A stretch of DNA of 64,000 nucleotides. Source: Acidiferrobacter sp. GTDB taxonomy: Bacteria > Pseudomonadota > Gammaproteobacteria > Acidiferrobacterales > Acidiferrobacteraceae. The stretch covers positions 8,039-72,038 of the forward strand of contig DATKTV010000037.1 in the NCBI GenBank assembly GCA_035530915.1, read 5' to 3'. Positions 1-64,000 of the stretch are shown here, piece after piece. The notes under the pieces were generated by a model. That model was not told where the DNA came from, made no database searches, and worked only from the letters and a program-made list of their open reading frames with translations. Position numbers and translations under genes: made by a program. Numbering within the stretch: position 1 is the stretch's first letter; every line of letters starts with the position of its first letter.

Positions 1-611
1 TTGCCGCGATTTTGGCACAGGGTCTCATTCCAGACGGCGCCCGCATTCTGGATCTTGGTTGTGGCCAGGGCCTGCTATTGTCATGGCTTACGGTCGCGCG
101 GGATTGCTGGGCGCACGGGACATGGCGACCATCCTGGCCGCCGCCTCCGCAGATCGCGTCCTATCACGGTATCGAGTGGATGGCGCGTGACGTCGAGCGC
201 GCCCGGCGTGCATGCCCTACGGCGACCTTCACATGCGGAGACATCCGCACCGTCCCCTTCGGCTCGGCTACGGTCGTCACGATTTTCGATGTGTTGCACT
301 ACATCGACATCGAGTCCCAGGACCGAATACTGGAGCGGCTACGCACCGCGCTGGCACCCGATGGCCTCCTGCTGCTGCGCATCGGTGACGCCTCAGCCGG
401 ATGGCCGTTCCATTTCAGCCGATGGGTCGATTTTGCCGTGACATCGATTCGCGGGGGGCGGTGGCAGCGCCTGTATTGCCGCTCCCGGCAGGCCTGGGTA
501 GCGCGATTAAATGAGCTGGGTTTTGAGGTAACCGCGCTGCCCATGAGCGAAAGCACGCCGTTTGCCAATGTTTTGCTCGTAGCACACCTGAAGGCTGCCT
601 CCGCGTCATAG
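1..611 (+). CDS. class I SAM-dependent methyltransferase, 5' end probably outside the window
   Basis: SAM-binding motif I (ILDLGCGQG) lies only ~12 aa into the listed ORF. The frame stays open back to base 3, so the N-terminus is likely cut by the window edge. Confidence 0.7.
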   Translation, partial: AAILAQGLIPDGARILDLGCGQGLLLSWLTVARDCWAHGTWRPSWPPPPQIASYHGIEWMARDVERARRACPTATFTCGDIRTVPFGSATVVTIFDVLHYIDIESQDRILERLRTALAPDGLLLLRIGDASAGWPFHFSRWVDFAVTSIRGGRWQRLYCRSRQAWVARLNELGFEVTALPMSESTPFANVLLVAHLKAASAS

Positions 612-756
612 CCGGGGAGGATTCTGGGCACCGAGATCAAGGCGGAAATGTCAGGGGCTCGGCACCCCATGTTTTCGCCTTTGGCCGGAGCGCGGCCGAC
701 AGGTCAGCACGGATCCCCGGCCATAGGCTGGCGCGCCCTTAGGTGTGAGGGGTTCG

Positions 757-1542
757 CTAGGTCTCGCTGTCTTTCGGGCGGATTCGCGCGCCGTAGTGGC
801 GCTTTATAAGGGCCGGCAGCCGCACAAGGAACCCCAGAAATAGGCGTATGTGCATCCTTGTCAATAAAACGTTGTCGCGGAGATAGTGGAAGTGCGACAC
901 GCCGCCCTCACCGGGAGTCACGTACCGGACGGTTGCGGGAACATTGATCGCCGGCACGCCTTGCCAGCTCATTCGAACCACGGCCTCGGCATCGAAGTCA
1001 AAGCGCCGCATGCCGCGTTGTGAGGACATAATGGTGCGTAGCGGCGAGACCGGATAGACCCGAAATCCAAAAAGGGAATCGCCAATCCCCGCCCATGGCG
1101 TTTCAAAATTCACCCACCGGTTCGATATCCTCCGGCCATAGACGCGAAGCCTGGGGGCGCCAGCGTCAAAAACGGGAACGCCCAACACCATGGCCTCGGG
1201 ATGTGCTTGCGAGGTTTTCATGAAGATCGGTATGAGGGCGGCCGGGTGCTGTCCATCAGAATCCATCGTGAGCACATGCGTATATCCGGCCGCCTCCGCA
1301 AACACGAGGCCGGCCAAAACCGCAGCGCCCTTGCCTTGATTGCCCGCCAATGCGATGACACGCAATCCTGGGTCGGCCGCTGCCAGGGCCTGCAGGCCCT
1401 CACATGTGCCATCGGTGCTGCCATCTACTACGACCCAGACCGGGCCCCAATAGTGCCGTGCCATCGCTATGGTTTCATACACGATCGGGCCCGGGTTGTA
1501 GCTCGGAATAAGAACAAGATGAGTCCTGGAGAGTTCCGGCAT
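757..1542 (-). CDS. family 2 glycosyltransferase
   Basis: LIPSYNPGP...VVDGSTDGT and a DxD-like TMDSDGQH motif, typical of GT-A/GT2. A 261-aa ORF packed against the next gene. Confidence 0.8.
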   Translation of the reverse strand: MPELSRTHLVLIPSYNPGPIVYETIAMARHYWGPVWVVVDGSTDGTCEGLQALAAADPGLRVIALAGNQGKGAAVLAGLVFAEAAGYTHVLTMDSDGQHPAALIPIFMKTSQAHPEAMVLGVPVFDAGAPRLRVYGRRISNRWVNFETPWAGIGDSLFGFRVYPVSPLRTIMSSQRGMRRFDFDAEAVVRMSWQGVPAINVPATVRYVTPGEGGVSHFHYLRDNVLLTRMHIRLFLGFLVRLPALIKRHYGARIRPKDSET

Positions 1543-1550
1543 AACTATCC

Positions 1551-2318
1551 CTATCGTGGCGAAGGCCGCGTCTTTTCGGCTAACTGCCCGAGCGCCGGGC
1601 CAAAGTATTCTTCGAGATCCGCGGCGAACATGTGCGCATCAGTGGGCGGGTCGAACCGCTTGCCCAATTCTACACGAACATGGATGGGCGTCCGCGGAAT
1701 GCGTGAAAACGGCCAGGATTTTCCGAGAAACTCGGAATCGGTCCAGATCAGGACGGCCTGAATGGGTGTCTGCGCGCGCTTGGCAATGACGCCGATCCCA
1801 CCCCGGATCGGGCCAACAGGGGGCCGGTTCGTGCGCGTGCCCTCGGGAAACAGGAGCAGATGGCGCCCAGCCTTCAGTTCCGCTACGGCCGCGTGGATCA
1901 TGCCGCGCGACGTGTCGTTGCGGATATAACGGCAGAGGCGGGCACCGGCGCCGAGAAAGAGATTATCAGCAATCTCCGCTTTCATGACACAGGCGAGGTT
2001 AGGTATGCGCGAAAGCGCGATGATCGCGTCCAGAAGCGAGGGGTGGTTGGGCGCGATAACCATGGGTCCGGCCGCTCCCACCGCGTCCAGCGCGGCCATG
2101 TCGATGCGGTAGGCGCCGATCAACGCGAGCGCCTTCAAATAGGCGCGAAACGAGTTCCTGGCCACCCCTCGCCCCACCGAACGGCCGAGCTTTTCCGGTA
2201 AGATCCAAACGAGCGGCAAGGCGATGAGCGACCACAAGAGGCTCATAAGTGCGCCGAGCGCGAGCCCGACGACGAAGCGTATGGCGTCAAGCGTCGTATC
2301 CACGGGGCCGCGGCTCAT
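1551..2318 (-). CDS. lysophospholipid / 1-acylglycerol-3-phosphate acyltransferase (PlsC family)
   Basis: HX4D acyltransferase motif (NHPSLLD) and FPEGTRT motif. N-terminal hydrophobic segment. Confidence 0.8.
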   Translation of the reverse strand: MSRGPVDTTLDAIRFVVGLALGALMSLLWSLIALPLVWILPEKLGRSVGRGVARNSFRAYLKALALIGAYRIDMAALDAVGAAGPMVIAPNHPSLLDAIIALSRIPNLACVMKAEIADNLFLGAGARLCRYIRNDTSRGMIHAAVAELKAGRHLLLFPEGTRTNRPPVGPIRGGIGVIAKRAQTPIQAVLIWTDSEFLGKSWPFSRIPRTPIHVRVELGKRFDPPTDAHMFAADLEEYFGPALGQLAEKTRPSPR

Positions 2319-3129
2319 GACGGCTCACTAGCCACTGGCTTTGGCTCTACGCCCCGTCCGCGGCCGCTGGCTGACAACAGTCCTCGCAGGCGAGCTCGGG
2401 GTCTCGTGCGCCCCTTTGGTCGAACACCGGATCATGCCGTTCGGTTCCAATCGGTAACCCTCCATAAGGCCGAGAGCAGGCCTCGGCATGACCCCACCAC
2501 CCGCTTCGCCCCGCGACCGCCCCTCCGAAGGCAGTGCGCGGCGACCTTAACCGCGCGACTCGCCCCTTAAGCTTACAGGTTGGGTGACGTCTTCGGTCAA
2601 GGCCCTCGGGCGAGGTCTTGCTGCCTAGAACGCCGCCTGGGTCACTGTTCGCTTGGCGTCGCACTAGGCCACCGCAACCACCACACTCAATATCGGGATT
2701 ATGGTGGGAGAGACTTTGTAAGCACAAGCGCTTTGCCCGTGTTCCGCGTCCCGTGGCGTCTGGGTCGCCCGAAGAGATCGCGACTGAGCGAAGACTTGGC
2801 CGTCTGCGGCGGTCGCGCCATCACCGGGCGTCATCCGCCACCTCCCTGGTGTGCCGCGTGATTATGGCACCAAACACTGCGCGCCTTGACGCTCACCATA
2901 AGCGTTCGTGGCCTACATTCTGCCCGTCACCGCCGGGGAGACTGTTTCCCTTCACTAGGGACCGGCGCGCAAGCCCCCCGTCAACGGCCTGCACTAGGAT
3001 CGGTGTTTCTTCGAGGACGCTCGACGATCTTTGTCAATAACAGGGTAGCAACTTGGTCAGGGCCCGCTATCCTAGAAAGAGGGCCTGCGCCCACAAATAA
3101 TCTGCGTTAGGGGCTAAGGACGAGATTCC

Positions 3130-3861
3130 ATGGTCGAACTGATCGCCCACAGGGGCTATGCGTATCGCTTTCCGGAAAATACCCTAGTGGCGCTGGAGGC
3201 CGCCGTAGCTGCGGGGGCTCGCTATGTCGAGGTCGATGTCCAGCTCACATCAGACAAGGTCCCGATCCTGTTTCACGACCATGACTGCCTGCGACTTTGC
3301 GGGGTGCCGGGGACTGTCGATGAGCGCTCGTACACGGCGATTCGCAACCTGCGGGCCGCGTGGCCGGCGCGCTTTGGTGACCTCTTTCGCGATAACCCAC
3401 TCACCAGCCTAGCGGAGCTAGCCGAGTTTCTTGCGCGCCACCCGGGCGTCACCGCCTTTGTCGAAATCAAGCGTCAAGCCGTCAAGCGTTTCGGCGCCAA
3501 AGCCGTAGTCGAGGCCAGCCATGCCACATTGCGCGCCGTGCTCTCGCAGACGGTCGCGATCTCGTATTCGTTGCCCGCGCTGAAGGTCGCTCGCAAGCTG
3601 TTCCCGCGGATCGGCTTTGTAAGCGACAGTTACCTGCCATTCCAGTCGCGTAGCGTCCAAGCGCTGGCGCCTGAGTTCCATTTTTGCGACCTGAAAGGAT
3701 TGCCGCCACAGGGGGCGCTGGCGCGCGCGGATCGCATTCTGGCGGTCTATGAAGTAGATGATGCCGCCTGCGCACGCGATCTCGGGGCGCGCGGCGTCGG
3801 TTTGGTCGAGACCTTCCAGATCGCGGAGCTACGCTCCGCGCTTGCGGCCTTGACGCCATGA
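3130..3861 (+). CDS. glycerophosphodiester phosphodiesterase family protein
   Basis: IAHRGYAYRFPENT and EVDVQLTSDKVPILFHD, the GDPD-family signature. Confidence 0.8.
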   Translation: MVELIAHRGYAYRFPENTLVALEAAVAAGARYVEVDVQLTSDKVPILFHDHDCLRLCGVPGTVDERSYTAIRNLRAAWPARFGDLFRDNPLTSLAELAEFLARHPGVTAFVEIKRQAVKRFGAKAVVEASHATLRAVLSQTVAISYSLPALKVARKLFPRIGFVSDSYLPFQSRSVQALAPEFHFCDLKGLPPQGALARADRILAVYEVDDAACARDLGARGVGLVETFQIAELRSALAALTP

Positions 3862-5021
3862 CCGACCATTTTGACATAGTCGTAATCGGTGGCGGCATCC
3901 ACGGCGTAGGCGTGGCCCAGGCCGCCGCCGTGCGCGGTTATCGGATACGGCTCCTAGAGCAGGCCGTGCTCGCCGCCGGCACCTCAAGCCGCTCCTCGAA
4001 GCTCATTCACGGCGGCTTGCGTTACCTGGAGTCCGGACAAATCGCGCTCGTGCGCGAATCCCTGCGCGAGCGTGAGATCCTGCTCGCCATTGCGCCAAGC
4101 CTTGTCGAGCGCAAAGCCTTCCATATCCCCATCTACACCAATAGCCGGCGTACGCCCACGCGCATCGCAATCGGCCTGATGCTCTACCGGCTCCTGGCGC
4201 GCGGCCCCTACGGGAGCTTTCAACGAATCCCGGCACGGCAATGGGACACGCTAGACGGCTTGAAGACCGCGGGACTGAAAGCGGTGTTTCGCTACTACGA
4301 TGCGCAAACGGACGACGTGGCGCTTACCGAGGCCGTGGCCCGATCCGCTGCGGAGTTGGGTGCCGATATTCAAACCGGCGCACGGGTCACCGCAATCGAA
4401 CGCACAACATCTGGCTACGATGTCCGTTTCGAACATAATGGGTCAGTGGAATCGTGCCATGCGCTCACGGTCGTGAATGCGACCGGTCCGTGGGTTGCCC
4501 AAACCTTGAATTGCGTGTCACCGCCACCGCCGCGCCTGAACCACGACTTAGTCCAAGGATCCCACATCGTGACTACGGGCACGCTCACACAAGGCGTCTA
4601 TTATGCCGAGGCGCCGGCAGACGGGCGTGCCGTTTTCCTGATGCCGTGGCGCGGACAGATCTTGACCGGCACCACCGAGACGCTCTATGTCGGCGATCCG
4701 GGTCAGGCCACGCCCACAGCAGGCGAAATCGCCTATCTGCAAGAGGTCCTGGCCACCTATTTTCCGGGGCTTTCCACTCAGGTCGAGGCCAGCTTTGCGG
4801 GCCTTCGAGTATTATTGAAGACCGCCCAGGGCCTGAATGCCCGCGCCCGTGGGACTGTATTCCTGACCGACGACCCGGTCCCCCGGCTCATCAGCATCTT
4901 TGGCGGCAAACTCACCGATTACCGCAGCACCGCAGACCAGGTCGTGGCGCGGTTCGCGGGCGTTTTACCGGCTCGCGTCCCCCGCGTCGATACCCGCCAA
5001 CTCGTCCTCCCCACTACGTAG
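3858..5021 (+). CDS. FAD-dependent oxidoreductase, glycerol-3-phosphate dehydrogenase-like (short form)
   Basis: N-terminal DIVVIGGGIHGVG dinucleotide fold and SSRSSKLIHGGLRYLE, as in GlpD/GlpA. 4-nt overlap with the upstream GDPD gene. Confidence 0.75.
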   Translation: MTDHFDIVVIGGGIHGVGVAQAAAVRGYRIRLLEQAVLAAGTSSRSSKLIHGGLRYLESGQIALVRESLREREILLAIAPSLVERKAFHIPIYTNSRRTPTRIAIGLMLYRLLARGPYGSFQRIPARQWDTLDGLKTAGLKAVFRYYDAQTDDVALTEAVARSAAELGADIQTGARVTAIERTTSGYDVRFEHNGSVESCHALTVVNATGPWVAQTLNCVSPPPPRLNHDLVQGSHIVTTGTLTQGVYYAEAPADGRAVFLMPWRGQILTGTTETLYVGDPGQATPTAGEIAYLQEVLATYFPGLSTQVEASFAGLRVLLKTAQGLNARARGTVFLTDDPVPRLISIFGGKLTDYRSTADQVVARFAGVLPARVPRVDTRQLVLPTT

Positions 5022-6440
5022 GTGCGCCATCAGGTCATGCCAGCAACGGAAGCGCTCGCTGAGACCCTCATTTTCGGCGGGCCAAAAGGTCTGCTCCTGA
5101 CTGCTCTTTGGCCACTCTCCAGGGGTGCCCGCCACCAGAAACGCGAGCCCACGCGCCGTACCCTCGGGTTCGCCGGGGCGGCGCACACTCAGGCCGCTTA
5201 GGTTCGCAAGGGCTTGGCAGATTCCGTCGTGCTCGGCCATCCCACCAGTCAGGACAAGTCCTGCGCACGGGCCAGTCTGGACCTGTATGGCGTCGATATT
5301 TTCGTTGATCAGAAAGATCACGCTCTCGATGATGGCGGCGGCCTTAGCCGGGATGGTGCCGTCCCCCGCAAAACGCGGCGCGACGTCCGGGAGCCAGTAG
5401 GGCGACCCTAAGCCGCCTACGGTGTTCAGAAAAAACGGGCGAGGGTCGGCGTTTGCTAGCAGCGAATCGCAATGCAAGGCGAGATCGGGGTAGGGTAGCG
5501 CGGCACTTCCCCAGGTGAGCGCGGCGCCAGCACCATTGACCGTTCCTTCAACGACGCTCACGCTCTCCTGGTCGTCTTGAAAAGCGATACTCCAAAGAAG
5601 CGGCCCCGGATCGACCATTGCATGGGCGGTCGGGCGCTGCAGGAAGGCGCCGGTCCCGATGTTGATATAGATGGTATCGGGGCGGGGCATGCCCTCGCTA
5701 AAGAGCGCAGCCGCCTGATCGCCGGTCATAACGGCGAGCGGGACGTGCGCCCCGCCCACCCGCAGCCCACCGAAGGAGTAGCGGCTCGGCACGCAGTTCG
5801 GCAGGATCTGCTCGGAGATGCCGAATATCTGCAAAAGCTCTGGGTCCCAGTCGCGGCGCTGTCGGCTCCAAAGGAGGGTGCGGCCGGCATTCGCTGGATC
5901 TACGAACAACGGTTGTGGAACCACCAACCGAAACGCCAAGAAGCTCGCCAGCGGCCCGATAATCAGGTGTCCCGCCTTTTCGGCGGCACGCACAGCCAGG
6001 ATGTGGTCTAGACACCAACGCATCTTGAGTGCCCCATAGTGCGGCGACAGCACAAGGCCGGTGTGGTCGCGTATGGTAAATGCGTGCGCCTTGTATGCCG
6101 GCAACAGGCTGGTCGCACGCCGGTCTTGCCAACTTAAGATCGGCGATAGCGCCCGCCCCGTGCGGCTATCCCAGCAGACAAGGCTCGCGCGCTGGGTGGC
6201 AAGCCCGGCGGCCGCGATATTTTGCGCAGCCGGGGCGCCTAAAACACGCAATACCCCCGCTACCGCCCGGCCCAGCGAGGCTACGACCTCTTCGGGGTCC
6301 TGTTCCAGCATGTCTGGTTGGGGGCTCTGGCTGGATACGACCACGCTGCTGCGAGCTAGTGCCCCGCCCGCCGCATCGAAAATGATGGCGCGAGTGGCGT
6401 GCCCCCCTTGGTCCAAGGCGAGATAGAACGGCTGACCCAT
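4965..6440 (-). CDS. FGGY-family carbohydrate (glycerol-like) kinase
   Basis: 491 aa. N-terminal YLALDQGGHATRAIIFD and C-terminal LVLTGGMAE resemble FGGY kinase phosphate-binding motifs. Sits among glycerol-related genes. Confidence 0.7.
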   Translation of the reverse strand: MGQPFYLALDQGGHATRAIIFDAAGGALARSSVVVSSQSPQPDMLEQDPEEVVASLGRAVAGVLRVLGAPAAQNIAAAGLATQRASLVCWDSRTGRALSPILSWQDRRATSLLPAYKAHAFTIRDHTGLVLSPHYGALKMRWCLDHILAVRAAEKAGHLIIGPLASFLAFRLVVPQPLFVDPANAGRTLLWSRQRRDWDPELLQIFGISEQILPNCVPSRYSFGGLRVGGAHVPLAVMTGDQAAALFSEGMPRPDTIYINIGTGAFLQRPTAHAMVDPGPLLWSIAFQDDQESVSVVEGTVNGAGAALTWGSAALPYPDLALHCDSLLANADPRPFFLNTVGGLGSPYWLPDVAPRFAGDGTIPAKAAAIIESVIFLINENIDAIQVQTGPCAGLVLTGGMAEHDGICQALANLSGLSVRRPGEPEGTARGLAFLVAGTPGEWPKSSQEQTFWPAENEGLSERFRCWHDLMAHLRSGEDELAGIDAGDASR

Positions 6441-6473
6441 GAGTCCTTCCTAGATAATCCCTGTAGGAGAAGA

Positions 6474-6911
6474 TTATAGAGGCAATTTTGGCAACAGGCG
6501 GAGCATCTCGTGGAGGCGCACGCGCAGGGCGTCTTCGCTGAGCGTTTCCCGGCCCCGCGGCGCGCGGTGCGGGGCCGTCCAGACGCTATCGGGAAAAAAG
6601 GGGTCGTCGAAAAATCGTGGGATCACATGCCAGTGCAGATGAGGTACTTGGTTGCCGAGCGAGGCGATATTCATCTTTGTCGGCCGAAGGGCCGCACGCA
6701 AAACCGTCTCGACTGCCAGCACCACATCGAGGAGATGGTGTTGCTCTAGGCGGTTCAGATCCGTCATTTCCTGCACATGCGCGCGCCACACGACGCGGCA
6801 GAAATGGCCGATGCCGGGGATCTCGGCGCGAACGACGAGGCAGTGCGCATCGAACCAAAGCGCCTCGGCCGGGTCTAGGCCGCACAACGGACAACCATCG
6901 GAATGGGACAC
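6474..6911 (-). CDS. HIT (histidine triad) family protein
   Basis: Histidine triad HLHWHVIPR near the C-terminus. Confidence 0.85.
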   Translation of the reverse strand: MSHSDGCPLCGLDPAEALWFDAHCLVVRAEIPGIGHFCRVVWRAHVQEMTDLNRLEQHHLLDVVLAVETVLRAALRPTKMNIASLGNQVPHLHWHVIPRFFDDPFFPDSVWTAPHRAPRGRETLSEDALRVRLHEMLRLLPKLPL

Positions 6912-6972
6912 GGCGGAAGACTAGCACAAGGTCTTTCGGGCCTGCTAGCTTAAGGGGTCTTTTCTCTCTAGA

Positions 6973-7650
6973 ATGGCCCTTTGGGAGCGAGCCATGATCG
7001 ACTGGGATTCGGTAGAAACAGTATTTCTCGATATGGACGGCACGCTGCTGGACTTGCACTTTGACAATCACTTCTGGCAAGAACACGTGCCGCTGCGCTA
7101 TGCCGAGCAAAACGGGCTTCCGTTAGATGAGGCCAAGGCAGTTTTGTATCAGCGCTTCCGGCGCGACGAGGGGACGCTGAACTGGTATAGCGTCGACTAC
7201 TGGAGCGATGAGCTGGCCCTCGATATCGCCAAGCTGAAAGAAGAGGTCGCCGAGCGCATCGGCATGCGGCCCCATGTCGAGGAGTTCTTGGCGGCTACGC
7301 GGGACGCGGGCAAGCGGCTAGTCCTCGTCACAAACGCCCACGGAAAAACCGTGGCCTTGAAGTTTCGCGAGACTCGAATCGACCAGTATATGGATGCGGT
7401 AGTTTGTGCGCACGACCTGGGGATCGCCAAGGAACATCCGCCCTTTTGGGGGCAGCTGCGCGAACTGCAACCCTTCGATCCCGCGCGCACCCTGTTGATC
7501 GACGACAGCCTGCCGGTCTTGCGGTGTGCGCGCACCTATGGCATCAAGCATCTGCTAGCGGTGCGCAAACCCGACCTGCGGGCTCCGGACAAGGATTGTG
7601 CCGAATTCACCGCCATTGACTCGTTTCGTTCCCTGTTGCCGATCCGCTAG
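6973..7650 (+). CDS. HAD-superfamily hydrolase (YrfG-type nucleotidase-like)
   Basis: VFLDMDGTLLD (HAD motif I) and LIDDS (motif IV). The true start may be the internal Met at 6994. Confidence 0.75.
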   Translation: MALWERAMIDWDSVETVFLDMDGTLLDLHFDNHFWQEHVPLRYAEQNGLPLDEAKAVLYQRFRRDEGTLNWYSVDYWSDELALDIAKLKEEVAERIGMRPHVEEFLAATRDAGKRLVLVTNAHGKTVALKFRETRIDQYMDAVVCAHDLGIAKEHPPFWGQLRELQPFDPARTLLIDDSLPVLRCARTYGIKHLLAVRKPDLRAPDKDCAEFTAIDSFRSLLPIR

Positions 7651-7651
7651 G

Positions 7652-9004
7652 ATGCGGGCGATTGCTACCGCAATCACGCTGCTCGTGCTGTCCGGCTGTG
7701 CGGCCTATACTGCTAAGCCCTTACGTAAGCCCGCGCTCGCCGATTTGCGGTCACCCACGCAATCTGCGCTCGCGCAGGCCGCGCGCCGCCTACGGGTCCC
7801 GGGCATGTCGCCGATTGCGCTGAATTTCCGTAAACCGCTGACCGGCAAGGAGCTCGGGGTCATCGCCGTGCTCGCCAACCCGGCGCTGCGCGCCTTGCGG
7901 GCCCGCGCCCGGATTGCGCGCGCCCAGGTTTTTGCCGCCGGTCTCTTGCCCGACCCGGTCATTCAGTTCAGCGCCTTGCAGCCGTACGGGGCGGGGGCCG
8001 CCGGGCACACGGTCGCGCTCGCCGATGGGTTTTTGTGGGACCTCTCGAGTCTTGTGACCCGCGCCACGAATATTCGCCAAGCAAAGGCGCACGCCATGGC
8101 AATTCACTATGAGATTGCGTGGCGGGAATGGGTGGCCGCCAATCGCGCTCGCCTCACCGCGCGGCGGCTTTATTGGCTGGGCCAAGATTGGGAAATGGCC
8201 CGCAAGGCGGAGGTGCTGTGGGGTCCTCATGGCGCGCTCCTGGCACAAGATGCACGCGCCCACTTGATTTCGGGGGCTAAGGCCTTGGCTTGGGAGGCTG
8301 CCTGGGATCGCCTGCGCGTAAAAACGGCCGCCCTGCATCGCGCCTGGGCACGCACGCGCTTCAACCTGAACAAGCAATTAGGCCTCCCTCCGGACGCGGT
8401 GCCTGTTATCGCACCACCTACGACCACGGTCCCGCCGCCGGGGTCGGCGCGCCAGCTTTTCCATGGCGCCCTGGCGAGACGGCTCGATCTCATAGCACTG
8501 GTGTCCGCCTACCATAGTGCAGACAGCGCGCTTTTGCGCGCCGTGCTCGATCAGTACCCGCGCTTGAGTCTTGGCTTCGCGGGCGCCCGTGACACCAGCG
8601 GACTCAATCAGGCCGGCATTCAATTGAGTCTTGTGCTGCCGCTTTTTAACCGGGGACGCGGGGCGGTCGCGGTCGCGCGGGCGCGCCGCGCCGCGCTCTT
8701 TAAGGGTTATGTGGCAAGGCTTGCCGAGGCCCGTTCGCAGATCTACGGCTTGTGGGCCCGCGACCGAAGCCTTGCCCGCGAGATCCGTGGATTAAAGGGC
8801 CGCAGTCGGGCCCTAAGCCGTCTTGCGCAGGCCGCGAATCGCGCCTACCGGGCCCACGCCTTAGGCCTTTTCCCCTACCTTGCCTTGATGCAGGAGTCTC
8901 TCGCCATGCACCTACAAATGACGGATCTGCGGCTGTCCCGCGCCGCGGCCGATATCGCGCTGCAAACCGCAACGGGTACCCCCTGGTCGAGTAGCCGTTC
9001 GTGA
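7652..9004 (+). CDS. efflux outer-membrane factor lipoprotein (TolC/NodT family)
   Basis: Start moved to MRAIATAITLLVLSGCAAY, a lipobox (LSGC). Helix-rich, Ala/Arg/Leu-rich repeats typical of OMFs. Followed by adaptor and RND pump with 4-nt overlaps. Confidence 0.8.
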   Translation: MRAIATAITLLVLSGCAAYTAKPLRKPALADLRSPTQSALAQAARRLRVPGMSPIALNFRKPLTGKELGVIAVLANPALRALRARARIARAQVFAAGLLPDPVIQFSALQPYGAGAAGHTVALADGFLWDLSSLVTRATNIRQAKAHAMAIHYEIAWREWVAANRARLTARRLYWLGQDWEMARKAEVLWGPHGALLAQDARAHLISGAKALAWEAAWDRLRVKTAALHRAWARTRFNLNKQLGLPPDAVPVIAPPTTTVPPPGSARQLFHGALARRLDLIALVSAYHSADSALLRAVLDQYPRLSLGFAGARDTSGLNQAGIQLSLVLPLFNRGRGAVAVARARRAALFKGYVARLAEARSQIYGLWARDRSLAREIRGLKGRSRALSRLAQAANRAYRAHALGLFPYLALMQESLAMHLQMTDLRLSRAAADIALQTATGTPWSSSRS

Positions 9005-9966
9005 GGCGGCTTAGTTGGGGGCTACTCGCCTTTTCCGGGATAGCCTGTGCCCAGCCGATGCTGGTAAAGGTGGTACCGGTCGTCACCCAGTCGTTCCGCC
9101 CCGCGATCATGGCGTACGGGCGCGTCCATAGCCCTGACCACACCGTGCTGGAGGCCCCTTACGACGCCCTCATGGGACCGCTTTTGGTCGCCCCCGGCAG
9201 TCACGTCAAGGCCGGGGCCGTGATCGTGCGACTCCTTCCGTTGCAGCTTGCCGGTACTGTCCGGGCCCTGAATGCCCGCGTATTGGCGGCCAAGACCGCC
9301 TCTCAACAGGGCCAAATCCTGGCGCGCCAGGGATTGATCACGCCGGCGCATGCACGCGCCTTAAGGGCGGCGTGGCAGACCGATGTCGAGGCCCGGCTAG
9401 CCGCCACCGCGCGCCTCGCCCGCGGGACGGTGCGCGCGCCGTTTGCCGGCAACGTGCATTACCGCGCTGCACCCGGCGCCTGGCTCAATCGGGGCGCGGT
9501 CGTGGCCAAGATGGCCGGGCGCGGCGGCCTCTACGAGACGGCGGACCTGACGCTAAGCCAGGCCGCGCAAGTTTATGTCGGTGCACGGGCCGCGATCGGC
9601 ACGCCATCTCAGACCGATAAGGGGCGGGTGTACGCCGTAGCTACGCGCGTCGACGGCCTGGGGCTTGTGCGGGCCTATATTCATGACCTGCACGCCAATC
9701 TCCGTCCAGGACAGGTCATCCGACTTACGCTTTTGGGCCATCAGCGCACGGCGCTGGCGGTGCCCCGTACCGCGCTGGTCGTGCGCCACGCGAGACCCTG
9801 GGTCTTTGTTGTCGAGGCCGGTCATGCGCACCCGGTCGCCGTAGCGATCCTGCACCTAGGTGTGCACACGGCCTTCGTCGCGGCCCGCGCGCTGCACGGG
9901 GCCTCGGTCATTGATACCAAGGTGGCCCGGCTGCGCCCCGGCACGACCGTTCAGGTCGCTCCGTGA
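9001..9966 (+). CDS. efflux RND periplasmic adaptor subunit (membrane fusion protein)
   Basis: N-terminal signal-like segment. Lies between the OMF and RND genes with ATGA/GTGA-type overlaps on both sides. Size fits an MFP. Confidence 0.65.
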   Translation: MRRLSWGLLAFSGIACAQPMLVKVVPVVTQSFRPAIMAYGRVHSPDHTVLEAPYDALMGPLLVAPGSHVKAGAVIVRLLPLQLAGTVRALNARVLAAKTASQQGQILARQGLITPAHARALRAAWQTDVEARLAATARLARGTVRAPFAGNVHYRAAPGAWLNRGAVVAKMAGRGGLYETADLTLSQAAQVYVGARAAIGTPSQTDKGRVYAVATRVDGLGLVRAYIHDLHANLRPGQVIRLTLLGHQRTALAVPRTALVVRHARPWVFVVEAGHAHPVAVAILHLGVHTAFVAARALHGASVIDTKVARLRPGTTVQVAP

Positions 9967-12900
9967 GAGCTTATCTCACCGCGCTCTGGGACAACCGATT
10001 TACGACTGCCTGGGTCGCCTTATTGGTCCTGGCGGCGGGCTTTGTCGCCTTTCAGGCGCTGCCACGCAGCGTGTTCCCGAACGTCAATTTCCCGCGCGTC
10101 TCGGTGGTCGTCAGCGACGGCTATCTGCCGGTTCACGTGATGTTAGTGCGCGTGACCGGGCCCTTAGAGCGCGCCGCCAAAGGGGTCGCCGATGTCACCT
10201 TAGTGCGCTCAACCACCAGTAATGGGCTCACCAAGATTCATGTGTTTTTCAATAGCGCACTTACCCCCAGCAAGGCCTACCTTTTGCTTGAGGCGCGCAT
10301 CGCCCAAGTAGCGCTCCCGGCCGGCTCACAGATGAGCGTGCGCCTGATGATGCCTAGCATTTATCCCTTTGCCGAATATGCCCTGGTCTCGCAAAAAGAG
10401 ACCAGCACCGAGCTCATGCCGGCCTACGCCTTCACCATAAGGCCCCGCCTTTTGGACGTGCCGGGCGTCTATACCGTGGCCTCGATTAGTCGGGGCTGGC
10501 CGCAGGTGCACGTGGCCCTGTCTTTGCGACACCTGATCGCCTGGCATTTGGGGCTGACCGACATCGTGCGCCTCTTGAAGGCCCACCAAGGGCCGTATTT
10601 CGGGGGGCTGATGCCCGCCTTCCATAGCAGCTTCCTGCTCACCGCCGCGGGCCGGCCGGCAACCGTTCAAGGCCTGCGGGACCTCGCGATCCCCCTAGGC
10701 GGCGCGCGCGGCGCGACCGTCCCCCTGGGGGCGCTGGCCGATATTACGGTGGGACCGCCACCGCGCATCCGCGGATCTGCAGTCGCGCATTATCGGCATA
10801 GCCTCTTAATCGATATCGCCGCCCAGGCCGGCGCCAATGTCGAGCAGGTCGCAAGCGGGGTCGCGCGCGAGATCAAGACCCTGCGCACCGGACTTCCCGC
10901 CGACGTGCATTTAGTCCGCGACTATGACCTGTCGCGCCTCATTTCGGCGAGCCTGCGTGACGTTTGGGTCGCCCTGGCCTTGGGCACCTTGATTACCTTC
11001 GGTGTGCTGCTGCTCTTTTTGCGGCGGTTCGACACCGCGCTCGCGACCTTGGTGGTCGTGCCTTTGTCGCTTGCCGGCACCTTGATTATTTTGCACCTGC
11101 TGCACCTTGGCCTCAACATCATGACGCTCGGCGGCATCACGGCCGCCATCGGGGCGCTTGTCGATCACGCCATCGTCGTGATCGAACAGGCCACTCACAG
11201 TCGTCCGGCGGCAACGCTTGCCGATCGGCGCGCGCACGCCTTAGCGGCGGCCGGGGAGGTGTTGCCGATGATGACCTTTGCCACGCTCACCTCGGCCTTG
11301 GTATTCGTGCCCTTGATCTTTCTGTCCGGCACGATCGGCATCCTGTTTCGGCAGATGGCGATCGCGCTCGTCACGGCCCTAATCGTCTCCCAAGGGGTTG
11401 CCTTGACGGTCACGCCGCTGCTAGCGACGCTCTTGGCGAGTCGCAGAAGGGCGGCCCCCAAGCCTTGGCGCGTCGCGCGCCAAGGCCGCGTGATCTATGC
11501 GCGAACGCTGCGCTCTGCCCTCCATCGCCCATTTTTGGGCGTTGCCGCCGCCGTCTTGGTACTCGCGGCCTCGTTCGGGATCTTTCGGGTGCTGCCGACA
11601 GCCTTTCTGCCGTCTTGGGATGAGGGCATCATCGCCGTGCCCTTTCGGACCCCGGTGGGCAGCTCGGTCCCGGAGACCCTGAAGGTGGGCCGCGGATTGG
11701 TCGCGCTCGCCGCTCACGACCCAGCGGTCAAAACGGTGTCGGTCGTCGTGGGCCAGAGCTTGGGAAACCCACGTGCCACGCCCAACAAAGGCGACCTGGT
11801 GATCACCCTCAAACCGCAGGCCTCAGCAGAGGCGACCATTCACCATCTACGCGGGGTCTTTCGCGCCGCCTATCCGAACCTCGCCATGCTAAAGCTCCAC
11901 CAGTTGGAGGTGACGCAACTCGGTAATCTGTCTGGGGCCCATTCCCCGCTCGACATCGATCTCTTTGGACACAGCGCACGCGCCCTCGCGGTCTGGGGCC
12001 AGCGACTCACCGCTGAGCTACACGCCAGTCGGCAATTTGCCAACGTGAGTTTTCCGACCTCCTCGGGGGGTCCCGCGATCACCTTTACGCCGCGGACGCG
12101 CGCCCTCCAACATGGCCTCACTCCGGCCTTGCTGGCCGAACAGCTCGAGGCCGGATACTGGGGGGTGCCCGCCGGCTTCTTGCTGCGGGGCGCACAGGTC
12201 CTGCCCATTGCCGTCGATCTGAAGGCCCCCGCGACGATCACCAGGCAGCTGCTTCCGCAGCTCTTCATCCACGCCCCCGGTGGCCCCTATGCGCCCCTTG
12301 GTGCCTTCGCGCGCGCCTATACGGCCACTTCGGGCACAGTCATTACCCACCAGAACCTCGTGCCCTTTGCCGACATCCAGATTCGGCCCAAACAAGCCAT
12401 GGGACTAAACGAGGCCGCCGCCGCCGTCCACCGCTTGATCGCACAAGCCCATCTCCCAGATACCATCACGGCGAAGGTCGCCGGCTACTATCGAGAACAG
12501 GCGAAGGGCTTTTCCCAAATGGAGCTGACCTTGGCCTTTGCGCTCGTCGTCTTGCTGGTGCTAGTCGGCTATCAGTTGCGCACGCAGCGTGCAGCGCTTG
12601 CCGTCTTGGTGGCGACCGCCGTAAGTGCCCTGGGTTCGCTTACGGCCCTGTGGATGCGCGGCATACCCCTGGATAGCACCTCGTTTCTCGGGCTCCTTTT
12701 GGTGTTTGCCGTCGCGGTCAATAACGGCATTTTGATCTTTGGCCAGGCGCGCCGCTACCGGGCGATCCCCGGGCGGCTGGAGGTCGAGCTGGCGGCGCGT
12801 CGTCGCCTGCGTCCCATCCTTATGACCATGGCCGCCGACGTACTGGGCTTTTTGCCGCTGGCTATTGGCGTGGGTCACGGCACCGACCTCTTAAAGCCTT

Positions 12901-13001
12901 TGGCCACCGCCGTCATGGGTGGATTGATAGTCGCGCTGGCCGCCTCGCTCTTTGTCGGGCCCATGCTTTATGTGGCGTTTTCGCGATCGATCAAGTCGTA
13001 A
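9963..13001 (+). CDS. efflux RND transporter permease subunit (AcrB/CzcA superfamily)
   Basis: 1012 aa with two large soluble loops and multiple TM blocks. TM4-type motif GGITAAIGALVDHAIVVIE. Confidence 0.9.
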   Translation: MRAYLTALWDNRFTTAWVALLVLAAGFVAFQALPRSVFPNVNFPRVSVVVSDGYLPVHVMLVRVTGPLERAAKGVADVTLVRSTTSNGLTKIHVFFNSALTPSKAYLLLEARIAQVALPAGSQMSVRLMMPSIYPFAEYALVSQKETSTELMPAYAFTIRPRLLDVPGVYTVASISRGWPQVHVALSLRHLIAWHLGLTDIVRLLKAHQGPYFGGLMPAFHSSFLLTAAGRPATVQGLRDLAIPLGGARGATVPLGALADITVGPPPRIRGSAVAHYRHSLLIDIAAQAGANVEQVASGVAREIKTLRTGLPADVHLVRDYDLSRLISASLRDVWVALALGTLITFGVLLLFLRRFDTALATLVVVPLSLAGTLIILHLLHLGLNIMTLGGITAAIGALVDHAIVVIEQATHSRPAATLADRRAHALAAAGEVLPMMTFATLTSALVFVPLIFLSGTIGILFRQMAIALVTALIVSQGVALTVTPLLATLLASRRRAAPKPWRVARQGRVIYARTLRSALHRPFLGVAAAVLVLAASFGIFRVLPTAFLPSWDEGIIAVPFRTPVGSSVPETLKVGRGLVALAAHDPAVKTVSVVVGQSLGNPRATPNKGDLVITLKPQASAEATIHHLRGVFRAAYPNLAMLKLHQLEVTQLGNLSGAHSPLDIDLFGHSARALAVWGQRLTAELHASRQFANVSFPTSSGGPAITFTPRTRALQHGLTPALLAEQLEAGYWGVPAGFLLRGAQVLPIAVDLKAPATITRQLLPQLFIHAPGGPYAPLGAFARAYTATSGTVITHQNLVPFADIQIRPKQAMGLNEAAAAVHRLIAQAHLPDTITAKVAGYYREQAKGFSQMELTLAFALVVLLVLVGYQLRTQRAALAVLVATAVSALGSLTALWMRGIPLDSTSFLGLLLVFAVAVNNGILIFGQARRYRAIPGRLEVELAARRRLRPILMTMAADVLGFLPLAIGVGHGTDLLKPLATAVMGGLIVALAASLFVGPMLYVAFSRSIKS

Positions 13002-13099
13002 GCTGTCTTGCGGTCTCCCCGAACTCGACTGTGAGCTTGCGCTTATTGACCATCGGTATGCCTCCTCTTATGGTCGGTCCTAACATAAAAGCGATCTTG

Positions 13100-13123
13100 T
13101 GGCATATATCAAGATATATGCCA
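13100..13123. repeat. perfect palindrome TGGCATATAT-CAAG-ATATATGCCA between convergent genes
   Basis: Read directly from the sequence. 10-bp arms with a 4-nt loop, in a locally AT-rich patch between the RND stop (13001) and the hipA-like remnant end (13177). Confidence 0.9.
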
Positions 13124-13176
13124 GCATTGCGCTATGATTGGTTTCATCTTTTGGCATTCGTGGGAGCCAAGAAGGC

Positions 13177-13461
13177 TCAAAACGTACAAGTCGATGTGGC
13201 GCCACACGCACCGGGCTGCCTTTCAAGAAAGAAGCGGTCGGGCAACAGGGTCGGCGCGACGGTGTCGATGTCCTTGGCCGACACCCCGCTGGTACAAAAA
13301 CTCTCGCGCCAGTACCGGACCACATCGACGATCCGACCGATTTCCGCGCGCGCCTCTTCCGCAGACAGCCCGAAACGGCCCCCCTGCGACAGGAGATTGT
13401 AGGTGCTGGCCGTGCGACCATAGCTTCCGACCGTCAACGCCAGCTGCGCCGCTTCTCTGGC
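13177..13461 (-). pseudogene. C-terminal remnant of a HipA-family kinase toxin
   Basis: The open frame (stop at 13462..13464 upstream) reads AREAAQLALTVGSYGRTASTYNLLSQGGRFGLSAEEARAEIGRIVDVVRYWRESF..GVSAKDI. This resembles the extreme C-terminus of HipA-like proteins. No kinase core or hipB lies upstream. Confidence 0.5.
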
Positions 13462-13657
13462 TCATGCCGGTTCGTCTACAGCAAGGCGCGGGCGTTGCTA
13501 GGTGCCCACTATGAACGAGGCGAAAGATCACTTGGCTCGGCCGGATGATGTGGGGTCTTGACCGATCTCGACATTCCGGTGGTGTCGCTGGAGGATGTGG
13601 GTGACGGCAAGCTCGTCGCTGCCCTCAGAAAGAGGCGATGGTTTTCACCGGGCGGGG

Positions 13658-14056
13658 TTAACGAGGCCAGCTACGAAACCGCTCCTGGCAGTAGTGCAGG
13701 AGCGTCGCGTAGTCGCGAAAATGGACGGCGAAGTTTTTTTCGGCAGGCTCGTCGTACTCACAAAAGTCGTTTGAATAGTCGCGACAGATGGGGGGGCGCG
13801 CCTCGTAAATCCCGCAGGCACCGTCTTTCAAAAGATGCCCGCAAGGGCTTTGAATCAGCAGAAACCAGCCGTCTTCGTCTTTATAGACCTCAATGCCCTG
13901 ATGACTCACTTGCCAAAGCAGGTGTTCGAAATCGGTGCGTGCGCGCGGCGTGGGAATTTTCTGGGTGATGTACCGACAACAGATCGAAGGACAGCTGCCG
14001 CACTTGCCGCGACCTCCCTCTATCCTCTCTATTTCCATAACGAACGGCTGCGTCAC
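13658..14056 (-). CDS. YkgJ-family cysteine-cluster protein
   Basis: CGSCPSICCRY and GACGIYEARPPICRDY, the CxxCxxCC-type signature of this family. Confidence 0.75.
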   Translation of the reverse strand: MTQPFVMEIERIEGGRGKCGSCPSICCRYITQKIPTPRARTDFEHLLWQVSHQGIEVYKDEDGWFLLIQSPCGHLLKDGACGIYEARPPICRDYSNDFCEYDEPAEKNFAVHFRDYATLLHYCQERFRSWPR

Positions 14057-14487
14057 GGCATGAGCCCAAGGACGCCCATACTAAGGGCGAAGGCAGTGGC
14101 CACGAACGCCAGATAAAGAAGCCAACGCCGCTCTGTCAGTGCCGCTATCGAGGCCAGCGCTACCCCAGTCTCGACCCCGACAAGCGCCCCCGCATAACGG
14201 TCATGTGGGCCCATCAGGCGCGCGCTCGCTTTATTTAAGGCGACCGCCTGACGATCAAGCGCCTTTTGTTCGGCCAAGATCCGCGCCCGGGCCCGCGGCC
14301 CGCGCGCCTCAAGCCTGAGCGTCGTCGACTTCAGCATGGCCATCACGGCCTCGTTTTTCAGAATGATGGCGTGGTTCTGGCTGGTCGTGATCCCGTAGCT
14401 AAAAAGCGCGCCGAGGCTTGCCAAGAGGGCTGTGAGGAGGGCGACTTCGCGCCCGAGACTGCCGCTAATACCTGAATGGGTGTGCAC
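14053..14487 (-). CDS. small membrane protein (DUF4337-like)
   Basis: The listed ORF start overlaps the thiC 3' end. A GTG at 14487 sits 1 nt after the thiC stop. Two hydrophobic segments flank a charged helix. The family call is tentative. Confidence 0.5.
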   Translation of the reverse strand: MHTHSGISGSLGREVALLTALLASLGALFSYGITTSQNHAIILKNEAVMAMLKSTTLRLEARGPRARARILAEQKALDRQAVALNKASARLMGPHDRYAGALVGVETGVALASIAALTERRWLLYLAFVATAFALSMGVLGLMP

Positions 14488-14488
14488 G

Positions 14489-16393
<1,905 letters not shown>

Positions 16394-16502
16394 CTATGGG
16401 CGATCAAAACTAATGGATTTGCGGGGCGAATGCAAGGCGGCGCTTGCGTGCCCTAGGCAAAAGGCTTAACCTCAAAACTTATCGCTCTGGACCCCCAAAC
16501 GC

Positions 16503-17168
16503 ATGTTGCAAGCCTCAACTGATGTGGCGTGCCTCAATATGGTAGCGCAGCAAATTCGCCCCTGTGACGTACCAGACGAGCGTCTGCTCGAACGGTTGCG
16601 CGAGGTGCCGCGCGAGGACTTCGTGCCCGCTGATTTCCGGGCATCCGCCTTTGCCGATATGACCATTCCCTTAGGCCGTGGCCAGATCATGTTCTCACCC
16701 ATGCTGGAGGGACGGCTCGTGCAGAGCCTCGCCCCCACGGAGAACGATCGCGTCCTGGAGATCGGTACCGGAACCGGTTATCTCACAGCGGTGTTGGCAG
16801 GGCTCGTACGCTCCGTATATAGCGTGGAGATCGTGCCAGAGTTCAAGCTACGCGCGGCGCGAAACTTAAATGCCCTTGCGCTTTCGAATGTCGCGCTTGA
16901 GGTCGGCGACGGCGCGCGCGGTTGGCCGCGCCACGGACCGTATGATGCCATCCTCGTGAGCGGCGCCTTGCCTTTAGGGCCGGTCCCCGCGTTTCGCGAG
17001 TCTTTAGCCGTGGGGGGCCGCTTGGTGGTGATTGTAGGCGAGTCGCCAGCCATGGAGGTGCGCGTCATTACCCGCGAAGACGCCGATCACTTCAGCGAGC
17101 GGTCCTTGTTCGAGACCAGCGTACCCGTTCTCATGAACGCCCCGGAACCGGATCGCTTTCATTTTTAG
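16503..17168 (+). CDS. protein-L-isoaspartate O-methyltransferase family protein
   Basis: VLEIGTGTGYLTAVLA SAM motif, and length and layout like Pcm-family proteins. Confidence 0.75.
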   Translation: MLQASTDVACLNMVAQQIRPCDVPDERLLERLREVPREDFVPADFRASAFADMTIPLGRGQIMFSPMLEGRLVQSLAPTENDRVLEIGTGTGYLTAVLAGLVRSVYSVEIVPEFKLRAARNLNALALSNVALEVGDGARGWPRHGPYDAILVSGALPLGPVPAFRESLAVGGRLVVIVGESPAMEVRVITREDADHFSERSLFETSVPVLMNAPEPDRFHF

Positions 17169-17175
17169 GCCCCCT

Positions 17176-17493
17176 ATGCGCGACATTTCTCCCGAAGAGC
17201 TTCATGTTCGGCTTCAGGCGGGCGACCTAGTGGTCCTCCTGGACGTGCGCGAACCGTGGGAGCGCAACCTGTGTTCGCTGCCCAATTCGCTCCATGCGCC
17301 CATGCAACAGATTCCGGCCACGATCGCGAGCCTTGATCCCGAGAAAGAGGTGATCGTGTACTGCCATACCGGCATACGGAGTTTCCACGTCGGCAAGTTC
17401 CTGGAGCACAATGGCTTCAAGAACGTGGCGAATCTGGCTGGCGGCATCGCGCGCTGGGCGCAGGCCGTCGACCCGACCATGGCACGTTACTAG
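17176..17493 (+). CDS. rhodanese-like sulfurtransferase domain protein
   Basis: 105 aa with active-site loop VYCHTGIRS. Confidence 0.85.
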   Translation: MRDISPEELHVRLQAGDLVVLLDVREPWERNLCSLPNSLHAPMQQIPATIASLDPEKEVIVYCHTGIRSFHVGKFLEHNGFKNVANLAGGIARWAQAVDPTMARY

Positions 17494-17496
17494 CCC

Positions 17497-18063
17497 ATGC
17501 TGATCGAGGCCCACCGCAGCCAATTGCTGCTAGTCGATCTCCAGGCGCGGCTCTTTCCGGCCATGACACCTTCGCCCCCGGGGCTGCTGCCACGCATTCT
17601 GTTGTTGGTGCGCGCCGCGGTCCTGCTCGATATCCCGATCATGGTGACCCGCCAATACCCACAAGGCCTCGGGCCCTTGTTGCCGGAGATCGCCATGGCG
17701 CTCCCCGATGACGCCCGTCAAGGGGACAAAATGGCGTTCTCGTGTTGTGCCGATGATGACCTGAGCCCGCTTTTTGAGGGCGCGCGCGACCAAGTACTGA
17801 TCGCGGGGGTCGAGACGCACGTCTGCGTGCTACAGACCGCCTTTGATCTCGTGGCGCGCGGGAAAAGCCCCTACGTGCTGGCGGATGCCTGTGCGAGCCG
17901 ATCCGTAGCCCACCATGCCCAGGCCCTTGAGCGGCTGAGTCGGGACGGGGTGCGGGTCGCTTCGGTCGAGTCTACGGTATTCGAGTGGTTGCGCGGGGCG
18001 GAACACCCCCGCTTCCGTGAACTGGCGCGGACAATCAGGGACCTTCCCGAGCAGGGGGGGTAA
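17497..18063 (+). CDS. isochorismatase-family (cysteine) hydrolase
   Basis: LLLVDLQ near the N-terminus and IAGVETHVCVLQTA with the catalytic-type Cys. Confidence 0.75.
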   Translation: MLIEAHRSQLLLVDLQARLFPAMTPSPPGLLPRILLLVRAAVLLDIPIMVTRQYPQGLGPLLPEIAMALPDDARQGDKMAFSCCADDDLSPLFEGARDQVLIAGVETHVCVLQTAFDLVARGKSPYVLADACASRSVAHHAQALERLSRDGVRVASVESTVFEWLRGAEHPRFRELARTIRDLPEQGG

Positions 18064-19315
18064 CTTTAAGGAACGGCGCCAATAGCGCCAGGGTGCGCGC
18101 ACAGGCGCCCTGATTTTGGCGGACAAGCTCCTCGCCCGCGCCGCCCGCGGCTTGTCTTGCCTCACGATCCCCCAAATAGCGCGCAGTGGTCGGGCCCAAT
18201 TCTGCAGGGCCACGAATCTGTCTGCCAGCGCCCGCTGTCACGGTAAGCCGCGCGATCTCGGCGAAGTTGAACATATGGGGCCCAAAGACCGCGGGCACCC
18301 CGAGCGCTAACGCCTCAAGCGGGTTGTGCCCCCCGGTTTTCACGAGCGAGCCGCCAATAAAGGCGCAATCGGCGGCCGCCAAAAAGAGGATGAGCTCGCC
18401 CATGGTATCGCCCAGAAGAATCTCGGTGGCATCGGTCACCGGTAGGTTTGAGCTGCGCTCCACAACCGTAAACTTGCGCTGGCGACAGAGCTTGCCGACG
18501 GCCTCGAAGCGTTCCGGGTGACGAGGCACTAAAATGAGCAACAGCGTGGGGAACGTGGCTTTAAGCTCGGTGTAGGCATCGAGCACGGGGCCTTCTTCGC
18601 CCTGATGCGTGCTCGCCGCAACCCAGACCGGACGGTCGCCCCACTCATAGCGCAAGGACTGCGCCGCCTCCCGCAGGCCCGCGGTGGGAACGACCTCAAA
18701 CTTCATGTTGCCGGTGATATGCAGCCGTTTCTCCGGGGCGCCTAAGGCCCGCAGTCGGTCGCGGTCTGCTGGCGTTTGAGCGGCGATCGCGCTCGGTATC
18801 GCCAGAGTCGCCGCAACCAGCCCGCCAAACCGTTGGTAACCGCGATAAGAGCGCTCCGAGAGCCGGACGTTGGCCAAAAGCAGGGGGATATGCGCACGGT
18901 GTAAGGCCTGAAACAGATTGGGCCAGATCTCCGTTTCGAGAATGACGGCGGCCCGCGGCCGGGTTCTCGCGAGAAAGCGCCCCACAGCGCCGGGGAGATC
19001 AAAGGGCGCAAACCGGTGACTAACAGAGTCGCCGAAGAGCATCTCGACCTGGGCGGCACCCGTCAGTGTCGTCGTCGTGACAAGAATTCGCACGTCGGGA
19101 TACTCTTGGAGGAGGGCGCGGATCAAAGGAGTGGCGGCACGGACCTCGCCGACCGATACGGTATGGACCCAAAGGGCGCCTGGCTCTAGGGGGCTGCCAT
19201 AGCCCAGGCGCTCAGCCCAGCGACCGCGGTAGCGCCTGTTTTTTCGGGAACGCCGCCAAAGCCGCAGCAGCGCAAACGGCAACAACAGCCAAAGAATCAG
19301 CGTATACAAAATCAT
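18035..19315 (-). CDS. waaA: 3-deoxy-D-manno-octulosonic acid (Kdo) transferase
   Basis: Start set at MILYTLILWLLLPF (ATG at 19315, ATGA overlap with the upstream gene's stop). ETEIWPN motif. The 126-aa Arg/Gly-rich N-terminal extension in the ORF track is spurious because it overlaps waaC. Confidence 0.85.
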   Translation of the reverse strand: MILYTLILWLLLPFALLRLWRRSRKNRRYRGRWAERLGYGSPLEPGALWVHTVSVGEVRAATPLIRALLQEYPDVRILVTTTTLTGAAQVEMLFGDSVSHRFAPFDLPGAVGRFLARTRPRAAVILETEIWPNLFQALHRAHIPLLLANVRLSERSYRGYQRFGGLVAATLAIPSAIAAQTPADRDRLRALGAPEKRLHITGNMKFEVVPTAGLREAAQSLRYEWGDRPVWVAASTHQGEEGPVLDAYTELKATFPTLLLILVPRHPERFEAVGKLCRQRKFTVVERSSNLPVTDATEILLGDTMGELILFLAAADCAFIGGSLVKTGGHNPLEALALGVPAVFGPHMFNFAEIARLTVTAGAGRQIRGPAELGPTTARYLGDREARQAAGGAGEELVRQNQGACARTLALLAPFLKVTPPAREGP

Positions 19316-20301
19316 GGCTCTTCCCAGGCGCCCAGCTGGCGCAGGGCCCCGACCACGTCGTCTACCGACGGCACCGCACCAAAACCCCCGAGACTGATCG
19401 CGCCCGACTTGGCCAGCACGCCGGTTTGTGCAGGATCGCTGTCGCAGAAGATACCGACCGTTGGGCGGGCCAGGGCCGCAGCCAGATGGACTAGGCCCGT
19501 ATCGACGCCGATAACGGCGCGCGCGCCGCCGATAACGGCCGCCAAATCCCTTACGCTCATGCGTGGCAGCGCCTGCGCGAAGGGTCCGACAGCGCGCGCA
19601 ATGTCTTGCGCGGCTTCGTATTCCGCTGCGCTGCCAGAGGGGAGGAGAACCATTGACCCCTGGCGGGCAAGCCGCTCGCTTAAAGCTACCCAATGCGCAC
19701 GCGGCCAGAGTTTGGATGCGCGACTACTGGCATGCAGGGCGACGCAGTGAGGTTTGGGCCATGTCTCGGTGGGGCTTGGTGGCAAGATCCCATAGTCGGG
19801 CGCGCTCGTGGGCAGGGCATAGCCCAGAGCGGCGGCCGCTAGGCTGCGATTACGCCACACCGCATGTTGGTCCCGGCGCACCGGTAGACCGCGATGGTAG
19901 AAGGCGGCCGCCAAGGGTTCGCGGGCTGAGTGCCGATCGGGACCATAAACAGGACCCGATCCAAGGCGCGCGACGACCGCGCTCTTTACGAGGCCTTGGC
20001 TGTCTAGGATCAGATCGTAGGAGGTCTCGCGCAGTCGCGCGCGAAACTCTCGGAGCTCGCGCCAAGTGTCGCGTCGCCCCAGCGCCCGTCGCCAGCGCCT
20101 GAACTCTAAAGGGATCACGGTGCGAACAGCCGGGTGGAGGGCGGGGATGTCGGCGAACGCCTTTTCGACCAGCCAATCGATGCGAGCATCAGGCAGTTGG
20201 GCACGAATATCCGAGACCATGGGCAGGTTATGGACGACGTCGCCGAGCGACGAAGTCTTGACGATCAGGATATCCACGTCAGGGGGCGGGCCGGATGTCA
20301 C
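19312..20301 (-). CDS. waaC: lipopolysaccharide heptosyltransferase I (GT9)
   Basis: ILIVKTSSLGDVVHNLP N-terminal GT9 signature and GVDTGLVHLAAAL. Lies immediately upstream of waaA. Confidence 0.75.
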   Translation of the reverse strand: MTSGPPPDVDILIVKTSSLGDVVHNLPMVSDIRAQLPDARIDWLVEKAFADIPALHPAVRTVIPLEFRRWRRALGRRDTWRELREFRARLRETSYDLILDSQGLVKSAVVARLGSGPVYGPDRHSAREPLAAAFYHRGLPVRRDQHAVWRNRSLAAAALGYALPTSAPDYGILPPSPTETWPKPHCVALHASSRASKLWPRAHWVALSERLARQGSMVLLPSGSAAEYEAAQDIARAVGPFAQALPRMSVRDLAAVIGGARAVIGVDTGLVHLAAALARPTVGIFCDSDPAQTGVLAKSGAISLGGFGAVPSVDDVVGALRQLGAWEEP

Positions 20302-20986
20302 GGTTCGTCCCGCAAGGGAGGCGGCGCACGGTTAAACCAAAGGTCATGGGTTATCCTTAGAATCTTGTTCAGCGACTCATTAAGCCTCGGGGCATTCATC
20401 ATACGTCAGTGCCGCATGGGTTCGCACAAATGGGCAGCGGGCGTTCGCAATCACCCCCCATGAGCGAGCCCCGCCGCCTACACGAGCCGCCGGGTCGTCA
20501 CCGCTTTGTGGGGCATACCCCAAGTCGCGGCAGGCCCTGGCCCAGGCGCACCAAGTTACATGCGCCCCCCTTATAGCACAGCCGCATAAAACCGTCCGGT
20601 CCCTGCGCCTGATAACATAAATGTGCCCGCAGATACGACTACGGTGGGTCTGCCGATGTCGGTGCGTTGACGCCTGTGGGCTCATATTCCTTCGGGCCAC
20701 GACATCTCCTATTTTGCCTGCCCAGTCGACCAGGGACGGTGGTATAGCTAATGAAGAGGGGCCTAGGCGCTTTATTCGAGGCTCGCCCCAATAAAGCCCT
20801 GGCGGCCAAATAGCCTGCGATGAGGTGGCGTTATGGGGCCTCTTTTCGCGCCCGGTGTCGCTATGCTAGAGTATTGCCCAATAGTCCCTTCTGAGAAAGC
20901 CGAACCTTGTCCATTAGACTAATCAAAGAGCGGATCACGTCTGCTGATTGATTGGCTTTTGTGCCTAAATTCACCGGATTTCCACC

Positions 20987-22042
20987 ATGACGCATAAGAA
21001 AATCGCCATAGCGGCTCGCTCGTTTGTGAAGGGTGGCGGAATGGAGCGGTATGTGCTCGATATCACCAGCGCCATGGGGGCGCTTGGCATTGTACCGGTG
21101 CTGTATACAGCGAAAATAGACTCTAGTCTCCCCGAGGCTCGTCTGGTACAGCCGATTGTCTTTGATACTCGGCTGGTCCCAGGGAAACTGAAAGCGCGCT
21201 ATCTGTCTTTTCGGATACGACCATTACACCAGCGGGACCCGGCGCGAATACTTATCGGATGTTTCCGGAACTCTTGCAGCGACATGGCCATTTGTGGCGG
21301 CACCCACATCGGCTTTCTAAGAAATACCCTTAAGCGGCCTAGCCTATTTGATACACTAGAAACGAGACTTGAGCGCGAGTTTTACGGGCATAGTCGGCTT
21401 GTTATTGCACATTCCCGATTTATGGAACATGAGCTGAAGACGGACTATCAGGTCCCGCAAACCAAAATTCGTGTGCTCTACCCGCCAGTCTCACCACAAT
21501 TCGGCCGTGGCAGTGGCGACAAAGCGGAAGCGCGACGCGCCTTGGGGCTTCCCAACAACGAAATACTATTTTTGTTCGCCTCGACTAGCCACAAAAGAAA
21601 AGGGTTCGATCTACTCCAAAAGTTTTTCTCCCAGACGCGCCTGCCGATTCGGCTCCTGGTAGCCGGTCGCCCCACAGGGGGCTCAGATTCAAAAATAACC
21701 TATCTTGGATACCGCGCTGATATGGGGAACGTGTACCGGGCAGCCGATTTCACGATCCACCCATCACTGTATGAGCCATTCGGGCTAGTGTGCGTCGAAT
21801 CCCTCGTATGTGGCACACCGATTATCGTCAGCGACCGCGTGGGGGCCTCGGAAACCGTTGCCGATGCCGCCAAGGTAGTCATGGATACGCTCGACTATGA
21901 TGGCCTGACGTCCGCCATTGGCCAAGCACTTGATCGTCGCGAGAGCCTTGCGGACGCGGCTCGCTCAACGCCATTATCTTATAATACCGACATGGTATTT
22001 CATGTGCAGGAGATGATGCGGCTTTATGACAGCTTGGACTAA
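20987..22042 (+). CDS. family 4 (group 1) glycosyltransferase
   Basis: EPFGLVCVESLVCGTPIIVSD (E-x7-E motif). Confidence 0.8.
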   Translation: MTHKKIAIAARSFVKGGGMERYVLDITSAMGALGIVPVLYTAKIDSSLPEARLVQPIVFDTRLVPGKLKARYLSFRIRPLHQRDPARILIGCFRNSCSDMAICGGTHIGFLRNTLKRPSLFDTLETRLEREFYGHSRLVIAHSRFMEHELKTDYQVPQTKIRVLYPPVSPQFGRGSGDKAEARRALGLPNNEILFLFASTSHKRKGFDLLQKFFSQTRLPIRLLVAGRPTGGSDSKITYLGYRADMGNVYRAADFTIHPSLYEPFGLVCVESLVCGTPIIVSDRVGASETVADAAKVVMDTLDYDGLTSAIGQALDRRESLADAARSTPLSYNTDMVFHVQEMMRLYDSLD

Positions 22043-22500
22043 TGTTCGTTTTACGTAATCACGGTTACGCCCCGCGCACCGCCGGCATCTGTCAATTACT
22101 GTTGTCTGGGAGGATGCCGCACCTGTCCCCTGTCTGCTTAGCCGCCACACCTGCGCTGTACTGTGTTGGGCACCAACGTGTTTGGCTAGGTCCTCATCTT
22201 TTCTGTTCCTGATGATGTCACGAAGCGCTCTCTCGCCCCCGACTTCGACACGCTCCTTGCGCGCCCCCTTAAGGGCCAAGGCGCGATATGGCCGCTCGGT
22301 GAGGGTCGCATGCGCGGCTTCGGCGCATGGGGCCGCGGCCCACAATGGCTTGATAGCATATCCTGACCTTCTGGATGCGGCGTTCGATGCACCCATACAG
22401 AAGCCGCGCTGCCAGCAACGCCCGCGGCCGAGAGTCTCGCGCCTCCAGGCCTTCACCCGAGAGGGGTCGCCTAGTGCGCACGATTAGTGGTTCCGACTCC

Positions 22501-23514
22501 ATGGTGCCGACCAAGGGCGAGGATATGCCGCAGCCGCTCGTGTCGATGCTGCTGATCGCATACGACCAGGAACGGTTTGTGGAAGAGGCTATCCGTGGCG
22601 CGCTTAGCCAAACCTACAAACATCTCGAAATTATCATTTCTGACGACGCATCCAGTGACGGAACCTTCGCGACAATCGAAGATGCTTTACGAAACTACTC
22701 CGGGCCACATCGGATTATTGTGCGACGGAACGAGACCAACATCGGGATTGGGGGACATTTATCGCTCCTGGCCCAGCTGGCTCATGGTGAGCTATTAGTC
22801 GTTGCCGCCGGGGATGATGTATCGGCGGCCGAGCGATGTGAGGCGCTTGTCAACCACTGGATTGCCCATGGGCGCACGCCCGACCTTATTGCGTCTGATC
22901 TGATGGACATGGACGCGGTCGGCAACATCTACGGCCGTATCGCCCCGACCGTCCTTGATGGATATAAGGAATTTGACGACTGGGCGGCCCATCGTCCGTG
23001 GGTAGTTGGTGCTTCCCACGCCTGGACGCGTCGCCTTTTCGATAGGTTCGGGGCGATGATGGCCAACCTGGCAGCGGAAGATCAGGTTATGACGTTGCGC
23101 GCCATCCTTACCGGTGGTGCTGTTAGTTTGAGCTGTCCGCTCGTGAATTATAGGCGTGGAGGACTTTCCGGGAAGCGTCTGTTCAGGTCAGTAGACGACA
23201 AGGTGGCTCAAATACGACGGAGCAATTATGTCGGGCTAGTCGAATTGGCGCAGCTACAGAAGGATGCTGATGTAGCGGGCATCGGCGGAAGGATGCAGTC
23301 CCTGCTAGCGCCGAGGCTTGCGCGCGAGCGATTTACTCAGGCGGTATTTGAGCCAACTGGTGTGGGCCGGCGCATCGCTGCTGCGTGGCGTGCACACGAT
23401 GTGGGGTCGGGGCATCGGGCGCGCATGTTGTTTTATTCGATATGCCCGATGGTGTACGTTCCTCTGTTTTTTCTGAAAAAAATACTGGGAAAGAGTCGTG
23501 GAGCTGCCCCTTGA
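22501..23514 (+). CDS. family 2 glycosyltransferase
   Basis: SMLLIAYDQERFVEEAIRGALSQTY...IIISDDASSDGT. Start moved to the ATG at 22501 (alternative 22525); the upstream part of the listed ORF is Arg/Ser-rich junk. Confidence 0.8.
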   Translation: MVPTKGEDMPQPLVSMLLIAYDQERFVEEAIRGALSQTYKHLEIIISDDASSDGTFATIEDALRNYSGPHRIIVRRNETNIGIGGHLSLLAQLAHGELLVVAAGDDVSAAERCEALVNHWIAHGRTPDLIASDLMDMDAVGNIYGRIAPTVLDGYKEFDDWAAHRPWVVGASHAWTRRLFDRFGAMMANLAAEDQVMTLRAILTGGAVSLSCPLVNYRRGGLSGKRLFRSVDDKVAQIRRSNYVGLVELAQLQKDADVAGIGGRMQSLLAPRLARERFTQAVFEPTGVGRRIAAAWRAHDVGSGHRARMLFYSICPMVYVPLFFLKKILGKSRGAAP

Positions 23515-24357
23515 GGCGCCGTGAAACAGCAAGGGGTTCCGGTTTGCCCATCCGACAGATAAACGGACGACAAGCGTGCGCCGGCCTCGGTATGCGCGAT
23601 GGGACGTCCAGGTCGCCACGCGCCCTCGATCTCGGCGCAACTCATGATCTCTTCGCTCCGCTACGAGATGCTTGCTGCCGTCCTGTGGGCGAGCCATGCG
23701 CTTTTTTCTGGCGCACAACAGGCTCGCCCACAATAAGAGGAAGGTCTCTGGAAGCCTGGGGCTATCGTCCGGAAGATGAGGGATGCGCAGCGAACCGTGG
23801 TTGTGGGCTGAGCCCTCAACAATTTTAAGCAATGGCGAGCAACAATGGGCGGACATGGCGGTGCGAAAAGGCTCGGTATGTGGGTCTCGTTAAACAATTT
23901 GTGCTAGAGCGCCTTTGGCGCCAGGGTTGAGCGGTAGGCGATCTGTTTGGGGCCGAAGAGCGGATAGTCGCGCCTGATACTGCGATGCGGAAATCAGGCG
24001 GGGCACCTATGTTGTTGGGGGCCGCTTTGCGGGAAATCCGGGGGCCGGCCGTGACTGAGGAGCACGGGAGCCACCCAATGCGTCATGGTATCAAGGCCTG
24101 CGAGGGTTCTGCTTGGCTTCGAGTTTACATAAGAAGCGTGGCTCAGTATCTTCTAGCGCACCATGCTACAATCCGCGCACTCGGCGGGAGCGAGTTGGTT
24201 AAATTGGCGGTAGGGGCATCATGACTCGCGCCGGATGCGGCAAAGGAAAAGGGGGCTTAAGGGGACTTGAGCCAGTAGCTTTCGGACGCTGGTCACAGCT
24301 ACCGGGCCGAGGTGTTACTTTTTTGGACCACTGACTAGGCCTTTATAGTTCTGAACC

Positions 24358-25659
24358 ATGAACAAACCGACTGAAAAACCGTTTAGCCTTCTCGGGTGGC
24401 GCGGCATAAACAATCTTGCTCTGCTAGGCTCGTTGGACTCTATCTTATTTTTATTATCAGCCCTATTGCCTGCGGCCTACCTGACAATACGAGAGCCCGA
24501 TCTGCTTGGGCTTCTGGCGATTCTCCTTTTGCTAATCTCTTCGATAGTCCTTTGGCGCGAAGATTTCCTTGGCGCGAAGATTTCAAAAATAGATAGGTTA
24601 CCGCTGGTTCTTCTATCGATGACACTCCCCACAGCGGCAGTGCTGATAGCGGCCTCTCTCAGATTCGACTTCCACTTTCGGGACATTGACGGCCCATCAA
24701 GAATGTTGTTGTGCCTCCCAATGTTTTTTGCGTTCTATATTCGAAAGATTGATTTTTCTCGATCAATATCAGTAGCCTTACCGCTCGCACTGGCAATGAC
24801 CTTTGTCTACGCGCTAACTCATAATGGCGGATTTGGGGATCGGCTCACTGTCCTGCACATGAATCCGATCCTTTGGGGCGACTCATCCATGGTGCTCGGG
24901 TTCATGTGCCTCTACAGCATTCAGTCAACGGACTCCGTAATCAAGAAAGCTTATCTGCTCGCCGGGCTGGCCACCGGAATAGCCATGTCGATCCTCTCTC
25001 AATCCAGGGGTGGATGGGTCGCGGGGATTGCTCTTTTGCTGTTTTGGGGATGGCTTCACCGCAAGTCCATTCACCCCTGGCACCTAGTGATCGGTGGTGT
25101 CGCTTGTGTCGCTGTAGCTATCGGCCTTTACCTGTTTTCGGGGATAATCCATCAACGAGTCGATGAGGCGTTTGATGGCGTGTACGGGTATGTGACGGGT
25201 CGCGATGTCCAGTCCTCAACGGGCTACCGATTGGCCATGTGGAAAATCGGGTTATATTTATTTGCGAAGCATCCTTTATTGGGATACGGTGACCGTGGCG
25301 TAATCCCTTATCTGAATAACCCATATATTCACACGCTTGGCGACGCAGTAGCGATAAACGGCATCCGGTGTTGTGGCCCCCATAACGAAATCATTGCCCA
25401 ACTGTTGCGTTCTGGCGTTTTTGGCTTCCTGAGCCTTGCCGGAACCTACGTTATTCCGATGTACGTTTTTTGGAAATCTTATGTATCGGGAAGGGCGAAC
25501 ATGGCTTCATCGCAGGCGATGAGCCTGATCATCGGTTTTTTTGTCTCCGCGCTCACCATTGAGATGCTGACCCTCAAAGTTGCCTGGACGTTCTACGCCC
25601 TTTTTATGGCGGGCCTGATGGCAACTGTTGCGTGGCGACAGGATGTGGCTCAACAGTAG
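24358..25659 (+). CDS. O-antigen ligase family polytopic membrane protein
   Basis: 433 aa with about ten or more hydrophobic segments. Has an SQSRGGWVAG-type loop as in Wzy_C/WaaL-like proteins. LPS gene context. Confidence 0.7.
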   Translation: MNKPTEKPFSLLGWRGINNLALLGSLDSILFLLSALLPAAYLTIREPDLLGLLAILLLLISSIVLWREDFLGAKISKIDRLPLVLLSMTLPTAAVLIAASLRFDFHFRDIDGPSRMLLCLPMFFAFYIRKIDFSRSISVALPLALAMTFVYALTHNGGFGDRLTVLHMNPILWGDSSMVLGFMCLYSIQSTDSVIKKAYLLAGLATGIAMSILSQSRGGWVAGIALLLFWGWLHRKSIHPWHLVIGGVACVAVAIGLYLFSGIIHQRVDEAFDGVYGYVTGRDVQSSTGYRLAMWKIGLYLFAKHPLLGYGDRGVIPYLNNPYIHTLGDAVAINGIRCCGPHNEIIAQLLRSGVFGFLSLAGTYVIPMYVFWKSYVSGRANMASSQAMSLIIGFFVSALTIEMLTLKVAWTFYALFMAGLMATVAWRQDVAQQ

Positions 25660-26013
25660 TCGGGGGTCCTCGGCCCCTTATGGGACCAGTGGCCTCCTAT
25701 GCGCTGGCACAGCTGGCCAAAGACGCCCGCTGGCGCGAGGCAACCGATCAGAGAAGAAGCAAGGCCCCGAGTTGCTTAGTTGGGCGGCCAGCGTTGGCGA
25801 GATCACTAGGGGGATCGAGCGCACCCGGATCGGGGTGGAGCAGGTCAAGCCGGGATCCTCGTTGTCGAGAGGAAAGCAGACAGTCACACCCTAATGTTAT
25901 TTAGGGGACACCGCGCTAGTATCCGGAGCATCCGGGGCACCTCCTTGTCGAAGGTCCCGGTAACCGCACCAAGAGGCAACCATGCACCCTGAACCCCCTT
26001 GTCACCACAAGCC

Positions 26014-27036
26014 ATGAGCAACACTGACTGCGCCAGTCGCTTTTCGGTCATCATCGTCAATTACAATGGCGCGGGCATGTTGGCGGCCTGTCTGCGCTCG
26101 GTTCTGAATGAAGGCGTGCCTGCCGGGAAAATCGTGGTCGTCGACAACGGTAGCCATGATGATTCCTTAGTCCTTGCAGAACAGGCGGCACCCGGCGTAC
26201 GTTTAATCGGCAACACCTGCAACGCAGGATTCGCCCGCGCCGTCAATCAAGGACTGGACTTGGCCAGCGGCGATTTTGTGCTGCTGCTCAACAACGATGC
26301 GCAGCTGGAAGCGAACAGTCTATGCGCCTTTGCTGAAGCCTTCGACCAGATTCCCGCGGTGCTCATCGCCGGAGGTCAGCTGTATTACCCGGACGGGCGT
26401 CCACAGAACGCGGTCGCGGCGATACCGAGCCTTGCTGGTGAATTGCTCCCGAAATTCCTGCTGAACTGGCTCAAACCACAGCGGCTAGGCGGCAAATCGC
26501 AGGTGATCAATCCGGCCGCGGTAGAGAGTGTTATCGGCGCCTGTTTGGCGGTGCGCCGGGCCGGGATCGCACACCTGGGGAGATTGGACGAGGATTATTT
26601 CTTTTTCCTGGAAGAAACCGAGTGGTGCCAACGCGCGCGTCGACTCGGTTACCGAGTCTATCATGTACCGGCGGCACGCGCGGTGCACGCACAGGGACAA
26701 ACCGCCAATCACTTTCGCAGCGCGGCCCGGATCGAGTTTCAGCGCTCAAAGTTGACTTTTTTCCGCAAAACCCAAGGGCCGCTGGCCTATCTCATAGTTT
26801 CAGCAATTCTGCCAATCAAGGCCTTGGTGAATGCGGCCTCCAACAGCCTGATCTGCATTGTCACCTTATGTCTGCGGCGTCGGCAACGCGCCCGGACGCT
26901 CGGCTACTGGCGCATTGTTCTTTGGCATGGTCTCGGGCGACCAAAAGAGTGGGGGCTGCCGAATAAGTGTCCCCGCCTAATAGATCGCCGAGAAAGACCT
27001 GGAATTGGCGGAGCCCATGATCGTAATGTCATCTGA
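26014..27036 (+). CDS. family 2 glycosyltransferase
   Basis: FSVIIVNYNGAGMLAACLRSV...VVDNGSHDDS...LLNNDA. Start set to the ATG at 26014. Confidence 0.8.
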   Translation: MSNTDCASRFSVIIVNYNGAGMLAACLRSVLNEGVPAGKIVVVDNGSHDDSLVLAEQAAPGVRLIGNTCNAGFARAVNQGLDLASGDFVLLLNNDAQLEANSLCAFAEAFDQIPAVLIAGGQLYYPDGRPQNAVAAIPSLAGELLPKFLLNWLKPQRLGGKSQVINPAAVESVIGACLAVRRAGIAHLGRLDEDYFFFLEETEWCQRARRLGYRVYHVPAARAVHAQGQTANHFRSAARIEFQRSKLTFFRKTQGPLAYLIVSAILPIKALVNAASNSLICIVTLCLRRRQRARTLGYWRIVLWHGLGRPKEWGLPNKCPRLIDRRERPGIGGAHDRNVI

Positions 27037-27320
27037 TGGGTGCGTTGGCCGGATTCTCGGTCCGCACGCGCATGCGCACACTGTTTCGAACTGGCTATTT
27101 TCTATAGTTGCGACACGCCTCTCTCGTGCCTGGGGCCTACGTCGGGTTCGTGCTCGGGATTGCTGGTCAGGAGGCGTGACGATTATATCCACAACAAGAC
27201 CGTCGCGGTTCTCGATCAGGGGGTGCCCGAGGCAACGGGACTTGGCCGTCAGTCGTGCCGCGGGCCTCCTTTTGGTTTAAACTTGATCGCTCTCTCTGAT
27301 AGCAAAGCGGAACCGCTACC

Positions 27321-28112
27321 ATGGCAGGCCTGAGCGTCGCCTATATCACCTTTAACGCGGCACGGTGTTTTGCCGACAGCCTAGCGAGCGTCGTCGACCT
27401 GACCGACGACATCGTGGTCGTGGATTCTGGTAGCACCGACGACACGCTTGCCATCGCCGCCCGTTTTGGCGCACGCACGCAGGTACGCGACTGGCCTGGT
27501 TTTGGGCCACAGAAACAATTTGCAGTAGAGCAGGCACGCCACGACTGGGTATTAGTCCTGGACGCCGATGAGGTGTTGCTAGCGCCTGCCGTTGCCACGA
27601 TCAAGGAGGCGCTGATCGCTGACGATCTGCCCGTCGGCTTTTTGCTACCGCGATACAATTTCTTTCACGGGAAGCGTGTGCGCTTCGGTGACTGGGGCAA
27701 GGACAGGGTGTTGCGCCTTATCAATCCGCGGCGCGGTCAGTTTTCTAATGACGCCGTCCATGAACACTGGATGACTGACGGGCCAGTCCGTCGGCTCAAT
27801 GCTCCTATCGGCCACTATTCCTTCGAAAACTACAAGGCCATGCTAGCCAAACTAGACCGCTACTCTGATCTGAATGCGCGCGGTCTGTTGGCGCGCGGAC
27901 ACGTTGTCGGCCATCGTGAACCGATGCTGCACGCGCTCGCGGCTTTTCTTAGAGGGTATGTATTGCGCCTCGGGTTCCTAGATGGCAGCGACGGCGCCGG
28001 CATCGCCCTCACTACCGCCTTGGGTTCTTTCTTGAAATATGCCAAGGCGCTAGAGTTACAGCAGGCATCGCTATCAAAGACGCCCGCTGTGTCGCGCTTG
28101 CGAAAACTATAG
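27321..28112 (+). CDS. family 2 glycosyltransferase (LPS core type)
   Basis: LSVAYITFNAARCFADSL...VVDSGSTDDT...VLDADE. Confidence 0.8.
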   Translation: MAGLSVAYITFNAARCFADSLASVVDLTDDIVVVDSGSTDDTLAIAARFGARTQVRDWPGFGPQKQFAVEQARHDWVLVLDADEVLLAPAVATIKEALIADDLPVGFLLPRYNFFHGKRVRFGDWGKDRVLRLINPRRGQFSNDAVHEHWMTDGPVRRLNAPIGHYSFENYKAMLAKLDRYSDLNARGLLARGHVVGHREPMLHALAAFLRGYVLRLGFLDGSDGAGIALTTALGSFLKYAKALELQQASLSKTPAVSRLRKL

Positions 28113-28117
28113 CTCGT

Positions 28118-29233
28118 ATGACACAGGCCCCCAGGAAAGTGCTGGTAGTCGCTACCCAGCGTATTGGTGACGTACTGCTCACAACGCCACTGATCCGTTC
28201 TCTGCATCGTGCTTGGCCGGAGGCGCGCATTGATGTGCTGGTCTTCGAGAACACCGGGGGCGTGTTGGCCGGCAACCCCGACGTCCACCGCGTAATCACC
28301 GTGCCCACTCGGGGTAAATTTTGGAGCCATTTGCGCATGCTGGTCAGCCTGTTCCGTAGGTATGATCTGGCGGTAACGACCCAAACTGGTGACCGGCCGG
28401 TTCTGTATGCCTGGCTCGCCGGAAGACGGCGGGCTGGCCTGCGCCCGCCACGCAAAAAAGAGCGGTGGAAGACGCGGTTGCTGACGTACTTAGCCCCGCT
28501 CGACGGCCTGAATACCCATACAGTGTTGATGAATCTGGCAATCGCTGACCTGCTGATGATACCGCGCCACCATGAGGTAGTGGCCTCCTGGAACTCTGCA
28601 GACGAGGCATCGCTTGGGACCGAACTGCCCTTCGACAGCCGCACGCAAGCCTTTGTCTTGCTCCACGTCTATCCTAAATTTCCTTACAAGATGTGGACTC
28701 GGCAGGGGTGGATCGAACTTGCGGACTGGCTGCACGCACAAGGCTTGCGAATTGTCCTTTCGGGCAGCAACGAGACCGAGGAGCTCGCCTACGTTCAAGA
28801 GCTTGCCGCTCACCTGCCTCCAGACACGGTGAATATTGCAGGGAAGTGGAACCTTGGCCAGGTAGCCTGTCTGGCCAAAAGAGCTAGGCTCTATGTCGGC
28901 CCGGACACCGCGCTTACTCACATCGCCGCGGCGCTCGGCACCCCAACCGTCGCGCTATATGGCCCATCCAATCCAGTCAAGTGGGGGCCGTGGCCTGCGC
29001 ATTATCACGACCAACATAACCCTTACTCTATGCATGGCAGCCAGCAAGTCGGTAATGTGTTCCTGGTGCAAGGGCCGGGCGAGTGTGTGCCCTGCCGAGA
29101 GGAAGGCTGCGACCGTCACATCCGCAGCCTCAGCGATTGCTTGCAGAACCTGCAGGCCAGCACTGTCATTAACGCCGCCAGATGCATGCTGGCGGCCTCG
29201 AACGATAGCAACCGAGTTCGCGTTCCGTGTTGA
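28118..29233 (+). CDS. family 9 glycosyltransferase (heptosyltransferase-like)
   Basis: VVATQRIGDVLLTTPLIRSL and GPDTALTHIAAALGTPTVALYGPS. Confidence 0.8.
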   Translation: MTQAPRKVLVVATQRIGDVLLTTPLIRSLHRAWPEARIDVLVFENTGGVLAGNPDVHRVITVPTRGKFWSHLRMLVSLFRRYDLAVTTQTGDRPVLYAWLAGRRRAGLRPPRKKERWKTRLLTYLAPLDGLNTHTVLMNLAIADLLMIPRHHEVVASWNSADEASLGTELPFDSRTQAFVLLHVYPKFPYKMWTRQGWIELADWLHAQGLRIVLSGSNETEELAYVQELAAHLPPDTVNIAGKWNLGQVACLAKRARLYVGPDTALTHIAAALGTPTVALYGPSNPVKWGPWPAHYHDQHNPYSMHGSQQVGNVFLVQGPGECVPCREEGCDRHIRSLSDCLQNLQASTVINAARCMLAASNDSNRVRVPC

Positions 29234-29485
29234 TCGCGGCCGTCAGTGGGCCTGTTCCCAGGCCCGCAACAAGGGTGGCCCGCACGCGTATTCGCCGCTA
29301 TGCCCGCACCCGACGGTGGCCGGACTACTGGGACGAAAGCGAACAAGGCGGCGCTGTCCTGAAGGTTGGCCTTTCCTGTATCGTTTGGGCACGCTTGTGC
29401 GCAGGCCTTTCGCGGACGCGGTTTGCGAAAGTGTTGGGGCGCCCCCCAAGGCTTGGCTACTCACCCACGCAGTTTGGAGACGCCC

Positions 29486-30577
29486 ATGAACGATGTAAAC
29501 GAAAGCGCCTACCGCGCCCCCCCGCCCGGAGATTGGCCGACCGAGGATCTGGAGGAGCTGGGCCGATGTCCCGTCTGTGGAGGGGCCGAGCGGTCGCTGC
29601 TTTACGAGAATTTGCGCGATAGAATCTTCTTCTCCGCCCCTGGGGCCTGGAAGATGTGGGGGTGCACGGGTTGCGGAGCCGGTTATCTCGACCCGCGTCC
29701 CACTATGGAGAGTATCGGCCGGGCCTACACCCAGTATTACACGCACGGCGACTGGCAAGCTGGGAGCGGCCCACTGTCTAGCAGGGAGTCCTCAATCAAG
29801 CGGCTGAGGCATTGTCTGCGCAACAACTACCTCAACGGCCACTATGGTTATCGTTTTCGTCCTGCACTACCGGGCGGACGGTGGCTTACACAAAGACTCC
29901 GCGCGAGAACGCTGGAGTGGGGCAACCGTATCCGCCACCTGCCCGCGCCCAAGCCCGGCCATAACCAGCTGCTTGATGCCGGCTGCGGGAGTGGTCAGTT
30001 CGTGTGGATGGCCCAAACGCTGGGTTACCGGGCTGAGGGCCTGGAGATCGACCCGAAGGCCTGCGCCCAAGCCCATGACCATGGCCTTGCCGTGCACCAG
30101 GGGTCTTTCCCTGACACCGGCTTGGCGTCAGGGAGCTTTGATGAGATCACCTTAAGCCACGTGCTTGAGCACCTGCATGACCCAGTGGGCGCATTACGGG
30201 AGGCTTTTCGGCTTCTGCGGCCCGGTGGGCGACTATGGATCCAGGTGCCAAACTTGGAGGGTGCGAGCAATCGCGCTTGGATGGAAAACAGCCGACTCCT
30301 GGAGCCGCCTCGCCATATCATTATGTTCGCTACGAACAGCTTGAAGAGAGTCTTTCTGGAATGTGGCTTTAAGCACGTTCGGCAACTACCGACGCCAAAC
30401 ATTAGCCGGTTTATCTATACCGCAAGCTATGCCATGGTTGCGGGCTGCGATCCTGAAATGGCGCAATGGCAAGACCTCCCCCAGCCACTCAAAAGACAGG
30501 CTGTGCGGGAGGAAAAGCAGTATTCTGGCATCTCACCTTCTTCAGACGTCATCACTTTTGAGGGCTTCAAGGCTTGA
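29486..30577 (+). CDS. SAM-dependent methyltransferase with N-terminal 4-Cys zinc-ribbon
   Basis: Start moved to the ATG at 29486, preceded by GGAGA. CPVCGG...CTGCGAGY ribbon, then LDAGCGSGQF motif I. Confidence 0.75.
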   Translation: MNDVNESAYRAPPPGDWPTEDLEELGRCPVCGGAERSLLYENLRDRIFFSAPGAWKMWGCTGCGAGYLDPRPTMESIGRAYTQYYTHGDWQAGSGPLSSRESSIKRLRHCLRNNYLNGHYGYRFRPALPGGRWLTQRLRARTLEWGNRIRHLPAPKPGHNQLLDAGCGSGQFVWMAQTLGYRAEGLEIDPKACAQAHDHGLAVHQGSFPDTGLASGSFDEITLSHVLEHLHDPVGALREAFRLLRPGGRLWIQVPNLEGASNRAWMENSRLLEPPRHIIMFATNSLKRVFLECGFKHVRQLPTPNISRFIYTASYAMVAGCDPEMAQWQDLPQPLKRQAVREEKQYSGISPSSDVITFEGFKA

Positions 30578-30762
30578 GCACAATACCCTGTGTCGCTATC
30601 GCCATGGCTACCTACTGATGCCGCCTGGACGGCGTCCCGGTGCGCATTTTGCTGATCGCGATACCTGTTTCGCTTGATGACGGCCACCATGGCGCCCGTC
30701 TTTGCTGGTCAGTGTGTTTCTGTTTCCCCCGGTCACGATCGCTTCGTGGGCGCGGATATCAG

Positions 30763-30810
30763 TTTTTAAACTGTAGGGATTCGGTTGCTGAAGGCTTACG
30801 GTTTGAATGA
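30763..30810. repeat. degenerate copy of the transposon right end, lying outside the left end
   Basis: Ungapped hand alignment of 30764..30810 with 48750..48796 (minus the last base) gives 36 of 47 identical positions: TTTAAAC...TTC..TTGCTGA...CTTA.GGTTT.AATGAC. Confidence 0.5.
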
Positions 30811-30815
30811 CGCAC
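30811..30815. repeat. left copy of 5-bp flanking direct repeat CGCAC (putative target-site duplication)
   Basis: CGCAC immediately precedes the TGTCATT terminus. An identical CGCAC immediately follows the other terminus at 48797..48801. Confidence 0.7.
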
Positions 30816-30955
30816 TGTCATTGCGACCATAAGTCTGTCTGCGATTAACCCATAAGTCTTCGCAGAATTACACAAAACAATGCTAAACGGGCCACCGTTG
30901 CAGCGGCACTTACCCATAAGTCTTCGCAGAGCGCAAATTTAAACCATAAGTCTTC
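30816..30955 (+). repeat. transposon left end: terminal inverted repeat plus four direct transposase-binding-type repeats
   Basis: CCATAAG cores at 30827, 30850, 30914 and 30944, all in the same orientation. Contexts are GACCATAAGTCTGTC, ACCCATAAGTCTTCGCAGA (twice) and AAACCATAAGTCTTCACAA. Confidence 0.8.
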
Positions 30956-31543
30956 ACAAAATGCCTGCTCTATGGTGGGCGTAATGAGCCGTACTTGTTT
31001 GGGCAAGAAGGATGCAACAATACAAGTCTAGGGTCTCGGGAGGGGAAAACGATACGACTTCCTTGTAGTTTGGCCATGTTGTTCATTTGTGGCGCTAGCT
31101 TCATACGCGTGATCGCACCAGAGACTGGTCTGGGAAGAAGCCTTAGCAATCGCCCGAGATCCAGCACATCGAGAGTAGAGGTTCCAGGCTAGGCTCACCG
31201 AATCGTGCCGCGATGGCATCCAGCAAGTTGCGGATGGACTTGGCCTTCAGGTTGAACAGCCTACCCCTGACTATGGCTCAGGCAATGCTTCCGGCATCGG
31301 CTGTTGCGATTTCGTGATGGGTGGTAAAGACTTCCTTTAAGGCACGGGAGGAGTTTTGGTATCTGGCTCCCTCGGTTTTCGTGCTGCAGATGATGAACAG
31401 CGGTTCGTCAAACGGGTCCTTGGGGATTGTAGTGGTCCAAATCCCGATACGATTTCTTGGCTCCGGCCGCAATCTCCACCACATATTTCAGGGGTTTAGT
31501 CGAGAGCCGCACATATTTTCTGACCATGGGTCATGGAGCCGTG

Positions 31544-32776
31544 TTACAGCGGAAGGCCCGGTATGCGGTTGGGCCAAGACTTGCCAGGGTCGTAGAACAA
31601 CACCTCTATGCCCAGTTTTAGCAACGTATCAACCGCATACTTTTGAAGCTCGGGACTCTGTGTCACATGAAGCACCAGTCTGGCGTTCAAGTTGTCGTAG
31701 TCCTTACTGAGCTCGTTCAGGTAGCAGGCGAGCTGGAACGCCCCCTTCGATGATTGGGAAAGGATGTTATCGACGTTCGAGCTTTTGATTTCGAAGACGT
31801 TCAGCTTTTCCTTGGATCTGTATAACAAGTCGATAGAACTGCTTTCGTAAGGCTTGATGCCATTCGTGATTAAGTATTCTGAAATATCCTTCAGCATCTC
31901 TTGGTGGATTTTTTCCGCATGCCCTGTCTTCTTGAGCATCTCCTCCAGGTTCCTCGGTTTCGAGTCGGTCGACACAAACTCCCTGGCGCATATTTCTCGC
32001 GGCTCTATTTCTGAAAACTCGGTATCCACGCACGGCGCGTTGTAACTATAGCCAGGCTCTCTCCGCTCAGCCCCAAGCTTTTCTTTGGCAAATATGACCG
32101 ACACGGGGTCGAAAGCTTTCAGGTCATAGACGATACCGGGCGAAGGTCTTGTGCCCATGCTTTCCGTGAGTAGCGCACAGGCATAATTCGAAAAAGCGCC
32201 CAGCCTGTCACCCGTCCCGTTCGCCCATACCTGTTCCAGCGTAAGCTGCGACACCACCGCCCGTAAAGCACTTTGGGCCAGGCGGCGACCGTTGCTCGGC
32301 AGCAGCTGGAAATCGATCTTAGACAGGGAGCGTTTGTCGGGCGGCAGCAGCTTCGTCTGTATCGACCCTTTGACGAGCGCCGTGAGCGCATCGGATGATC
32401 CCTGCGACAGTTCGGATACTCCAAGCATAGAAGAGCGCGTGGACATCGTGGCGTATCTGGCCGCACCCGCGAAGTCGGACACCAGCTTGATTGAACCCGT
32501 CATCTCCGGCGATATCCAGTAGTCGCCGGAGTAGTAATCATCATCGATTATCCGCTCAACCGTTTTAATCTTGACGAGCAGGAGCAACCGGTCTTCGTGC
32601 CCACGCAACACGACCCAGAGCCTTCGGCCCGCCAAGGATTCAGGTTCTAAATCGACCACGTTTTTTGGGAGAATATAACTGCCGGAAACACCGGCGCTTC
32701 CAAAAGACGGGCCCTTATCGCCATCTAGGACCCAGACCAGATCAGGCATGGGCTCCGAGCTCCTGAAGTGCGTCAT
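31544..32776 (-). CDS. two-domain protein with C-terminal RecB-like PD-(D/E)xK nuclease motif set (last gene of methyltransferase operon)
   Basis: C-terminal SIDLLY-x7-VFEIKS-x~20-QLACY matches D...ExK...QxxxY of RecB/Cas4-type nucleases. The ~250-aa N-terminal region has no motif I recognise. Alternative start MPDLVW at 32749. Confidence 0.6.
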   Translation of the reverse strand: MTHFRSSEPMPDLVWVLDGDKGPSFGSAGVSGSYILPKNVVDLEPESLAGRRLWVVLRGHEDRLLLLVKIKTVERIIDDDYYSGDYWISPEMTGSIKLVSDFAGAARYATMSTRSSMLGVSELSQGSSDALTALVKGSIQTKLLPPDKRSLSKIDFQLLPSNGRRLAQSALRAVVSQLTLEQVWANGTGDRLGAFSNYACALLTESMGTRPSPGIVYDLKAFDPVSVIFAKEKLGAERREPGYSYNAPCVDTEFSEIEPREICAREFVSTDSKPRNLEEMLKKTGHAEKIHQEMLKDISEYLITNGIKPYESSSIDLLYRSKEKLNVFEIKSSNVDNILSQSSKGAFQLACYLNELSKDYDNLNARLVLHVTQSPELQKYAVDTLLKLGIEVLFYDPGKSWPNRIPGLPL

Positions 32777-34418
32777 CCAGCGATGTCGGCCAAGTTATGT
32801 GGTCGCCTAACAAATCGTGCTGCCGGACTTCTTTGCCCCTCAACCTCACCACCTCGGTTTCTTCTATCGTGTTCTTGCAAATCAGCAGGTAGTAGTTGAC
32901 CTCGTCCGCGACCTGCCCACGCCTGTGTATCCTGTCGAGCGACTGGAGATAATGTGCTGCCTGGTTAGAATAAGATATGTAGACCGCATCGTAGGCCGCG
33001 TGTAAGGTGATTCCAGCGCCTGCGGCGGCGGGGTTGCCCACGAACAGCATGGTTGACGGGTCCTCCTGGAAGGAGCGCACTGCGTCTCGCCTCGCTACGT
33101 TAGAAGTAACCGAGCCATCGACCCTAACGGGACGATACCGCGAATATCTCGCCATGATCTCGTCCAGGCTTTTCCTGTAGAAAGACCAGAGCACGACCTT
33201 GCGGCCCTGGGAGATCAGTTTATCTAGGAGATCGTCGAGCACGGTATATTTCACGGGAACTTCCGAAGCCGTTGGGTCTATCGAGCTGGGGCAGGAACAT
33301 ATCTGCAACAACGCGGCCCTCTTCTGGAAATAAGTCAGCAAACTCTTCTTGAACGACTCGTTATTGAGCCCCCGAAGCTCCAGCTCCAATGCTGATTGTG
33401 CCTTCTCGTACATTAGTGCCTGCTTGCCCGCGAGCTCCACACTTATCACGTGGAAGTTCTTTTCCGGAACATGCTGAAGGATATCCGGCTTCAACCTCCT
33501 GATGAAAACACCTTTCGTGTCTACCAACGTAGCGATTGTGTCCCAGTCTTCCGCAACATTGTTCGATTTTTTGAACCCTCCGAACGTGTAACCGAGATCC
33601 GCCAGATCGAACTGATTCACCAGGTCATGGGCGGAGTTGGGGGCGGGAGTCCCGCACAGCACGAAACACTTCCGGCACTTCGACCTGAGTCTATCCACGA
33701 TTTCCGAACGGTAGGACTCGCCGTTTTTAAGGTAGTAGGACTCGTCGACCACGAGAAGGTAGCGCTTGGTGAACGCGCTCGCCATCAGGTAGACCAGCAT
33801 GGGCTCAACACCTTCGTAGTTCGTGACCAGCACGTCGAACTTGCGTTGCGCAGTCTCATACTTCTGCCGCTGGTCGCCCTCAGCTATTTCGACCTGGCAC
33901 TCTGGGGCTAGAAACCTGGCTATGTCCTTCGGCCACTCGCTGACCATACTCTTCGGGCACACCACGATCATCGCATCTATCTCGCCCTTAGCCCTCAACT
34001 CGTCGAACGCGGCGAGGGTCATAACGGTTTTCCCGCTGCCCTGCTCGTCGAACAGACAGAGCCCGAGAAGGCCAAGCACGGTCATCGCTCCGACCGCCGA
34101 TGCCTGGGCGGGTTCGAGGACGTTGTTCCAGTTCCCAGACAGTGCGGGCTGCTCGCCGAGTTCTATTATCTCCAGCGCTCTGATTCGGGCCGCTTCGTGC
34201 TGCTTGAATCGTTCCAACGCGCTCCCCACATCGCCATCCGTTTCCGCATGATCTATCAGGTCTGCGACTATAGGGAGAGCAGACAACCGAAACCTAATGA
34301 AACCTTTTCCCGAGGTAAGCTGCGAGCCTACCCGTTGGGCAAGCTGGGCCTTAAGCTTTAAAAGTTCAAGTCCGGCGCACTCTATATATATCCCATCCTC
34401 CTCAACCCGGGCTTTCAT
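32742..34418 (-). CDS. minimal SNF2-family ATPase/translocase
   Basis: DEQGSGKT (motif I), LVVDESYYLKN (II), LCGTPAPNSAHDL (III), QSLDRIHRRGQ (VI). Confidence 0.85.
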   Translation of the reverse strand: MKARVEEDGIYIECAGLELLKLKAQLAQRVGSQLTSGKGFIRFRLSALPIVADLIDHAETDGDVGSALERFKQHEAARIRALEIIELGEQPALSGNWNNVLEPAQASAVGAMTVLGLLGLCLFDEQGSGKTVMTLAAFDELRAKGEIDAMIVVCPKSMVSEWPKDIARFLAPECQVEIAEGDQRQKYETAQRKFDVLVTNYEGVEPMLVYLMASAFTKRYLLVVDESYYLKNGESYRSEIVDRLRSKCRKCFVLCGTPAPNSAHDLVNQFDLADLGYTFGGFKKSNNVAEDWDTIATLVDTKGVFIRRLKPDILQHVPEKNFHVISVELAGKQALMYEKAQSALELELRGLNNESFKKSLLTYFQKRAALLQICSCPSSIDPTASEVPVKYTVLDDLLDKLISQGRKVVLWSFYRKSLDEIMARYSRYRPVRVDGSVTSNVARRDAVRSFQEDPSTMLFVGNPAAAGAGITLHAAYDAVYISYSNQAAHYLQSLDRIHRRGQVADEVNYYLLICKNTIEETEVVRLRGKEVRQHDLLGDHITWPTSLDDALQELGAHA

Positions 34419-34422
34419 CGGT

Positions 34423-35544
34423 TCACCCCGATGCCGCTTTGCTCAGTTTGATTACCAGTTCCAGCGCCTCTTGGAGATTTGTTCGGGATCTTTCCGGAAT
34501 CAGCTCGATATCCGAGGCGGTCATTCCTTTGATGAACTTAACGAACGTATCGATCCTGCCGATAGCTTCATCGCCGCTCCTCACGATTCTTGCGTTGTAG
34601 TCGAGAATCGCTTTCGCCGATTTCGCGGCGGCCGGATCTGGCTGTAATAGAGCCGCTTTGGCTTCTGGATGTTGCCATGCTTTATATGCGATCCTCACCT
34701 CGGGGAAGCTCGAAAACTTAGAGTCGTTGATCCATTTAAAAAACTGGATCTTGAAATCAATGTCCGTCTTTAACGGGTCGAAAAATGACTTTTGCGCCTC
34801 GTTGAAATACTGATAATTTTTTGCAGCAATAGTCTCGGCTTCCTGCTCTGGCAACCCCAAACCGCCACCAGACTCATCGTCCGGGTCTATATTTGCAGTC
34901 GCAAAAATAACGAACTCCTGGATTATTTCGTGGATCTTGAGCGCGTTCTTGATTTGCGATCTGTCCCAACTGAACTTTTGCGAAATCTGCTCCAGGCTTA
35001 AACCCTCCTCATGCGCACCGATAACCTGGACCGCCTTCACGTATGCAGGCCACTCGATTTTTAACGATGCCGAAAAGTTCTCTTCCACCAGGACATTCTG
35101 CTCGTCGGCATCCGTCGCGTCTTCAGAAAGAACGTGGACTTCGACCGTTTCCAGGTCTTGTCGGTTTGGGTCAGACACCGACATACTCGCCAGCGCGTAT
35201 TGAACAGCAAAAAACCTCCGGTTCCCATCGAGCAGCTTCCCCGTGTACGACAGGGCGAGAGGTTCGCGCAGGCCATTTTTGATGATGTCGTCCCGAAGCT
35301 GCTTGAGTTTTACCTCCGGATCGTTCTTCATCAGATCGAAAATCTCGTCCTGGGTTAGTTGCCTCCCGCCCACCTCGGATAAATATTTCTTTTTCTCCAA
35401 TTCGATTCTGGGATTGTCCACCCAGCCGATGATCGACGAAACTTTAACCTTTCCTTCCCAAACGTTGATCCTCCTGCCGTTATAAAGCCTCTGCTTGATT
35501 TGAGGCTGGGGCTTGTCCAACATAAACTTGGGATGAGTGGTCAT
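34423..35544 (-). CDS. ParB/Srx-fold N-terminal domain protein
   Basis: GLREPLALSYTGKLLDGNRRFFA resembles ParB box I/II, including the GxRR arginine patch. The ~230-aa helical C-terminal region is unassigned. Confidence 0.6.
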   Translation of the reverse strand: MTTHPKFMLDKPQPQIKQRLYNGRRINVWEGKVKVSSIIGWVDNPRIELEKKKYLSEVGGRQLTQDEIFDLMKNDPEVKLKQLRDDIIKNGLREPLALSYTGKLLDGNRRFFAVQYALASMSVSDPNRQDLETVEVHVLSEDATDADEQNVLVEENFSASLKIEWPAYVKAVQVIGAHEEGLSLEQISQKFSWDRSQIKNALKIHEIIQEFVIFATANIDPDDESGGGLGLPEQEAETIAAKNYQYFNEAQKSFFDPLKTDIDFKIQFFKWINDSKFSSFPEVRIAYKAWQHPEAKAALLQPDPAAAKSAKAILDYNARIVRSGDEAIGRIDTFVKFIKGMTASDIELIPERSRTNLQEALELVIKLSKAASG

Positions 35545-35564
35545 GGTTGTCTTAATCCTCTGGG

Positions 35565-36386
35565 CTAATCTGTCGTTTTCAACATCGATTCCAACTGATG
35601 AATGCGGTCTATCAGTTCAGATTTTTTCATCTGCGAGTATTGTTTCACTGGGGCGGGGGCCTGCTTATAAACATTCGCGAATGGCGCATGGTAGTCGACA
35701 AAAGGAGCATCAATGTCCCGAGCCATAACCTTTTCCTTCGCGATCCTTTGAATCCAAAAACCGGCCAAGTTTCTCGTGAACCGTTTTTTGATCTGTTCCT
35801 CAACAGCTGTAAAAATATCTGTGGCTCCATCATCTATGGCGCCGTCCCTACAAACGAACACAGCCAGATCCAACAATGGCGTCGAACCCTTTATCGTGGT
35901 TAGTATCGTCAAGAAATTCGCCATCCAACAATCATGAAAGCGGAGCCCCCACTGCTTCCCGGTAGCCGCGAGCCCCATTTTGAATAGTGGGTGCTTGGGA
36001 CGGTTCGGATAGTAAAATGGGGTAGCTTGGTTTGATGCTTTCTTCAGAGGCACCGTCAGGAAGTTCGACGATATCCTTTTCTCCGGGTGGGTTCCTGCCT
36101 CTTCGATTCTACCTAACTCGGTTACTTGCCTGACCATACCGTGGGAGTTTCCGACCAGAACAAGCTTAGTAAATTCCAGCTCCACTTGCTTGCGGTTATT
36201 TTTCCCTTCCAGACTGCCTGGGTTCAGATCCAGGCTGCTCACTCCGAAATGTTCGAACGTGGCATCGACCGACAAAAAATACATCAGCGCAGACGTTCGC
36301 TCCATATGCGTTTTCCCCGTGGTGTTTCGCGAGGAAAGCCTTTCGAACGACTTGCAAACCAACTCCTGACTGAAATATTTAGCCAT
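35565..36386 (-). CDS. hypothetical protein, no recognisable motif (operon member)
   Basis: A 273-aa ORF, 4 nt downstream of the methyltransferase stop and 20 nt upstream of the ParB-like gene. Codon usage matches its neighbours. Confidence 0.6.
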   Translation of the reverse strand: MAKYFSQELVCKSFERLSSRNTTGKTHMERTSALMYFLSVDATFEHFGVSSLDLNPGSLEGKNNRKQVELEFTKLVLVGNSHGMVRQVTELGRIEEAGTHPEKRISSNFLTVPLKKASNQATPFYYPNRPKHPLFKMGLAATGKQWGLRFHDCWMANFLTILTTIKGSTPLLDLAVFVCRDGAIDDGATDIFTAVEEQIKKRFTRNLAGFWIQRIAKEKVMARDIDAPFVDYHAPFANVYKQAPAPVKQYSQMKKSELIDRIHQLESMLKTTD

Positions 36387-36390
36387 CGCC

Positions 36391-37812
36391 TCATGCTCTT
36401 CTTTTGGTTTTTACTGACGGTTTCTCGTGCGAGAAGATCACGTCTCTGTCGCGGGCACGCAGCGGCTTGCCGGAGTCTACAAACTGCTCGAAGCTCATAT
36501 ATTCCGATTCACCCCTTAGGTCGGCTCCATCCAACACCGCCTTGATCTGCATAGCCATCTCGTAGGCCAGCCTAGGGGGCACCGCATTGCCGATCTGCTG
36601 GTATTTCGATTTTATGGTGCGTCCCGCGAAACCAAACCAATCGGGGAAGGTTTGAATTCTGGCGATTTCCCTCACCGAAAATATGCGCTTCTCGATGGGA
36701 TGCCAAACCCCGGCATTCTCGGGTTTAAATGCCGCGGTGATCGTGCCAGCGATTTCGTCCCGATGATATCTCCTGTAGAAGTTAGGCCATCGGTATCGTT
36801 CCATATTGTCACTTATTTTCTTGAGGCGATCGGGAAGCTTCTCGTAGGGGATGCTTTTCCACGACCCGCCTTCGGGAACCATGCTCCCAATCTGTATGGC
36901 CTGCGGGTTCAGCTGCATCAGCTCCTTCTGGTTCAACACCTTGCTGTTCAAATCCAGAATGGTGTGCTTGAGGCTCAAATCGTCCCTGTCGATAGGGTGC
37001 GGGAAAGAAAACACTCCGGCCGTATGAACCCTCTCCACCCCGACGATGAATACGCGCAGCCTTTTTTGCGGGACGTGGTGCCTGGACGCATCGATCAGGC
37101 CGAAGATCACGTTGTATCCCAACGCATCCAGCTGCTCGCATATTTCTTGAATCAGGAGCTTCTGTCCATCACCGAAGGAGAGCAACCCGCGCACGTTTTC
37201 GAACAATACACTTCTGGGCTTCAAGTCGCGGACGAAAGCCAAGGCGGTCTGGTATAGGGTCCCACTTGTGCTGTCTTCCACACCCTTCCTGGAGCCTGCG
37301 TTCGAGAAGGGCTGGCACGGAAATCCTGCGGTCAACACATCAGGGCGTTTGGTCAGTTTCGGAACACCGACCACCCTTACGTCCTGATCGGAGATTTCCC
37401 CGATATTCTGGCGATATGTCTCGCACGCATCAGGGTTGATGTCGTTCGCGAACACCGTCTCGAATCCTGCCTGATGGAAGCCAAGGTCGAAGCCACCACA
37501 ACCTGAAAACAGGCTCACGTGCGTTAAGTCGGCCTTTGCGGTGTTTTTTTCAAGTGGGGTGAAAATCTCCCACGGGCGAGCCATCTTCTGTTCGGCGCCG
37601 GATGTTTTGGCCATCGGTTTCAGCGGAGAAGGCCTCAAGTTTTGGACTGTTGCCGACTTTTTCTGCTGCTTAATGTTGCCACGAGTCTTTTTCCCGACCT
37701 CGACAATAGCCGACTTGGCATCCAAACGTTTTCTTAGCGCCCTCGTAGAGGTTTTGACGACTTTGGCTCGATGTTGAAGGCCATTCACCATTTTTTCTGT
37801 TTCAACCTTCAT
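36391..37812 (-). CDS. DNA (cytosine-5)-methyltransferase with basic N-terminal extension
   Basis: Motifs FSGCGG (I), GFPCQPFS (IV, catalytic Cys), ENV (VI), QKRLRVFIVG (VIII), TFPDWF (IX), GNAVPP (X). The first ~95 aa are Lys/Arg-rich with no motif; the start codon is uncertain (internal Mets exist). Confidence 0.9.
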   Translation of the reverse strand: MKVETEKMVNGLQHRAKVVKTSTRALRKRLDAKSAIVEVGKKTRGNIKQQKKSATVQNLRPSPLKPMAKTSGAEQKMARPWEIFTPLEKNTAKADLTHVSLFSGCGGFDLGFHQAGFETVFANDINPDACETYRQNIGEISDQDVRVVGVPKLTKRPDVLTAGFPCQPFSNAGSRKGVEDSTSGTLYQTALAFVRDLKPRSVLFENVRGLLSFGDGQKLLIQEICEQLDALGYNVIFGLIDASRHHVPQKRLRVFIVGVERVHTAGVFSFPHPIDRDDLSLKHTILDLNSKVLNQKELMQLNPQAIQIGSMVPEGGSWKSIPYEKLPDRLKKISDNMERYRWPNFYRRYHRDEIAGTITAAFKPENAGVWHPIEKRIFSVREIARIQTFPDWFGFAGRTIKSKYQQIGNAVPPRLAYEMAMQIKAVLDGADLRGESEYMSFEQFVDSGKPLRARDRDVIFSHEKPSVKTKRRA

Positions 37813-38182
37813 TTAGGGAAGGTCTGCATAACTCAATTCTCGGCTCGTTCGCACTATAGGCGGATTCAAACATGAGTCCAATTTTGATGGAAATTGGTTG
37901 TGTTGGCAAGGTGAGGCCTTGTCCGATATGAAATGGGTCTGAAGGGGGTTATCGATACGCTGTCATGCAACATGATACCCTGCTGGTGCGAACCGTGATT
38001 CTCGAATATCTTGCTATCAAGGCCTGCTGGGCCTGTGGGCATGTCGGGCGAACATCGTGACTGGGTTGATCCAACACTATGAGCCCCGCCGTCCCGCATG
38101 CGACAGCGGTAATAGGTAGCTCGGGTCGCACAAAATGGGTGCCGGCCCTTCTTCGTAGTACGGCCGCCCATAACGCGCCCGC

Positions 38183-38749
38183 TCAGATACGTGCCTGAAT
38201 AGGCGGGTGATTACGCCATTGCGTTTCTATGTTCGCCCGAAGAGCTGTATCCGTAGCAGCCGCGTAAAATATGATCCCAGCGGTCGTTTTGATGTCCTCG
38301 ATAAAATCTTCGGCGACGAAGCATGCGGCATCTGGCGCGTTAGGGCTAGCAAATGATGACAGGTGAGGCTGCCCTTCGGCCCGGTGCGCCAATACGATGG
38401 CCCTTGGGCGACCGCCATTGTCCGTCGCAGCGCCATCGGGAATAAGCGAAAAACTGTGAACGATTCCGCATCGCAGAATAACGTACATCTGGGTGGGCAG
38501 GTCCTGGGCTCCGCTTACATACGTGAAATTGCGATACTCCGCGCGTGTCTGAGCCATATATCGGTCCACGAATGCGATGTAGTGCCCGCGGCCCGCCTTT
38601 CCGCCTGTCACGAGTTTAACGAGATATTCGACCATAGCCGCAGCGCATACAAAAACCCAAGCGTTGCCCATCCCACACATCGCGAGCAATTCATCCGCCC
38701 TATCGTCAAAGTACCGCTTAGCTTCCGCAAGCTCCGTTCCAAGATCCAT
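38183..38749 (-). CDS. hypothetical protein (orphan cargo gene)
   Basis: Start set at MDLGTEL (ATG at 38749), preceded by GGAGAGGAG. 189 aa. Contains one R-x4-H string (RCGIVH), but nothing else I can assign. Confidence 0.55.
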   Translation of the reverse strand: MDLGTELAEAKRYFDDRADELLAMCGMGNAWVFVCAAAMVEYLVKLVTGGKAGRGHYIAFVDRYMAQTRAEYRNFTYVSGAQDLPTQMYVILRCGIVHSFSLIPDGAATDNGGRPRAIVLAHRAEGQPHLSSFASPNAPDAACFVAEDFIEDIKTTAGIIFYAAATDTALRANIETQWRNHPPIQARI

Positions 38750-39012
38750 TCTAATCTCCTCTCCCGGTTGGCCCGGGGTGCGTCCGCGCTTTACGGGGCC
38801 ACTCGGCATGGGCCCGGCGCCCGTACAAGCCCACCCAGCAGCGTTGTCCCGCTTCCCGCCTGACTGGGCGCGCCGGGCCCGTACCGAACAGTCCGCCGAG
38901 CAATAAACGTACCGCCGATCACAAGCGCTGCAAGGGTGGCAGCTTTAGATCAAAATCAGTGGCAGGATTGGGCCGGAATACGCACGCCGCGACCATTGGC
39001 GCCCACGATCGC

Positions 39013-39576
39013 TCAACGGAACTGCCGGCTTACGCCCGTCATCGTCATTCGATAGTTGAACATTCTCACGCTTACGCCGAACTCATTTGCGGCAGAAGCC
39101 GGATCAAGTCGACGTTTCTTTATGCTGATCAGGGCTTCGCGCGGCAGCAACAAACAGCCGGAGAGCCAGTCCGCCTCCTCCTCTTGAAGTTTCTCGTAAC
39201 TTTTAAGAAGCATCAGACCCTCAGCGGATACATCGACCTCCTGCGCCTCGTGGCCCCGGATCCGATGAGCCAATTCGTGAGTCAGATCGCTGGCTTGTCG
39301 AGGACGCGAGTGTGATGAGTTCAATATCACCAATGCCTGATTTTCCATGACGAGCGTGACAGCGGACCAGCAACTCGGTGTCTGACCATCGTCGCGGAGT
39401 AGGGTATTTCGCGCGCCCGCGCTCAATCCAGGCACATCGTGTGGCGTCCACACAGTCACCCCCAGTTTCCTGGCCAGCAAAAATGGGTCGAGCGGATCAC
39501 TTGCTCTTAAGCCGAGCTCGTGACGCATTTCGACTGAATACTTCTCGCACCATGTCTTGAATCCGCGCTCAAACAC
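39013..39576 (-). CDS. ImmA/IrrE-family zinc metallopeptidase (CapP-like)
   Basis: HEXXH motif in DLTHELAHRIRGHE. Starts 2 nt after the stop of the upstream HTH gene. Confidence 0.8.
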   Translation of the reverse strand: MFERGFKTWCEKYSVEMRHELGLRASDPLDPFLLARKLGVTVWTPHDVPGLSAGARNTLLRDDGQTPSCWSAVTLVMENQALVILNSSHSRPRQASDLTHELAHRIRGHEAQEVDVSAEGLMLLKSYEKLQEEEADWLSGCLLLPREALISIKKRRLDPASAANEFGVSVRMFNYRMTMTGVSRQFR

Positions 39577-39578
39577 TG

Positions 39579-39920
39579 TCAGTTTTCAAGCTCGTCCTCA
39601 AAAAACGCCCTATGCGCCAAGAGGATCATTTCGCTTAACGCTTTAGCGCTGTCCGGCTTAATAGCCGTCCCCTTCTTGAAGTGGACCCGCGCGCTGTTCG
39701 TTCCACGTGAAACGGGCTCTAAGCCCAAATATTGGGCTGGGTCCTCGCGCAGCCACTGGCATACCCGTCCGAACGTCTCTAGGTCTGGGATATTTCCGTT
39801 CTCTATCCGGGACAATGTCGCCGGGCTTACGCCGATCTCCTTAGCCGCTTCCCGTACTCCCTTCCCTGCGCGGTACTCCCGTATTCGCCGCGCCAAGCGC
39901 TCAATCTGAGTCGAATCCAT
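39579..39920 (-). CDS. XRE-family helix-turn-helix transcriptional regulator (CapH-like)
   Basis: GVREAAKEIGVSPATLSRIENGN HTH. Start placed at MDSTQ (39920), preceded by AAGGGG. The longer listed ORF overlaps the divergent promoter region. Confidence 0.8.
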   Translation of the reverse strand: MDSTQIERLARRIREYRAGKGVREAAKEIGVSPATLSRIENGNIPDLETFGRVCQWLREDPAQYLGLEPVSRGTNSARVHFKKGTAIKPDSAKALSEMILLAHRAFFEDELEN

Positions 39921-39935
39921 GGTCCCCTTTTTCAT

Positions 39936-40008
39936 ACGTAAGACACAGTGATTGACATGTGCAACAAACGTATGCGACGATGTTGCACGTAAGAGACACC
40001 ACTGTCTC
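39936..40008. promoter_or_regulatory. candidate operator/promoter block in the divergent capH-like / Ubl intergenic region
   Basis: Direct repeats ACGTAAGACAC (39936..39946) and ACGTAAGAGACAC (39987..39999). Inverted repeat GTGCAACA (39959..39966) N14 TGTTGCAC (39981..39988). GACACAGTG (39942..39950) versus CACTGTCTC (40000..40008). A consensus TTGACA lies at 39952..39957. Confidence 0.45.
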
Positions 40009-40077
40009 ATAGAGGCCCCGGGGGGTCAAGATAGGCGAGCCGCCGGGCATTTCTTCCTTTTAAAGCCGAGGTTTACG

Positions 40078-40389
40078 ATGAACGCCGAGACCCGAAGCGA
40101 AAATGACAAACACCGAGATGATGCAAAAGACAGTCTGACCGTGATTTTCGACCACGTGAACAGCCTCCGAACGGTCGAGGTTAAGGCGGGGGAAGACGAA
40201 ACCCTTGGCGCGCTATGGGACAGGGCGTGCGCGAAAATGACGGAGGCTCGGCGGGCCGTTGACCATTTGCAGGCAGCCGATGGCCAGGACCTCACGCCCT
40301 ATCTGGCGCTCACCTTGCTTAAGCTTCAAGAAAAGCTGGGAATCAAAATACATAAGATCGAGATAGTGGGCCCGACAGGGGGGGCATAG
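40078..40389 (+). CDS. bilA: ubiquitin-like (beta-grasp-sized) protein ending in Gly-Gly-Ala
   Basis: 103 aa from an ATG at 40078, preceded by GAGG. C-terminus ...IEIVGPTGGA*. First gene of the Ubl-E2-JAB-E1 operon. Symbol given by analogy to the Bil operon order as I recall it. Confidence 0.65.
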   Translation: MNAETRSENDKHRDDAKDSLTVIFDHVNSLRTVEVKAGEDETLGALWDRACAKMTEARRAVDHLQAADGQDLTPYLALTLLKLQEKLGIKIHKIEIVGPTGGA

Positions 40390-40391
40390 GC

Positions 40392-40892
40392 ATGGCCGCG
40401 CTGGTGCCATTACAGGATGTCCACGGCGGCCGAGAGGCGTTCGCGCGCGATCTCGCGACGGTCTTAAAAGGTGCCAGCCTAACAGAGCGTGGGTGGGCGG
40501 CGCCTAACGACCTCACGCTGCTAGTGCCACTGTTCCCTGTAAACGCCGCAGGCAACTGCGATGCGTACCTGCTCCGACTTTTCTTTGATCACTACTCGAA
40601 TGGGCCACCCAGCGCGCAATTCGTCAACCCCTTGACCTTATCCTATGTTTTTCCCAACGACGTCATGTGGGTCCCGTGCATCGCGGGTCACCCAAGCATC
40701 GCCTTTCATACGAATTTCAATAACAGCCTTCAGCTTATTTGTTCATCCACGACGCTGGAGTTCTACAAGGTGAACCACGCGGTGGCCGAAGAGCACCTCT
40801 GGCGCACCGGGCAGATGACGTTCTTGAGCACTCTCGCCGCTATCCGGGCTGGCCTAGCGCCGCCTTACTACAAGGGCAGGTCGGCGAGATGA
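40392..40892 (+). CDS. bilB: E2-like ubiquitin-conjugating enzyme homologue
   Basis: 166 aa. NGPPSAQFVNP...WVPCIAGHP...LQLICSS resembles the UBC-fold region around the catalytic Cys. 2-nt gap from the Ubl gene and ATGA overlap with the JAB gene. Confidence 0.6.
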   Translation: MAALVPLQDVHGGREAFARDLATVLKGASLTERGWAAPNDLTLLVPLFPVNAAGNCDAYLLRLFFDHYSNGPPSAQFVNPLTLSYVFPNDVMWVPCIAGHPSIAFHTNFNNSLQLICSSTTLEFYKVNHAVAEEHLWRTGQMTFLSTLAAIRAGLAPPYYKGRSAR

Positions 40893-41428
40893 ACGACGAC
40901 AAAAGCCAACAGCGTCCTCAACCAACGACGCCTTACGTCGCGACTGGCCGCGTCACAAAAATCGACCCGCGCGTACTTACCATGACTCGCCGCACGCTCC
41001 GGGCTGCGGGACAGAAAGAGGCTGGGTGTCTGTGGTTGGGCGCAGTGGCGGCAAACGGCGAGGCGTCTGTCGAGGCCATTGTCGTCCCCAAACAAACGAA
41101 TCGAGCTAGGAACTTCTCTATTGCGGCGGGCGCGATGCGCGAAATCGCCACGCTGGCGCGCCCCCAAAAGTGGGTCCTAGTCGCGGCGGTCCATTCCCAT
41201 CCGGGTATTTCGGTGGAGCATTCGGAATACGATGACAAGATGGTGCCGAGCCGTCACGCCCTGTCGCTTGTGTTCGCCCACTACGGCGCGGAGCGGGGAG
41301 CATGGCCGAACGGGGTGGGCGTCCATGAGTTTGTTGATGACTATTGGCACCTACTGTCGCCAGAAGATGCCGCAAAGCGCGTGACCCTTGCGCATATCCC
41401 TAGACTTCAGCTGCTGGATTTACGATGA
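40889..41428 (+). CDS. bilC: JAB/JAMM (MPN+) metallopeptidase
   Basis: Start at MNDDKSQ (40889). EAGCLWLG Glu motif and a JAMM signature HSHPGISVEHSEYD (HxHx7Sx2D). Confidence 0.8.
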   Translation: MNDDKSQQRPQPTTPYVATGRVTKIDPRVLTMTRRTLRAAGQKEAGCLWLGAVAANGEASVEAIVVPKQTNRARNFSIAAGAMREIATLARPQKWVLVAAVHSHPGISVEHSEYDDKMVPSRHALSLVFAHYGAERGAWPNGVGVHEFVDDYWHLLSPEDAAKRVTLAHIPRLQLLDLR

Positions 41429-42990
41429 GCACGAATATCGATCTGCTAGGAGACCGGCACTTCCGAACCGACCCCCAAGGCGTTCTTCGGCCGAAACGCG
41501 ACGGGCGGTGCGGACGCGTTCTTTTGACTGTGGCCCCATTCCTTGCGGACACCCCGGCCGGGCAGCATCTGGCGTGGATGCTGACTAACCAACTAGCGCG
41601 CCAGTTCGGTGTGGTGACTAAAATTACGCTCCATATACCGGAAGCTGCACTGATCGAGAATACGGCGGCCTTTGGAGCCAAGACGTCTCTTCGCGACACC
41701 CTTGCCGAATGCGTCCGGCTCGTGGCGCGGGAGCATGTCGAGGTGCAGACAGGTCTCGGAAGCGCGGATCATTTTGAAGTTCATATCGCGGTGGGCGCCG
41801 CAAGAAATCTCGTCAGCGCCGAGCGCGCCTGGTGCCTCTATGCGGACGGGTGGCGCTGGTATGTCGGCAACGGCACCCATATCCCCACAAACCGACCGAC
41901 CAGCAACTTGAGTTTCGGACCCTACATGGCAGCGAGTTTCGCCGCCGGAGAGGCATTTAAGCACCTGCGGGGGATGCTGCCAAATAAAGGCGTCTTTATC
42001 ACCGAGTGCCTTGGGTCCGCCTGGACCATGAGCCTCGGGACCACATGGAATGATTTGATGGATGGTCCTGGGAACGAGGCCCTTCCTGCATTGCCGCACT
42101 TTTATTTTGCGGGCGCTGGCGCCGTGGCACAAGCCGCCGCCCTGACGTTGGGGAGCTCTCGGCTAAGAGGCTCTGCCACCGTGATTGACCACGACACGTT
42201 AGATCTTACGAACGGTAACCGCTATGTCCTCTCTCCGATGGATGACGATCAGTCACCAAAAGCGAACATTGTCAGCGCCTACCTGACGAAGCAAGGGCTC
42301 CTTGGCCGCCCTGCACCAGTTAAATGGAGCACATATGTCGGGGCGCAGGGCGGGATGACTGGGAGCGAATCCATACGGCGGCTTGAGCAGCGTTATCGCT
42401 TCCCCACCGTGCTGTCTTGCGTTGACAAAAATGGCCCCCGCCATGAAATCCAGTCCCTGCTTCCGGAAATAATCATTGGCGGCAGCACGGACGGCCTTGT
42501 TGCTAGGGTATCGACCTTCTATATGGCACATGACGCGGCTTGCCTGAAATGCTTCAACCCTATTGAGGACCGCAACGCCATTATTGAGAAAAAGCTCAGG
42601 CTATTAGTCACCATGACAGCTGACGAACGCGAGGCGTGGGTTGTCGAGCACAGTCTTCCAGTCGCTGATATTGCACGCCTTTTGGCGCCTAGCGTGTGCG
42701 GCCAGCTCAGCGAGAGCGATCTTCAGCGATTCGCCGAGGGGCCGCCGGAAATGTCAGTAGGTTTTGTTTCAGTGACCGCGGGCGTTTTGCTTTCGGCACA
42801 GCTAGTCCGCCTTGTCCAAAGAGGCGTTGATGATGCTACCCAAAACGGACATACCGTCATAACAACCTTTGCTCAGGCGAGCATGCGACACCTCAGGAGC
42901 GGCCCCGATGCTCAGTGCAACTGCGCGCCGGAGCTGCGCAGTCGATGGCACCGCTTGTGGGGAGCTCCTGAGCCATCGGCGGGATACTGA
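41425..42990 (+). CDS. bilD: E1-like ThiF/MoeB-family adenylating enzyme (two-domain size)
   Basis: 521 aa. FAGAGAVAQ nucleotide-binding loop near residue 230, VIDHDTLDLTNGNRY, CVDKNGPRHE, CLKCFNP. ATGA overlap with the JAB gene. Confidence 0.8.
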   Translation: MSTNIDLLGDRHFRTDPQGVLRPKRDGRCGRVLLTVAPFLADTPAGQHLAWMLTNQLARQFGVVTKITLHIPEAALIENTAAFGAKTSLRDTLAECVRLVAREHVEVQTGLGSADHFEVHIAVGAARNLVSAERAWCLYADGWRWYVGNGTHIPTNRPTSNLSFGPYMAASFAAGEAFKHLRGMLPNKGVFITECLGSAWTMSLGTTWNDLMDGPGNEALPALPHFYFAGAGAVAQAAALTLGSSRLRGSATVIDHDTLDLTNGNRYVLSPMDDDQSPKANIVSAYLTKQGLLGRPAPVKWSTYVGAQGGMTGSESIRRLEQRYRFPTVLSCVDKNGPRHEIQSLLPEIIIGGSTDGLVARVSTFYMAHDAACLKCFNPIEDRNAIIEKKLRLLVTMTADEREAWVVEHSLPVADIARLLAPSVCGQLSESDLQRFAEGPPEMSVGFVSVTAGVLLSAQLVRLVQRGVDDATQNGHTVITTFAQASMRHLRSGPDAQCNCAPELRSRWHRLWGAPEPSAGY

Positions 42991-43080
42991 ACAATCGCGC
43001 CAAGGGCAGCGTGGCAAATAGTGAGATCAGACAGGGTAACCGTGAGAAGGAGGTCGCCCTTTAAGTGCAGCGAGGCCAGC

Positions 43081-45750
43081 ATGCGAACGACAGCCGAAAT
43101 AGATATGCTTTGTGATCGCTTGAATATCCCGCCCAATGGGCGTGCCCTGATTGAACGTATCCGGAATTCACCACCCTCTCGCACGGTCCAGGGGGGACGC
43201 GGCAACGTCTGCGCGCGCTATCCGAGCCGCAAGATGGGGCACACCATTCAAGCCGAGAGCCATACGCTCGAACTGCCCGGCATTTACGATATGGAATATG
43301 ACAGCGATGTTCTTGAGTACTACGATCAGCCGCCCGTGATCAAGTTGCGCTACGTGACCCTCTCGGGTCGCAAGACTGGAGCGTTTCATACCCCGGACTT
43401 CCTCGTTATCAGCAACGCCCGGGTGGGGTGGGTTGAGTGGAAGCGCGAAGGCGAGCTAGCGATGCTGGCAGCCAAGCAGCCGGGTAGGTACCGTCAGGAT
43501 GCCGACGGTCAGTGGCGCTGCCCGCCTGGGGAGGAGTACGCCGCCTCCTTCGGCCTCCAGTATGCCCTCCGGACCGAACGATCCCTCAACCAGACGATCT
43601 ACCAAAACCTGGTCTTCTTGGAGGATTACTTTGCCAGAGAAGCACCCGAGCCGGACTCGACGCTTATTGAAGCGGTCCGGGCTAGGCTGCGCGCCCGGCC
43701 TGGCATGACGCTCGCCGACTTGCGACGAGAGGAGGGCGGGCTCACGCCCGACAAGATCTTTAGCCTTATCGCCCGCGGAACGGTCTACTGCGACCTAGGG
43801 GCCGTGCACTTGGGCGAGGCGAACCACGTGCGGCTTTTCCTCGACGAAACCACAGGCGCGGCCTTTCGGAGCGCTGCTGATAGCCGACGAGACGATGCTC
43901 AACTCCCGTTCACGCCTATCGTGCAGCGCCCCGGCCAGACGTTCCGCTGGGACGGTAATCTTTGGACCATTCTCAATGTCGGCGCGAGCAAGATATTTGT
44001 CGGAAGTACCGCCGGAGATCACATCGCCCTGGAGGAGGCGGTCTTCGCGAAGCTCATTACCGAAGGCGCGATTTGCGGGGTGGTTGGCGCCCCTTCGGCC
44101 TCGCACCCGATCAGCGACAAGATCTTAACCAAAGCGCGCCCCGAGGACCTCGCGCTCGCCAATAGCCGGTACGCATTGATCCGCCCCTTGCTCGAGGGCG
44201 GACAGCCCGCTCAAAGCGATGTGACGAGGCGCACACAGTACGCCTACCTGAAGCAGTGGCGCGCTGCGGAAGAAAGCCTGGGTTGTGGCTACCTTGGACT
44301 CTTGCCCGGCCATGCACGGAAGGGCAACCGCACGGCGCGACTGTCGGAGGAGTCCCTGAAATATCTTGACGAGACTATCGATAGTTACTACGAAACCATC
44401 CGCGCCACCTCGGTCTGGGTCGGCTATGGACGTTACCTCAACGTCTGTGAGGAACACGGCGTCATCGCAGCTAGTTATATGACGTTCACAAAGCATGTGG
44501 CGCGCCGACCGCTCGATAAACAGATTCGTCGACGCGAGGGACGGAAACGCGCCTACCCGCACGAGGAATTCTACTGGCGACTGGATAGCCATGTCCCTCG
44601 ACACGGCTCAAGGCCATTTGAAATAGCCCATATCGATCACACGGAAATTCAGCTGGAGATCGCTTCCTCCTGGACGCACAAGTCGTTAGGACGCGCGTGG
44701 CTGACTCTGATGGTCGATGCCTTCACTCGCATGGTGTTGGCCTTTGCTTTGTCCTTTGAGCCCCCAAGCTACCGGTCTTGCATGAGCGTCCTTCGCGACT
44801 GCGTGCGACGGCACGGCCGACTGCCCAAGACCATCGTAGTCGACCGTGGCGCAGAATTCGGCGGCGTGTATTTTCAAACATTGCTCGCCCGTTTTGAGAT
44901 TATTCAAAAAAGTCGGCCGCCCTCCATGCCGCGGTTTGGAAGCGTCGTCGAACGGCTGTTCGGCGCGACCCAATCCCAACTCATCGATAACCTCCTCGGC
45001 AACACCAAGATCACGCGCCACGTTCGCCAAATGGCGCCCGAAGTAGACCCAAAACGCCACGCCCTGTGGACACTGGAGAAATTTAACGCCCTTTTTGAGG
45101 CGTGGCTTACGGAGTTTTATGCGGTGACCCCTCATCCGGCGTTGGGTCAATCCCCCAAGGATGCCCTAGAACAGGGTCTGGCGGAAACGGGCTTACGCGA
45201 CTTTACGCGGATTGCCTATGACGACAATTTTCGCCTCTTGACGAGTCCCACGACACCCCGTGGCGTGGCACGCGTGCATCCGGCGCGCGGCATTAAGATC
45301 AATTACCTCTACTACTGGTCAACGGCCTTTCGCGACGCGCGTTTTGCTCGCGGGAAGGTGAATGTCCCCGTTCGTTACGATGCCTACGACGCCGGAGTCG
45401 CCTACGCATTGGTCGGTTCATGTTGGGTCACCTGTCGCTCGGAGCGCTATACCGAATTTCAAGGACGTACAGAGCGGGAAATCCAAATGGCTTCTGCAGA
45501 GCTTCGGCAGCAAAACACTGATCACGGTCGCCAGCGTACGGTAACGGCGCGGAAGCTGGGGGCATTCCTCATCTCAGCCGAGGTCGGAGAGCGATTGGCC
45601 TTGGAGCGAGAACGGGAATCCGAAACGCGGCACGTGCGGGAGCATTACGAGACGCCATTAAAGGCAGTGTCGACCGGAACTACGTCCAGCAAACCCGATG
45701 CTTCGCCAGCGGTGCGCAAGAAAAAACCGAAGCTACTGGAGACGTTTTGA
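43081..45750 (+). CDS. fused TnsA-like endonuclease / TnsB-like DDE transposase
   Basis: N-terminal AESHTLE...TPDFLV...VEWK (E, D, ExK, as in TnsA-type endonucleases). Then an rve-type DDE core: IAHIDHT, IVVDRGAEFGG, VVERLFG. Start uncertain: the listed ORF begins at a GTG at 43021 and the first ATG is at 43081. Confidence 0.8.
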   Translation: MRTTAEIDMLCDRLNIPPNGRALIERIRNSPPSRTVQGGRGNVCARYPSRKMGHTIQAESHTLELPGIYDMEYDSDVLEYYDQPPVIKLRYVTLSGRKTGAFHTPDFLVISNARVGWVEWKREGELAMLAAKQPGRYRQDADGQWRCPPGEEYAASFGLQYALRTERSLNQTIYQNLVFLEDYFAREAPEPDSTLIEAVRARLRARPGMTLADLRREEGGLTPDKIFSLIARGTVYCDLGAVHLGEANHVRLFLDETTGAAFRSAADSRRDDAQLPFTPIVQRPGQTFRWDGNLWTILNVGASKIFVGSTAGDHIALEEAVFAKLITEGAICGVVGAPSASHPISDKILTKARPEDLALANSRYALIRPLLEGGQPAQSDVTRRTQYAYLKQWRAAEESLGCGYLGLLPGHARKGNRTARLSEESLKYLDETIDSYYETIRATSVWVGYGRYLNVCEEHGVIAASYMTFTKHVARRPLDKQIRRREGRKRAYPHEEFYWRLDSHVPRHGSRPFEIAHIDHTEIQLEIASSWTHKSLGRAWLTLMVDAFTRMVLAFALSFEPPSYRSCMSVLRDCVRRHGRLPKTIVVDRGAEFGGVYFQTLLARFEIIQKSRPPSMPRFGSVVERLFGATQSQLIDNLLGNTKITRHVRQMAPEVDPKRHALWTLEKFNALFEAWLTEFYAVTPHPALGQSPKDALEQGLAETGLRDFTRIAYDDNFRLLTSPTTPRGVARVHPARGIKINYLYYWSTAFRDARFARGKVNVPVRYDAYDAGVAYALVGSCWVTCRSERYTEFQGRTEREIQMASAELRQQNTDHGRQRTVTARKLGAFLISAEVGERLALERERESETRHVREHYETPLKAVSTGTTSSKPDASPAVRKKKPKLLETF

Positions 45751-46907
45751 TGAGCCAAAAACCGCGCAAGGTCGACCACGAAGGCGATAGGTCGCTCATC
45801 GCCAGAGTGGGAGCCTTCCAGCGAATCACCGTCAAACACCGCAAACTCGAGGAGGCCCTTGAGAGTCTTTTGGCATACCTCTTCAACGAAGCTGAGGAGG
45901 GGATTATTTGCATCATCGGGCCCACCGGGGTCGGGAAGACCACCCTGCGTAAGCTCTGTATCACTGCTGTGCTAGCGCACGAGATCTCGGCGATGGACGA
46001 GGACCGCGGCTACATTCCGATCATGGAGGTCGAGGCCCGTGCGCCAGAGCGGGGCAACTTCGACTGGGCCACCTTCTACCGAGATAGTCTGGTCGCCTTA
46101 CAGGAACCCTTGGTAGACCGAAAGATCCTGACCAAAGAGGATAGCGCAAAGGTGAGGGCGGAGGGCAATGGTGCGCCTGGATTCCGTAGCCTCCTACAGT
46201 ATCGCATTGCTCTCGACAATGCCCTAAAGTTTCGGCACGTTAAGTATTTTTTGATTGACGAAGCGCAGACGCTTCTCAAGGTATCATCCGCCCGTTTGGC
46301 TGGCGACCAAATGGACACCATCAAGTCGCGGGCTTCGCTCACCGGCGTCCAGCACGCATTGATTGGCACCTATGAGCTGTTGAATACGGGAGACCTTAGC
46401 GCCCAGTTAAGTCGTCGGCGCCGCAACATTCACCTCCCTCGTTACGATTGCGACAACGCGGCCGACTTGGAAGAATTTATCAGCGTCATTCATACCTTCC
46501 AGTCACGCCTTCCGCTACCATGTAGCCGCGACCTTGTCGAGTCCGCCGACTTCCTTTATGCGAAAACGCTGGGCTGCGTCGGCATCTTGAAGACCTGGCT
46601 GAATGGGGTGGTCAGCACGGCCGCACAGCTGGGAGCTACCAAAATCACCATAAAAGATCTTGAGAGAAAAGCTTTGCCCAATCGAGATTTGATGACCATG
46701 CTGGCTGAAATCCGAGAAGGCGAGGACCAGTTTGCCGGACCCTCTGACACCACGCTGATGGCGGAATTGGGCCTCAAGAAGAGTCCGCACAGCAACGAGA
46801 ACGGCGCTGACGCGACGCAGGTAACAGACGCAGCAAAGACGCCCAGGCGTCGCCCTGGGCAGCGGCGGCCAACCCGAGACCCTATCGGAAGGAGCGCAAT
46901 TGCCTAA
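45747..46907 (+). CDS. TnsC/TniB-like AAA+ ATPase transposition regulator
   Basis: Walker A IIGPTGVGKTTL and Walker B FLIDEAQ. ATGA overlap with the transposase gene. Confidence 0.8.
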   Translation: MMSQKPRKVDHEGDRSLIARVGAFQRITVKHRKLEEALESLLAYLFNEAEEGIICIIGPTGVGKTTLRKLCITAVLAHEISAMDEDRGYIPIMEVEARAPERGNFDWATFYRDSLVALQEPLVDRKILTKEDSAKVRAEGNGAPGFRSLLQYRIALDNALKFRHVKYFLIDEAQTLLKVSSARLAGDQMDTIKSRASLTGVQHALIGTYELLNTGDLSAQLSRRRRNIHLPRYDCDNAADLEEFISVIHTFQSRLPLPCSRDLVESADFLYAKTLGCVGILKTWLNGVVSTAAQLGATKITIKDLERKALPNRDLMTMLAEIREGEDQFAGPSDTTLMAELGLKKSPHSNENGADATQVTDAAKTPRRRPGQRRPTRDPIGRSAIA

Positions 46908-48303
46908 TCGGCTGATTGAAATCATCAATGAAACAACCGGCGAATCTACGCAGCCGCCACCGCGCACGCCGTTTTACAGCCTTCCCCCGATAGGGGTTGG
47001 GACATGGGCCGTGGAAAGCACAACAGGATACATTGCTCGACTCGCCAAGAGTCACGGAATAATTGTTAGGGATCTAATTGCGGCGGCTTCGGGGGGAAAG
47101 CGTAGGCAAAATGGTGAATGGATTTTATTTTCCCAAAAACATGGCAGCGCGCTCCTAAACGGGGTTGGTCGGACTGCAAATGAGTGGGGGACGAGATTGA
47201 ATGCTCTTACCGGGCAGCCAATTATTCACAGAACAAGCCTTGGCCACTTGGAACATATATTTCGCAACGGCAAGGTTTTGAGGTATGACAGAGCATGGTG
47301 TTCCCAGTGTCTGGACGAGATGCGCCAACAAGGGCGCGTGTACGAGCGACTTATTTGGTCATTACGCCACGCGACGGTGTGCCCCAAGCATGGTGCATAC
47401 TTATCCGCCATGTGCCCGCATTGTGGTAATAAGGGAATGCGGCTTCTTAGTAATACACAGGTTCCGGGCTATTGCGTTTCCTGTAGCAACTGGCTTGGGG
47501 AGACCAAAAAGGCGAAAGGTGCCGAGCCGAAACGTTGGGGCTCGTGGATATCGTTACAAATGGGGCATTTAGTCGCAGCCGCATCGTCAGACCAGCGCGC
47601 CTGCACCGCAGCCAATGTGGTCGAAAACCTTCACGTTCTCGTTCGGATTATCTGCGAGGGACAACATATCATGATGAGGTTTGCGAAAGCGATCGACGCC
47701 CCTAAATCTACATGCTCCACATGGCTTAGTGGGAGAACACTCCCCACGCTGGACTATTGGTTACGAATAGCATGGGCATCGGGCTTGGATCTCGATCGGC
47801 TGCTCTTTTGTTCCCTGGCGGAAACGGACGAGTCTTTTCATTACGGGGAGCCGAGACACGACAAACCCTGGGAGCAACGTCCGACACGGCCCAATCGGGA
47901 CTGGGCATTGGCAGAGCGACGCCTTACGGAGATCTGCGCCTCTGGTAGGTTCGCCGAACAAAGTATGACACGAATCGCGGCCGATCTCGGAGTGGGCCGA
48001 GAAACGCTGAAGGCTCATTTCCCTTTGCTTTATGGGGAAATTTACGCACGAAGCACAGGTGAGCGCTCGGCTCAGGAATCGCAGCAAAAGGAGATGCGGA
48101 AAAAGCAGGTTCAGGATGCGGTAGTGGCGCTCCGTAATCGCGGACATGCACCTACTCGCCGGCAGGTGGCACAGGAACTTGGGGTAGCAGAAGTGAGTTT
48201 TCGTAGACTTGAATTTCAGGACGCTTGGCGGTCATGTGTAGGCACGGCCACACCTGAAACCCTGCCGGAGATCGACATGATGGGTCAGCGAAAATCTGAA
48301 TAA
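46900..48303 (+). CDS. tniQ: TniQ/TnsD-family target-selection protein
   Basis: N-terminal TniQ-type region (LPPIGVGTWAVESTTGYIARLAKSHG). Zinc-ribbon CSQCLDE...CPKHG...CPHCG...CVSC. 8-nt overlap with the upstream ATPase gene. Confidence 0.8.
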   Translation: MPNRLIEIINETTGESTQPPPRTPFYSLPPIGVGTWAVESTTGYIARLAKSHGIIVRDLIAAASGGKRRQNGEWILFSQKHGSALLNGVGRTANEWGTRLNALTGQPIIHRTSLGHLEHIFRNGKVLRYDRAWCSQCLDEMRQQGRVYERLIWSLRHATVCPKHGAYLSAMCPHCGNKGMRLLSNTQVPGYCVSCSNWLGETKKAKGAEPKRWGSWISLQMGHLVAAASSDQRACTAANVVENLHVLVRIICEGQHIMMRFAKAIDAPKSTCSTWLSGRTLPTLDYWLRIAWASGLDLDRLLFCSLAETDESFHYGEPRHDKPWEQRPTRPNRDWALAERRLTEICASGRFAEQSMTRIAADLGVGRETLKAHFPLLYGEIYARSTGERSAQESQQKEMRKKQVQDAVVALRNRGHAPTRRQVAQELGVAEVSFRRLEFQDAWRSCVGTATPETLPEIDMMGQRKSE

Positions 48304-48723
48304 TGTGCCACCCTTGATTATCCAATGCCTATCGGGTTGACGGTCAACGATTCCACGCCAGGGGATTTCTGGCCTAAAATGGAGCGCAGATTCCCTTCTG
48401 GGGCAGCAAGTTGACCACAGATGGTCCGCGCGCACGGCTTGGGCGTTAACCGGATAGGCGGGGAATGCAACCATGCTGCCGAGGCGGTACTCGGCTTCGG
48501 CCAGATATGTGGGTTTTCTGAATTCCGCCCCGAGATAGGCCAGAACAAACTTATTTGGTGCTTGTAACGCGGATGCGAAAAGGGGGCGCGACAGTTGAAA
48601 ATTTGCCCCAGGGCATAGTGACGAGGCTCTCCGAGATTTGAAGCCGCGCCGCCACCAATCGCTTAGCGTAGCGCCGCTTGACCACAAACCAGCGAGAGTC
48701 GCTGTGCGCTTCGGGAAGCTTTT

Positions 48724-48796
48724 AAACCATAAGTCTTCAGTAGGCCACTTTAAACCATAAGCCTTCATTTGCTGACGACTTATGGTTTAAATGACA
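48724..48796 (+). repeat. transposon right end: terminal inverted repeat plus two oppositely oriented internal sites
   Basis: AAACCATAAGTCTTC (48724..48738) and AAACCATAAGCCTTC (48752..48766) read in the same direction as the left-end sites. The terminal site GACTTATGGTTTAAATGACA (48777..48796) is inverted. AAACCATAAG (48752..48761) and CTTATGGTTT (48779..48788) form a perfect 10-bp inverted repeat with a 17-nt spacer. Confidence 0.8.
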
Positions 48797-48801
48797 CGCA
48801 C
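48797..48801. repeat. right copy of 5-bp flanking direct repeat CGCAC
   Basis: Immediately follows the terminal ...ATGACA. Identical to 30811..30815. Confidence 0.7.
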
Positions 48802-48825
48802 AGGGAAAGCTGTTGAGGAGCTTAT

Positions 48826-48901
<76 letters not shown>

Positions 48902-49123
48902 GAAGCGCGCATTAAAGCCGCTCAATCCCGCGGCGTCAAGGCTCACAAGCTTACACGCTTGCCGGGTTGGCGTCTCCTGGGCTATTTGTGCGGAAAAACG
49001 ACCCCATCATATTCGTTCTGGACCGCTATGCGTGGGGCGATTTACGGGGACCAGCAAAGCGCTGGGGCCCGCCGTCTTGTTGGCCGGCCGACAAGGGGGC
49101 ACAAATTGCCGTATCATGGCACC

Positions 49124-50500
49124 ATGAGAATTCTTCTGGTAAGCCCCTACGAGATCGGACGGCAGCCCTTTTCTTTGGCCCACCCGGCGGCGCTTTTGCG
49201 GGCGCGCGGCCATAGCGTGGTAATGGCCGACCTCACCTTGGGCTCGCTGCCCTGGGAGGACCTCAGCGAATTTGCCCTGATCGGCATCGCCCTTGGCATG
49301 CATACCGCCACCCGGATAGCCGCCAACCTCCTGCCACAGGTACGCGCCCGGGCCAAGGCCGCACACCTGGTGTGTTATGGGGTATATGGGCCGCCGAACG
49401 CCCAGGCCCTCAAAGAAGCGGGGGTCGACACGGTTTTGGGTCCGGAGTTCGAAGGCGAGTTGCTTGCGCTTGTGGCCATGCTTGCGGGGACCGAAGAGGC
49501 CGTTCGCCGCATCGAGTTTGTGGTTCCAGACCGGGTGGGCCTGCCGGGCCTTGGGCGTTACGCCCACCTCGTGCTTCCCGACGGCGGGCGCAAGACCGTG
49601 GGCTTTGTAGAGGCCTCGCGCGGCTGCAAATACCTCTGCCGGCATTGCCCCATCGTGCCGGTATACGAAGGCCGCTTTCGGGCGATCCCAAGGGAGGCGG
49701 TGATCGCCGATGCCGAGCAACAAGTAGCGCTCGGGGCTACCCATTTCTCGTTTGGGGATCCAGACTTTCTGAATGGGCCAACGCATGCGCTACGGATATT
49801 GAAGACCATGCATACGCGGTGGCCCGAGATCACCTTCGATGCCACGATCAAGATCTCGCACATCCTGGCCCACAAAGACCTTATTCCGCTGCTGCGCGAG
49901 TATGGTTGCCTCTTTATCACGAGCGCCGCCGAATCATTTGACAATACGGTCTTGGGCCTGCTCGACAAGGGACACACCGGCGACGATATCGAGCGGGCAG
50001 TTGCCATCACGCGGACATCGCGCATCGCGCTCACACCGACCTTCGTGCCCTTTACGCCTTGGACCACACTGGATAACTATCTGGAGCTGCTCACACGGGT
50101 GCGCGATGCAGGCCTGATTAACAGCGTGACCCCCGTTCAGTTAGTCATTCGCCTGCTGGTGCCTGAGGGCTCCTATCTCTTGCGGTTGCCCGGCTTTCGC
50201 GAAAGGCTACAGCCCTTTTCAGGAGAGCTTCTCGGTTATCCCTGGGTAAACGCAGACCCCCTGGTAGACGCCCTGCAGGCCAAGGCCCAGCGCTGGATCG
50301 AGAAGGCCGATCGCGAGGGGTGTTCGCGGTTCGAGGCGTTCGCAGGCCTTTGGTCCCTGGCGCACGAGGCTGCCGGTAGGCGTATGCCAAAACTAAACCC
50401 TGATATGGCCGGATCGGTAAGTCCCCACCTCTCCGAACCCTGGTACTGTTGCGCGGAACCCACCACCGCACAGCTAGCGGCCGTCGCGGTCGGTGGGTAG
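49124..50500 (+). CDS. B12-binding-domain radical SAM protein with CCAEP C-terminal tail
   Basis: Start moved to MRILLVSPYE (ATG at 49124), because the listed ORF start overlaps tRNA-Phe. EASRGCKYLCRHCP (CxxxCxxC). C-terminal ...EPWYCCAEPT. Confidence 0.8.
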   Translation: MRILLVSPYEIGRQPFSLAHPAALLRARGHSVVMADLTLGSLPWEDLSEFALIGIALGMHTATRIAANLLPQVRARAKAAHLVCYGVYGPPNAQALKEAGVDTVLGPEFEGELLALVAMLAGTEEAVRRIEFVVPDRVGLPGLGRYAHLVLPDGGRKTVGFVEASRGCKYLCRHCPIVPVYEGRFRAIPREAVIADAEQQVALGATHFSFGDPDFLNGPTHALRILKTMHTRWPEITFDATIKISHILAHKDLIPLLREYGCLFITSAAESFDNTVLGLLDKGHTGDDIERAVAITRTSRIALTPTFVPFTPWTTLDNYLELLTRVRDAGLINSVTPVQLVIRLLVPEGSYLLRLPGFRERLQPFSGELLGYPWVNADPLVDALQAKAQRWIEKADREGCSRFEAFAGLWSLAHEAAGRRMPKLNPDMAGSVSPHLSEPWYCCAEPTTAQLAAVAVGG

Positions 50501-50562
50501 GTTCGAGCAGCGAATGCAGCCCTGCTAGGCCATTGGGTCGTGGGCTAGCCGCAGGCCCTCGG

Positions 50563-50838
50563 CTACTTGCTCCCTGTGGGCTTAAATCCCTCGGGGGCAG
50601 TCGATCCCTCCCCAAAGAAGTAACCCTCCATCTCCTTTTCCAGGAACTGTCGCGCCTTGGGATCCAGGGGGCTTAGACGATACTCGTTAATGAGCATCGT
50701 CTGGTGGGCCAACCACTGCGCCCAGGCCTCTTTGGACACGTTTTCATAAATCCGCTTACCGAGGTCGCCTGGGTAGGTTGGGTAATCGAGCCCAGCGGCC
50801 TCTTTTTTGAGCTTCACACACACCACGGTTCGACTCAT
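50563..50838 (-). CDS. yggX: oxidative-damage protection / Fe(2+)-trafficking protein
   Basis: [18 protein letters not shown]...[16 protein letters not shown]...[10 protein letters not shown] closely parallels E. coli YggX. 4-nt overlap with mutY, the usual mutY-yggX arrangement. Confidence 0.9.
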
Positions 50839-51848
50839 ATGATCTCCATAAAGTGATTGAGCAGGCGCCAGATCGGGGCCGGCATACCGGGCCGCGCCCC
50901 GTGTCTTTTATACCACATCATATCGCTGTTCTCGGATACGCGGCAGGTCACCGAGCCAAGCGCTACCGGTACCGGGACAATAGATAGCGCAAAGTGCGTA
51001 AACACGTGTCGTCGTGGCGGACACGGGGCCGCCGGGTGGCCACCGATACCGAGAGACGCCAAGCGCTGCGGTAGCTCGGCGAGCGTAGGGCATTCCGGGA
51101 GGCTCCAGAGACCACCCCAGATGCCGTGTGGGGGCCGGCGCACAAGCAAGACCTTCTGGGCTCGGTCATGGACGATCGCCATGACTACGGTGCGTTCTGG
51201 CCGCACGCGTTTTAGTGGCGGGGGCTCACTGCCATCGTAGGCGCAGCTGCGCGCCACGGGGCAAGCCCCACAATCGGGCGTCCGCCGGCAAACAAGCGCC
51301 CCCAGGTCCATGATGGCCTGTGTATACACGCCGGCGCCCTTAAGCGGCGTGTGGGCCTGGGCGTAATCCCACAGCTGTCGGGTCGTGGTCGCATCCCGGC
51401 CACGTAAGCCATGAAAGCGCCCGAGCACGCGGCGCGCATTGGCATCCAGGATGGGTGCCGATATCCCGAACGCGAAGGCGAGAATCGCGCCAGCAGTCGA
51501 GGGCCCAACCCCGGGGAGCGCGGTCCATGCCGCGAGCGTTCGCGGAAAGACGCCGCCATGCCGGGCCATCACCAACCGCGCGCTCGCGTGAAGGTTGCGG
51601 GCGCGCGCGTAATAGCCAAGGCCTGCCCACAGCGCCAACACGTCATCTAAGGGGGCTTCGGCCAATGCGGCGACCGAGGGGAAGCGGGCCCGAAACCGTT
51701 CGAAATAGGGGACTACGGTGGCCACAGTGGTTTGCTGGAGCATGATCTCGGCAAGCCAGCGGAGGTAGGGGTCACAGACCTGCCAGGGCAGATCGTGACG
51801 CCCGTGGCGCTCGTGCCAGGCCAACAAAGGTGCGCTAAAGTCTGTCAT
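50835..51848 (-). CDS. mutY: A/G-specific adenine DNA glycosylase
   Basis: [19 protein letters not shown], an HhH-GPD region, and an Fe-S loop [16 protein letters not shown]. Confidence 0.9.
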
Positions 51849-51853
51849 GGAGC

Positions 51854-53731
51854 TCAGTGGATACCGAGCAGCTGCTCTAGGTGGCCGCGCAGGTGTTTGA
51901 GGGCCGGGCGCAGACCATTATGTCCGGAGTTCTTGAGGAGCCGATTCAGCGACACGCTCACCTGGACATGGCCCACGGGACCTTGTGCGCGCACCGGGAT
52001 GATGAGCCCGCTGGGCAGCGTCACATTGATAAGATAATCGATGGTCCTGGTCGGCAGTATCACCGTCCCATGGCCAGACGCCACCAGGCGTGCGGCGTGG
52101 ACGGTGAGCCTTTGCATGGCCATAGCGCCGTGGTCGATGGTGGCGCTTGCATGGAGATCGGAGAAGGCCGTTCCCTGGACCCGGTTGGCGCGCCGTGAGC
52201 CCATCGCCGCCGTGGGGTTGCGGGCAATCGCATCGAGATCTAGGCCGCGCAACACGCCGTGCCGTAAGGAGCCGCTTAACCGCCCGGTAAGGCTGCGCTC
52301 GACTGCGGGAAGCGCCACGCCAGACCCGTGCAGCGCGGCTGTGGCGTCGAGGCGCCCAGAGAGTTCGGGGAACAAGCCGAGGGCCCGCAAAAGGGCGCCG
52401 GCGCGCACTTGGTGGAGCCGGGCCTGTGAGCGCCAAACCAGCGGTGATGACCCAGTATCGGCGGTCAGTGCCCCGGTAAGCGTGCCGCCGTAAAGGTTGG
52501 CGGTCAGCGGTCGCAGGCGTACGCGCCCATCCCGCGAGTCGAGGGTTGCCGCCACATGGGTCAGCATGAGGCCGTGGACGGTGAGGCTTGCGATCGTGAT
52601 AGTGCCGCGAAGCGACAAGTGGAACGGGGCGGGGGCCGAGCCGCGACCCACAACCGCTGGCGGGGCTTGGGTGGGCGCGGGCGCAGGCGCCGGGAAATAG
52701 TCGGCGGGCACCAAATCGCCTAGCGCTAGGTTGATCTGAAAGAGGGGCGGGTGGCCGGTGCGCAGGATGCTGCCGGTGATCGTCGTGTCATCGATCTTCA
52801 AGCGCAGCGGGGCCAGTTGGAGGCGCTGCGGAGTCAAACGAAACGTGATGTCGCCGGCGGCGGCGTGAAGGGCGCGGGAATCACGCGGACGGTAATGGAG
52901 ACCGAGGGCCGCCAAAAGCGGGCGGGGGGCGAAGGAAGGAACCCGCAGGTGGCCGCGGACCACGAACGCGTTCGGACCTCGCTCTACATGGATGACGCCC
53001 ACCGCATGGAGAGTAGCGATCGAGAGGCGAAAGGGGTCTAGAGCCGCGCCATTGTCTGTGCGACGGACGCGTGTCTTGATATGAAACGCGATCGGCACGC
53101 GGCCGCCGGCCCGCAGCCGGCCCGCCACGGTGACCACAATCGGCTGGTGGGGCCGGATCGCCCCAGACCGAACGGTAAGGTGGGTCAGGGCAGCGTCGGT
53201 GGCGGTGCGTGCATCGCGGTAATCGATGCTGGCGTTTTTTATAGTAATCCCGGCGACACGCAGCAACGTAAACGCCGGGGCCTTGGCCGCTGGCCGGGCG
53301 GCAGCGTGGTCGGGTGCGGCTGCGGGGCGTTGGCCGGCAAGGCCCGCCCAGTTCTCGCGCCCGGCCTTATTCACGCGCAAATGGAGGGCGAGCCCGGTCA
53401 ATACGATGCGGCGCAATACGATGCGGCGCCGAAAGAGCGGCAGGAACCGGACCTCAATGACTGCATCCTTTACATGGGCGAGCGGGGCCTGCCCAAAACC
53501 TGGGGCGTTACCGATGGTGGCCCCGCGCAAGTGGATCCCCAACCAGGGATAAAGGGTAAGAGTCAGTTTCCGGATGGTAATGGATCGGCCGGTGGCGTGA
53601 CTTAAGGTGGCCGCGATGTCGGCCTTGACCCTATTTAAGGCAACGATGCCGGGAAGAACGGCAACGCCTGCAATCACGAGAAGGATGGAGAGGCTCGCGA
53701 CAACAACTAGAGTGCGGGTCAGCTTTTTCAC
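51854..53731 (-). CDS. AsmA-family outer-membrane biogenesis protein
   Basis: 625 aa. N-terminal anchor MKKLTRTLVVVASLSILLVIAGVAVL, then a long beta-rich, low-complexity body typical of AsmA-like proteins. Confidence 0.7.
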   Translation of the reverse strand: MKKLTRTLVVVASLSILLVIAGVAVLPGIVALNRVKADIAATLSHATGRSITIRKLTLTLYPWLGIHLRGATIGNAPGFGQAPLAHVKDAVIEVRFLPLFRRRIVLRRIVLTGLALHLRVNKAGRENWAGLAGQRPAAAPDHAAARPAAKAPAFTLLRVAGITIKNASIDYRDARTATDAALTHLTVRSGAIRPHQPIVVTVAGRLRAGGRVPIAFHIKTRVRRTDNGAALDPFRLSIATLHAVGVIHVERGPNAFVVRGHLRVPSFAPRPLLAALGLHYRPRDSRALHAAAGDITFRLTPQRLQLAPLRLKIDDTTITGSILRTGHPPLFQINLALGDLVPADYFPAPAPAPTQAPPAVVGRGSAPAPFHLSLRGTITIASLTVHGLMLTHVAATLDSRDGRVRLRPLTANLYGGTLTGALTADTGSSPLVWRSQARLHQVRAGALLRALGLFPELSGRLDATAALHGSGVALPAVERSLTGRLSGSLRHGVLRGLDLDAIARNPTAAMGSRRANRVQGTAFSDLHASATIDHGAMAMQRLTVHAARLVASGHGTVILPTRTIDYLINVTLPSGLIIPVRAQGPVGHVQVSVSLNRLLKNSGHNGLRPALKHLRGHLEQLLGIH

Positions 53732-53805
53732 GGACTAGCCTTCGGTTATCCCGCCCGCACAAGACGCGTGGGCTACGATTTGCAGCGGCGGATTTTTGGG
53801 TTAAG

Positions 53806-53879
53806 TGGAGCGGGTGAAGGGAATCGAACCCTCACTATCAGCTTGGGAAGCTGAAGTTCTACCATTGAACTACACCCGC
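53806..53879 (-). tRNA. tRNA-Gly (CCC)
   Basis: The reverse complement reads GCGGGTGTAGTTCAATGGTAGAACTTCAGCTTCCCAAGCTGATAGTGAGGGTTCGATTCCCTTCACCCGCTCCA. 74 nt, anticodon loop TTCCCAA. Confidence 0.95.
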
Positions 53880-53941
53880 GTAGCACCTGGGCCAAAGACG
53901 CCATACAATATACAACCATCACAGGAATTGCACCATTGCGT

Positions 53942-54142
53942 ATGCGGATATATGTGAACGGGAGCGAGCAGGTGCTAGCGGAACCCAAGGCGCTCGCAAC
54001 GCTACTAGAGGAAATGGGTCTCGCCGGAAAGCGGGTAGCGGTCGAGGTCAACCGGGAAATCGTTCCCCGCACCCGGCACGCCCTGCATTTTGTGCAAGAC
54101 GGCGACCACGTTGAGGTTGTTCAGGCTATCGGGGGCGGATAA
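53942..54142 (+). CDS. thiS: sulfur-carrier protein ThiS
   Basis: 66 aa, MRIYVNG...VVQAIGGG* with a C-terminal Gly-Gly. Its stop overlaps the thiG start by 1 nt. Confidence 0.9.
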
Positions 54143-54933
54143 TGGTGGAAGATACAAAGGACCTATGGCAGGTCGCAGGTCGCGCGTTCAAGTCGCGACT
54201 TTTGGTCGGCACCGGCAAATACAAGGACCTCGAGGAAACGCGGTTGGCGATCGCAGCGAGCGGTGCCGAGATCGTGACCGTCGCGGTACGCCGCACGAAT
54301 ATCGGCCAAAACCCGGGGGAGCCGAACCTGCTGGATATTCTGCCGCCTGATCGCTACACCATCCTCCCCAATACCGCCGGCTGTTACACGGCCGAGGAGG
54401 CCGTGCGAACGTGTCGGCTCGCGCGCGAGCTGCTAGATGGGCATAACCTGGTAAAGCTCGAGGTGCTAGGCGACAAGCAGAACCTGTTCCCGGATATGGC
54501 CGAGACCATTAAGGCCGCGGAGACCCTTATAACGGATGGCTTTGATGTCATGGTCTACACCACCGATGACCCGGTTGCGGCGCGCCACCTGCAGGCGCTG
54601 GGCTGTGCGGCGATCATGCCGCTCGCCGCACCCATAGGCTCTGGGCTTGGTATCCGCAATCCCTTTAATATTCGCCTCATTATTGAACAGGCCTCGGTTC
54701 CGATACTCGTGGACGCAGGCGTGGGGACGGCCTCGGACGCAGCTGTTGCCATGGAGCTCGGCTGCGACGGCGTCCTTATGAATACCGCGATCGCGGCGGC
54801 CCGGAACCCCATACTGATGGCTCAGGCCATGCGCAAGGCCGTCGAGGCCGGCAGAGAGGCATATCTGGCCGGGCGCATGCCCCGACGGTTGAGCGGCGAC
54901 CCGTCTTCGCCGCTCGCCGGCCTTATTGTGTGA
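54142..54933 (+). CDS. thiG: thiazole synthase
   Basis: [17 protein letters not shown], and [12 protein letters not shown] with [14 protein letters not shown], typical of ThiG. Confidence 0.95.
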
Positions 54934-55592
54934 GCACTACAGCCCCGGAACCTCGCCGGATACGCAGTTATGTCCGCCGCGAGCGGCCGCTAAAGGCGGC
55001 GGCTGTGGCGAGCTACGAGGCGCTGTGGCCGCGTTTTGGGGTTGCTGCGCAATGGTGGCCAAAGCTTCCGAGGAACGGTCGTGGATTAGTTATAGATATT
55101 GGGTTTGGCGATGGTGAGTCCTTACTTGCCATGGCCGAGGCCGACCCCGCGCGCGACTATGTGGGTATTGAGATGTACCGCACCGGGATTGTGAAGGTCC
55201 TGCGTGCCATCGAGGCGGGCGGCTTGACGAATGTGCGGCTGATCCAGGCCGACGCCAAGAATGTGCTGGCGAGTATCGGCGATGGGTGCCTAGACGCCGT
55301 GCTGATTTTTTTCCCCGACCCTTGGCCTAAGGCCCGCCACCATAAGCGCCGGTTGGTGAGCGCGGCGTTCCTAGGTGAGATCGCGCGGGTCCTGCGCGGT
55401 GGCGGGCTCTTTCATATGGCCACGGATTGGGAAAACTACGCAGATGAGGTCGCGTTGATCATAGGCGCGCATCCGGACTTTGTGCACATAGATGGGGAAG
55501 GCCGGGGAGCGCGGCCGATGACGAAGTTTGAGCGTCGCGGGCATCGCCTTGGCCACGCGTCCTATGATCTGCGGTTTACCAAGGTGCGTTAA
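54930..55592 (+). CDS. trmB: tRNA (guanine46-N7)-methyltransferase
   Basis: [13 protein letters not shown] motif and the [15 protein letters not shown] signature. Confidence 0.9.
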
Positions 55593-55816
55593 TCCGCAAA
55601 CCGCACCAAGTCCAAGCGGGCGCGATGACGCCGGCCTGCACCACCCTCGAATCGCAAAAACTCCTCACCGCCGATGGTCTCCAGGGTGAGCGCCGTGACC
55701 CGTTCTTCCCGCAAGATCGAGTCTTCGTGCCACCGGAGTTTAAGCTTGGCGCCGGTGATGATGGCGCGCTCCAGCTGATCATATAAGGCACAAGCGATCG
55801 GTTGATAAGCGTCCAT
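55589..55816 (-). CDS. rof: Rho-binding antiterminator Rof-like protein
   Basis: Start set at MDAYQPIACALYDQLE (ATG at 55816), parallel to E. coli Rof ..YQPINCDDYDNLE. The upstream part of the listed ORF overlaps gyrB and is Arg/Pro-rich. Confidence 0.7.
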   Translation of the reverse strand: MDAYQPIACALYDQLERAIITGAKLKLRWHEDSILREERVTALTLETIGGEEFLRFEGGAGRRHRARLDLVRFAD

Positions 55817-55830
55817 GGGAACGGGTCCGA

Positions 55831-58293
<2,463 letters not shown>

Positions 58294-59343
58294 TTAAGAC
58301 TGGTGGAGGCAACCATGTTCCACGTGGAACATGGTTGCTGAGGAGGGGAGGTCGTCACGCTCGATAGCGGTCACTAGGGCCTGGACCTCGCTCGTTGATA
58401 GTTCCTCATAGAAGGCGTGGCGGCGCTCGCTGTCTAACTCCGCGGCCAGATCGTCCACCAAGACCAATGGTTCCTTGCCTGCTGCCTGCACCGCTTGGGC
58501 CAGTGCCAGCCGCCACGCATTAATAATGACCTTTTGTTGGCCGTGAGAGGCCACTTGTTGAATGGGCCTGCCGCCTAAAAGGAAGCGAATATCGGACCGG
58601 TGCGGTCCTAGCTGGGTGTAGCCTAACCGCTCATCTCCGAGATGAGCCTGACTTAACGCCTCCATAAAGGATTTGCCTTGCCACCCTGGATAAAGAACCA
58701 TCTCCACCGGTATGGTTAAACGGAGTCTCGCCGCTAAACGCTGAAACGGCTCCTGGAGGGCCTTTTGGTTCACAGACCAGAATCCCGCTAATACCTCACC
58801 TGTTTGGCACAATCCCGGATCAAACATCCGATAAGTGGCATCTTTATTCCTCAACGCCATGTTTCGTTGCTTTAACACGCGCTGATACCGGCGCCAGGTA
58901 TCCAAAAACAAAGGTTCCACGTGGAACAATAGCCAGTGCATAGTGGTTCTGCGAACCTGAGCATCTTGCAGCGCGGCGTAGTGGGATTCCGGACTAAATA
59001 CTAAAATCGGGAGCTGTTCATATACCCGGATTGTTGATCGCACGGCCTCGTCATTTAATAACCAGACCCGGGCCTGCGGACTTCGTTCATAAACCAGGGT
59101 TCCGGCGCTAAGCGCCTTCCCAAACCCGACTCTCACCCTTAACCGCTTCGCGTTATACGCGATCGCCGCGCGGCTGCTCCCAGAGCGTAGTGCTCGCCCC
59201 GTCGCAGCCAACACGACTGCCTCTAACAAGCTGGTCTTGCCGGCCCCATTTTCGCCGACAACCACATTAACCCTTTCCGATGGCTCCCATACACACTTCT
59301 CTAGGCAACGGAGATCTTCTATCTCCAAGGCCCTGATCGCCAT
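58294..59343 (-). CDS. recF: DNA replication and repair protein RecF
   Basis: Start at MAIRALEIEDLRCLE (ATG at 59343). Walker A GENGAGKTSLLEA. Position between dnaN and gyrB. Confidence 0.9.
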   Translation of the reverse strand: MAIRALEIEDLRCLEKCVWEPSERVNVVVGENGAGKTSLLEAVVLAATGRALRSGSSRAAIAYNAKRLRVRVGFGKALSAGTLVYERSPQARVWLLNDEAVRSTIRVYEQLPILVFSPESHYAALQDAQVRRTTMHWLLFHVEPLFLDTWRRYQRVLKQRNMALRNKDATYRMFDPGLCQTGEVLAGFWSVNQKALQEPFQRLAARLRLTIPVEMVLYPGWQGKSFMEALSQAHLGDERLGYTQLGPHRSDIRFLLGGRPIQQVASHGQQKVIINAWRLALAQAVQAAGKEPLVLVDDLAAELDSERRHAFYEELSTSEVQALVTAIERDDLPSSATMFHVEHGCLHQS

Positions 59344-59345
59344 CT

Positions 59346-60452
59346 CTACAAACGCATCGGCATAACAACGTAAACTACACCTTCCTCCGCCGCTGCGGGC
59401 TTTAACCGGCAACCACTATTACTATCGTTCCAACCCAACTCCACTTGGGCGCTGCTCATGGCGCTGATCGCCTCTATTAAATATCCCACGTTAAACCCAA
59501 CCTCAAACTCAGGCGCGCTTACCTCAAGCTCGAGTTCCTCTACTGCCTCGTCACGTTCAGGGTTGCTGGCACTAGCAATTAATTGCGTCTTATTAAATTC
59601 CAATCGAATCCCCCGAAACTTTTCCGTCGACACAATTCCGACTCGCGTCAACATTTCGCGTAGCGCCTCCCGAGGCAGTAGCACCACTTCTTTCACGCTA
59701 GCCGGCACCACGCGGTTATAATCGGGGAACCGCCCATCAATCAGTTTCGAGGTAAAAATCAGCTTATCTTGACGCACTTGAATATGGTTGCCCGAAAGCC
59801 TTACCTCCACATCCCCTTCTTCGCTACCTAAAAATCGCGCCATTTCCGCGACACCCTTCCGTGGCACGATGACCTGTTTTTCTATCACGTTGTCGCCGGA
59901 TAGCGCTACCGTGCACATAGCCAACCGATGTCCATCCGCCCCCACCGCCTTTAAGCTTCCCGGTAAGGTCTCGAACATCAACCCGTTCAGATAATACCTA
60001 ACATCCTGCTGCGCCATGCAAAACTGCGTCTTTTCAATCACCCGGTGAAGCAGTGACCGATTCATTGTAAAACTCATTTCCCAAGCCTCCTCTTTTAGGC
60101 TCGGGAAGTCCTCAACGGGCAACGTACTTAACTGAAAACGGCTGCGGCCTGCGCTAATCTTGACACGATCACCATCTGTTTGGAGCCGCACCATACTTTC
60201 CGCTGGCAACGCTCTTACGATATCCAGGAGTTTGCGCCCTGGCACGGTAATCGACCCTTCTTCTCCTATGTCGGCCGCTACCATCATAACCATCTCAATT
60301 TCGAGATCGGTACCAGTTAAGGTCACCCCGCCGTCTTTTTGCGTCTGGATTAAAATATGAGAAAGCAATGGTTTCGCTTGCCGCTTCTCAACTACCCCCG
60401 CGACGATACTAAGCGCCTTTAAAAACTCTTCCCGTGAGATTGATAAATGCAT
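59346..60452 (-). CDS. dnaN: DNA polymerase III beta sliding clamp
   Basis: MHLSISREEFLKAL... with three-domain clamp length. Start at the ATG at 60452; the listed TTG at 60470 is 6 codons upstream. Confidence 0.95.
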   Translation of the reverse strand: MHLSISREEFLKALSIVAGVVEKRQAKPLLSHILIQTQKDGGVTLTGTDLEIEMVMMVAADIGEEGSITVPGRKLLDIVRALPAESMVRLQTDGDRVKISAGRSRFQLSTLPVEDFPSLKEEAWEMSFTMNRSLLHRVIEKTQFCMAQQDVRYYLNGLMFETLPGSLKAVGADGHRLAMCTVALSGDNVIEKQVIVPRKGVAEMARFLGSEEGDVEVRLSGNHIQVRQDKLIFTSKLIDGRFPDYNRVVPASVKEVVLLPREALREMLTRVGIVSTEKFRGIRLEFNKTQLIASASNPERDEAVEELELEVSAPEFEVGFNVGYLIEAISAMSSAQVELGWNDSNSGCRLKPAAAEEGVVYVVMPMRL

Positions 60453-60470
60453 GGTGGCCTCATTATCCAA

Positions 60471-60692
60471 CGTCTAGCTATTAAAGGTTTTTATATATAT
60501 TTCTAGTTATAGTTATAATAAAGGCAGCTCTTTTCTGTGTATAAGCACATTAAATCCCTTTAATTACCCTACAAAAGCTCACTAATAAAGCATGTATAAA
60601 GACCTGTGAACCCTGTGCGTAAGTGTGTGGATGAATGTGTATAAAAACACCCATTTCCAAAAACCCTATTTTTATTCTTATTTATCCACAGA
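60471..60692. promoter_or_regulatory. AT-rich dnaA-dnaN spacer with DnaA boxes (candidate oriC or part of it)
   Basis: Perfect TTATCCACA at 60682..60690. TGTGGATGA (rc TCATCCACA) at 60626..60634. TGTGTATAA (rc TTATACACA) at 60536..60544 and 60636..60644. AT-rich tract GGTTTTTATATATATTTCTAGTTATAGTTATAATAAAGG from about 60486 to 60524, in an otherwise GC-rich genome. Confidence 0.6.
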
Positions 60693-62036
60693 TCATGTCG
60701 TCAGTATCCTGGTGAGGTTAAGGTAGTCCTCTTTAAATCGACGATCAGCCTCAACTAACTCACTTACCTTCCGGCAAGCGTGGATTACTGTTGAGTGATC
60801 CCGTCCCCCAAACTCTTTGCCAATTTCCGGCAGACTGTGGTGAGTCAACTCTTTCGCTAACGCCATAGCCATCTGTCGTGGTCGCGTGACATGCCTCGAC
60901 CGACTCTTGGCACTGAGATCACAAACCCGAATCTTGAAGTATTCAGCCACCATTTTCTGGATATTCTGAATGGTCACAAGTCGCTCTTGGAACGCAAGCA
61001 GATCCTTTAGGCTCTCTGCTGCCAACGCAATATCAATAGGGCGCCCGGTAAAGTTCGCGCTCGCGATAACCCGACGTAACGCGCCTTCTAGCTCGCGAAC
61101 ATTTGACCGCACCCGTTTCGCAACGAAGAACGCGACATCTTCACTTAGCGTGATACTTTCTTGTTGGGCTTTCTTAATAAGGATGGCCACCCGCGTCTCG
61201 AGCTCAGGGGGTTCTATCGCGACCGTAAGCCCGGACCCAAATCGGGAGACCAGGCGCTCCTCGACACCCACAAATTCTTTCGGGAACCGATCAGCGGTAA
61301 TAATAATCTGCCCCTGACCCTCCAATAACGCGTTAAAGGTATGGAAAAACTCCTCTTGGGACCGCTCCTTGCCCGCAAAAAATTGGATATCATCAATCAA
61401 TAAGGCATCAAGTGATCGGTAATATCGCTTAAAATCATTAATAGCGTTATGTTGAAAGGCCTTAACCATATCCGCTACAAAGCGTTCGGAATGGACATAA
61501 GCTACCTTCGCTTCCCGCCGGTGGTTTACTAATAAGTTCCCAGCGGCCTGCATAAGGTGGGTCTTGCCGAGCCCCACACCCCCATAAATAAAAAGCGGGT
61601 TGTACGCCCCGCCGGGGTTCTCCCCGACCTGATGGGCGGCCGCGCGCGCCAATTGGTTAGATTTTCCTTCAATATGGGTTTCGAACGAGAAGTCGGGGTT
61701 TAGGCGTGAACTCTGGCTCGGTTCCCGCCGCGTCACGCTAGGAGCGGACTTGGTTGCGGCCTTGATAGGGTCAAGCCCCTTTGGTGCATGGCTACCCACC
61801 TCAATAATCACACTCACATCATCGGTCCCGCTCTGGTATTGGGCGACAAGCTCTGTGATCCGCTCGACAAAGCGGTCCTTCACCCATTCAGTCACGAACC
61901 GATTAGGGGCCAAAAGGCGCAGACAGTTTTTATTCCATTCCGCCTGCAGCGGCCTAATCCATGTATTGAACTGCTGCGCCGAAAGTTCCTCTTCGAGCCG
62001 ATCCAAACATTTTTTCCAAATGACGGGTTGACTCAC
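60693..62036 (-). CDS. dnaA: chromosomal replication initiator protein DnaA
   Basis: Walker [19 protein letters not shown], and the C-terminal DNA-binding region ...[10 protein letters not shown]. Confidence 0.97.
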
Positions 62037-62088
62037 GGCAGCAAAAACCAGAAGAGGGGAAGACCCGGTAGTTTAGGACGCTCCCCAG

Positions 62089-62097
62089 TTATCCACA
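62089..62097 (+). promoter_or_regulatory. consensus DnaA box upstream of dnaA
   Basis: TTATCCACA lies in the dnaA-rpmH divergent intergenic region, consistent with dnaA autoregulation. Confidence 0.6.
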
Positions 62098-62205
62098 AGA
62101 CGTTAAAAACAACTTCCCAAAAGACGGTGTCCCGGCCCATCATTGACAAACACCCCGCAAAGCCTTAGTGTTCCCGCGCTTTAGTAGTCTTTATAAAGGG
62201 TTCCC

Positions 62206-62340
62206 ATGAAAAGAACATTTCAGCCTAGCGTCTTAAAGCGTAAACGCACACACGGCTTTCGTGCCCGCATGAGTACGCCTGGGGGTCGCGCCATCCTTAA
62301 CGCGCGCCGCGCCAAGGGCCGTACCCGCCTTAGCGCCTAA
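62206..62340 (+). CDS. rpmH: 50S ribosomal protein L34
   Basis: Not in the ORF track (44 aa). Read from the sequence as [44 protein letters not shown]. Confidence 0.95.
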
Positions 62341-62348
62341 AGTATCCC

Positions 62349-62714
62349 GTGGTTTCCGGGCAGCAGACCTTTCCGCGCAACCTGCGCCTGACAGACCCTA
62401 ATCATTACCAGCAGGTTTTTAAGAAGGGCTGTCGGAGCCGCCACGCCACACTCGGCATAGTGGCCAAGGCTAACGGCCTAGACTACCCACGTTTAGGGTT
62501 AGCAGTCTCTCGCAAAGTCTCGCGGAAAGCGGTTATCCGCAACCGCATAAAGCGGGTAACGCGAGAGTTTTTTCGCCGGGAACAAGGCCGCCTCGCGGCT
62601 CTGGACTTCGTCATCGTAGCTTACCCCGACGCGGCCCGAGCCACCCATTCCGAACTTACAGAGACGCTTGCGCGACTATCGCAAAAAATATGTCAACTAT
62701 GCGCAAAATCCTAG
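62349..62714 (+). CDS. rnpA: ribonuclease P protein component
   Basis: [22 protein letters not shown] basic motif. Position after rpmH. Confidence 0.9.
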
Positions 62715-62911
62715 TCAAACTCATTCGCGGCTATCAGTATTTCCTGAGCCCCTGGTTGGGGTCCCGCTGCCGTTATTACCCTACGTGCTCTGAGTATGCA
62801 GCCGAGGCCATCACTCTTCATGGCCCGATAAAAGGCATGTGGTTCGCTATGAAACGCATAGGCCGCTGCCATCCCTGGCATGACGGCGGACATGACCCTG
62901 TTCCTCGTTAA
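62690..62911 (+). CDS. yidD: membrane protein insertion efficiency factor YidD
   Basis: [23 protein letters not shown]...GRCHPW. Confidence 0.9.
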
Positions 62912-62928
62912 GGTATTTTAAGAATCCT

Positions 62929-64000
62929 ATGAATAATTTACGTCCTGCCCTCTACGCCCTTTTGGCCCTGATCCTATTTTTGTTGTGGAGCGATTGGCAG
63001 CGCGCCAACGCGCCCGCAGTCCGCCCGGCCGTAACGGCCACGAGTGTGCCGGCCGCGCCGAGCACGCGTCACGCCGGGACACCGTCCCCATCCTCTTCGG
63101 TAGCAGTCGCCCCCCCCTCAGCCCTGGCGCCGGTCGCGACCGGCGAGAAGGTCTTCGTCAAAACCGACACCATGGTGGCGACCTTGACCACCCGCGGTGG
63201 CGATTTTACCAGTGTTCTTATGCGCCACTATTTCGCGGACAAGAGCCACGGCAAGCGCCTCTATCCTTTACTGCGGCCGATGGACGGAACCCAAGGGTTT
63301 GTCAACCAGAGCGGTCTTTTGGGCCATTCTCGTTACCCGAACCAAAACACGCTGTACACCGTCGCGCATACCCACTATCAGCTCCAATCAGGCAAGCAAC
63401 ACCTGCGGCTGTCTTTTCATTGGGTCCATGGATCCGTTCAAGTCACCAAGACTTACATCTTTACGCGCGGAAGCTACTTAGTCGACGTTCACTACACCGT
63501 TCATAACCTGGGCCATCAGGCCCGCAGCGTCTATCTCTACAACCAGTTCGTCCATGTTTCGGCCCCTAAAACGAAGTTTTACGATTCGGAGCCGGTCTAT
63601 ATTGGGGCGGCGGTCTATACGCCCGCTACGAAGTACCATCAAATCCCGTTCGCCGATATGACCAAACACCCCCTACACGAGCAGTCCGCCGGCGGCTGGG
63701 TTGCGATCTCCCAACACTACTTTTTGGGCGCCGCACTACCGCCACCCGAGACCGCAGCCCTTTTTTATAGCGAGGTCCTGCCGGGGCCGCGTTATCTCGT
63801 GGGCTACAAAACCGCTCATCCCGTGATCGTGGCCCCGGGTGCCACCGAGACGCTTGCCACCCGCCTCTTTCTTGGGCCGAAGACGCCGGCGCTCCTCCAG
63901 GCCGCGGCACCAGGCCTTCGCCTCACGGTTGACTATGGCTGGCTCACAGTTCTCGCCCAACCCCTCTATGCGGTGCTGGCGCACCTCCAAGGACTGACCG
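62929..64000 (+). CDS. yidC: membrane protein insertase YidC, 3' end outside the window
   Basis: Absent from the ORF track. The frame from the ATG at 62929 stays open to base 64000. Reads MNNLRPALYALLALILFLLWSDWQRANA... followed by a YidC-like periplasmic domain. Canonical position after yidD. Confidence 0.9.
   Translation, partial: MNNLRPALYALLALILFLLWSDWQRANAPAVRPAVTATSVPAAPSTRHAGTPSPSSSVAVAPPSALAPVATGEKVFVKTDTMVATLTTRGGDFTSVLMRHYFADKSHGKRLYPLLRPMDGTQGFVNQSGLLGHSRYPNQNTLYTVAHTHYQLQSGKQHLRLSFHWVHGSVQVTKTYIFTRGSYLVDVHYTVHNLGHQARSVYLYNQFVHVSAPKTKFYDSEPVYIGAAVYTPATKYHQIPFADMTKHPLHEQSAGGWVAISQHYFLGAALPPPETAALFYSEVLPGPRYLVGYKTAHPVIVAPGATETLATRLFLGPKTPALLQAAAPGLRLTVDYGWLTVLAQPLYAVLAHLQGLT

Follow-up and report, generated by a model that had tools for sequence, protein, structure and literature searches.

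The locus examined here raises the question of which kind of element occupies the DNA beside the tRNA-Phe gene of an Acidiferrobacter sp. and of how it reached this position. In the window, i.e., the whole 64,000-nucleotide stretch of DNA that was analyzed, a Tn7-like element of 17,981 bp with TGT/ACA tips extends from 30816 to 48796. A first-pass annotation had already interpreted this region as a Tn7-like element, and its full machinery, its intact motif residues, the recurrence of a related element in another Acidiferrobacter metagenome-assembled genome (MAG), L083, and clade properties matching the literature bear out this interpretation. In all probability, the segment is an apparently intact Tn7-family transposon from the tRNA-targeting clade with fused TnsAB, presumably guided to tRNA-Phe by its TniQ protein.

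Element ends and the tRNA-Phe site

The terminus starting at 30816 (TGTCATTGCGACCATAAGTC) and the reverse complement of 48777-48796 (TGTCATTTAAACCATAAGTC) are identical at 17 of 20 positions and have TGT and ACA tips, in agreement with the inverted termini reported in the first-pass annotation. Transposase sites were searched over the window with the motif AACCATAAGTCTTC, allowing up to 3 mismatches. Twelve matches, a number reached by none of 100 shuffles, were obtained for 2.5 expected, and eight of them are located at ends (seven in the element ends and one in the remnant of an old end). The target-distal end (30816..30962, + strand), which is the "right end" by literature convention, has the TGT terminus followed by four sites in direct orientation at 30825, 30848, 30912 and 30942, each on the + strand and together spread over ~147 bp; four direct sites over ~140 bp had been described here. 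The target-proximal end (48716..48796, - strand), or "left end" by the same convention, has the ACA terminus and sites at 48725 (+), 48753 (+) and 48774 (-). The three sites previously assigned to this end are present, with a refinement. The two inner ones share the strand of the far-end sites and so run opposite to the terminal one, with which they make a palindromic pair. The same layout, with both orientations, is found at the target-proximal ends in L083, L086 and L099. In the literature on this clade, the tRNA-side end is named "left" on account of its location downstream of the transposase genes, the earlier designation as "right" reflecting window coordinates only. The GC content of the element is 55.6%, versus ~62% in the host flanks.

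An intact tRNA-Phe(GAA) gene (48826..48901, - strand; ARAGORN), the likely attachment-site determinant, has its 3' end at a distance of exactly 29 bp (48797-48825) from the element terminus, and the sequence of this gene is identical across the window, L002-L005 and L083. Both this spacing and the presence of CGCAC on the two flanks (30811..30815 on the far side and 48797..48801 on the tRNA side) confirm the initial description. The repeat corresponds to a 5-bp target-site duplication; as the old end remnant terminates in this same left copy, the repeat is by itself no proof of a fresh duplication. The 24-bp spacer between duplication and tRNA (48802..48825) is not conserved among relatives.

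Adjoining the far terminus, a 51-bp segment (30765..30815) aligns to 48749-48801 as a degenerate copy of the tRNA-side end, including the palindromic site pair, the terminus and CGCAC. The alignment has 40 identical columns out of 53 and a 2-bp gap, and a AACCATAAGTCTTC match is retained at 30790 (-). The copy is best explained as the leftover of a previous insertion at this position. A solo end remnant is also present in L002, 31 bp from tRNA-Phe; it is missing from the related MAGs L003-L006, which have no end motif and no tns genes beside tRNA-Phe.

Transposition machinery and related elements

The tnsAB-tnsC-tniQ operon recognized in the first-pass annotation is well founded, Pfam domains being found on all three full-length genes. 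The first gene (43081..45750, + strand) encodes a fused TnsA-TnsB transposase of 889 aa, in which the TnsA domain (Tn7_TnsA-like_N) covers residues 94-186 and the TnsB part matches rve (E = 2.8e-10). Residues 10-854 of this protein match the 898-aa chain of PDB 9bw1 (E = 1.6e-236), and more than 500 homologs of about 890 aa were found. The TnsA motif residues D106, E119 and K121 are present, and the TnsB triad is assigned by alignment to D519, D588 and E624, within the conserved motifs IDHTE, VVDRGAEF and VERLFG. The second gene (45750..46907, + strand) encodes a TnsC AAA+ regulator of 385 aa (Pfam AAA_22 and TniB), with GPTGVGKT as Walker A and IDEAQ as Walker B. The third (46900..48303, + strand), which has a TTG start, encodes a TniQ-family target selector of the TnsD type (Pfam TniQ, E = 1.8e-16). 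With 467 aa, this protein belongs to the large TnsD-type selectors, which exceed 450 aa and have C-terminal DNA-binding domains. It shows a weak Pfam HTH match at residues 261-299, and a profile built from it and four relatives matches the solved 462-aa TnsD of PDB 8v32/9bw1 along its full length, at positions 17-437 (E = 3.4e-67). Its homologs comprise 266 representatives at E ≤ 1e-30, mostly of 440-470 aa, and its zinc-ribbon cysteines and C-terminal PTRR motif are invariant in five relatives. An antisense ORF of 178 aa (48232..48768, - strand) overlaps the 3' end of tniQ and the inner end sites. It was called as a gene in L001, has no family match, is not present in L083 or L084, and may not be a real gene. 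There is a single TniQ, no cas domain was found in any ORF, and no repeat array was noticed in the interior.

A clade of fused-TnsAB elements with tRNA attachment sites has been described by Hsieh and Peters (2023; PMC9881144), with TnsD-dependent insertion 29 ± 1 bp after the tRNA and transposase sites in both orientations at the target-proximal end. Homing 30-33 nt after tRNA-Leu has also been reported (PMC10293859), and both studies showed that TnsD homologs guide insertion to sites behind tRNA genes (PMC9881144, PMC10293859), while structures of TnsC-TnsD-att and TnsABCD have been solved (PMC12585508). As fused TnsAB, a tRNA site, the 29-bp spacing and an end with both orientations are all seen here, the Tn7-like interpretation is supported and the element falls into an already characterized group. 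McCAST/CyCAST (type I-D) and non-CAST cyanobacterial TnsAB-fusion elements belong to the same clade. They share with the window element tRNA attachment sites, insertion 29 ± 1 bp (or 30-33 nt) past the tRNA with a 5-bp duplication, and a target-facing end located downstream of the tns genes and bearing sites in both orientations. However, the target of these elements is tRNA-Leu, a second TniQ is found in many of them, and McCAST ends with TAC/GTA instead of TGT/ACA. tRNA-Phe was not found as a named target in the searchable literature on the clade.

PmcCAST, a type I-B2 CAST from the Peltigera membranacea cyanobiont 210A with TnsABCD homing, similarly combines fused TnsAB, TnsC and a ~460-aa TnsD with insertion downstream of a tRNA gene at a short, constant distance. 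In contrast, the window element shows no Cascade genes, CRISPR array or second small TniQ, which would leave it with the protein-guided pathway only; it targets tRNA-Phe and not tRNA-Val, resides in a gammaproteobacterium and not a cyanobacterium, and carries other cargo. The PDB entries 9bw1/8v32 used above are presumably those of PmcCAST, an attribution based in part on PMC12585508. Tn7 itself (TnsABC+D, attTn7 downstream of glmS) is a further parallel. In Tn7 too, a conserved gene is recognized by a protein with a TniQ domain, the signal passes through TnsC, and a heteromeric TnsA+TnsB transposase cuts and pastes the element outside the gene, in a single orientation and with a 5-bp duplication. 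Unlike the window element, Tn7 encodes TnsA and TnsB as separate proteins, has a protein-coding target, presents the end upstream of tnsA to glmS, keeps one orientation for all sites within an end and possesses a second selector, TnsE.

The first-pass annotation had suggested searching for the same element at tRNA-Phe elsewhere and for an empty tRNA-Phe site with a single CGCAC in related genomes. As to the former, L083 contains a related element separated by 29 bp from a tRNA-Phe gene of identical sequence, the spacer being unrelated. At the tRNA-side end, to which the comparison of ends refers, the layout is the same; the cargo differs. TnsAB, TnsC and BilD are 91%, 83% and 88% identical, respectively, versus just 64% for the host radical SAM protein in the flank. 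The L083 element is horizontally related and makes independent use of the tRNA-Phe site. Since the two TniQ proteins are just 45% identical, a specificity common to both elements is suggested by their position and not by their sequence. The tnsAB-tnsC-tniQ operons of more distant relatives, each with a palindromic site pair and a correspondingly different TniQ, point at tRNA-Glu in L086 (31 bp) and at tRNA-His in L099 (~25 bp), both distances being based on inferred termini. Conversely, the search for an empty tRNA-Phe site gave none in this population or species, all recovered contigs being occupied. The far-end junction is identical to that of the window in four contigs spanning three metagenome samples, and synteny of the left flanks does not extend across genera.

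Proposed insertion pathway and competing explanations

In the proposed pathway, the TnsD-type TniQ would bind the 3' part of the tRNA-Phe gene and recruit TnsC, which would in turn position the TnsAB transposase. TnsAB would then paste the element 29 bp downstream of tRNA-Phe, with the tniQ-side end towards the tRNA, duplicating 5 bp (CGCAC) and leaving the tRNA-Phe gene intact. The site would have been used earlier, the decayed 51-bp end copy persisting from that event, and the present element may still be mobile.

The old end copy also allows another reading, according to which the element is a fixed, immobile relic and CGCAC belongs to a duplicated end-plus-flank segment (30765-30815 derived from 48749-48801). 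The left CGCAC is indeed contiguous with this copy, and every contig recovered from the population has the element at the same junction. Nevertheless, the copy is only 75% identical and interrupted by its gap, and is therefore old or derived from a different relative and not from a recent local duplication. If an occupied site were hit a second time, precisely what is seen would be expected, an old end plus 5 bp beside the new far end. Furthermore, the three tns genes have kept their length and motif residues, the ends are well preserved, and L083 testifies to recent horizontal spread of near-identical machinery. We consequently regard a relic as improbable.

Two other explanations concern the targeting itself. 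Integrase-borne islands classically use tRNA-Phe for their integration, and the GC content of the region is below that of the host, as would be expected for a genomic island inserted by a site-specific (tyrosine or serine) recombinase, with the Tn7-like genes as passengers. This explanation is the least credible of all: family searches found no integrase or recombinase domain in any element ORF, the 3' end of the tRNA is not directly repeated, and the element boundaries are formed by inverted repeats with TGT/ACA tips, accompanied by transposase-site arrays and by a 5-bp duplication outside the tRNA gene. Alternatively, the position might be set by homing to the old end remnant or by a host factor instead of by TniQ reading the tRNA gene, given that two genomes have end remnants at this spot and that one site is shared by elements with such divergent TniQ proteins. 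Yet, in the Tn7 family, target immunity makes nearby end sequences inhibit insertion and not attract it. Moreover, the relatives at tRNA-Glu and tRNA-His have different TniQ proteins, and the HTH regions and C-terminal motif of TniQ are kept between the two tRNA-Phe elements. The TnsD-directed insertions cited above (PMC9881144, PMC10293859) likewise favor TniQ, and positioning by other means is very unlikely.

Cargo genes and meaning of the element

The first-pass annotation had announced at least two defense modules. One module, Bil, is supported by PADLOC matches, and the second is plausible and uncharacterized. The predicted bilA-bilB-bilC-bilD operon (40078..42990, + strand) encodes proteins of 103, 166, 179 and 521 aa. 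The third is a JAB deubiquitinase (PADLOC BilC, E = 1.1e-9; Pfam Prok-JAB) and the fourth an E1 protein (PADLOC BilD, E = 6.7e-15; Pfam ThiF and BilD_N). No model in PADLOC or other family searches matches the 103-aa and 166-aa proteins, which are assigned as putative BilA (ubiquitin-like) and putative BilB (E2) from size and gene order. With these matches, a predicted Bil operon for ubiquitin-like anti-phage defense is well supported in its JAB and E1 members. Divergent from bilA, a CapH-like XRE-type HTH repressor (39579..39920, - strand; Pfam HTH_31 and HTH_3; gene call from L001) precedes an M78 (ImmA/IrrE-type) metallopeptidase (39013..39576, - strand; Pfam Peptidase_M78, E = 8.8e-15), a CapP-like regulator whose best PADLOC match is capP (E = 1.1e-7).

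At the far end of the element, all on the - strand, lies a cassette of five genes. A C-5 cytosine DNA methyltransferase of 473 aa (36391..37812; Pfam DNA_methylase, E = 7.5e-71; PADLOC MTase_II, E = 5.4e-94) is followed by two proteins with no family or PDB match, of 273 aa (35565..36386; 45% identical in L102) and of 373 aa (34423..35544), the latter being the most conserved member (70% identical to its L102 counterpart). A SNF2-family helicase of 558 aa (32742..34418; Pfam SNF2-rel_dom, E = 1.7e-28, and Helicase_C) comes next, with PADLOC matches to only the helicase regions of ZorD, DpdE and DrmD. The last gene (31544..32749) encodes a 401-aa protein assigned a C-terminal PD-(D/E)xK nuclease fold from 1) its residues D307, E320 and K322, invariant across 42 homologs, 2) an AlphaFold model (pLDDT 88) and 3) fold matches, the best being McrC, Cdn1, XisH and PaqCI (probability 0.96-0.99, with weak E-values); a Cas4 match was below threshold. 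The cassette probably serves as a restriction-modification-like defense. Two small ORFs of 101 aa and about 188-208 aa (37866..38809, - strand), the larger being a called gene in L001, have no family matches. Among Tn7-like elements, the defense-cargo carriers surveyed by Benler et al. (2021; PMC8649781) are also close to the window element, its own cargo being Bil, the CapH/CapP-like regulators and the methylase-SNF2-nuclease cassette.

The eight genes bilABCD-tnsAB-tnsC-tniQ share a strand, none of the gaps exceeding 90 bp, and no terminator-like site was found between bilD and tnsAB. In a 67%-identical relative devoid of bil genes, a non-homologous HTH/M78 pair is directly divergent from tnsAB. 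It is tentatively proposed, as a possibility that we hold to be rather doubtful, that the CapH/CapP-like pair controls these eight genes as one long transcription unit and, separately, that the five-gene cassette is an undescribed defense system. If such control were true, DNA damage or phage attack would turn on defense and transposition together.

The current understanding of Tn7-family targeting is unchanged by this element, which belongs to a group already characterized and is no new kind of element. With it, the tRNA-targeting TnsAB clade, well studied in cyanobacteria, reaches into acidophilic Gammaproteobacteria, and tRNA-Phe, along with tRNA-Glu and tRNA-His in relatives of the element, joins the tRNA genes listed as attachment sites. 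The element is moreover a compact natural carrier of a probable Bil system and of a conserved, uncharacterized methylase-helicase-nuclease cassette of five genes. Finally, with near-identical transposases and TniQ proteins 45% identical, the two tRNA-Phe elements form a natural pair for mapping the residues of TnsD responsible for tRNA specificity.

Boundaries of the element and its transposition genes

Spanning 30816–48796, the element measures 17,981 bp and has a GC content of 55.6%, versus about 62% for the host. Its far terminus, TGTCATTGCGACCATAAGTC, begins with TGT at 30816. The 20 bases up to 48796, read on the opposite strand (TGTCATTTAAACCATAAGTC), form the tRNA-side terminus, which ends in ACA and is identical to the far terminus at 17 of 20 positions. 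The inverted TGT/ACA termini reported in the first-pass annotation are thus found where it had placed them, as is CGCAC, which is located directly outside each terminus (30811–30815 and 48797–48801). ARAGORN assigned tRNA-Phe(GAA) to 48826–48901 on the minus strand, so that the terminus and the 3' end of the tRNA are 29 bp apart, the same distance as first noted. A scan for the site motif AACCATAAGTCTTC, allowing up to three mismatches, returned 12 matches in the window versus 2.5 expected, a number reached by none of 100 shuffles. The element ends account for eight of them, with four direct copies at the far end (30825–30955), three copies at the tRNA-side end (48725–48787) and one in a remnant just beyond the far terminus (30790). 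The four and three sites counted previously were therefore recovered, with one refinement for the three on the tRNA side. There, the inverted orientation expected of all three is restricted to the terminal site, whereas the two inner sites (48721–48739 and 48749–48767) share the strand of the far-end sites and hence form a palindrome with the terminal one.

Domain matches identified three transposition genes, all on the plus strand and directed towards the tRNA: an 889-aa protein combining a TnsA N-terminal domain with an rve domain (43081–45750), an AAA+ TnsC/TniB-like protein (45750–46907) and a 467-aa TniQ (46900–48303). The proposed tnsA/B-tnsC-tniQ operon is thus present, with TnsA and TnsB fused in a single protein. 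The motif residues of TnsA (D106, E119 and K121) and TnsB (D519, D588 and E624) were all found, along with the Walker A (GPTGVGKT) and Walker B (IDEAQ) motifs of TnsC. Over residues 10–854, the fused TnsAB aligns with an 898-aa chain of known structure (PDB 9bw1; E = 1.6e-236). A profile built from TniQ together with four relatives likewise matches, over nearly its whole length, a 462-aa TnsD of known structure (8v32/9bw1; E = 3.4e-67). These entries presumably derive from work on the Peltigera membranacea cyanobiont element. For the latter, one study describes TnsC-TnsD-att and TnsABCD structures (PMC12585508).

In a full HMMER scan, TniQ retrieved 3,291 representatives when E ≤ 0.001 was allowed and 266 when the cut-off was tightened to E ≤ 1e-30, mostly proteins of 440–470 aa aligned over their full length with 25–32% identity. 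The nearest clusters are sparse, with one HMMER representative at 40% identity and six proteins in a word-indexed search; TniQ is therefore part of a large family, within which it sits on a thinly sampled branch. A metagenome scan with the TniQ alignment recovered only seven distant relatives (about 27–43% identity), none of them with a tRNA in reach.

Recurrence at tRNA genes and history of the site

The closest TnsAB (P0007, 91% identical) is encoded by a related element in another Acidiferrobacter MAG (locus L083). TnsC and BilD of this element are 83% and 88% identical to those of the window, versus 64% for the host radical-SAM protein of the flank. Considering TnsAB and this flank protein, the elements are far more alike than their two genomes. 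The other cargo of L083 includes a large AAA_27 ATPase accompanied by a metallophosphatase; flavodoxin-like, pirin and LysR genes fill the interval from tniQ to the end. Its end carries three sites arranged as in the window and lies 29 bp from a tRNA-Phe gene of identical sequence; the spacer and the 5 bp at the junction (GGGGA...) are unrelated to those of the window. The tRNA gene is the only conserved DNA beside the two elements. A related element at tRNA-Phe elsewhere, as anticipated by the first-pass annotation, is thus documented. What the analysis establishes is the anatomy of the element, its homology to characterized proteins and recurrence at an equal distance from an identical tRNA gene across non-conserved spacers. 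In contrast to TnsAB and TnsC, the two TniQ proteins share only 45% identity (46900–48303 versus 10138–11496 of L084), which suggests that modules were exchanged or that the selector diverged very fast.

More distant elements also end near tRNA genes. A Nevskiales element (L086/L087), with a TnsAB 48% identical, the gene order of the window and a palindromic site pair, has its predicted terminus 31 bp from tRNA-Glu, and that of another element (L099, 44% identical) is about 25 bp from tRNA-His. A further element (L100) has no tRNA within 8 kb, and other relatives (L003–L006) have no end motif next to tRNA-Phe. According to Hsieh and Peters (PMC9881144), Tn7-like elements with fused TnsAB are mostly found at tRNA attachment sites, which are faced by their left end, and TnsD-guided insertions occur 29 ± 1 bp after the tRNA. 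CyCAST homing is likewise described 30–33 nt after tRNA-Leu and requires TnsAB, TnsC and TnsD (Faure et al., PMC10293859). A conserved motif has also been reported in the tRNA 3' region, 40–50 bp from the left end (PMC11837452); in the window, these positions read as the T-arm of tRNA-Phe. A search of the text of published papers for Tn7-like elements together with tRNA-Phe gave no report of this tRNA as a target.

The inverted site pair beside the tRNA (48749–48791) would give a strong hairpin on the strand of the tRNA. Hairpins are also located in L083 (18532–18606; z-score of -7.9), L086 (15798–15838) and L002 (9493–9540), a locus whose radical-SAM protein is 74% identical to that of the window. 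In L002 and L086, the palindromic pair is followed by a U-rich run. With hairpin and U-rich run combined, termination of read-through from the tRNA gene is conceivable, and the palindromic pair could possibly serve as terminator for this transcript. A 178-aa antisense ORF (48232–48768, minus strand) runs across the 3' end of tniQ and the inner end sites. Another assembly has it annotated as a gene, the L083 relative lacks it, and a family search gave no match; at the equivalent position, a 172-aa ORF is present in the unrelated L086 element.

The segment immediately preceding the element (30765–30815) aligns with 48749–48801, which comprises the palindromic site pair, the terminus and CGCAC, with 40 of 53 columns identical and a 2-bp gap. 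Such a layout would be expected to result from an earlier, related element that had used this position before losing its body, the present element then inserting between the end remnant and the tRNA. The left CGCAC would in that case be old flank and new duplication at once. Such a double role, which touches on the duplicated old end mentioned in the first-pass annotation, does not weaken the assignment as a transposon, but the 5-bp repeat can then no longer stand by itself as independent proof of it. A solo end remnant also occurs in L002; it measures 48 bp, is located 31 bp from tRNA-Phe and has no tns genes within 9.5 kb. Solo remnants of about 50 bp are thus seen in two genomes at about equal distance from tRNA-Phe (30765–30815 in the window and 9493–9543 in L002). 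Both contain only the palindromic site pair and the target-proximal terminus, and both break off at the outer boundary of the inner site. No empty site was encountered: a look-up of the left-flank methyltransferase returned three contigs (of five on record), each identical to the window and running into the element. Independent assemblies break in or beside tRNA-Phe or the end repeats, at the ends of L001 (about 48855 of the window) and L089 (30877 of the window) and at the starts of L003, L004 and L005, which hints at variable or repeated DNA in related populations.

Two other origins were considered for this region. An integrase-type island was rejected because there is neither a recombinase nor a tRNA-derived repeat; neither another kind of recombinase nor a cas gene turned up in domain searches of all element ORFs. 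The lower GC content at 20–30.8 kb could have indicated an older tandem element. This reading was rejected because the region is an LPS-core/O-antigen-ligase cluster without transposase sites (18035–30577), encoding a Kdo transferase (waaA), heptosyltransferases, glycosyltransferases, an O-antigen ligase and a methyltransferase. The left flank, which directly abuts the element, is chromosomal DNA. The GC content of this cluster is 58.8%, below that of the remaining host DNA. The right flank comprises a radical-SAM gene, mutY, asmA, tRNA-Gly, thiG, a trmB-like gene, gyrB, recF, dnaN and dnaA; exact-sequence look-ups of the radical-SAM protein and of protein P0001 gave no match. The last four genes occupy 55831–62036 on the minus strand, with a low-GC stretch near 60–61 kb. 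This places the attachment site only ~12 kb away from the probable origin of chromosomal replication, which this region likely contains.

Putative defence cargo and its possible regulation

The plus-strand, Bil-like operon at 40078–42990 corresponds to the gene set of the Bil system (10.1101/2023.09.04.556158; PMC10557695). In PADLOC, its JAB protein matches BilC and its E1 matches BilD, the E1 also having a match to Pfam BilD_N; the first two products (103 and 166 aa) are assigned from position only. Divergent from it, an XRE-type HTH protein and an M78 peptidase, for which capP is the best PADLOC match, are encoded at 39013–39920 on the minus strand. They resemble CapH/CapP pairs, which are described as de-repressing immune operons upon DNA damage (10.1101/2022.04.27.489752). 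The eight genes bilABCD-tnsAB-tnsC-tniQ (40078–48303) follow each other on the plus strand with gaps of at most 90 bp, and no terminator-like site was found ahead of tnsAB within this run. In another element (L085 5899–7112; TnsAB 67% identical), which is devoid of bil genes, an HTH/M78 pair is directly divergent from tnsAB. Common descent of the two pairs was rejected as they are not homologous, and their shared position is therefore an analogy rather than an inheritance. By analogy, the divergent pair, the uninterrupted gene run and the L085 arrangement suggest that transposase expression may be damage-inducible.

The second module is a five-gene cassette (31544–37812, minus strand) encoding a C5 methylase, proteins of 273 and 373 aa, an SNF2 helicase and a 401-aa protein. 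All five genes are found in the same order, with similar sizes and 45–70% identity, on an unrelated contig (L102 4049–10200), as a low-GC island (37% versus about 49%) among housekeeping genes. The 273-, 373- and 401-aa proteins have no family in Pfam, NCBIfam or the PADLOC 2023 models, and the first two also lack a match in the PDB. The 373-aa protein has only weak matches in PHROGs, to families of unknown function, and its single-sequence AlphaFold model is unusable (pLDDT 40). In the 401-aa family, D307, E320 and K322 are invariant; the model of this protein is confident (pLDDT 88), and its C-terminal domain best matches PD-(D/E)xK nucleases such as McrC, with weak E-values. The cassette may be an undescribed restriction-modification-like defence system. 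With one recognizable known system, Bil, and a second module that is only a candidate, the initial count of at least two defence modules is reasonable.

Proposed insertion pathway

Most likely, TniQ would bind the tRNA-Phe gene and TnsC would assemble beside it. TnsAB would then cut both strands at either end of the element and join it about 25–29 bp downstream of the tRNA, with the tniQ-side end proximal to the tRNA and CGCAC duplicated. We infer the binding of TniQ to the tRNA-Phe gene, the cut-and-paste chemistry and the present activity of the element. The features described in the first-pass annotation are confirmed and its reading is supported. The element is a further representative of a known and experimentally characterized clade, that of the fused-TnsAB transposons. 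Its own features, namely the proteobacterial host, the tRNA-Phe target, the cargo, the repeated use of the site and the presence of two very different TniQ proteins at one site, are modest additions to this clade rather than surprises.

What the first reader, a model, noticed from the sequence alone, without database searches (positions are those of the whole stretch)
39013..42990. Complete bacterial ubiquitination-like operon (Ubl-E2-JAB-E1) with a divergent XRE/ImmA (CapH/CapP-like) regulator pair
Seen: four translationally coupled genes are joined by a 2-nt gap and then two ATGA overlaps. They encode a 103-aa protein ending in GGA, an E2-sized protein with a UBC-like Cys region, a JAMM peptidase (HSHPGISVEHSEYD) and a 521-aa ThiF-type E1 whose nucleotide loop (GAGAVAQ) sits near residue 230. 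That leaves room for an N-terminal inactive adenylation domain. On the opposite strand lie an HTH gene and, 2 nt later, an HEXXH ImmA-type peptidase. Established (from memory of the 2022-2024 literature): Bil (bacterial ISG15-like) operons in the order Ubl-E2-JAB-E1 conjugate a Ubl to targets and defend against phage. CapH/CapP HTH-plus-metallopeptidase pairs derepress CBASS and other defence operons after DNA damage. Inference: this is a Bil-type system under damage- or infection-responsive CapH/CapP-like control, carried as transposon cargo.
Basis: partly seen in the sequence, partly recalled or inferred. Interest (0 to 1): 0.75.

Follow-up and report, generated by a model that had tools for sequence, protein, structure and literature searches.

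The report
Divergent Bil ubiquitin-like defence operon
This stretch of an Acidiferrobacter genome encodes a complete bacterial ubiquitin-like protein-tagging system of the kind known to block phage assembly, plus a repressor/protease switch, inside a Tn7-like transposon; it belongs to a known kind but to a branch that current annotation models miss.

Summary
Window 39013-42990 holds six genes: an M78/ImmA peptidase and an XRE HTH on the minus strand, then Ubl (103 aa, ends GGA), E2, JAB and E1 on the plus strand. The last four are joined by a 2-nt gap and two ATGA overlaps.

Homology places all four enzymes with the published BilABCD system.
- E1 aligns full length with E. aridi BilD (hhalign 99.4%). 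The Zn cysteines and the catalytic Cys line up.
- The JAB profile's best solved match is BilC (3e-12).
- The E2 model (pLDDT 93.8) has BilB as best fold match, and a family profile aligns C117/E123/H129 with the CEHH residues.
- The Ubl model is a beta-grasp matching ubiquitin, SUMO and BilA.

The six-gene layout recurs in 27 species across at least seven phyla.

However, the window proteins miss every Pfam signature of Type II Bil and score only weakly on PADLOC Bil models. I therefore read this as a divergent Bil branch.

The peptidase is too short (187 aa) for CapP's ssDNA-sensing GAF domain, so it is ImmA-like.

In the window the locus lies in an 18-kb Tn7-like island beside tRNA-Phe.

Defence, targets and the inducing signal remain inferred. 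Novelty: new variant of a known kind. Interest is moderate.

The parts
39013..39576 (-). ImmA/IrrE-family (M78) zinc peptidase, 187 aa. HELAH at residues 100-104, third-ligand region EEEAD at 132-136. No GAF domain and no cysteine-switch Cys.
   Evidence: Pfam Peptidase_M78 8.8e-15, residues 79-177. PADLOC capP 1.1e-7, covering only model positions 40-151 of 242. Motif positions. No solved relative found by sequence.
39579..39920 (-). XRE-family HTH repressor candidate, 113 aa from MDSTQ (an alternative start at 39935 gives MKKGT). N-terminal HTH plus a roughly 50-aa C-terminal tail.
   Evidence: Pfam HTH_31 1.5e-9 and HTH_3 3.2e-9. Called as 113 aa in relatives. Its stop lies 2 nt from the peptidase start.
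39921..40077 (.). Divergent control region. Contains an inverted repeat GTGCAACA-N14-TGTTGCAC (39959-39988), a direct repeat ACGTAAGA(C/G)ACA (39936-39947 and 39987-39998), a near-palindrome TAAGAGACA-N4-TGTCTCATA (39990-40011) and a TTGACA box (39952-39957).
   Evidence: Repeats. Positions 39921-40011 differ at 2 positions among three lineages whose coding DNA differs by about 10%. TAAGAC/GTCTTA-type hexamers occur 13 times against 0.36 expected in the equivalent regions of six loci from different phyla; the motif set was chosen post hoc. No consensus sigma-70 promoter was found.
40078..40389 (+). Ubl (BilA-like), 103 aa. Disordered charged N-terminus (residues 1-19), one beta-grasp domain, C-terminus TGGA.
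   Evidence: AF2 core pLDDT about 85 with beta-beta-alpha-beta-alpha-beta topology. Foldseek probability 1.00 to ubiquitin, SUMO, Caldiarchaeum Ub and BilA 8tyx_A, TMt 0.75. G101, G102 and A103 are invariant in 35 and 20 homologues. No HMM or PDB sequence hit.
40392..40892 (+). E2 (BilB-like), 166 aa. YSNGPPS at residues 68-74, H106, catalytic-candidate C117 (codon at 40740), E123, Y125, H129.
   Evidence: AF2 pLDDT 93.8. Best fold matches are BilB 8tyz_C and 8tz0_C, followed by UBE2L6, UbcH7 and TSG101 UEV. hhalign of family profile A6 against E. aridi BilB gives 96%, E 3.9e-9, with C117=C138, E123=E144, Y125=H146, H129=H151. Invariant residues. No Pfam, PADLOC or NCBIfam hit.
40889..41428 (+). 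JAB/JAMM peptidase (BilC-like), 179 aa. E44, H102-S-H104, S112, D115.
   Evidence: Pfam Prok-JAB 4.6e-8. PADLOC BilC 5.2e-10, near full length. The family profile's best PDB hit is DUB(BilC) 8tyx_B at 3.3e-12. Invariant residues.
41425..42990 (+). E1 (BilD-like), 521 aa. N-terminal inactive adenylation domain with invariant D10-R11. Active domain with GAGAVAQ 230-236, R266 and D334. Zn site C373/C376 plus C498/C500. Helical insert carrying catalytic-candidate C425 (codon at 42697).
   Evidence: PADLOC BilD 6.7e-15, residues 32-291. PDB best hit 8tyz_A BilD at 8.4e-7. hhalign 99.4%, E 5.7e-22 over residues 28-505 against 31-497, with the cysteines aligned. Invariant residues. Precomputed BilD_N (weak) on the identical protein.
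43081..48303 (+). Tn7-like transposition module: TnsA-TnsB fusion (43081-45750; the ORF opens at GTG 43021), TniB/TnsC-like ATPase (45747-46907) and TniQ (46900-48303). It lies 30-90 nt downstream of the E1 gene on the same strand, with no terminator between them.
   Evidence: Pfam Tn7_TnsA-like_N + rve, TniB/AAA_22 and TniQ. No terminator-like site or strong hairpin in the gap. Adjacency is conserved in relatives L033-L036.
30766..30956 (.). Left cluster of end-like repeats: six copies or near-copies of AACCATAAGTCTTC, including a palindromic pair.
48721..48798 (.). Right cluster of the same repeats (three copies, including the palindromic pair), 30 nt from the 3' end of tRNA-Phe (48826-48901, minus strand).
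   Evidence: Host core genes lie outside both clusters. GC is 0.50-0.60 inside against 0.60-0.68 to the right.

Best explanation
This is a functional Bil-type (bacterial ISG15-like) ubiquitin-like conjugation system from a divergent branch of the BilABCD kind. It has its own repressor/protease switch and is carried as cargo of a Tn7-like element.

Proposed mechanism:
1. The XRE repressor binds the TAAGAC/GTCTTA-type repeats in the 157-bp divergent control region and keeps the operon low. This step is inferred.
2. A signal activates the short ImmA-type metallopeptidase, which cleaves the repressor in its C-terminal half, as in ImmR/ImmA and CapH/CapP. The step is inferred and the signal is unknown. 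The CapP ssDNA groove cannot exist here.
3. The JAB peptidase removes the terminal Ala103 of the Ubl, exposing Gly102. This is inferred from the invariant GGA end and from the demonstrated G97|A98 cleavage in E. aridi.
4. The E1 adenylates Gly102 in its active adenylation domain, with R11 of the inactive domain completing the site, and forms a thioester on C425 of the mobile helical insert.
5. The Ubl passes to C117 of the E2, assisted by H129, and then to lysines of target proteins, most likely phage structural proteins, impairing virion assembly or infectivity.
6. The JAB peptidase also reverses off-target conjugates.

Shown here: gene content, folds, homology, conserved catalytic residues, conserved synteny with the regulators, and the mobile-element context. 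Not shown: any activity, the targets, or the defence phenotype.
For: Homology of the four enzymes to BilABCD:
- E1 is colinear with BilD across the IAD, AAD, CYS insert and Zn site.
- The JAB profile's best solved match is BilC.
- The E2 has a UBC fold with BilB as best fold match, and the CEHH-region residues align.
- The Ubl is a beta-grasp with an invariant GGA end.

Conservation:
- Catalytic residues are invariant across phyla.
- The genes are translationally coupled.
- The operon is conserved in 27 species.
- An M78 peptidase lies divergently upstream in 18 of 24 loci.
- Operator-like repeats are shared by six distant loci.

Context: neighbours are defence or mobile-element genes, namely Dcm methylase and SNF2 helicase in the window, and Wadjet-like MukBEF, RES-Xre, anti-restriction, integrase and methylases elsewhere.

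Literature:
- Type I Bil defends against phage by tagging the central tail fibre (10.1101/2023.09.04.556158).
- In Type II, BilC cleaves G|A, E1 and E2 conjugate to lysines, and 15% of operons carry CapH/CapP (10.1101/2023.09.26.559546).
Against: - No experiment exists on this branch.
- The Ubl and E2 are not detectable by any curated model: Pfam Metal_CEHH, DUF2604 and Prok-E2_C, PADLOC BilA/BilB, and NCBIfam.
- E2 and Ubl profiles do not find the solved BilB or BilA by sequence.
- Foldseek E-values are modest, 1.8e-2 for E2 and 1.2e-3 for Ubl, although probabilities are about 1.
- No consensus promoter was found in the control region.
- The targets of Type II Bil are themselves unknown, and a stress-response role has been suggested.
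- No relatives were found on viral contigs.
Confidence: 0.8

Rival explanations
1. The conjugation machinery is real but does not serve phage defence. It tags host or element proteins as part of a stress response or of the transposon's own biology, for example controlling transposition or host physiology after DNA damage.
For: - The biological role of Type II Bil and Bub pathways is stated to be unknown, with stress-response roles suggested.
- The operon sits 30-90 nt upstream of tnsAB on the same strand with no terminator, and this adjacency is kept in three lineages.
- No viral-contig relatives were found.
Against: - In the 27 other loci the cassette occurs without tns genes, so it is not a transposition accessory.
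- Its neighbours are typical defence-island genes.
- The only Bil system tested in vivo defends against phage.
Confidence: 0.12
2. The HTH/M78 pair is primarily the mobile element's ImmR/ImmA-type switch. It controls a long transcript that runs from the Ubl gene through tnsAB-tniB-tniQ, so induction couples defence expression to transposition.
For: - The short, GAF-less peptidase resembles ImmA of ICEBs1 in size and domain content.
- There is no terminator between the E1 gene and tnsAB.
- The conserved block in relatives runs from the peptidase stop to inside tniQ.
Against: - The pair accompanies the Bil cassette in 18 of 24 loci that lack tns genes, so its conserved partner is the Bil operon.
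- Co-transcription is untested.
Confidence: 0.2
3. The locus is a sulfur-carrier or cofactor system of the ThiS/MoaD-ThiF/MoeB type, or a CBASS Cap2/Cap3-type accessory, rather than a protein-conjugation system.
For: ThiF-family adenylation domain. Weak NCBIfam hits to ThiF and MoeB, E 0.012-0.1.
Against: - A separate E2 with a UBC fold and conserved Cys.
- A pseudo-dimeric E1 with an IAD and a Cys-bearing insert.
- A JAB peptidase is present, but no CD-NTase and no sulfur-transfer or thiazole genes in the operon.
- NCBIfam scores are 14.7 bits against cut-offs of 275-437.
Confidence: 0.02
4. The copy in this window is an inactive remnant.
For: Some family members are decayed. L001/L007 has a split E1, no callable Ubl and a peptidase without HExxH. 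L003 has an E1 in three pieces.
Against: In the window all six ORFs are intact, overlap-coupled, and retain every invariant residue.
Confidence: 0.04

Closest known systems
Type II BilABCD (CEHH/'6C' operons; Ensifer aridi TW10; PDB 8tyx, 8tyz, 8tz0)
   Same: - Same gene order, Ubl-E2-JAB-E1.
- The E1 is colinear over about 470 residues, with the CxxC + CxC zinc site, the Cys-bearing helical insert and an N-terminal DR arginine.
- The JAB profile's best solved match is BilC.
- The E2's best fold match is BilB, and C, E and the last H of CEHH align.
- The Ubl has a single beta-grasp and ends Gly-Ala, like G97-A98.
- The family shows the same Ubl variety: disordered or coiled-coil N-termini, and three-domain Ubls.
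- CapH/CapP-type pairs sit divergently upstream.
   Different: - The window proteins hit none of the Pfam models that E. aridi proteins hit at 116-336 bits: Prok-E2_C, Metal_CEHH and DUF2604.
- The third CEHH residue is an invariant Tyr, and the last His is one residue closer.
- About 18 fewer residues lie between the PPS..FVxP motif and the Cys.
- E1 identity is only 21-23%.
- Regulators are present in 75% of loci, against 15%.
Type I BilABCD (Collimonas sp. OK412; 'bacterial ISG15-like' defence system)
   Same: Four-gene Ubl-E2-JAB-E1 operon. PADLOC BilC and BilD models hit the window's JAB and E1, and some family E2s weakly hit PADLOC BilB. This is the only Bil system with a proven anti-phage phenotype and known target.
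   Different: - The Type I Ubl has two beta-grasp domains and ends directly in Gly. Here there is one domain ending in GGA.
- PADLOC scores are as low for the window (52.7 bits, half the model) as for the Type II E. aridi E1 (50.9 bits).
- There are no BilA or BilB hits.
CapH/CapP (CBASS-associated DNA-damage switch) and IrrE/DdrO
   Same: An XRE HTH plus an HExxH M78 peptidase, adjacent and divergent from the regulated operon. The peptidase domain hits PADLOC capP at 1.1e-7. Long, CapP-sized versions of 286-321 aa replace the short one in other members of the same operon family, and L037 hits capP at 8.7e-17 and capH at 4.8e-9.
   Different: CapP and IrrE have three domains (peptidase, HTH-like linker, GAF), and ssDNA binds between the peptidase and GAF domains. 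The window protein ends about 10 residues after the M78 domain, so it has no GAF domain. It also has no Cys in the switch-loop region, and its HTH does not hit the capH model.
ImmR/ImmA of ICEBs1 and phage-like elements
   Same: A short single-domain M78 anti-repressor protease encoded next to its XRE repressor on a mobile element. Size and domain content match.
   Different: No direct sequence test was possible because no ImmA model was in the libraries used. ImmA is triggered through RecA or RapI. No such partner is encoded here.
Bub operons and CBASS Cap2/Cap3
   Same: Bacterial E1/E2/Ubl-type conjugation linked to immunity.
   Different: Bub uses oxyester intermediates, peptidase-E1 or E2-E1 fusions and a DUF6527 serine protease. 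Cap2 is an E1-E2 fusion that conjugates a CD-NTase. None of these features is present here.
Tn7-like transposons carrying defence cargo
   Same: TnsA/TnsB, TniB and TniQ genes, insertion beside a tRNA gene, clusters of short repeats at both ends, and restriction-modification-like cargo.
   Different: The tns genes lie at the tRNA-proximal end and are transcribed outward, with cargo upstream of tnsA. TnsA and TnsB are fused. The ends are not mapped to the nucleotide, and close relatives lack the repeats.

Membership tests
BilABCD (broad sense) | Four genes in the order Ubl - E2 - JAB peptidase - E1 | tested here: met
   Coordinates and junctions. The same order is found in 27+ loci.
BilABCD (broad sense) | E1 with an inactive N-terminal adenylation domain, an active adenylation domain, a Cys-bearing helical insert and a 4-Cys zinc site | tested here: met
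   hhalign 99.4% over residues 28-505 against E. aridi BilD. C373/C376, C425 and C498/C500 align with C340/C343, C417 and C491/C493. D10-R11 is invariant. This rests on sequence homology only; no structure of the E1 was predicted.
BilABCD (broad sense) | E2 with a UBC-like fold, a catalytic Cys and an adjacent conserved His | tested here: met
   pLDDT 93.8. Best fold matches are BilB and then UBE2L6 and UbcH7. C117 and H129 are at least 90% conserved in 62 relatives and align with C138 and H151.
BilABCD (broad sense) | Beta-grasp Ubl with a conserved C-terminal Gly (at the end, or followed by a short tail removed by BilC) | tested here: met
   Beta-grasp model matching ubiquitin, SUMO and BilA. 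GGA is invariant, with tails of 2-11 aa in some members. Cleavage itself was not tested.
BilABCD (broad sense) | Ubl-target conjugation and anti-phage activity | not testable with these tools
   Requires biochemistry and phage challenge.
Type II Bil (CEHH/6C) | E2 is a Metal_CEHH (PF14455) protein with the Cys-Glu-His-His motif | tested here: not met
   No PF14455 hit at E<=0.1, whereas E. aridi BilB scores 336 bits. The motif here is C117-E123-Y125-H129, three of four residues, with an invariant Tyr. Only 7 of 62 distant relatives touch PF14455, best 1.6e-9.
Type II Bil (CEHH/6C) | The E1 N-terminal domain matches Prok-E2_C (PF14459), and the Ubl matches DUF2604 (PF10790) | tested here: not met
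   No hits for the window proteins. E. aridi scores 256 and 116 bits. Homologues carry only a weak BilD_N (PF27312) hit.
Type II Bil (CEHH/6C) | Listed in the published catalogue of 162/134 operons | not testable with these tools
   The supplementary tables are not held. One hint suggests related operons may be listed: the three-domain Ubl of family member L037 matches the 'Type II' M. brachiatum BilA structure 8u38 at 7.9e-17.
Type I Bil | Two-domain (ISG15-like) Ubl ending in Gly, and strong matches to PADLOC BilA-D models | tested here: not met
   The Ubl has one beta-grasp and ends GGA. There are no BilA or BilB hits. BilD scores 52.7 bits over half the model, the same as a Type II protein.
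CapH/CapP | An HExxH M78 peptidase next to an XRE HTH, divergent from the regulated operon | tested here: met
CapH/CapP | CapP C-terminal GAF domain forming the ssDNA-binding groove with the peptidase domain | tested here: not met
   The protein is 187 aa and the M78 match ends at residue 177. The capP model is matched only at positions 40-151 of 242. CapP residues needed for ssDNA binding reach position 280. No structure was predicted, so this rests on length and domain coverage.
CapH/CapP | The peptidase cleaves the repressor on a DNA-damage signal, and the repressor binds the shared promoter | not testable with these tools
   Indirect support only: conserved operator-like repeats in six loci and a well-conserved control region.
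Tn7-like transposon (cargo claim) | TnsA/TnsB, an AAA+ regulator and a TniQ target selector | tested here: met
Tn7-like transposon (cargo claim) | Both ends carry multiple transposase-binding repeats that bracket the operon, with a target-site duplication | tested here: inconclusive
   Repeat clusters lie at 30766-30956 and 48721-48798 beside tRNA-Phe, and there is no end-like repeat between the E1 gene and tnsAB. However, the orientation pattern is not a simple inverted repeat, no duplication was identified, and relatives with 91%-identical TnsAB lack the motif.

The most novel reading that the evidence does not exclude
This cassette would represent a third lineage of Bil-type ubiquitination operons, one that present Pfam, PADLOC and NCBIfam models cannot call.

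Unlike Types I and II, this lineage would be built as a six-gene unit with a near-obligatory repressor/protease switch. In one sub-branch, including this window, the switch uses a GAF-less ImmA-size peptidase, which must sense something other than ssDNA in the CapP manner.

In Acidiferrobacter the cassette may additionally be read through into tnsAB-tniB-tniQ, so that the same trigger would raise both defence and transposition.
Probability: 0.3. Interest if true: 0.55.

Novelty: new variant of a known kind. Interest (0 to 1): 0.4.

Why it matters
Bil systems are the clearest bacterial counterparts of eukaryotic ubiquitin/ISG15 conjugation, and only two types have been described and studied.

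- A rare but phylum-spanning branch that curated models do not recognise implies that surveys based on those models undercount these systems. The branch has 123 cluster representatives among 1.84 billion, found in 27 of about 185,000 species genomes by a narrow pattern scan.
- Its sequences fall between the Type I and Type II models, so it could help root the family.
- The tight linkage to a repressor/protease pair, in both long (CapP-like) and short (ImmA-like) forms on otherwise homologous operons, offers a natural comparison for asking what these switches sense.
- The practical value is modest. This is mainly better annotation and a candidate for biochemical work, not a new principle.

Tried and rejected
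- Single-sequence and profile searches of the E2 and Ubl against PDB sequences found nothing relevant. Fold comparison and a wider E2 profile were needed instead.
- hhalign of the narrow E2 profile (A1) and of the Ubl profile against E. aridi BilB and BilA was not significant, with probabilities of 8% and 2%.
- Megablast of the locus against plasmids gave no match. tblastn of the E1 found only 4 plasmid records.
- A viral-contig scan for the E2 found no relative.
- I tested the idea that the Tn7-like right end lies in the 90-nt gap between the E1 gene and tnsAB, which would put the operon outside the element as an attachment site. It was rejected because no repeats there recur anywhere in the window.
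- I tested the idea of a second, tandem Tn7-like element to the left of 30.8 kb. It was rejected because those ORFs are glycosyl- and methyltransferases.
- Searches for end repeats in relatives L033-L036 found nothing.
- A consensus promoter scan of the control region found nothing.
- Supplementary tables of the Bil papers, needed to see whether relatives are already catalogued, are not held.
- A literature search for DUF7665, BilD_N and Prok-E2 gave nothing useful.
- L039 turned out to be the same sequence as the window and added no information.

Full report
**1. Observation**

- An M78/ImmA-type peptidase lies at 39013-39576 on the minus strand (187 aa, GTG start).
- An XRE HTH gene ends at 39579, 2 nt from the peptidase start.
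- On the plus strand are a 103-aa protein ending GGA (40078-40389), a 166-aa protein (40392-40892), a 179-aa JAB peptidase (40889-41428) and a 521-aa ThiF-type protein (41425-42990).

The junctions read TAG-gc-ATG, AGATGA and CGATGA. The quoted motifs are at the stated places. The proteins are identical to 'hypothetical proteins' of an Acidiferrobacter sp. MAG.

**2. What the four plus-strand genes are**

Curated libraries recognise only two of the four.
- The JAB hits Pfam Prok-JAB (4.6e-8) and PADLOC BilC (5.2e-10).
- The E1 hits ThiF (2.1e-5, below Pfam's cut-off) and PADLOC BilD (6.7e-15, residues 32-291).
- The Ubl and E2 hit nothing in Pfam, PADLOC or NCBIfam.

*E1.* The best solved relative is BilD of Ensifer aridi (8tyz_A, 8.4e-7). 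A 14-sequence family profile aligns with E. aridi BilD over residues 28-505 against 31-497 at 99.4% probability (E 5.7e-22). The alignment matches:
- C373/C376 with the crossover-loop zinc cysteines C340/C343;
- C425 with the catalytic C417;
- C498/C500 with C491/C493.

An invariant D10-R11 sits where E. aridi has D8-R9, the arginine that the inactive domain lends to the active site. [quoted passage not shown]

*JAB.* A family profile finds DUB(BilC) 8tyx_B as the best solved protein (3.3e-12). E44, H102, H104, S112 and D115 are invariant.

*E2.* There are 151 homologues at 90% clustering. They share F..Y...PPS..F.NP, H106 and QLIC(S/C)S.TLEFY..H. An AlphaFold2 model reaches pLDDT 93.8. Its best fold matches are the E2 chains of the bacterial E1-E2-Ubl complex (8tyz_C, 8tz0_C; probability 1.00 and 0.99). 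UBE2L6, UbcH7 and the TSG101 UEV domain follow. The narrow profile does not find BilB by sequence. A wider profile of 62 representatives aligns with E. aridi BilB at 96% probability (E 3.9e-9). That alignment pairs C117=C138, E123=E144, Y125=H146 and H129=H151.

*Ubl.* The family was collected from the loci and then by a profile search, giving 260 proteins. Every member ends in T/A-G-G-A, and some carry 2-11 extra residues. The model has a disordered first 19 residues and a beta-grasp core with pLDDT about 85. It matches ubiquitin, SUMO-2, Caldiarchaeum ubiquitin, UFM1 and E. aridi BilA (8tyx_A, TMt 0.75), all at probability 1.00.

**3. Conservation**

A scan of one genome per species found 27 loci. 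They come from Alpha-, Beta- and Gammaproteobacteria, a delta-proteobacterial MAG, Acidobacteriota, Nitrospirota, Planctomycetota and Verrucomicrobiota. Metagenome look-ups added an Anaerolineae genome and others. All keep the order Ubl-E2-JAB-E1. A few are decayed, such as L001/L007 and L003.

An exhaustive profile search of 1.84 billion cluster representatives gave only 123 E2 relatives at E<=1e-3. The family is rare but widely spread, which fits horizontal transfer. Its neighbours are typical of defence islands and mobile elements:
- anti-restriction, RES toxin and a large helicase in L001;
- an integrase in L003;
- MukBEF-like genes and RES-Xre in L004;
- methyltransferases in L037.

**4. 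The regulators**

Iterated HMM searches of the loci found an M78 peptidase divergently upstream in 18 of 24 loci with enough flank, usually with an HTH gene beside it. They fall into three size classes:
- short, 175-194 aa, as in the window and in L014-L016, L021-L027;
- long, 286-321 aa, in L004, L006, L008-L012, L018, L019 and L037;
- 392-417 aa, in L026 and L032.

The long L037 pair hits PADLOC capP (8.7e-17) and capH (4.8e-9). The window peptidase hits capP only through its catalytic domain (1.1e-7, model positions 40-151 of 242), and its HTH does not hit capH.

Lau et al. describe CapP as peptidase + HTH-like linker + GAF. A 2026 preprint places ssDNA in the groove between the peptidase and GAF domains, with contact residues up to position 280. 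A 187-aa protein whose M78 match ends at residue 177 cannot have that groove, and it has no Cys in the switch-loop region. The pair is therefore ImmR/ImmA-like in architecture. The genetic logic of CapH/CapP probably applies, but the trigger is unknown.

*The control region (39921-40077).* It holds:
- a perfect 8-bp inverted repeat with a 14-nt spacer (39959-39988);
- a direct repeat ACGTAAGA(C/G)ACA;
- a near-palindrome TAAGAGACA-N4-TGTCTCATA.

Positions 39921-40011 differ at 2 positions among three lineages whose genes differ by about 10%. In five distant loci with the same HTH/short-peptidase subfamily, TAAGAC/GTCTTA-type half-sites recur. In four of them these sites lie just downstream of promoter-like boxes. 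Over six loci there are 13 hexamer matches against 0.36 expected. The hexamer set was chosen after inspection, so this figure is optimistic. No consensus promoter was found in the window itself.

**5. Relation to the published types**

Chambers et al. define Type II Bil as the CEHH/6C operons, in the order Ubl-CEHH/E2-DUB-E1. They show that BilC cuts BilA between G97 and A98. They report CapH/CapP next to 15% of these operons, divergently oriented. Hör et al. describe Type I: a two-domain Ubl ending in Gly, with defence achieved by tagging the phage central tail fibre.

As calibration, I ran the E. aridi sequences printed in the preprint through the same libraries.
- BilD hits Prok-E2_C at 256 bits, plus ThiF.
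- BilB hits Metal_CEHH at 336 bits.
- BilA hits DUF2604 at 116 bits.
- PADLOC BilD gives only 50.9 bits.

The window proteins hit none of those Pfam models, and PADLOC BilD gives 52.7 bits. The locus is therefore about as far from the PADLOC Bil models as a Type II system is, and it lacks the model-level signatures of Type II.

Among 62 distant E2 relatives, 7 touch Metal_CEHH (best 1.6e-9), 3 touch DUF7665 and 10 touch PADLOC BilB (best 4e-5). The family thus lies in the same superfamily, between the modelled groups.

The Gly-Ala end, the single beta-grasp and the range of Ubl architectures in the family resemble Type II. That range includes coiled-coil N-termini in Acidobacteria and a three-domain Ubl in S. 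fredii whose first domains match the 'Type II' M. brachiatum BilA structure at 7.9e-17. I could not read the published operon tables. Some relatives may therefore already be listed under Type II. I file the locus under Bil in the broad sense, as a divergent variant, and not as a strict CEHH/Type II or Type I member.

**6. Mobile-element frame**

Downstream of the E1 gene lie a TnsA-TnsB fusion, a TniB ATPase and TniQ. The gap is 30-90 nt and holds no terminator.

A 14-19-nt motif, AACCATAAGTCTTC, occurs 12 times in the window against 2.5 expected. Nine copies fall in two clusters, at 30766-30956 and 48721-48798. The right cluster is 30 nt from tRNA-Phe. Outside the clusters are host genes:
- glycosyl- and methyltransferases on the left;
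- MutY, AsmA, ThiG and GyrB on the right.

The 18 kb between the clusters has lower GC. It also carries a Dcm methylase, an SNF2 helicase and several unknown genes. No end-like repeat lies between the E1 gene and tnsAB. In the window, the Bil cassette is therefore inside a Tn7-like island.

Caveats:
- The repeat orientation is not a simple inverted pair.
- No target duplication was identified.
- Relatives at 88-90% identity keep peptidase-HTH-Bil-tnsAB-tniB and the 5' part of tniQ, but differ on both sides and lack the motif.

**7. Verdict**

New here:
- The cassette belongs to a branch of the Bil kind that curated models miss.
- The regulator pair is a near-constant part of that branch.
- The peptidase in this window lacks CapP's sensor domain.

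Activity, targets, trigger and defence phenotype remain inferences from homology. Novelty: new variant of a known kind. Interest is moderate (0.4).

Noticed in passing
window 30766-30956 and 48721-48798; tRNA-Phe at 48826-48901 (-): Two clusters of a 14-19-nt repeat (AACCATAAGTCTTC) share a ~50-bp unit with a palindromic pair. They bracket an 18-kb lower-GC island that ends 30 nt from tRNA-Phe. These are probably the ends of the Tn7-like element, but the orientation pattern is irregular and no target duplication was seen.
   Followed up: partly
window 43021/43081-45750: TnsA-like endonuclease N-terminal domain and rve (TnsB) domain lie in one 889-909-aa ORF, a TnsA-TnsB fusion. The tns genes sit at the tRNA-proximal end and are transcribed outward, with cargo upstream of tnsA, unlike canonical Tn7.
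   Followed up: partly
window 47040-48303 (3' part of tniQ) vs L033-L036: Nucleotide homology to close relatives stops inside tniQ (at 47040 and 47324), so the C-terminal part of the target selector differs between otherwise 90%-identical elements. The relatives sit at different genomic sites (Flavodoxin/Pirin/LysR, or RNase H/ISL3 neighbours).
   Followed up: partly
window 40392-40892 vs L033 10315-10815: The E2 gene is 98.2% identical at the nucleotide level to L033, while the flanking Ubl, JAB and E1 genes are 89-91% identical. This local patch of near-identity suggests recent recombination. It is not seen against L035 (91.0%).
   Followed up: no
window 31544-37812 (-): Other cargo of the island: a 410-aa unknown, an SNF2-family helicase (32742-34418), 373-aa and 273-aa unknowns, and a C-5 cytosine methyltransferase (36391-37812). 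This may be a restriction-modification or helicase-based defence module. Relatives carry different cargo at this position (Metallophos + AAA_27 in L033; Dcm + Vsr in L035).
   Followed up: no
window 38183-38809 (-): A 208-aa protein with no Pfam hit lies just beyond the peptidase gene. It is conserved next to the cassette in L035/L036 (E 1.6e-98) but absent in L033/L034.
   Followed up: no
L037 2245-2958 (Sinorhizobium fredii GR64 plasmid pSfreGR64b): In this family member the Ubl has three domains: two Multi_ubiq domains (matching solved filament-forming Ubl3 proteins 9d59, 9cd2 and 8u38), followed by a C-terminal beta-grasp of the window's type ending TGGA. The regulators are full-length and CapH/CapP-like.
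   Followed up: partly
L026 5102-6280 and L032 5103-6356: The M78 peptidase homologues upstream of the cassette are 392-417 aa with no separate HTH gene detected nearby. They may be HTH-peptidase fusions of the RmrA/spr1629 type.
   Followed up: no
L001/L007 (Ca. Ideonella esbjergensis) and L003: These are decayed copies. The E1 is split into two or three ORFs, the Ubl ORF is not called, and the peptidase lacks HExxH in L001/L007. A near-identical metagenome contig (L002) is intact.
   Followed up: no
window 48791-50500 (+): The longest ORF of a radical-SAM protein (569 aa) starts inside the right repeat cluster and overlaps tRNA-Phe on the other strand. The true start is probably further downstream.
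   Followed up: no
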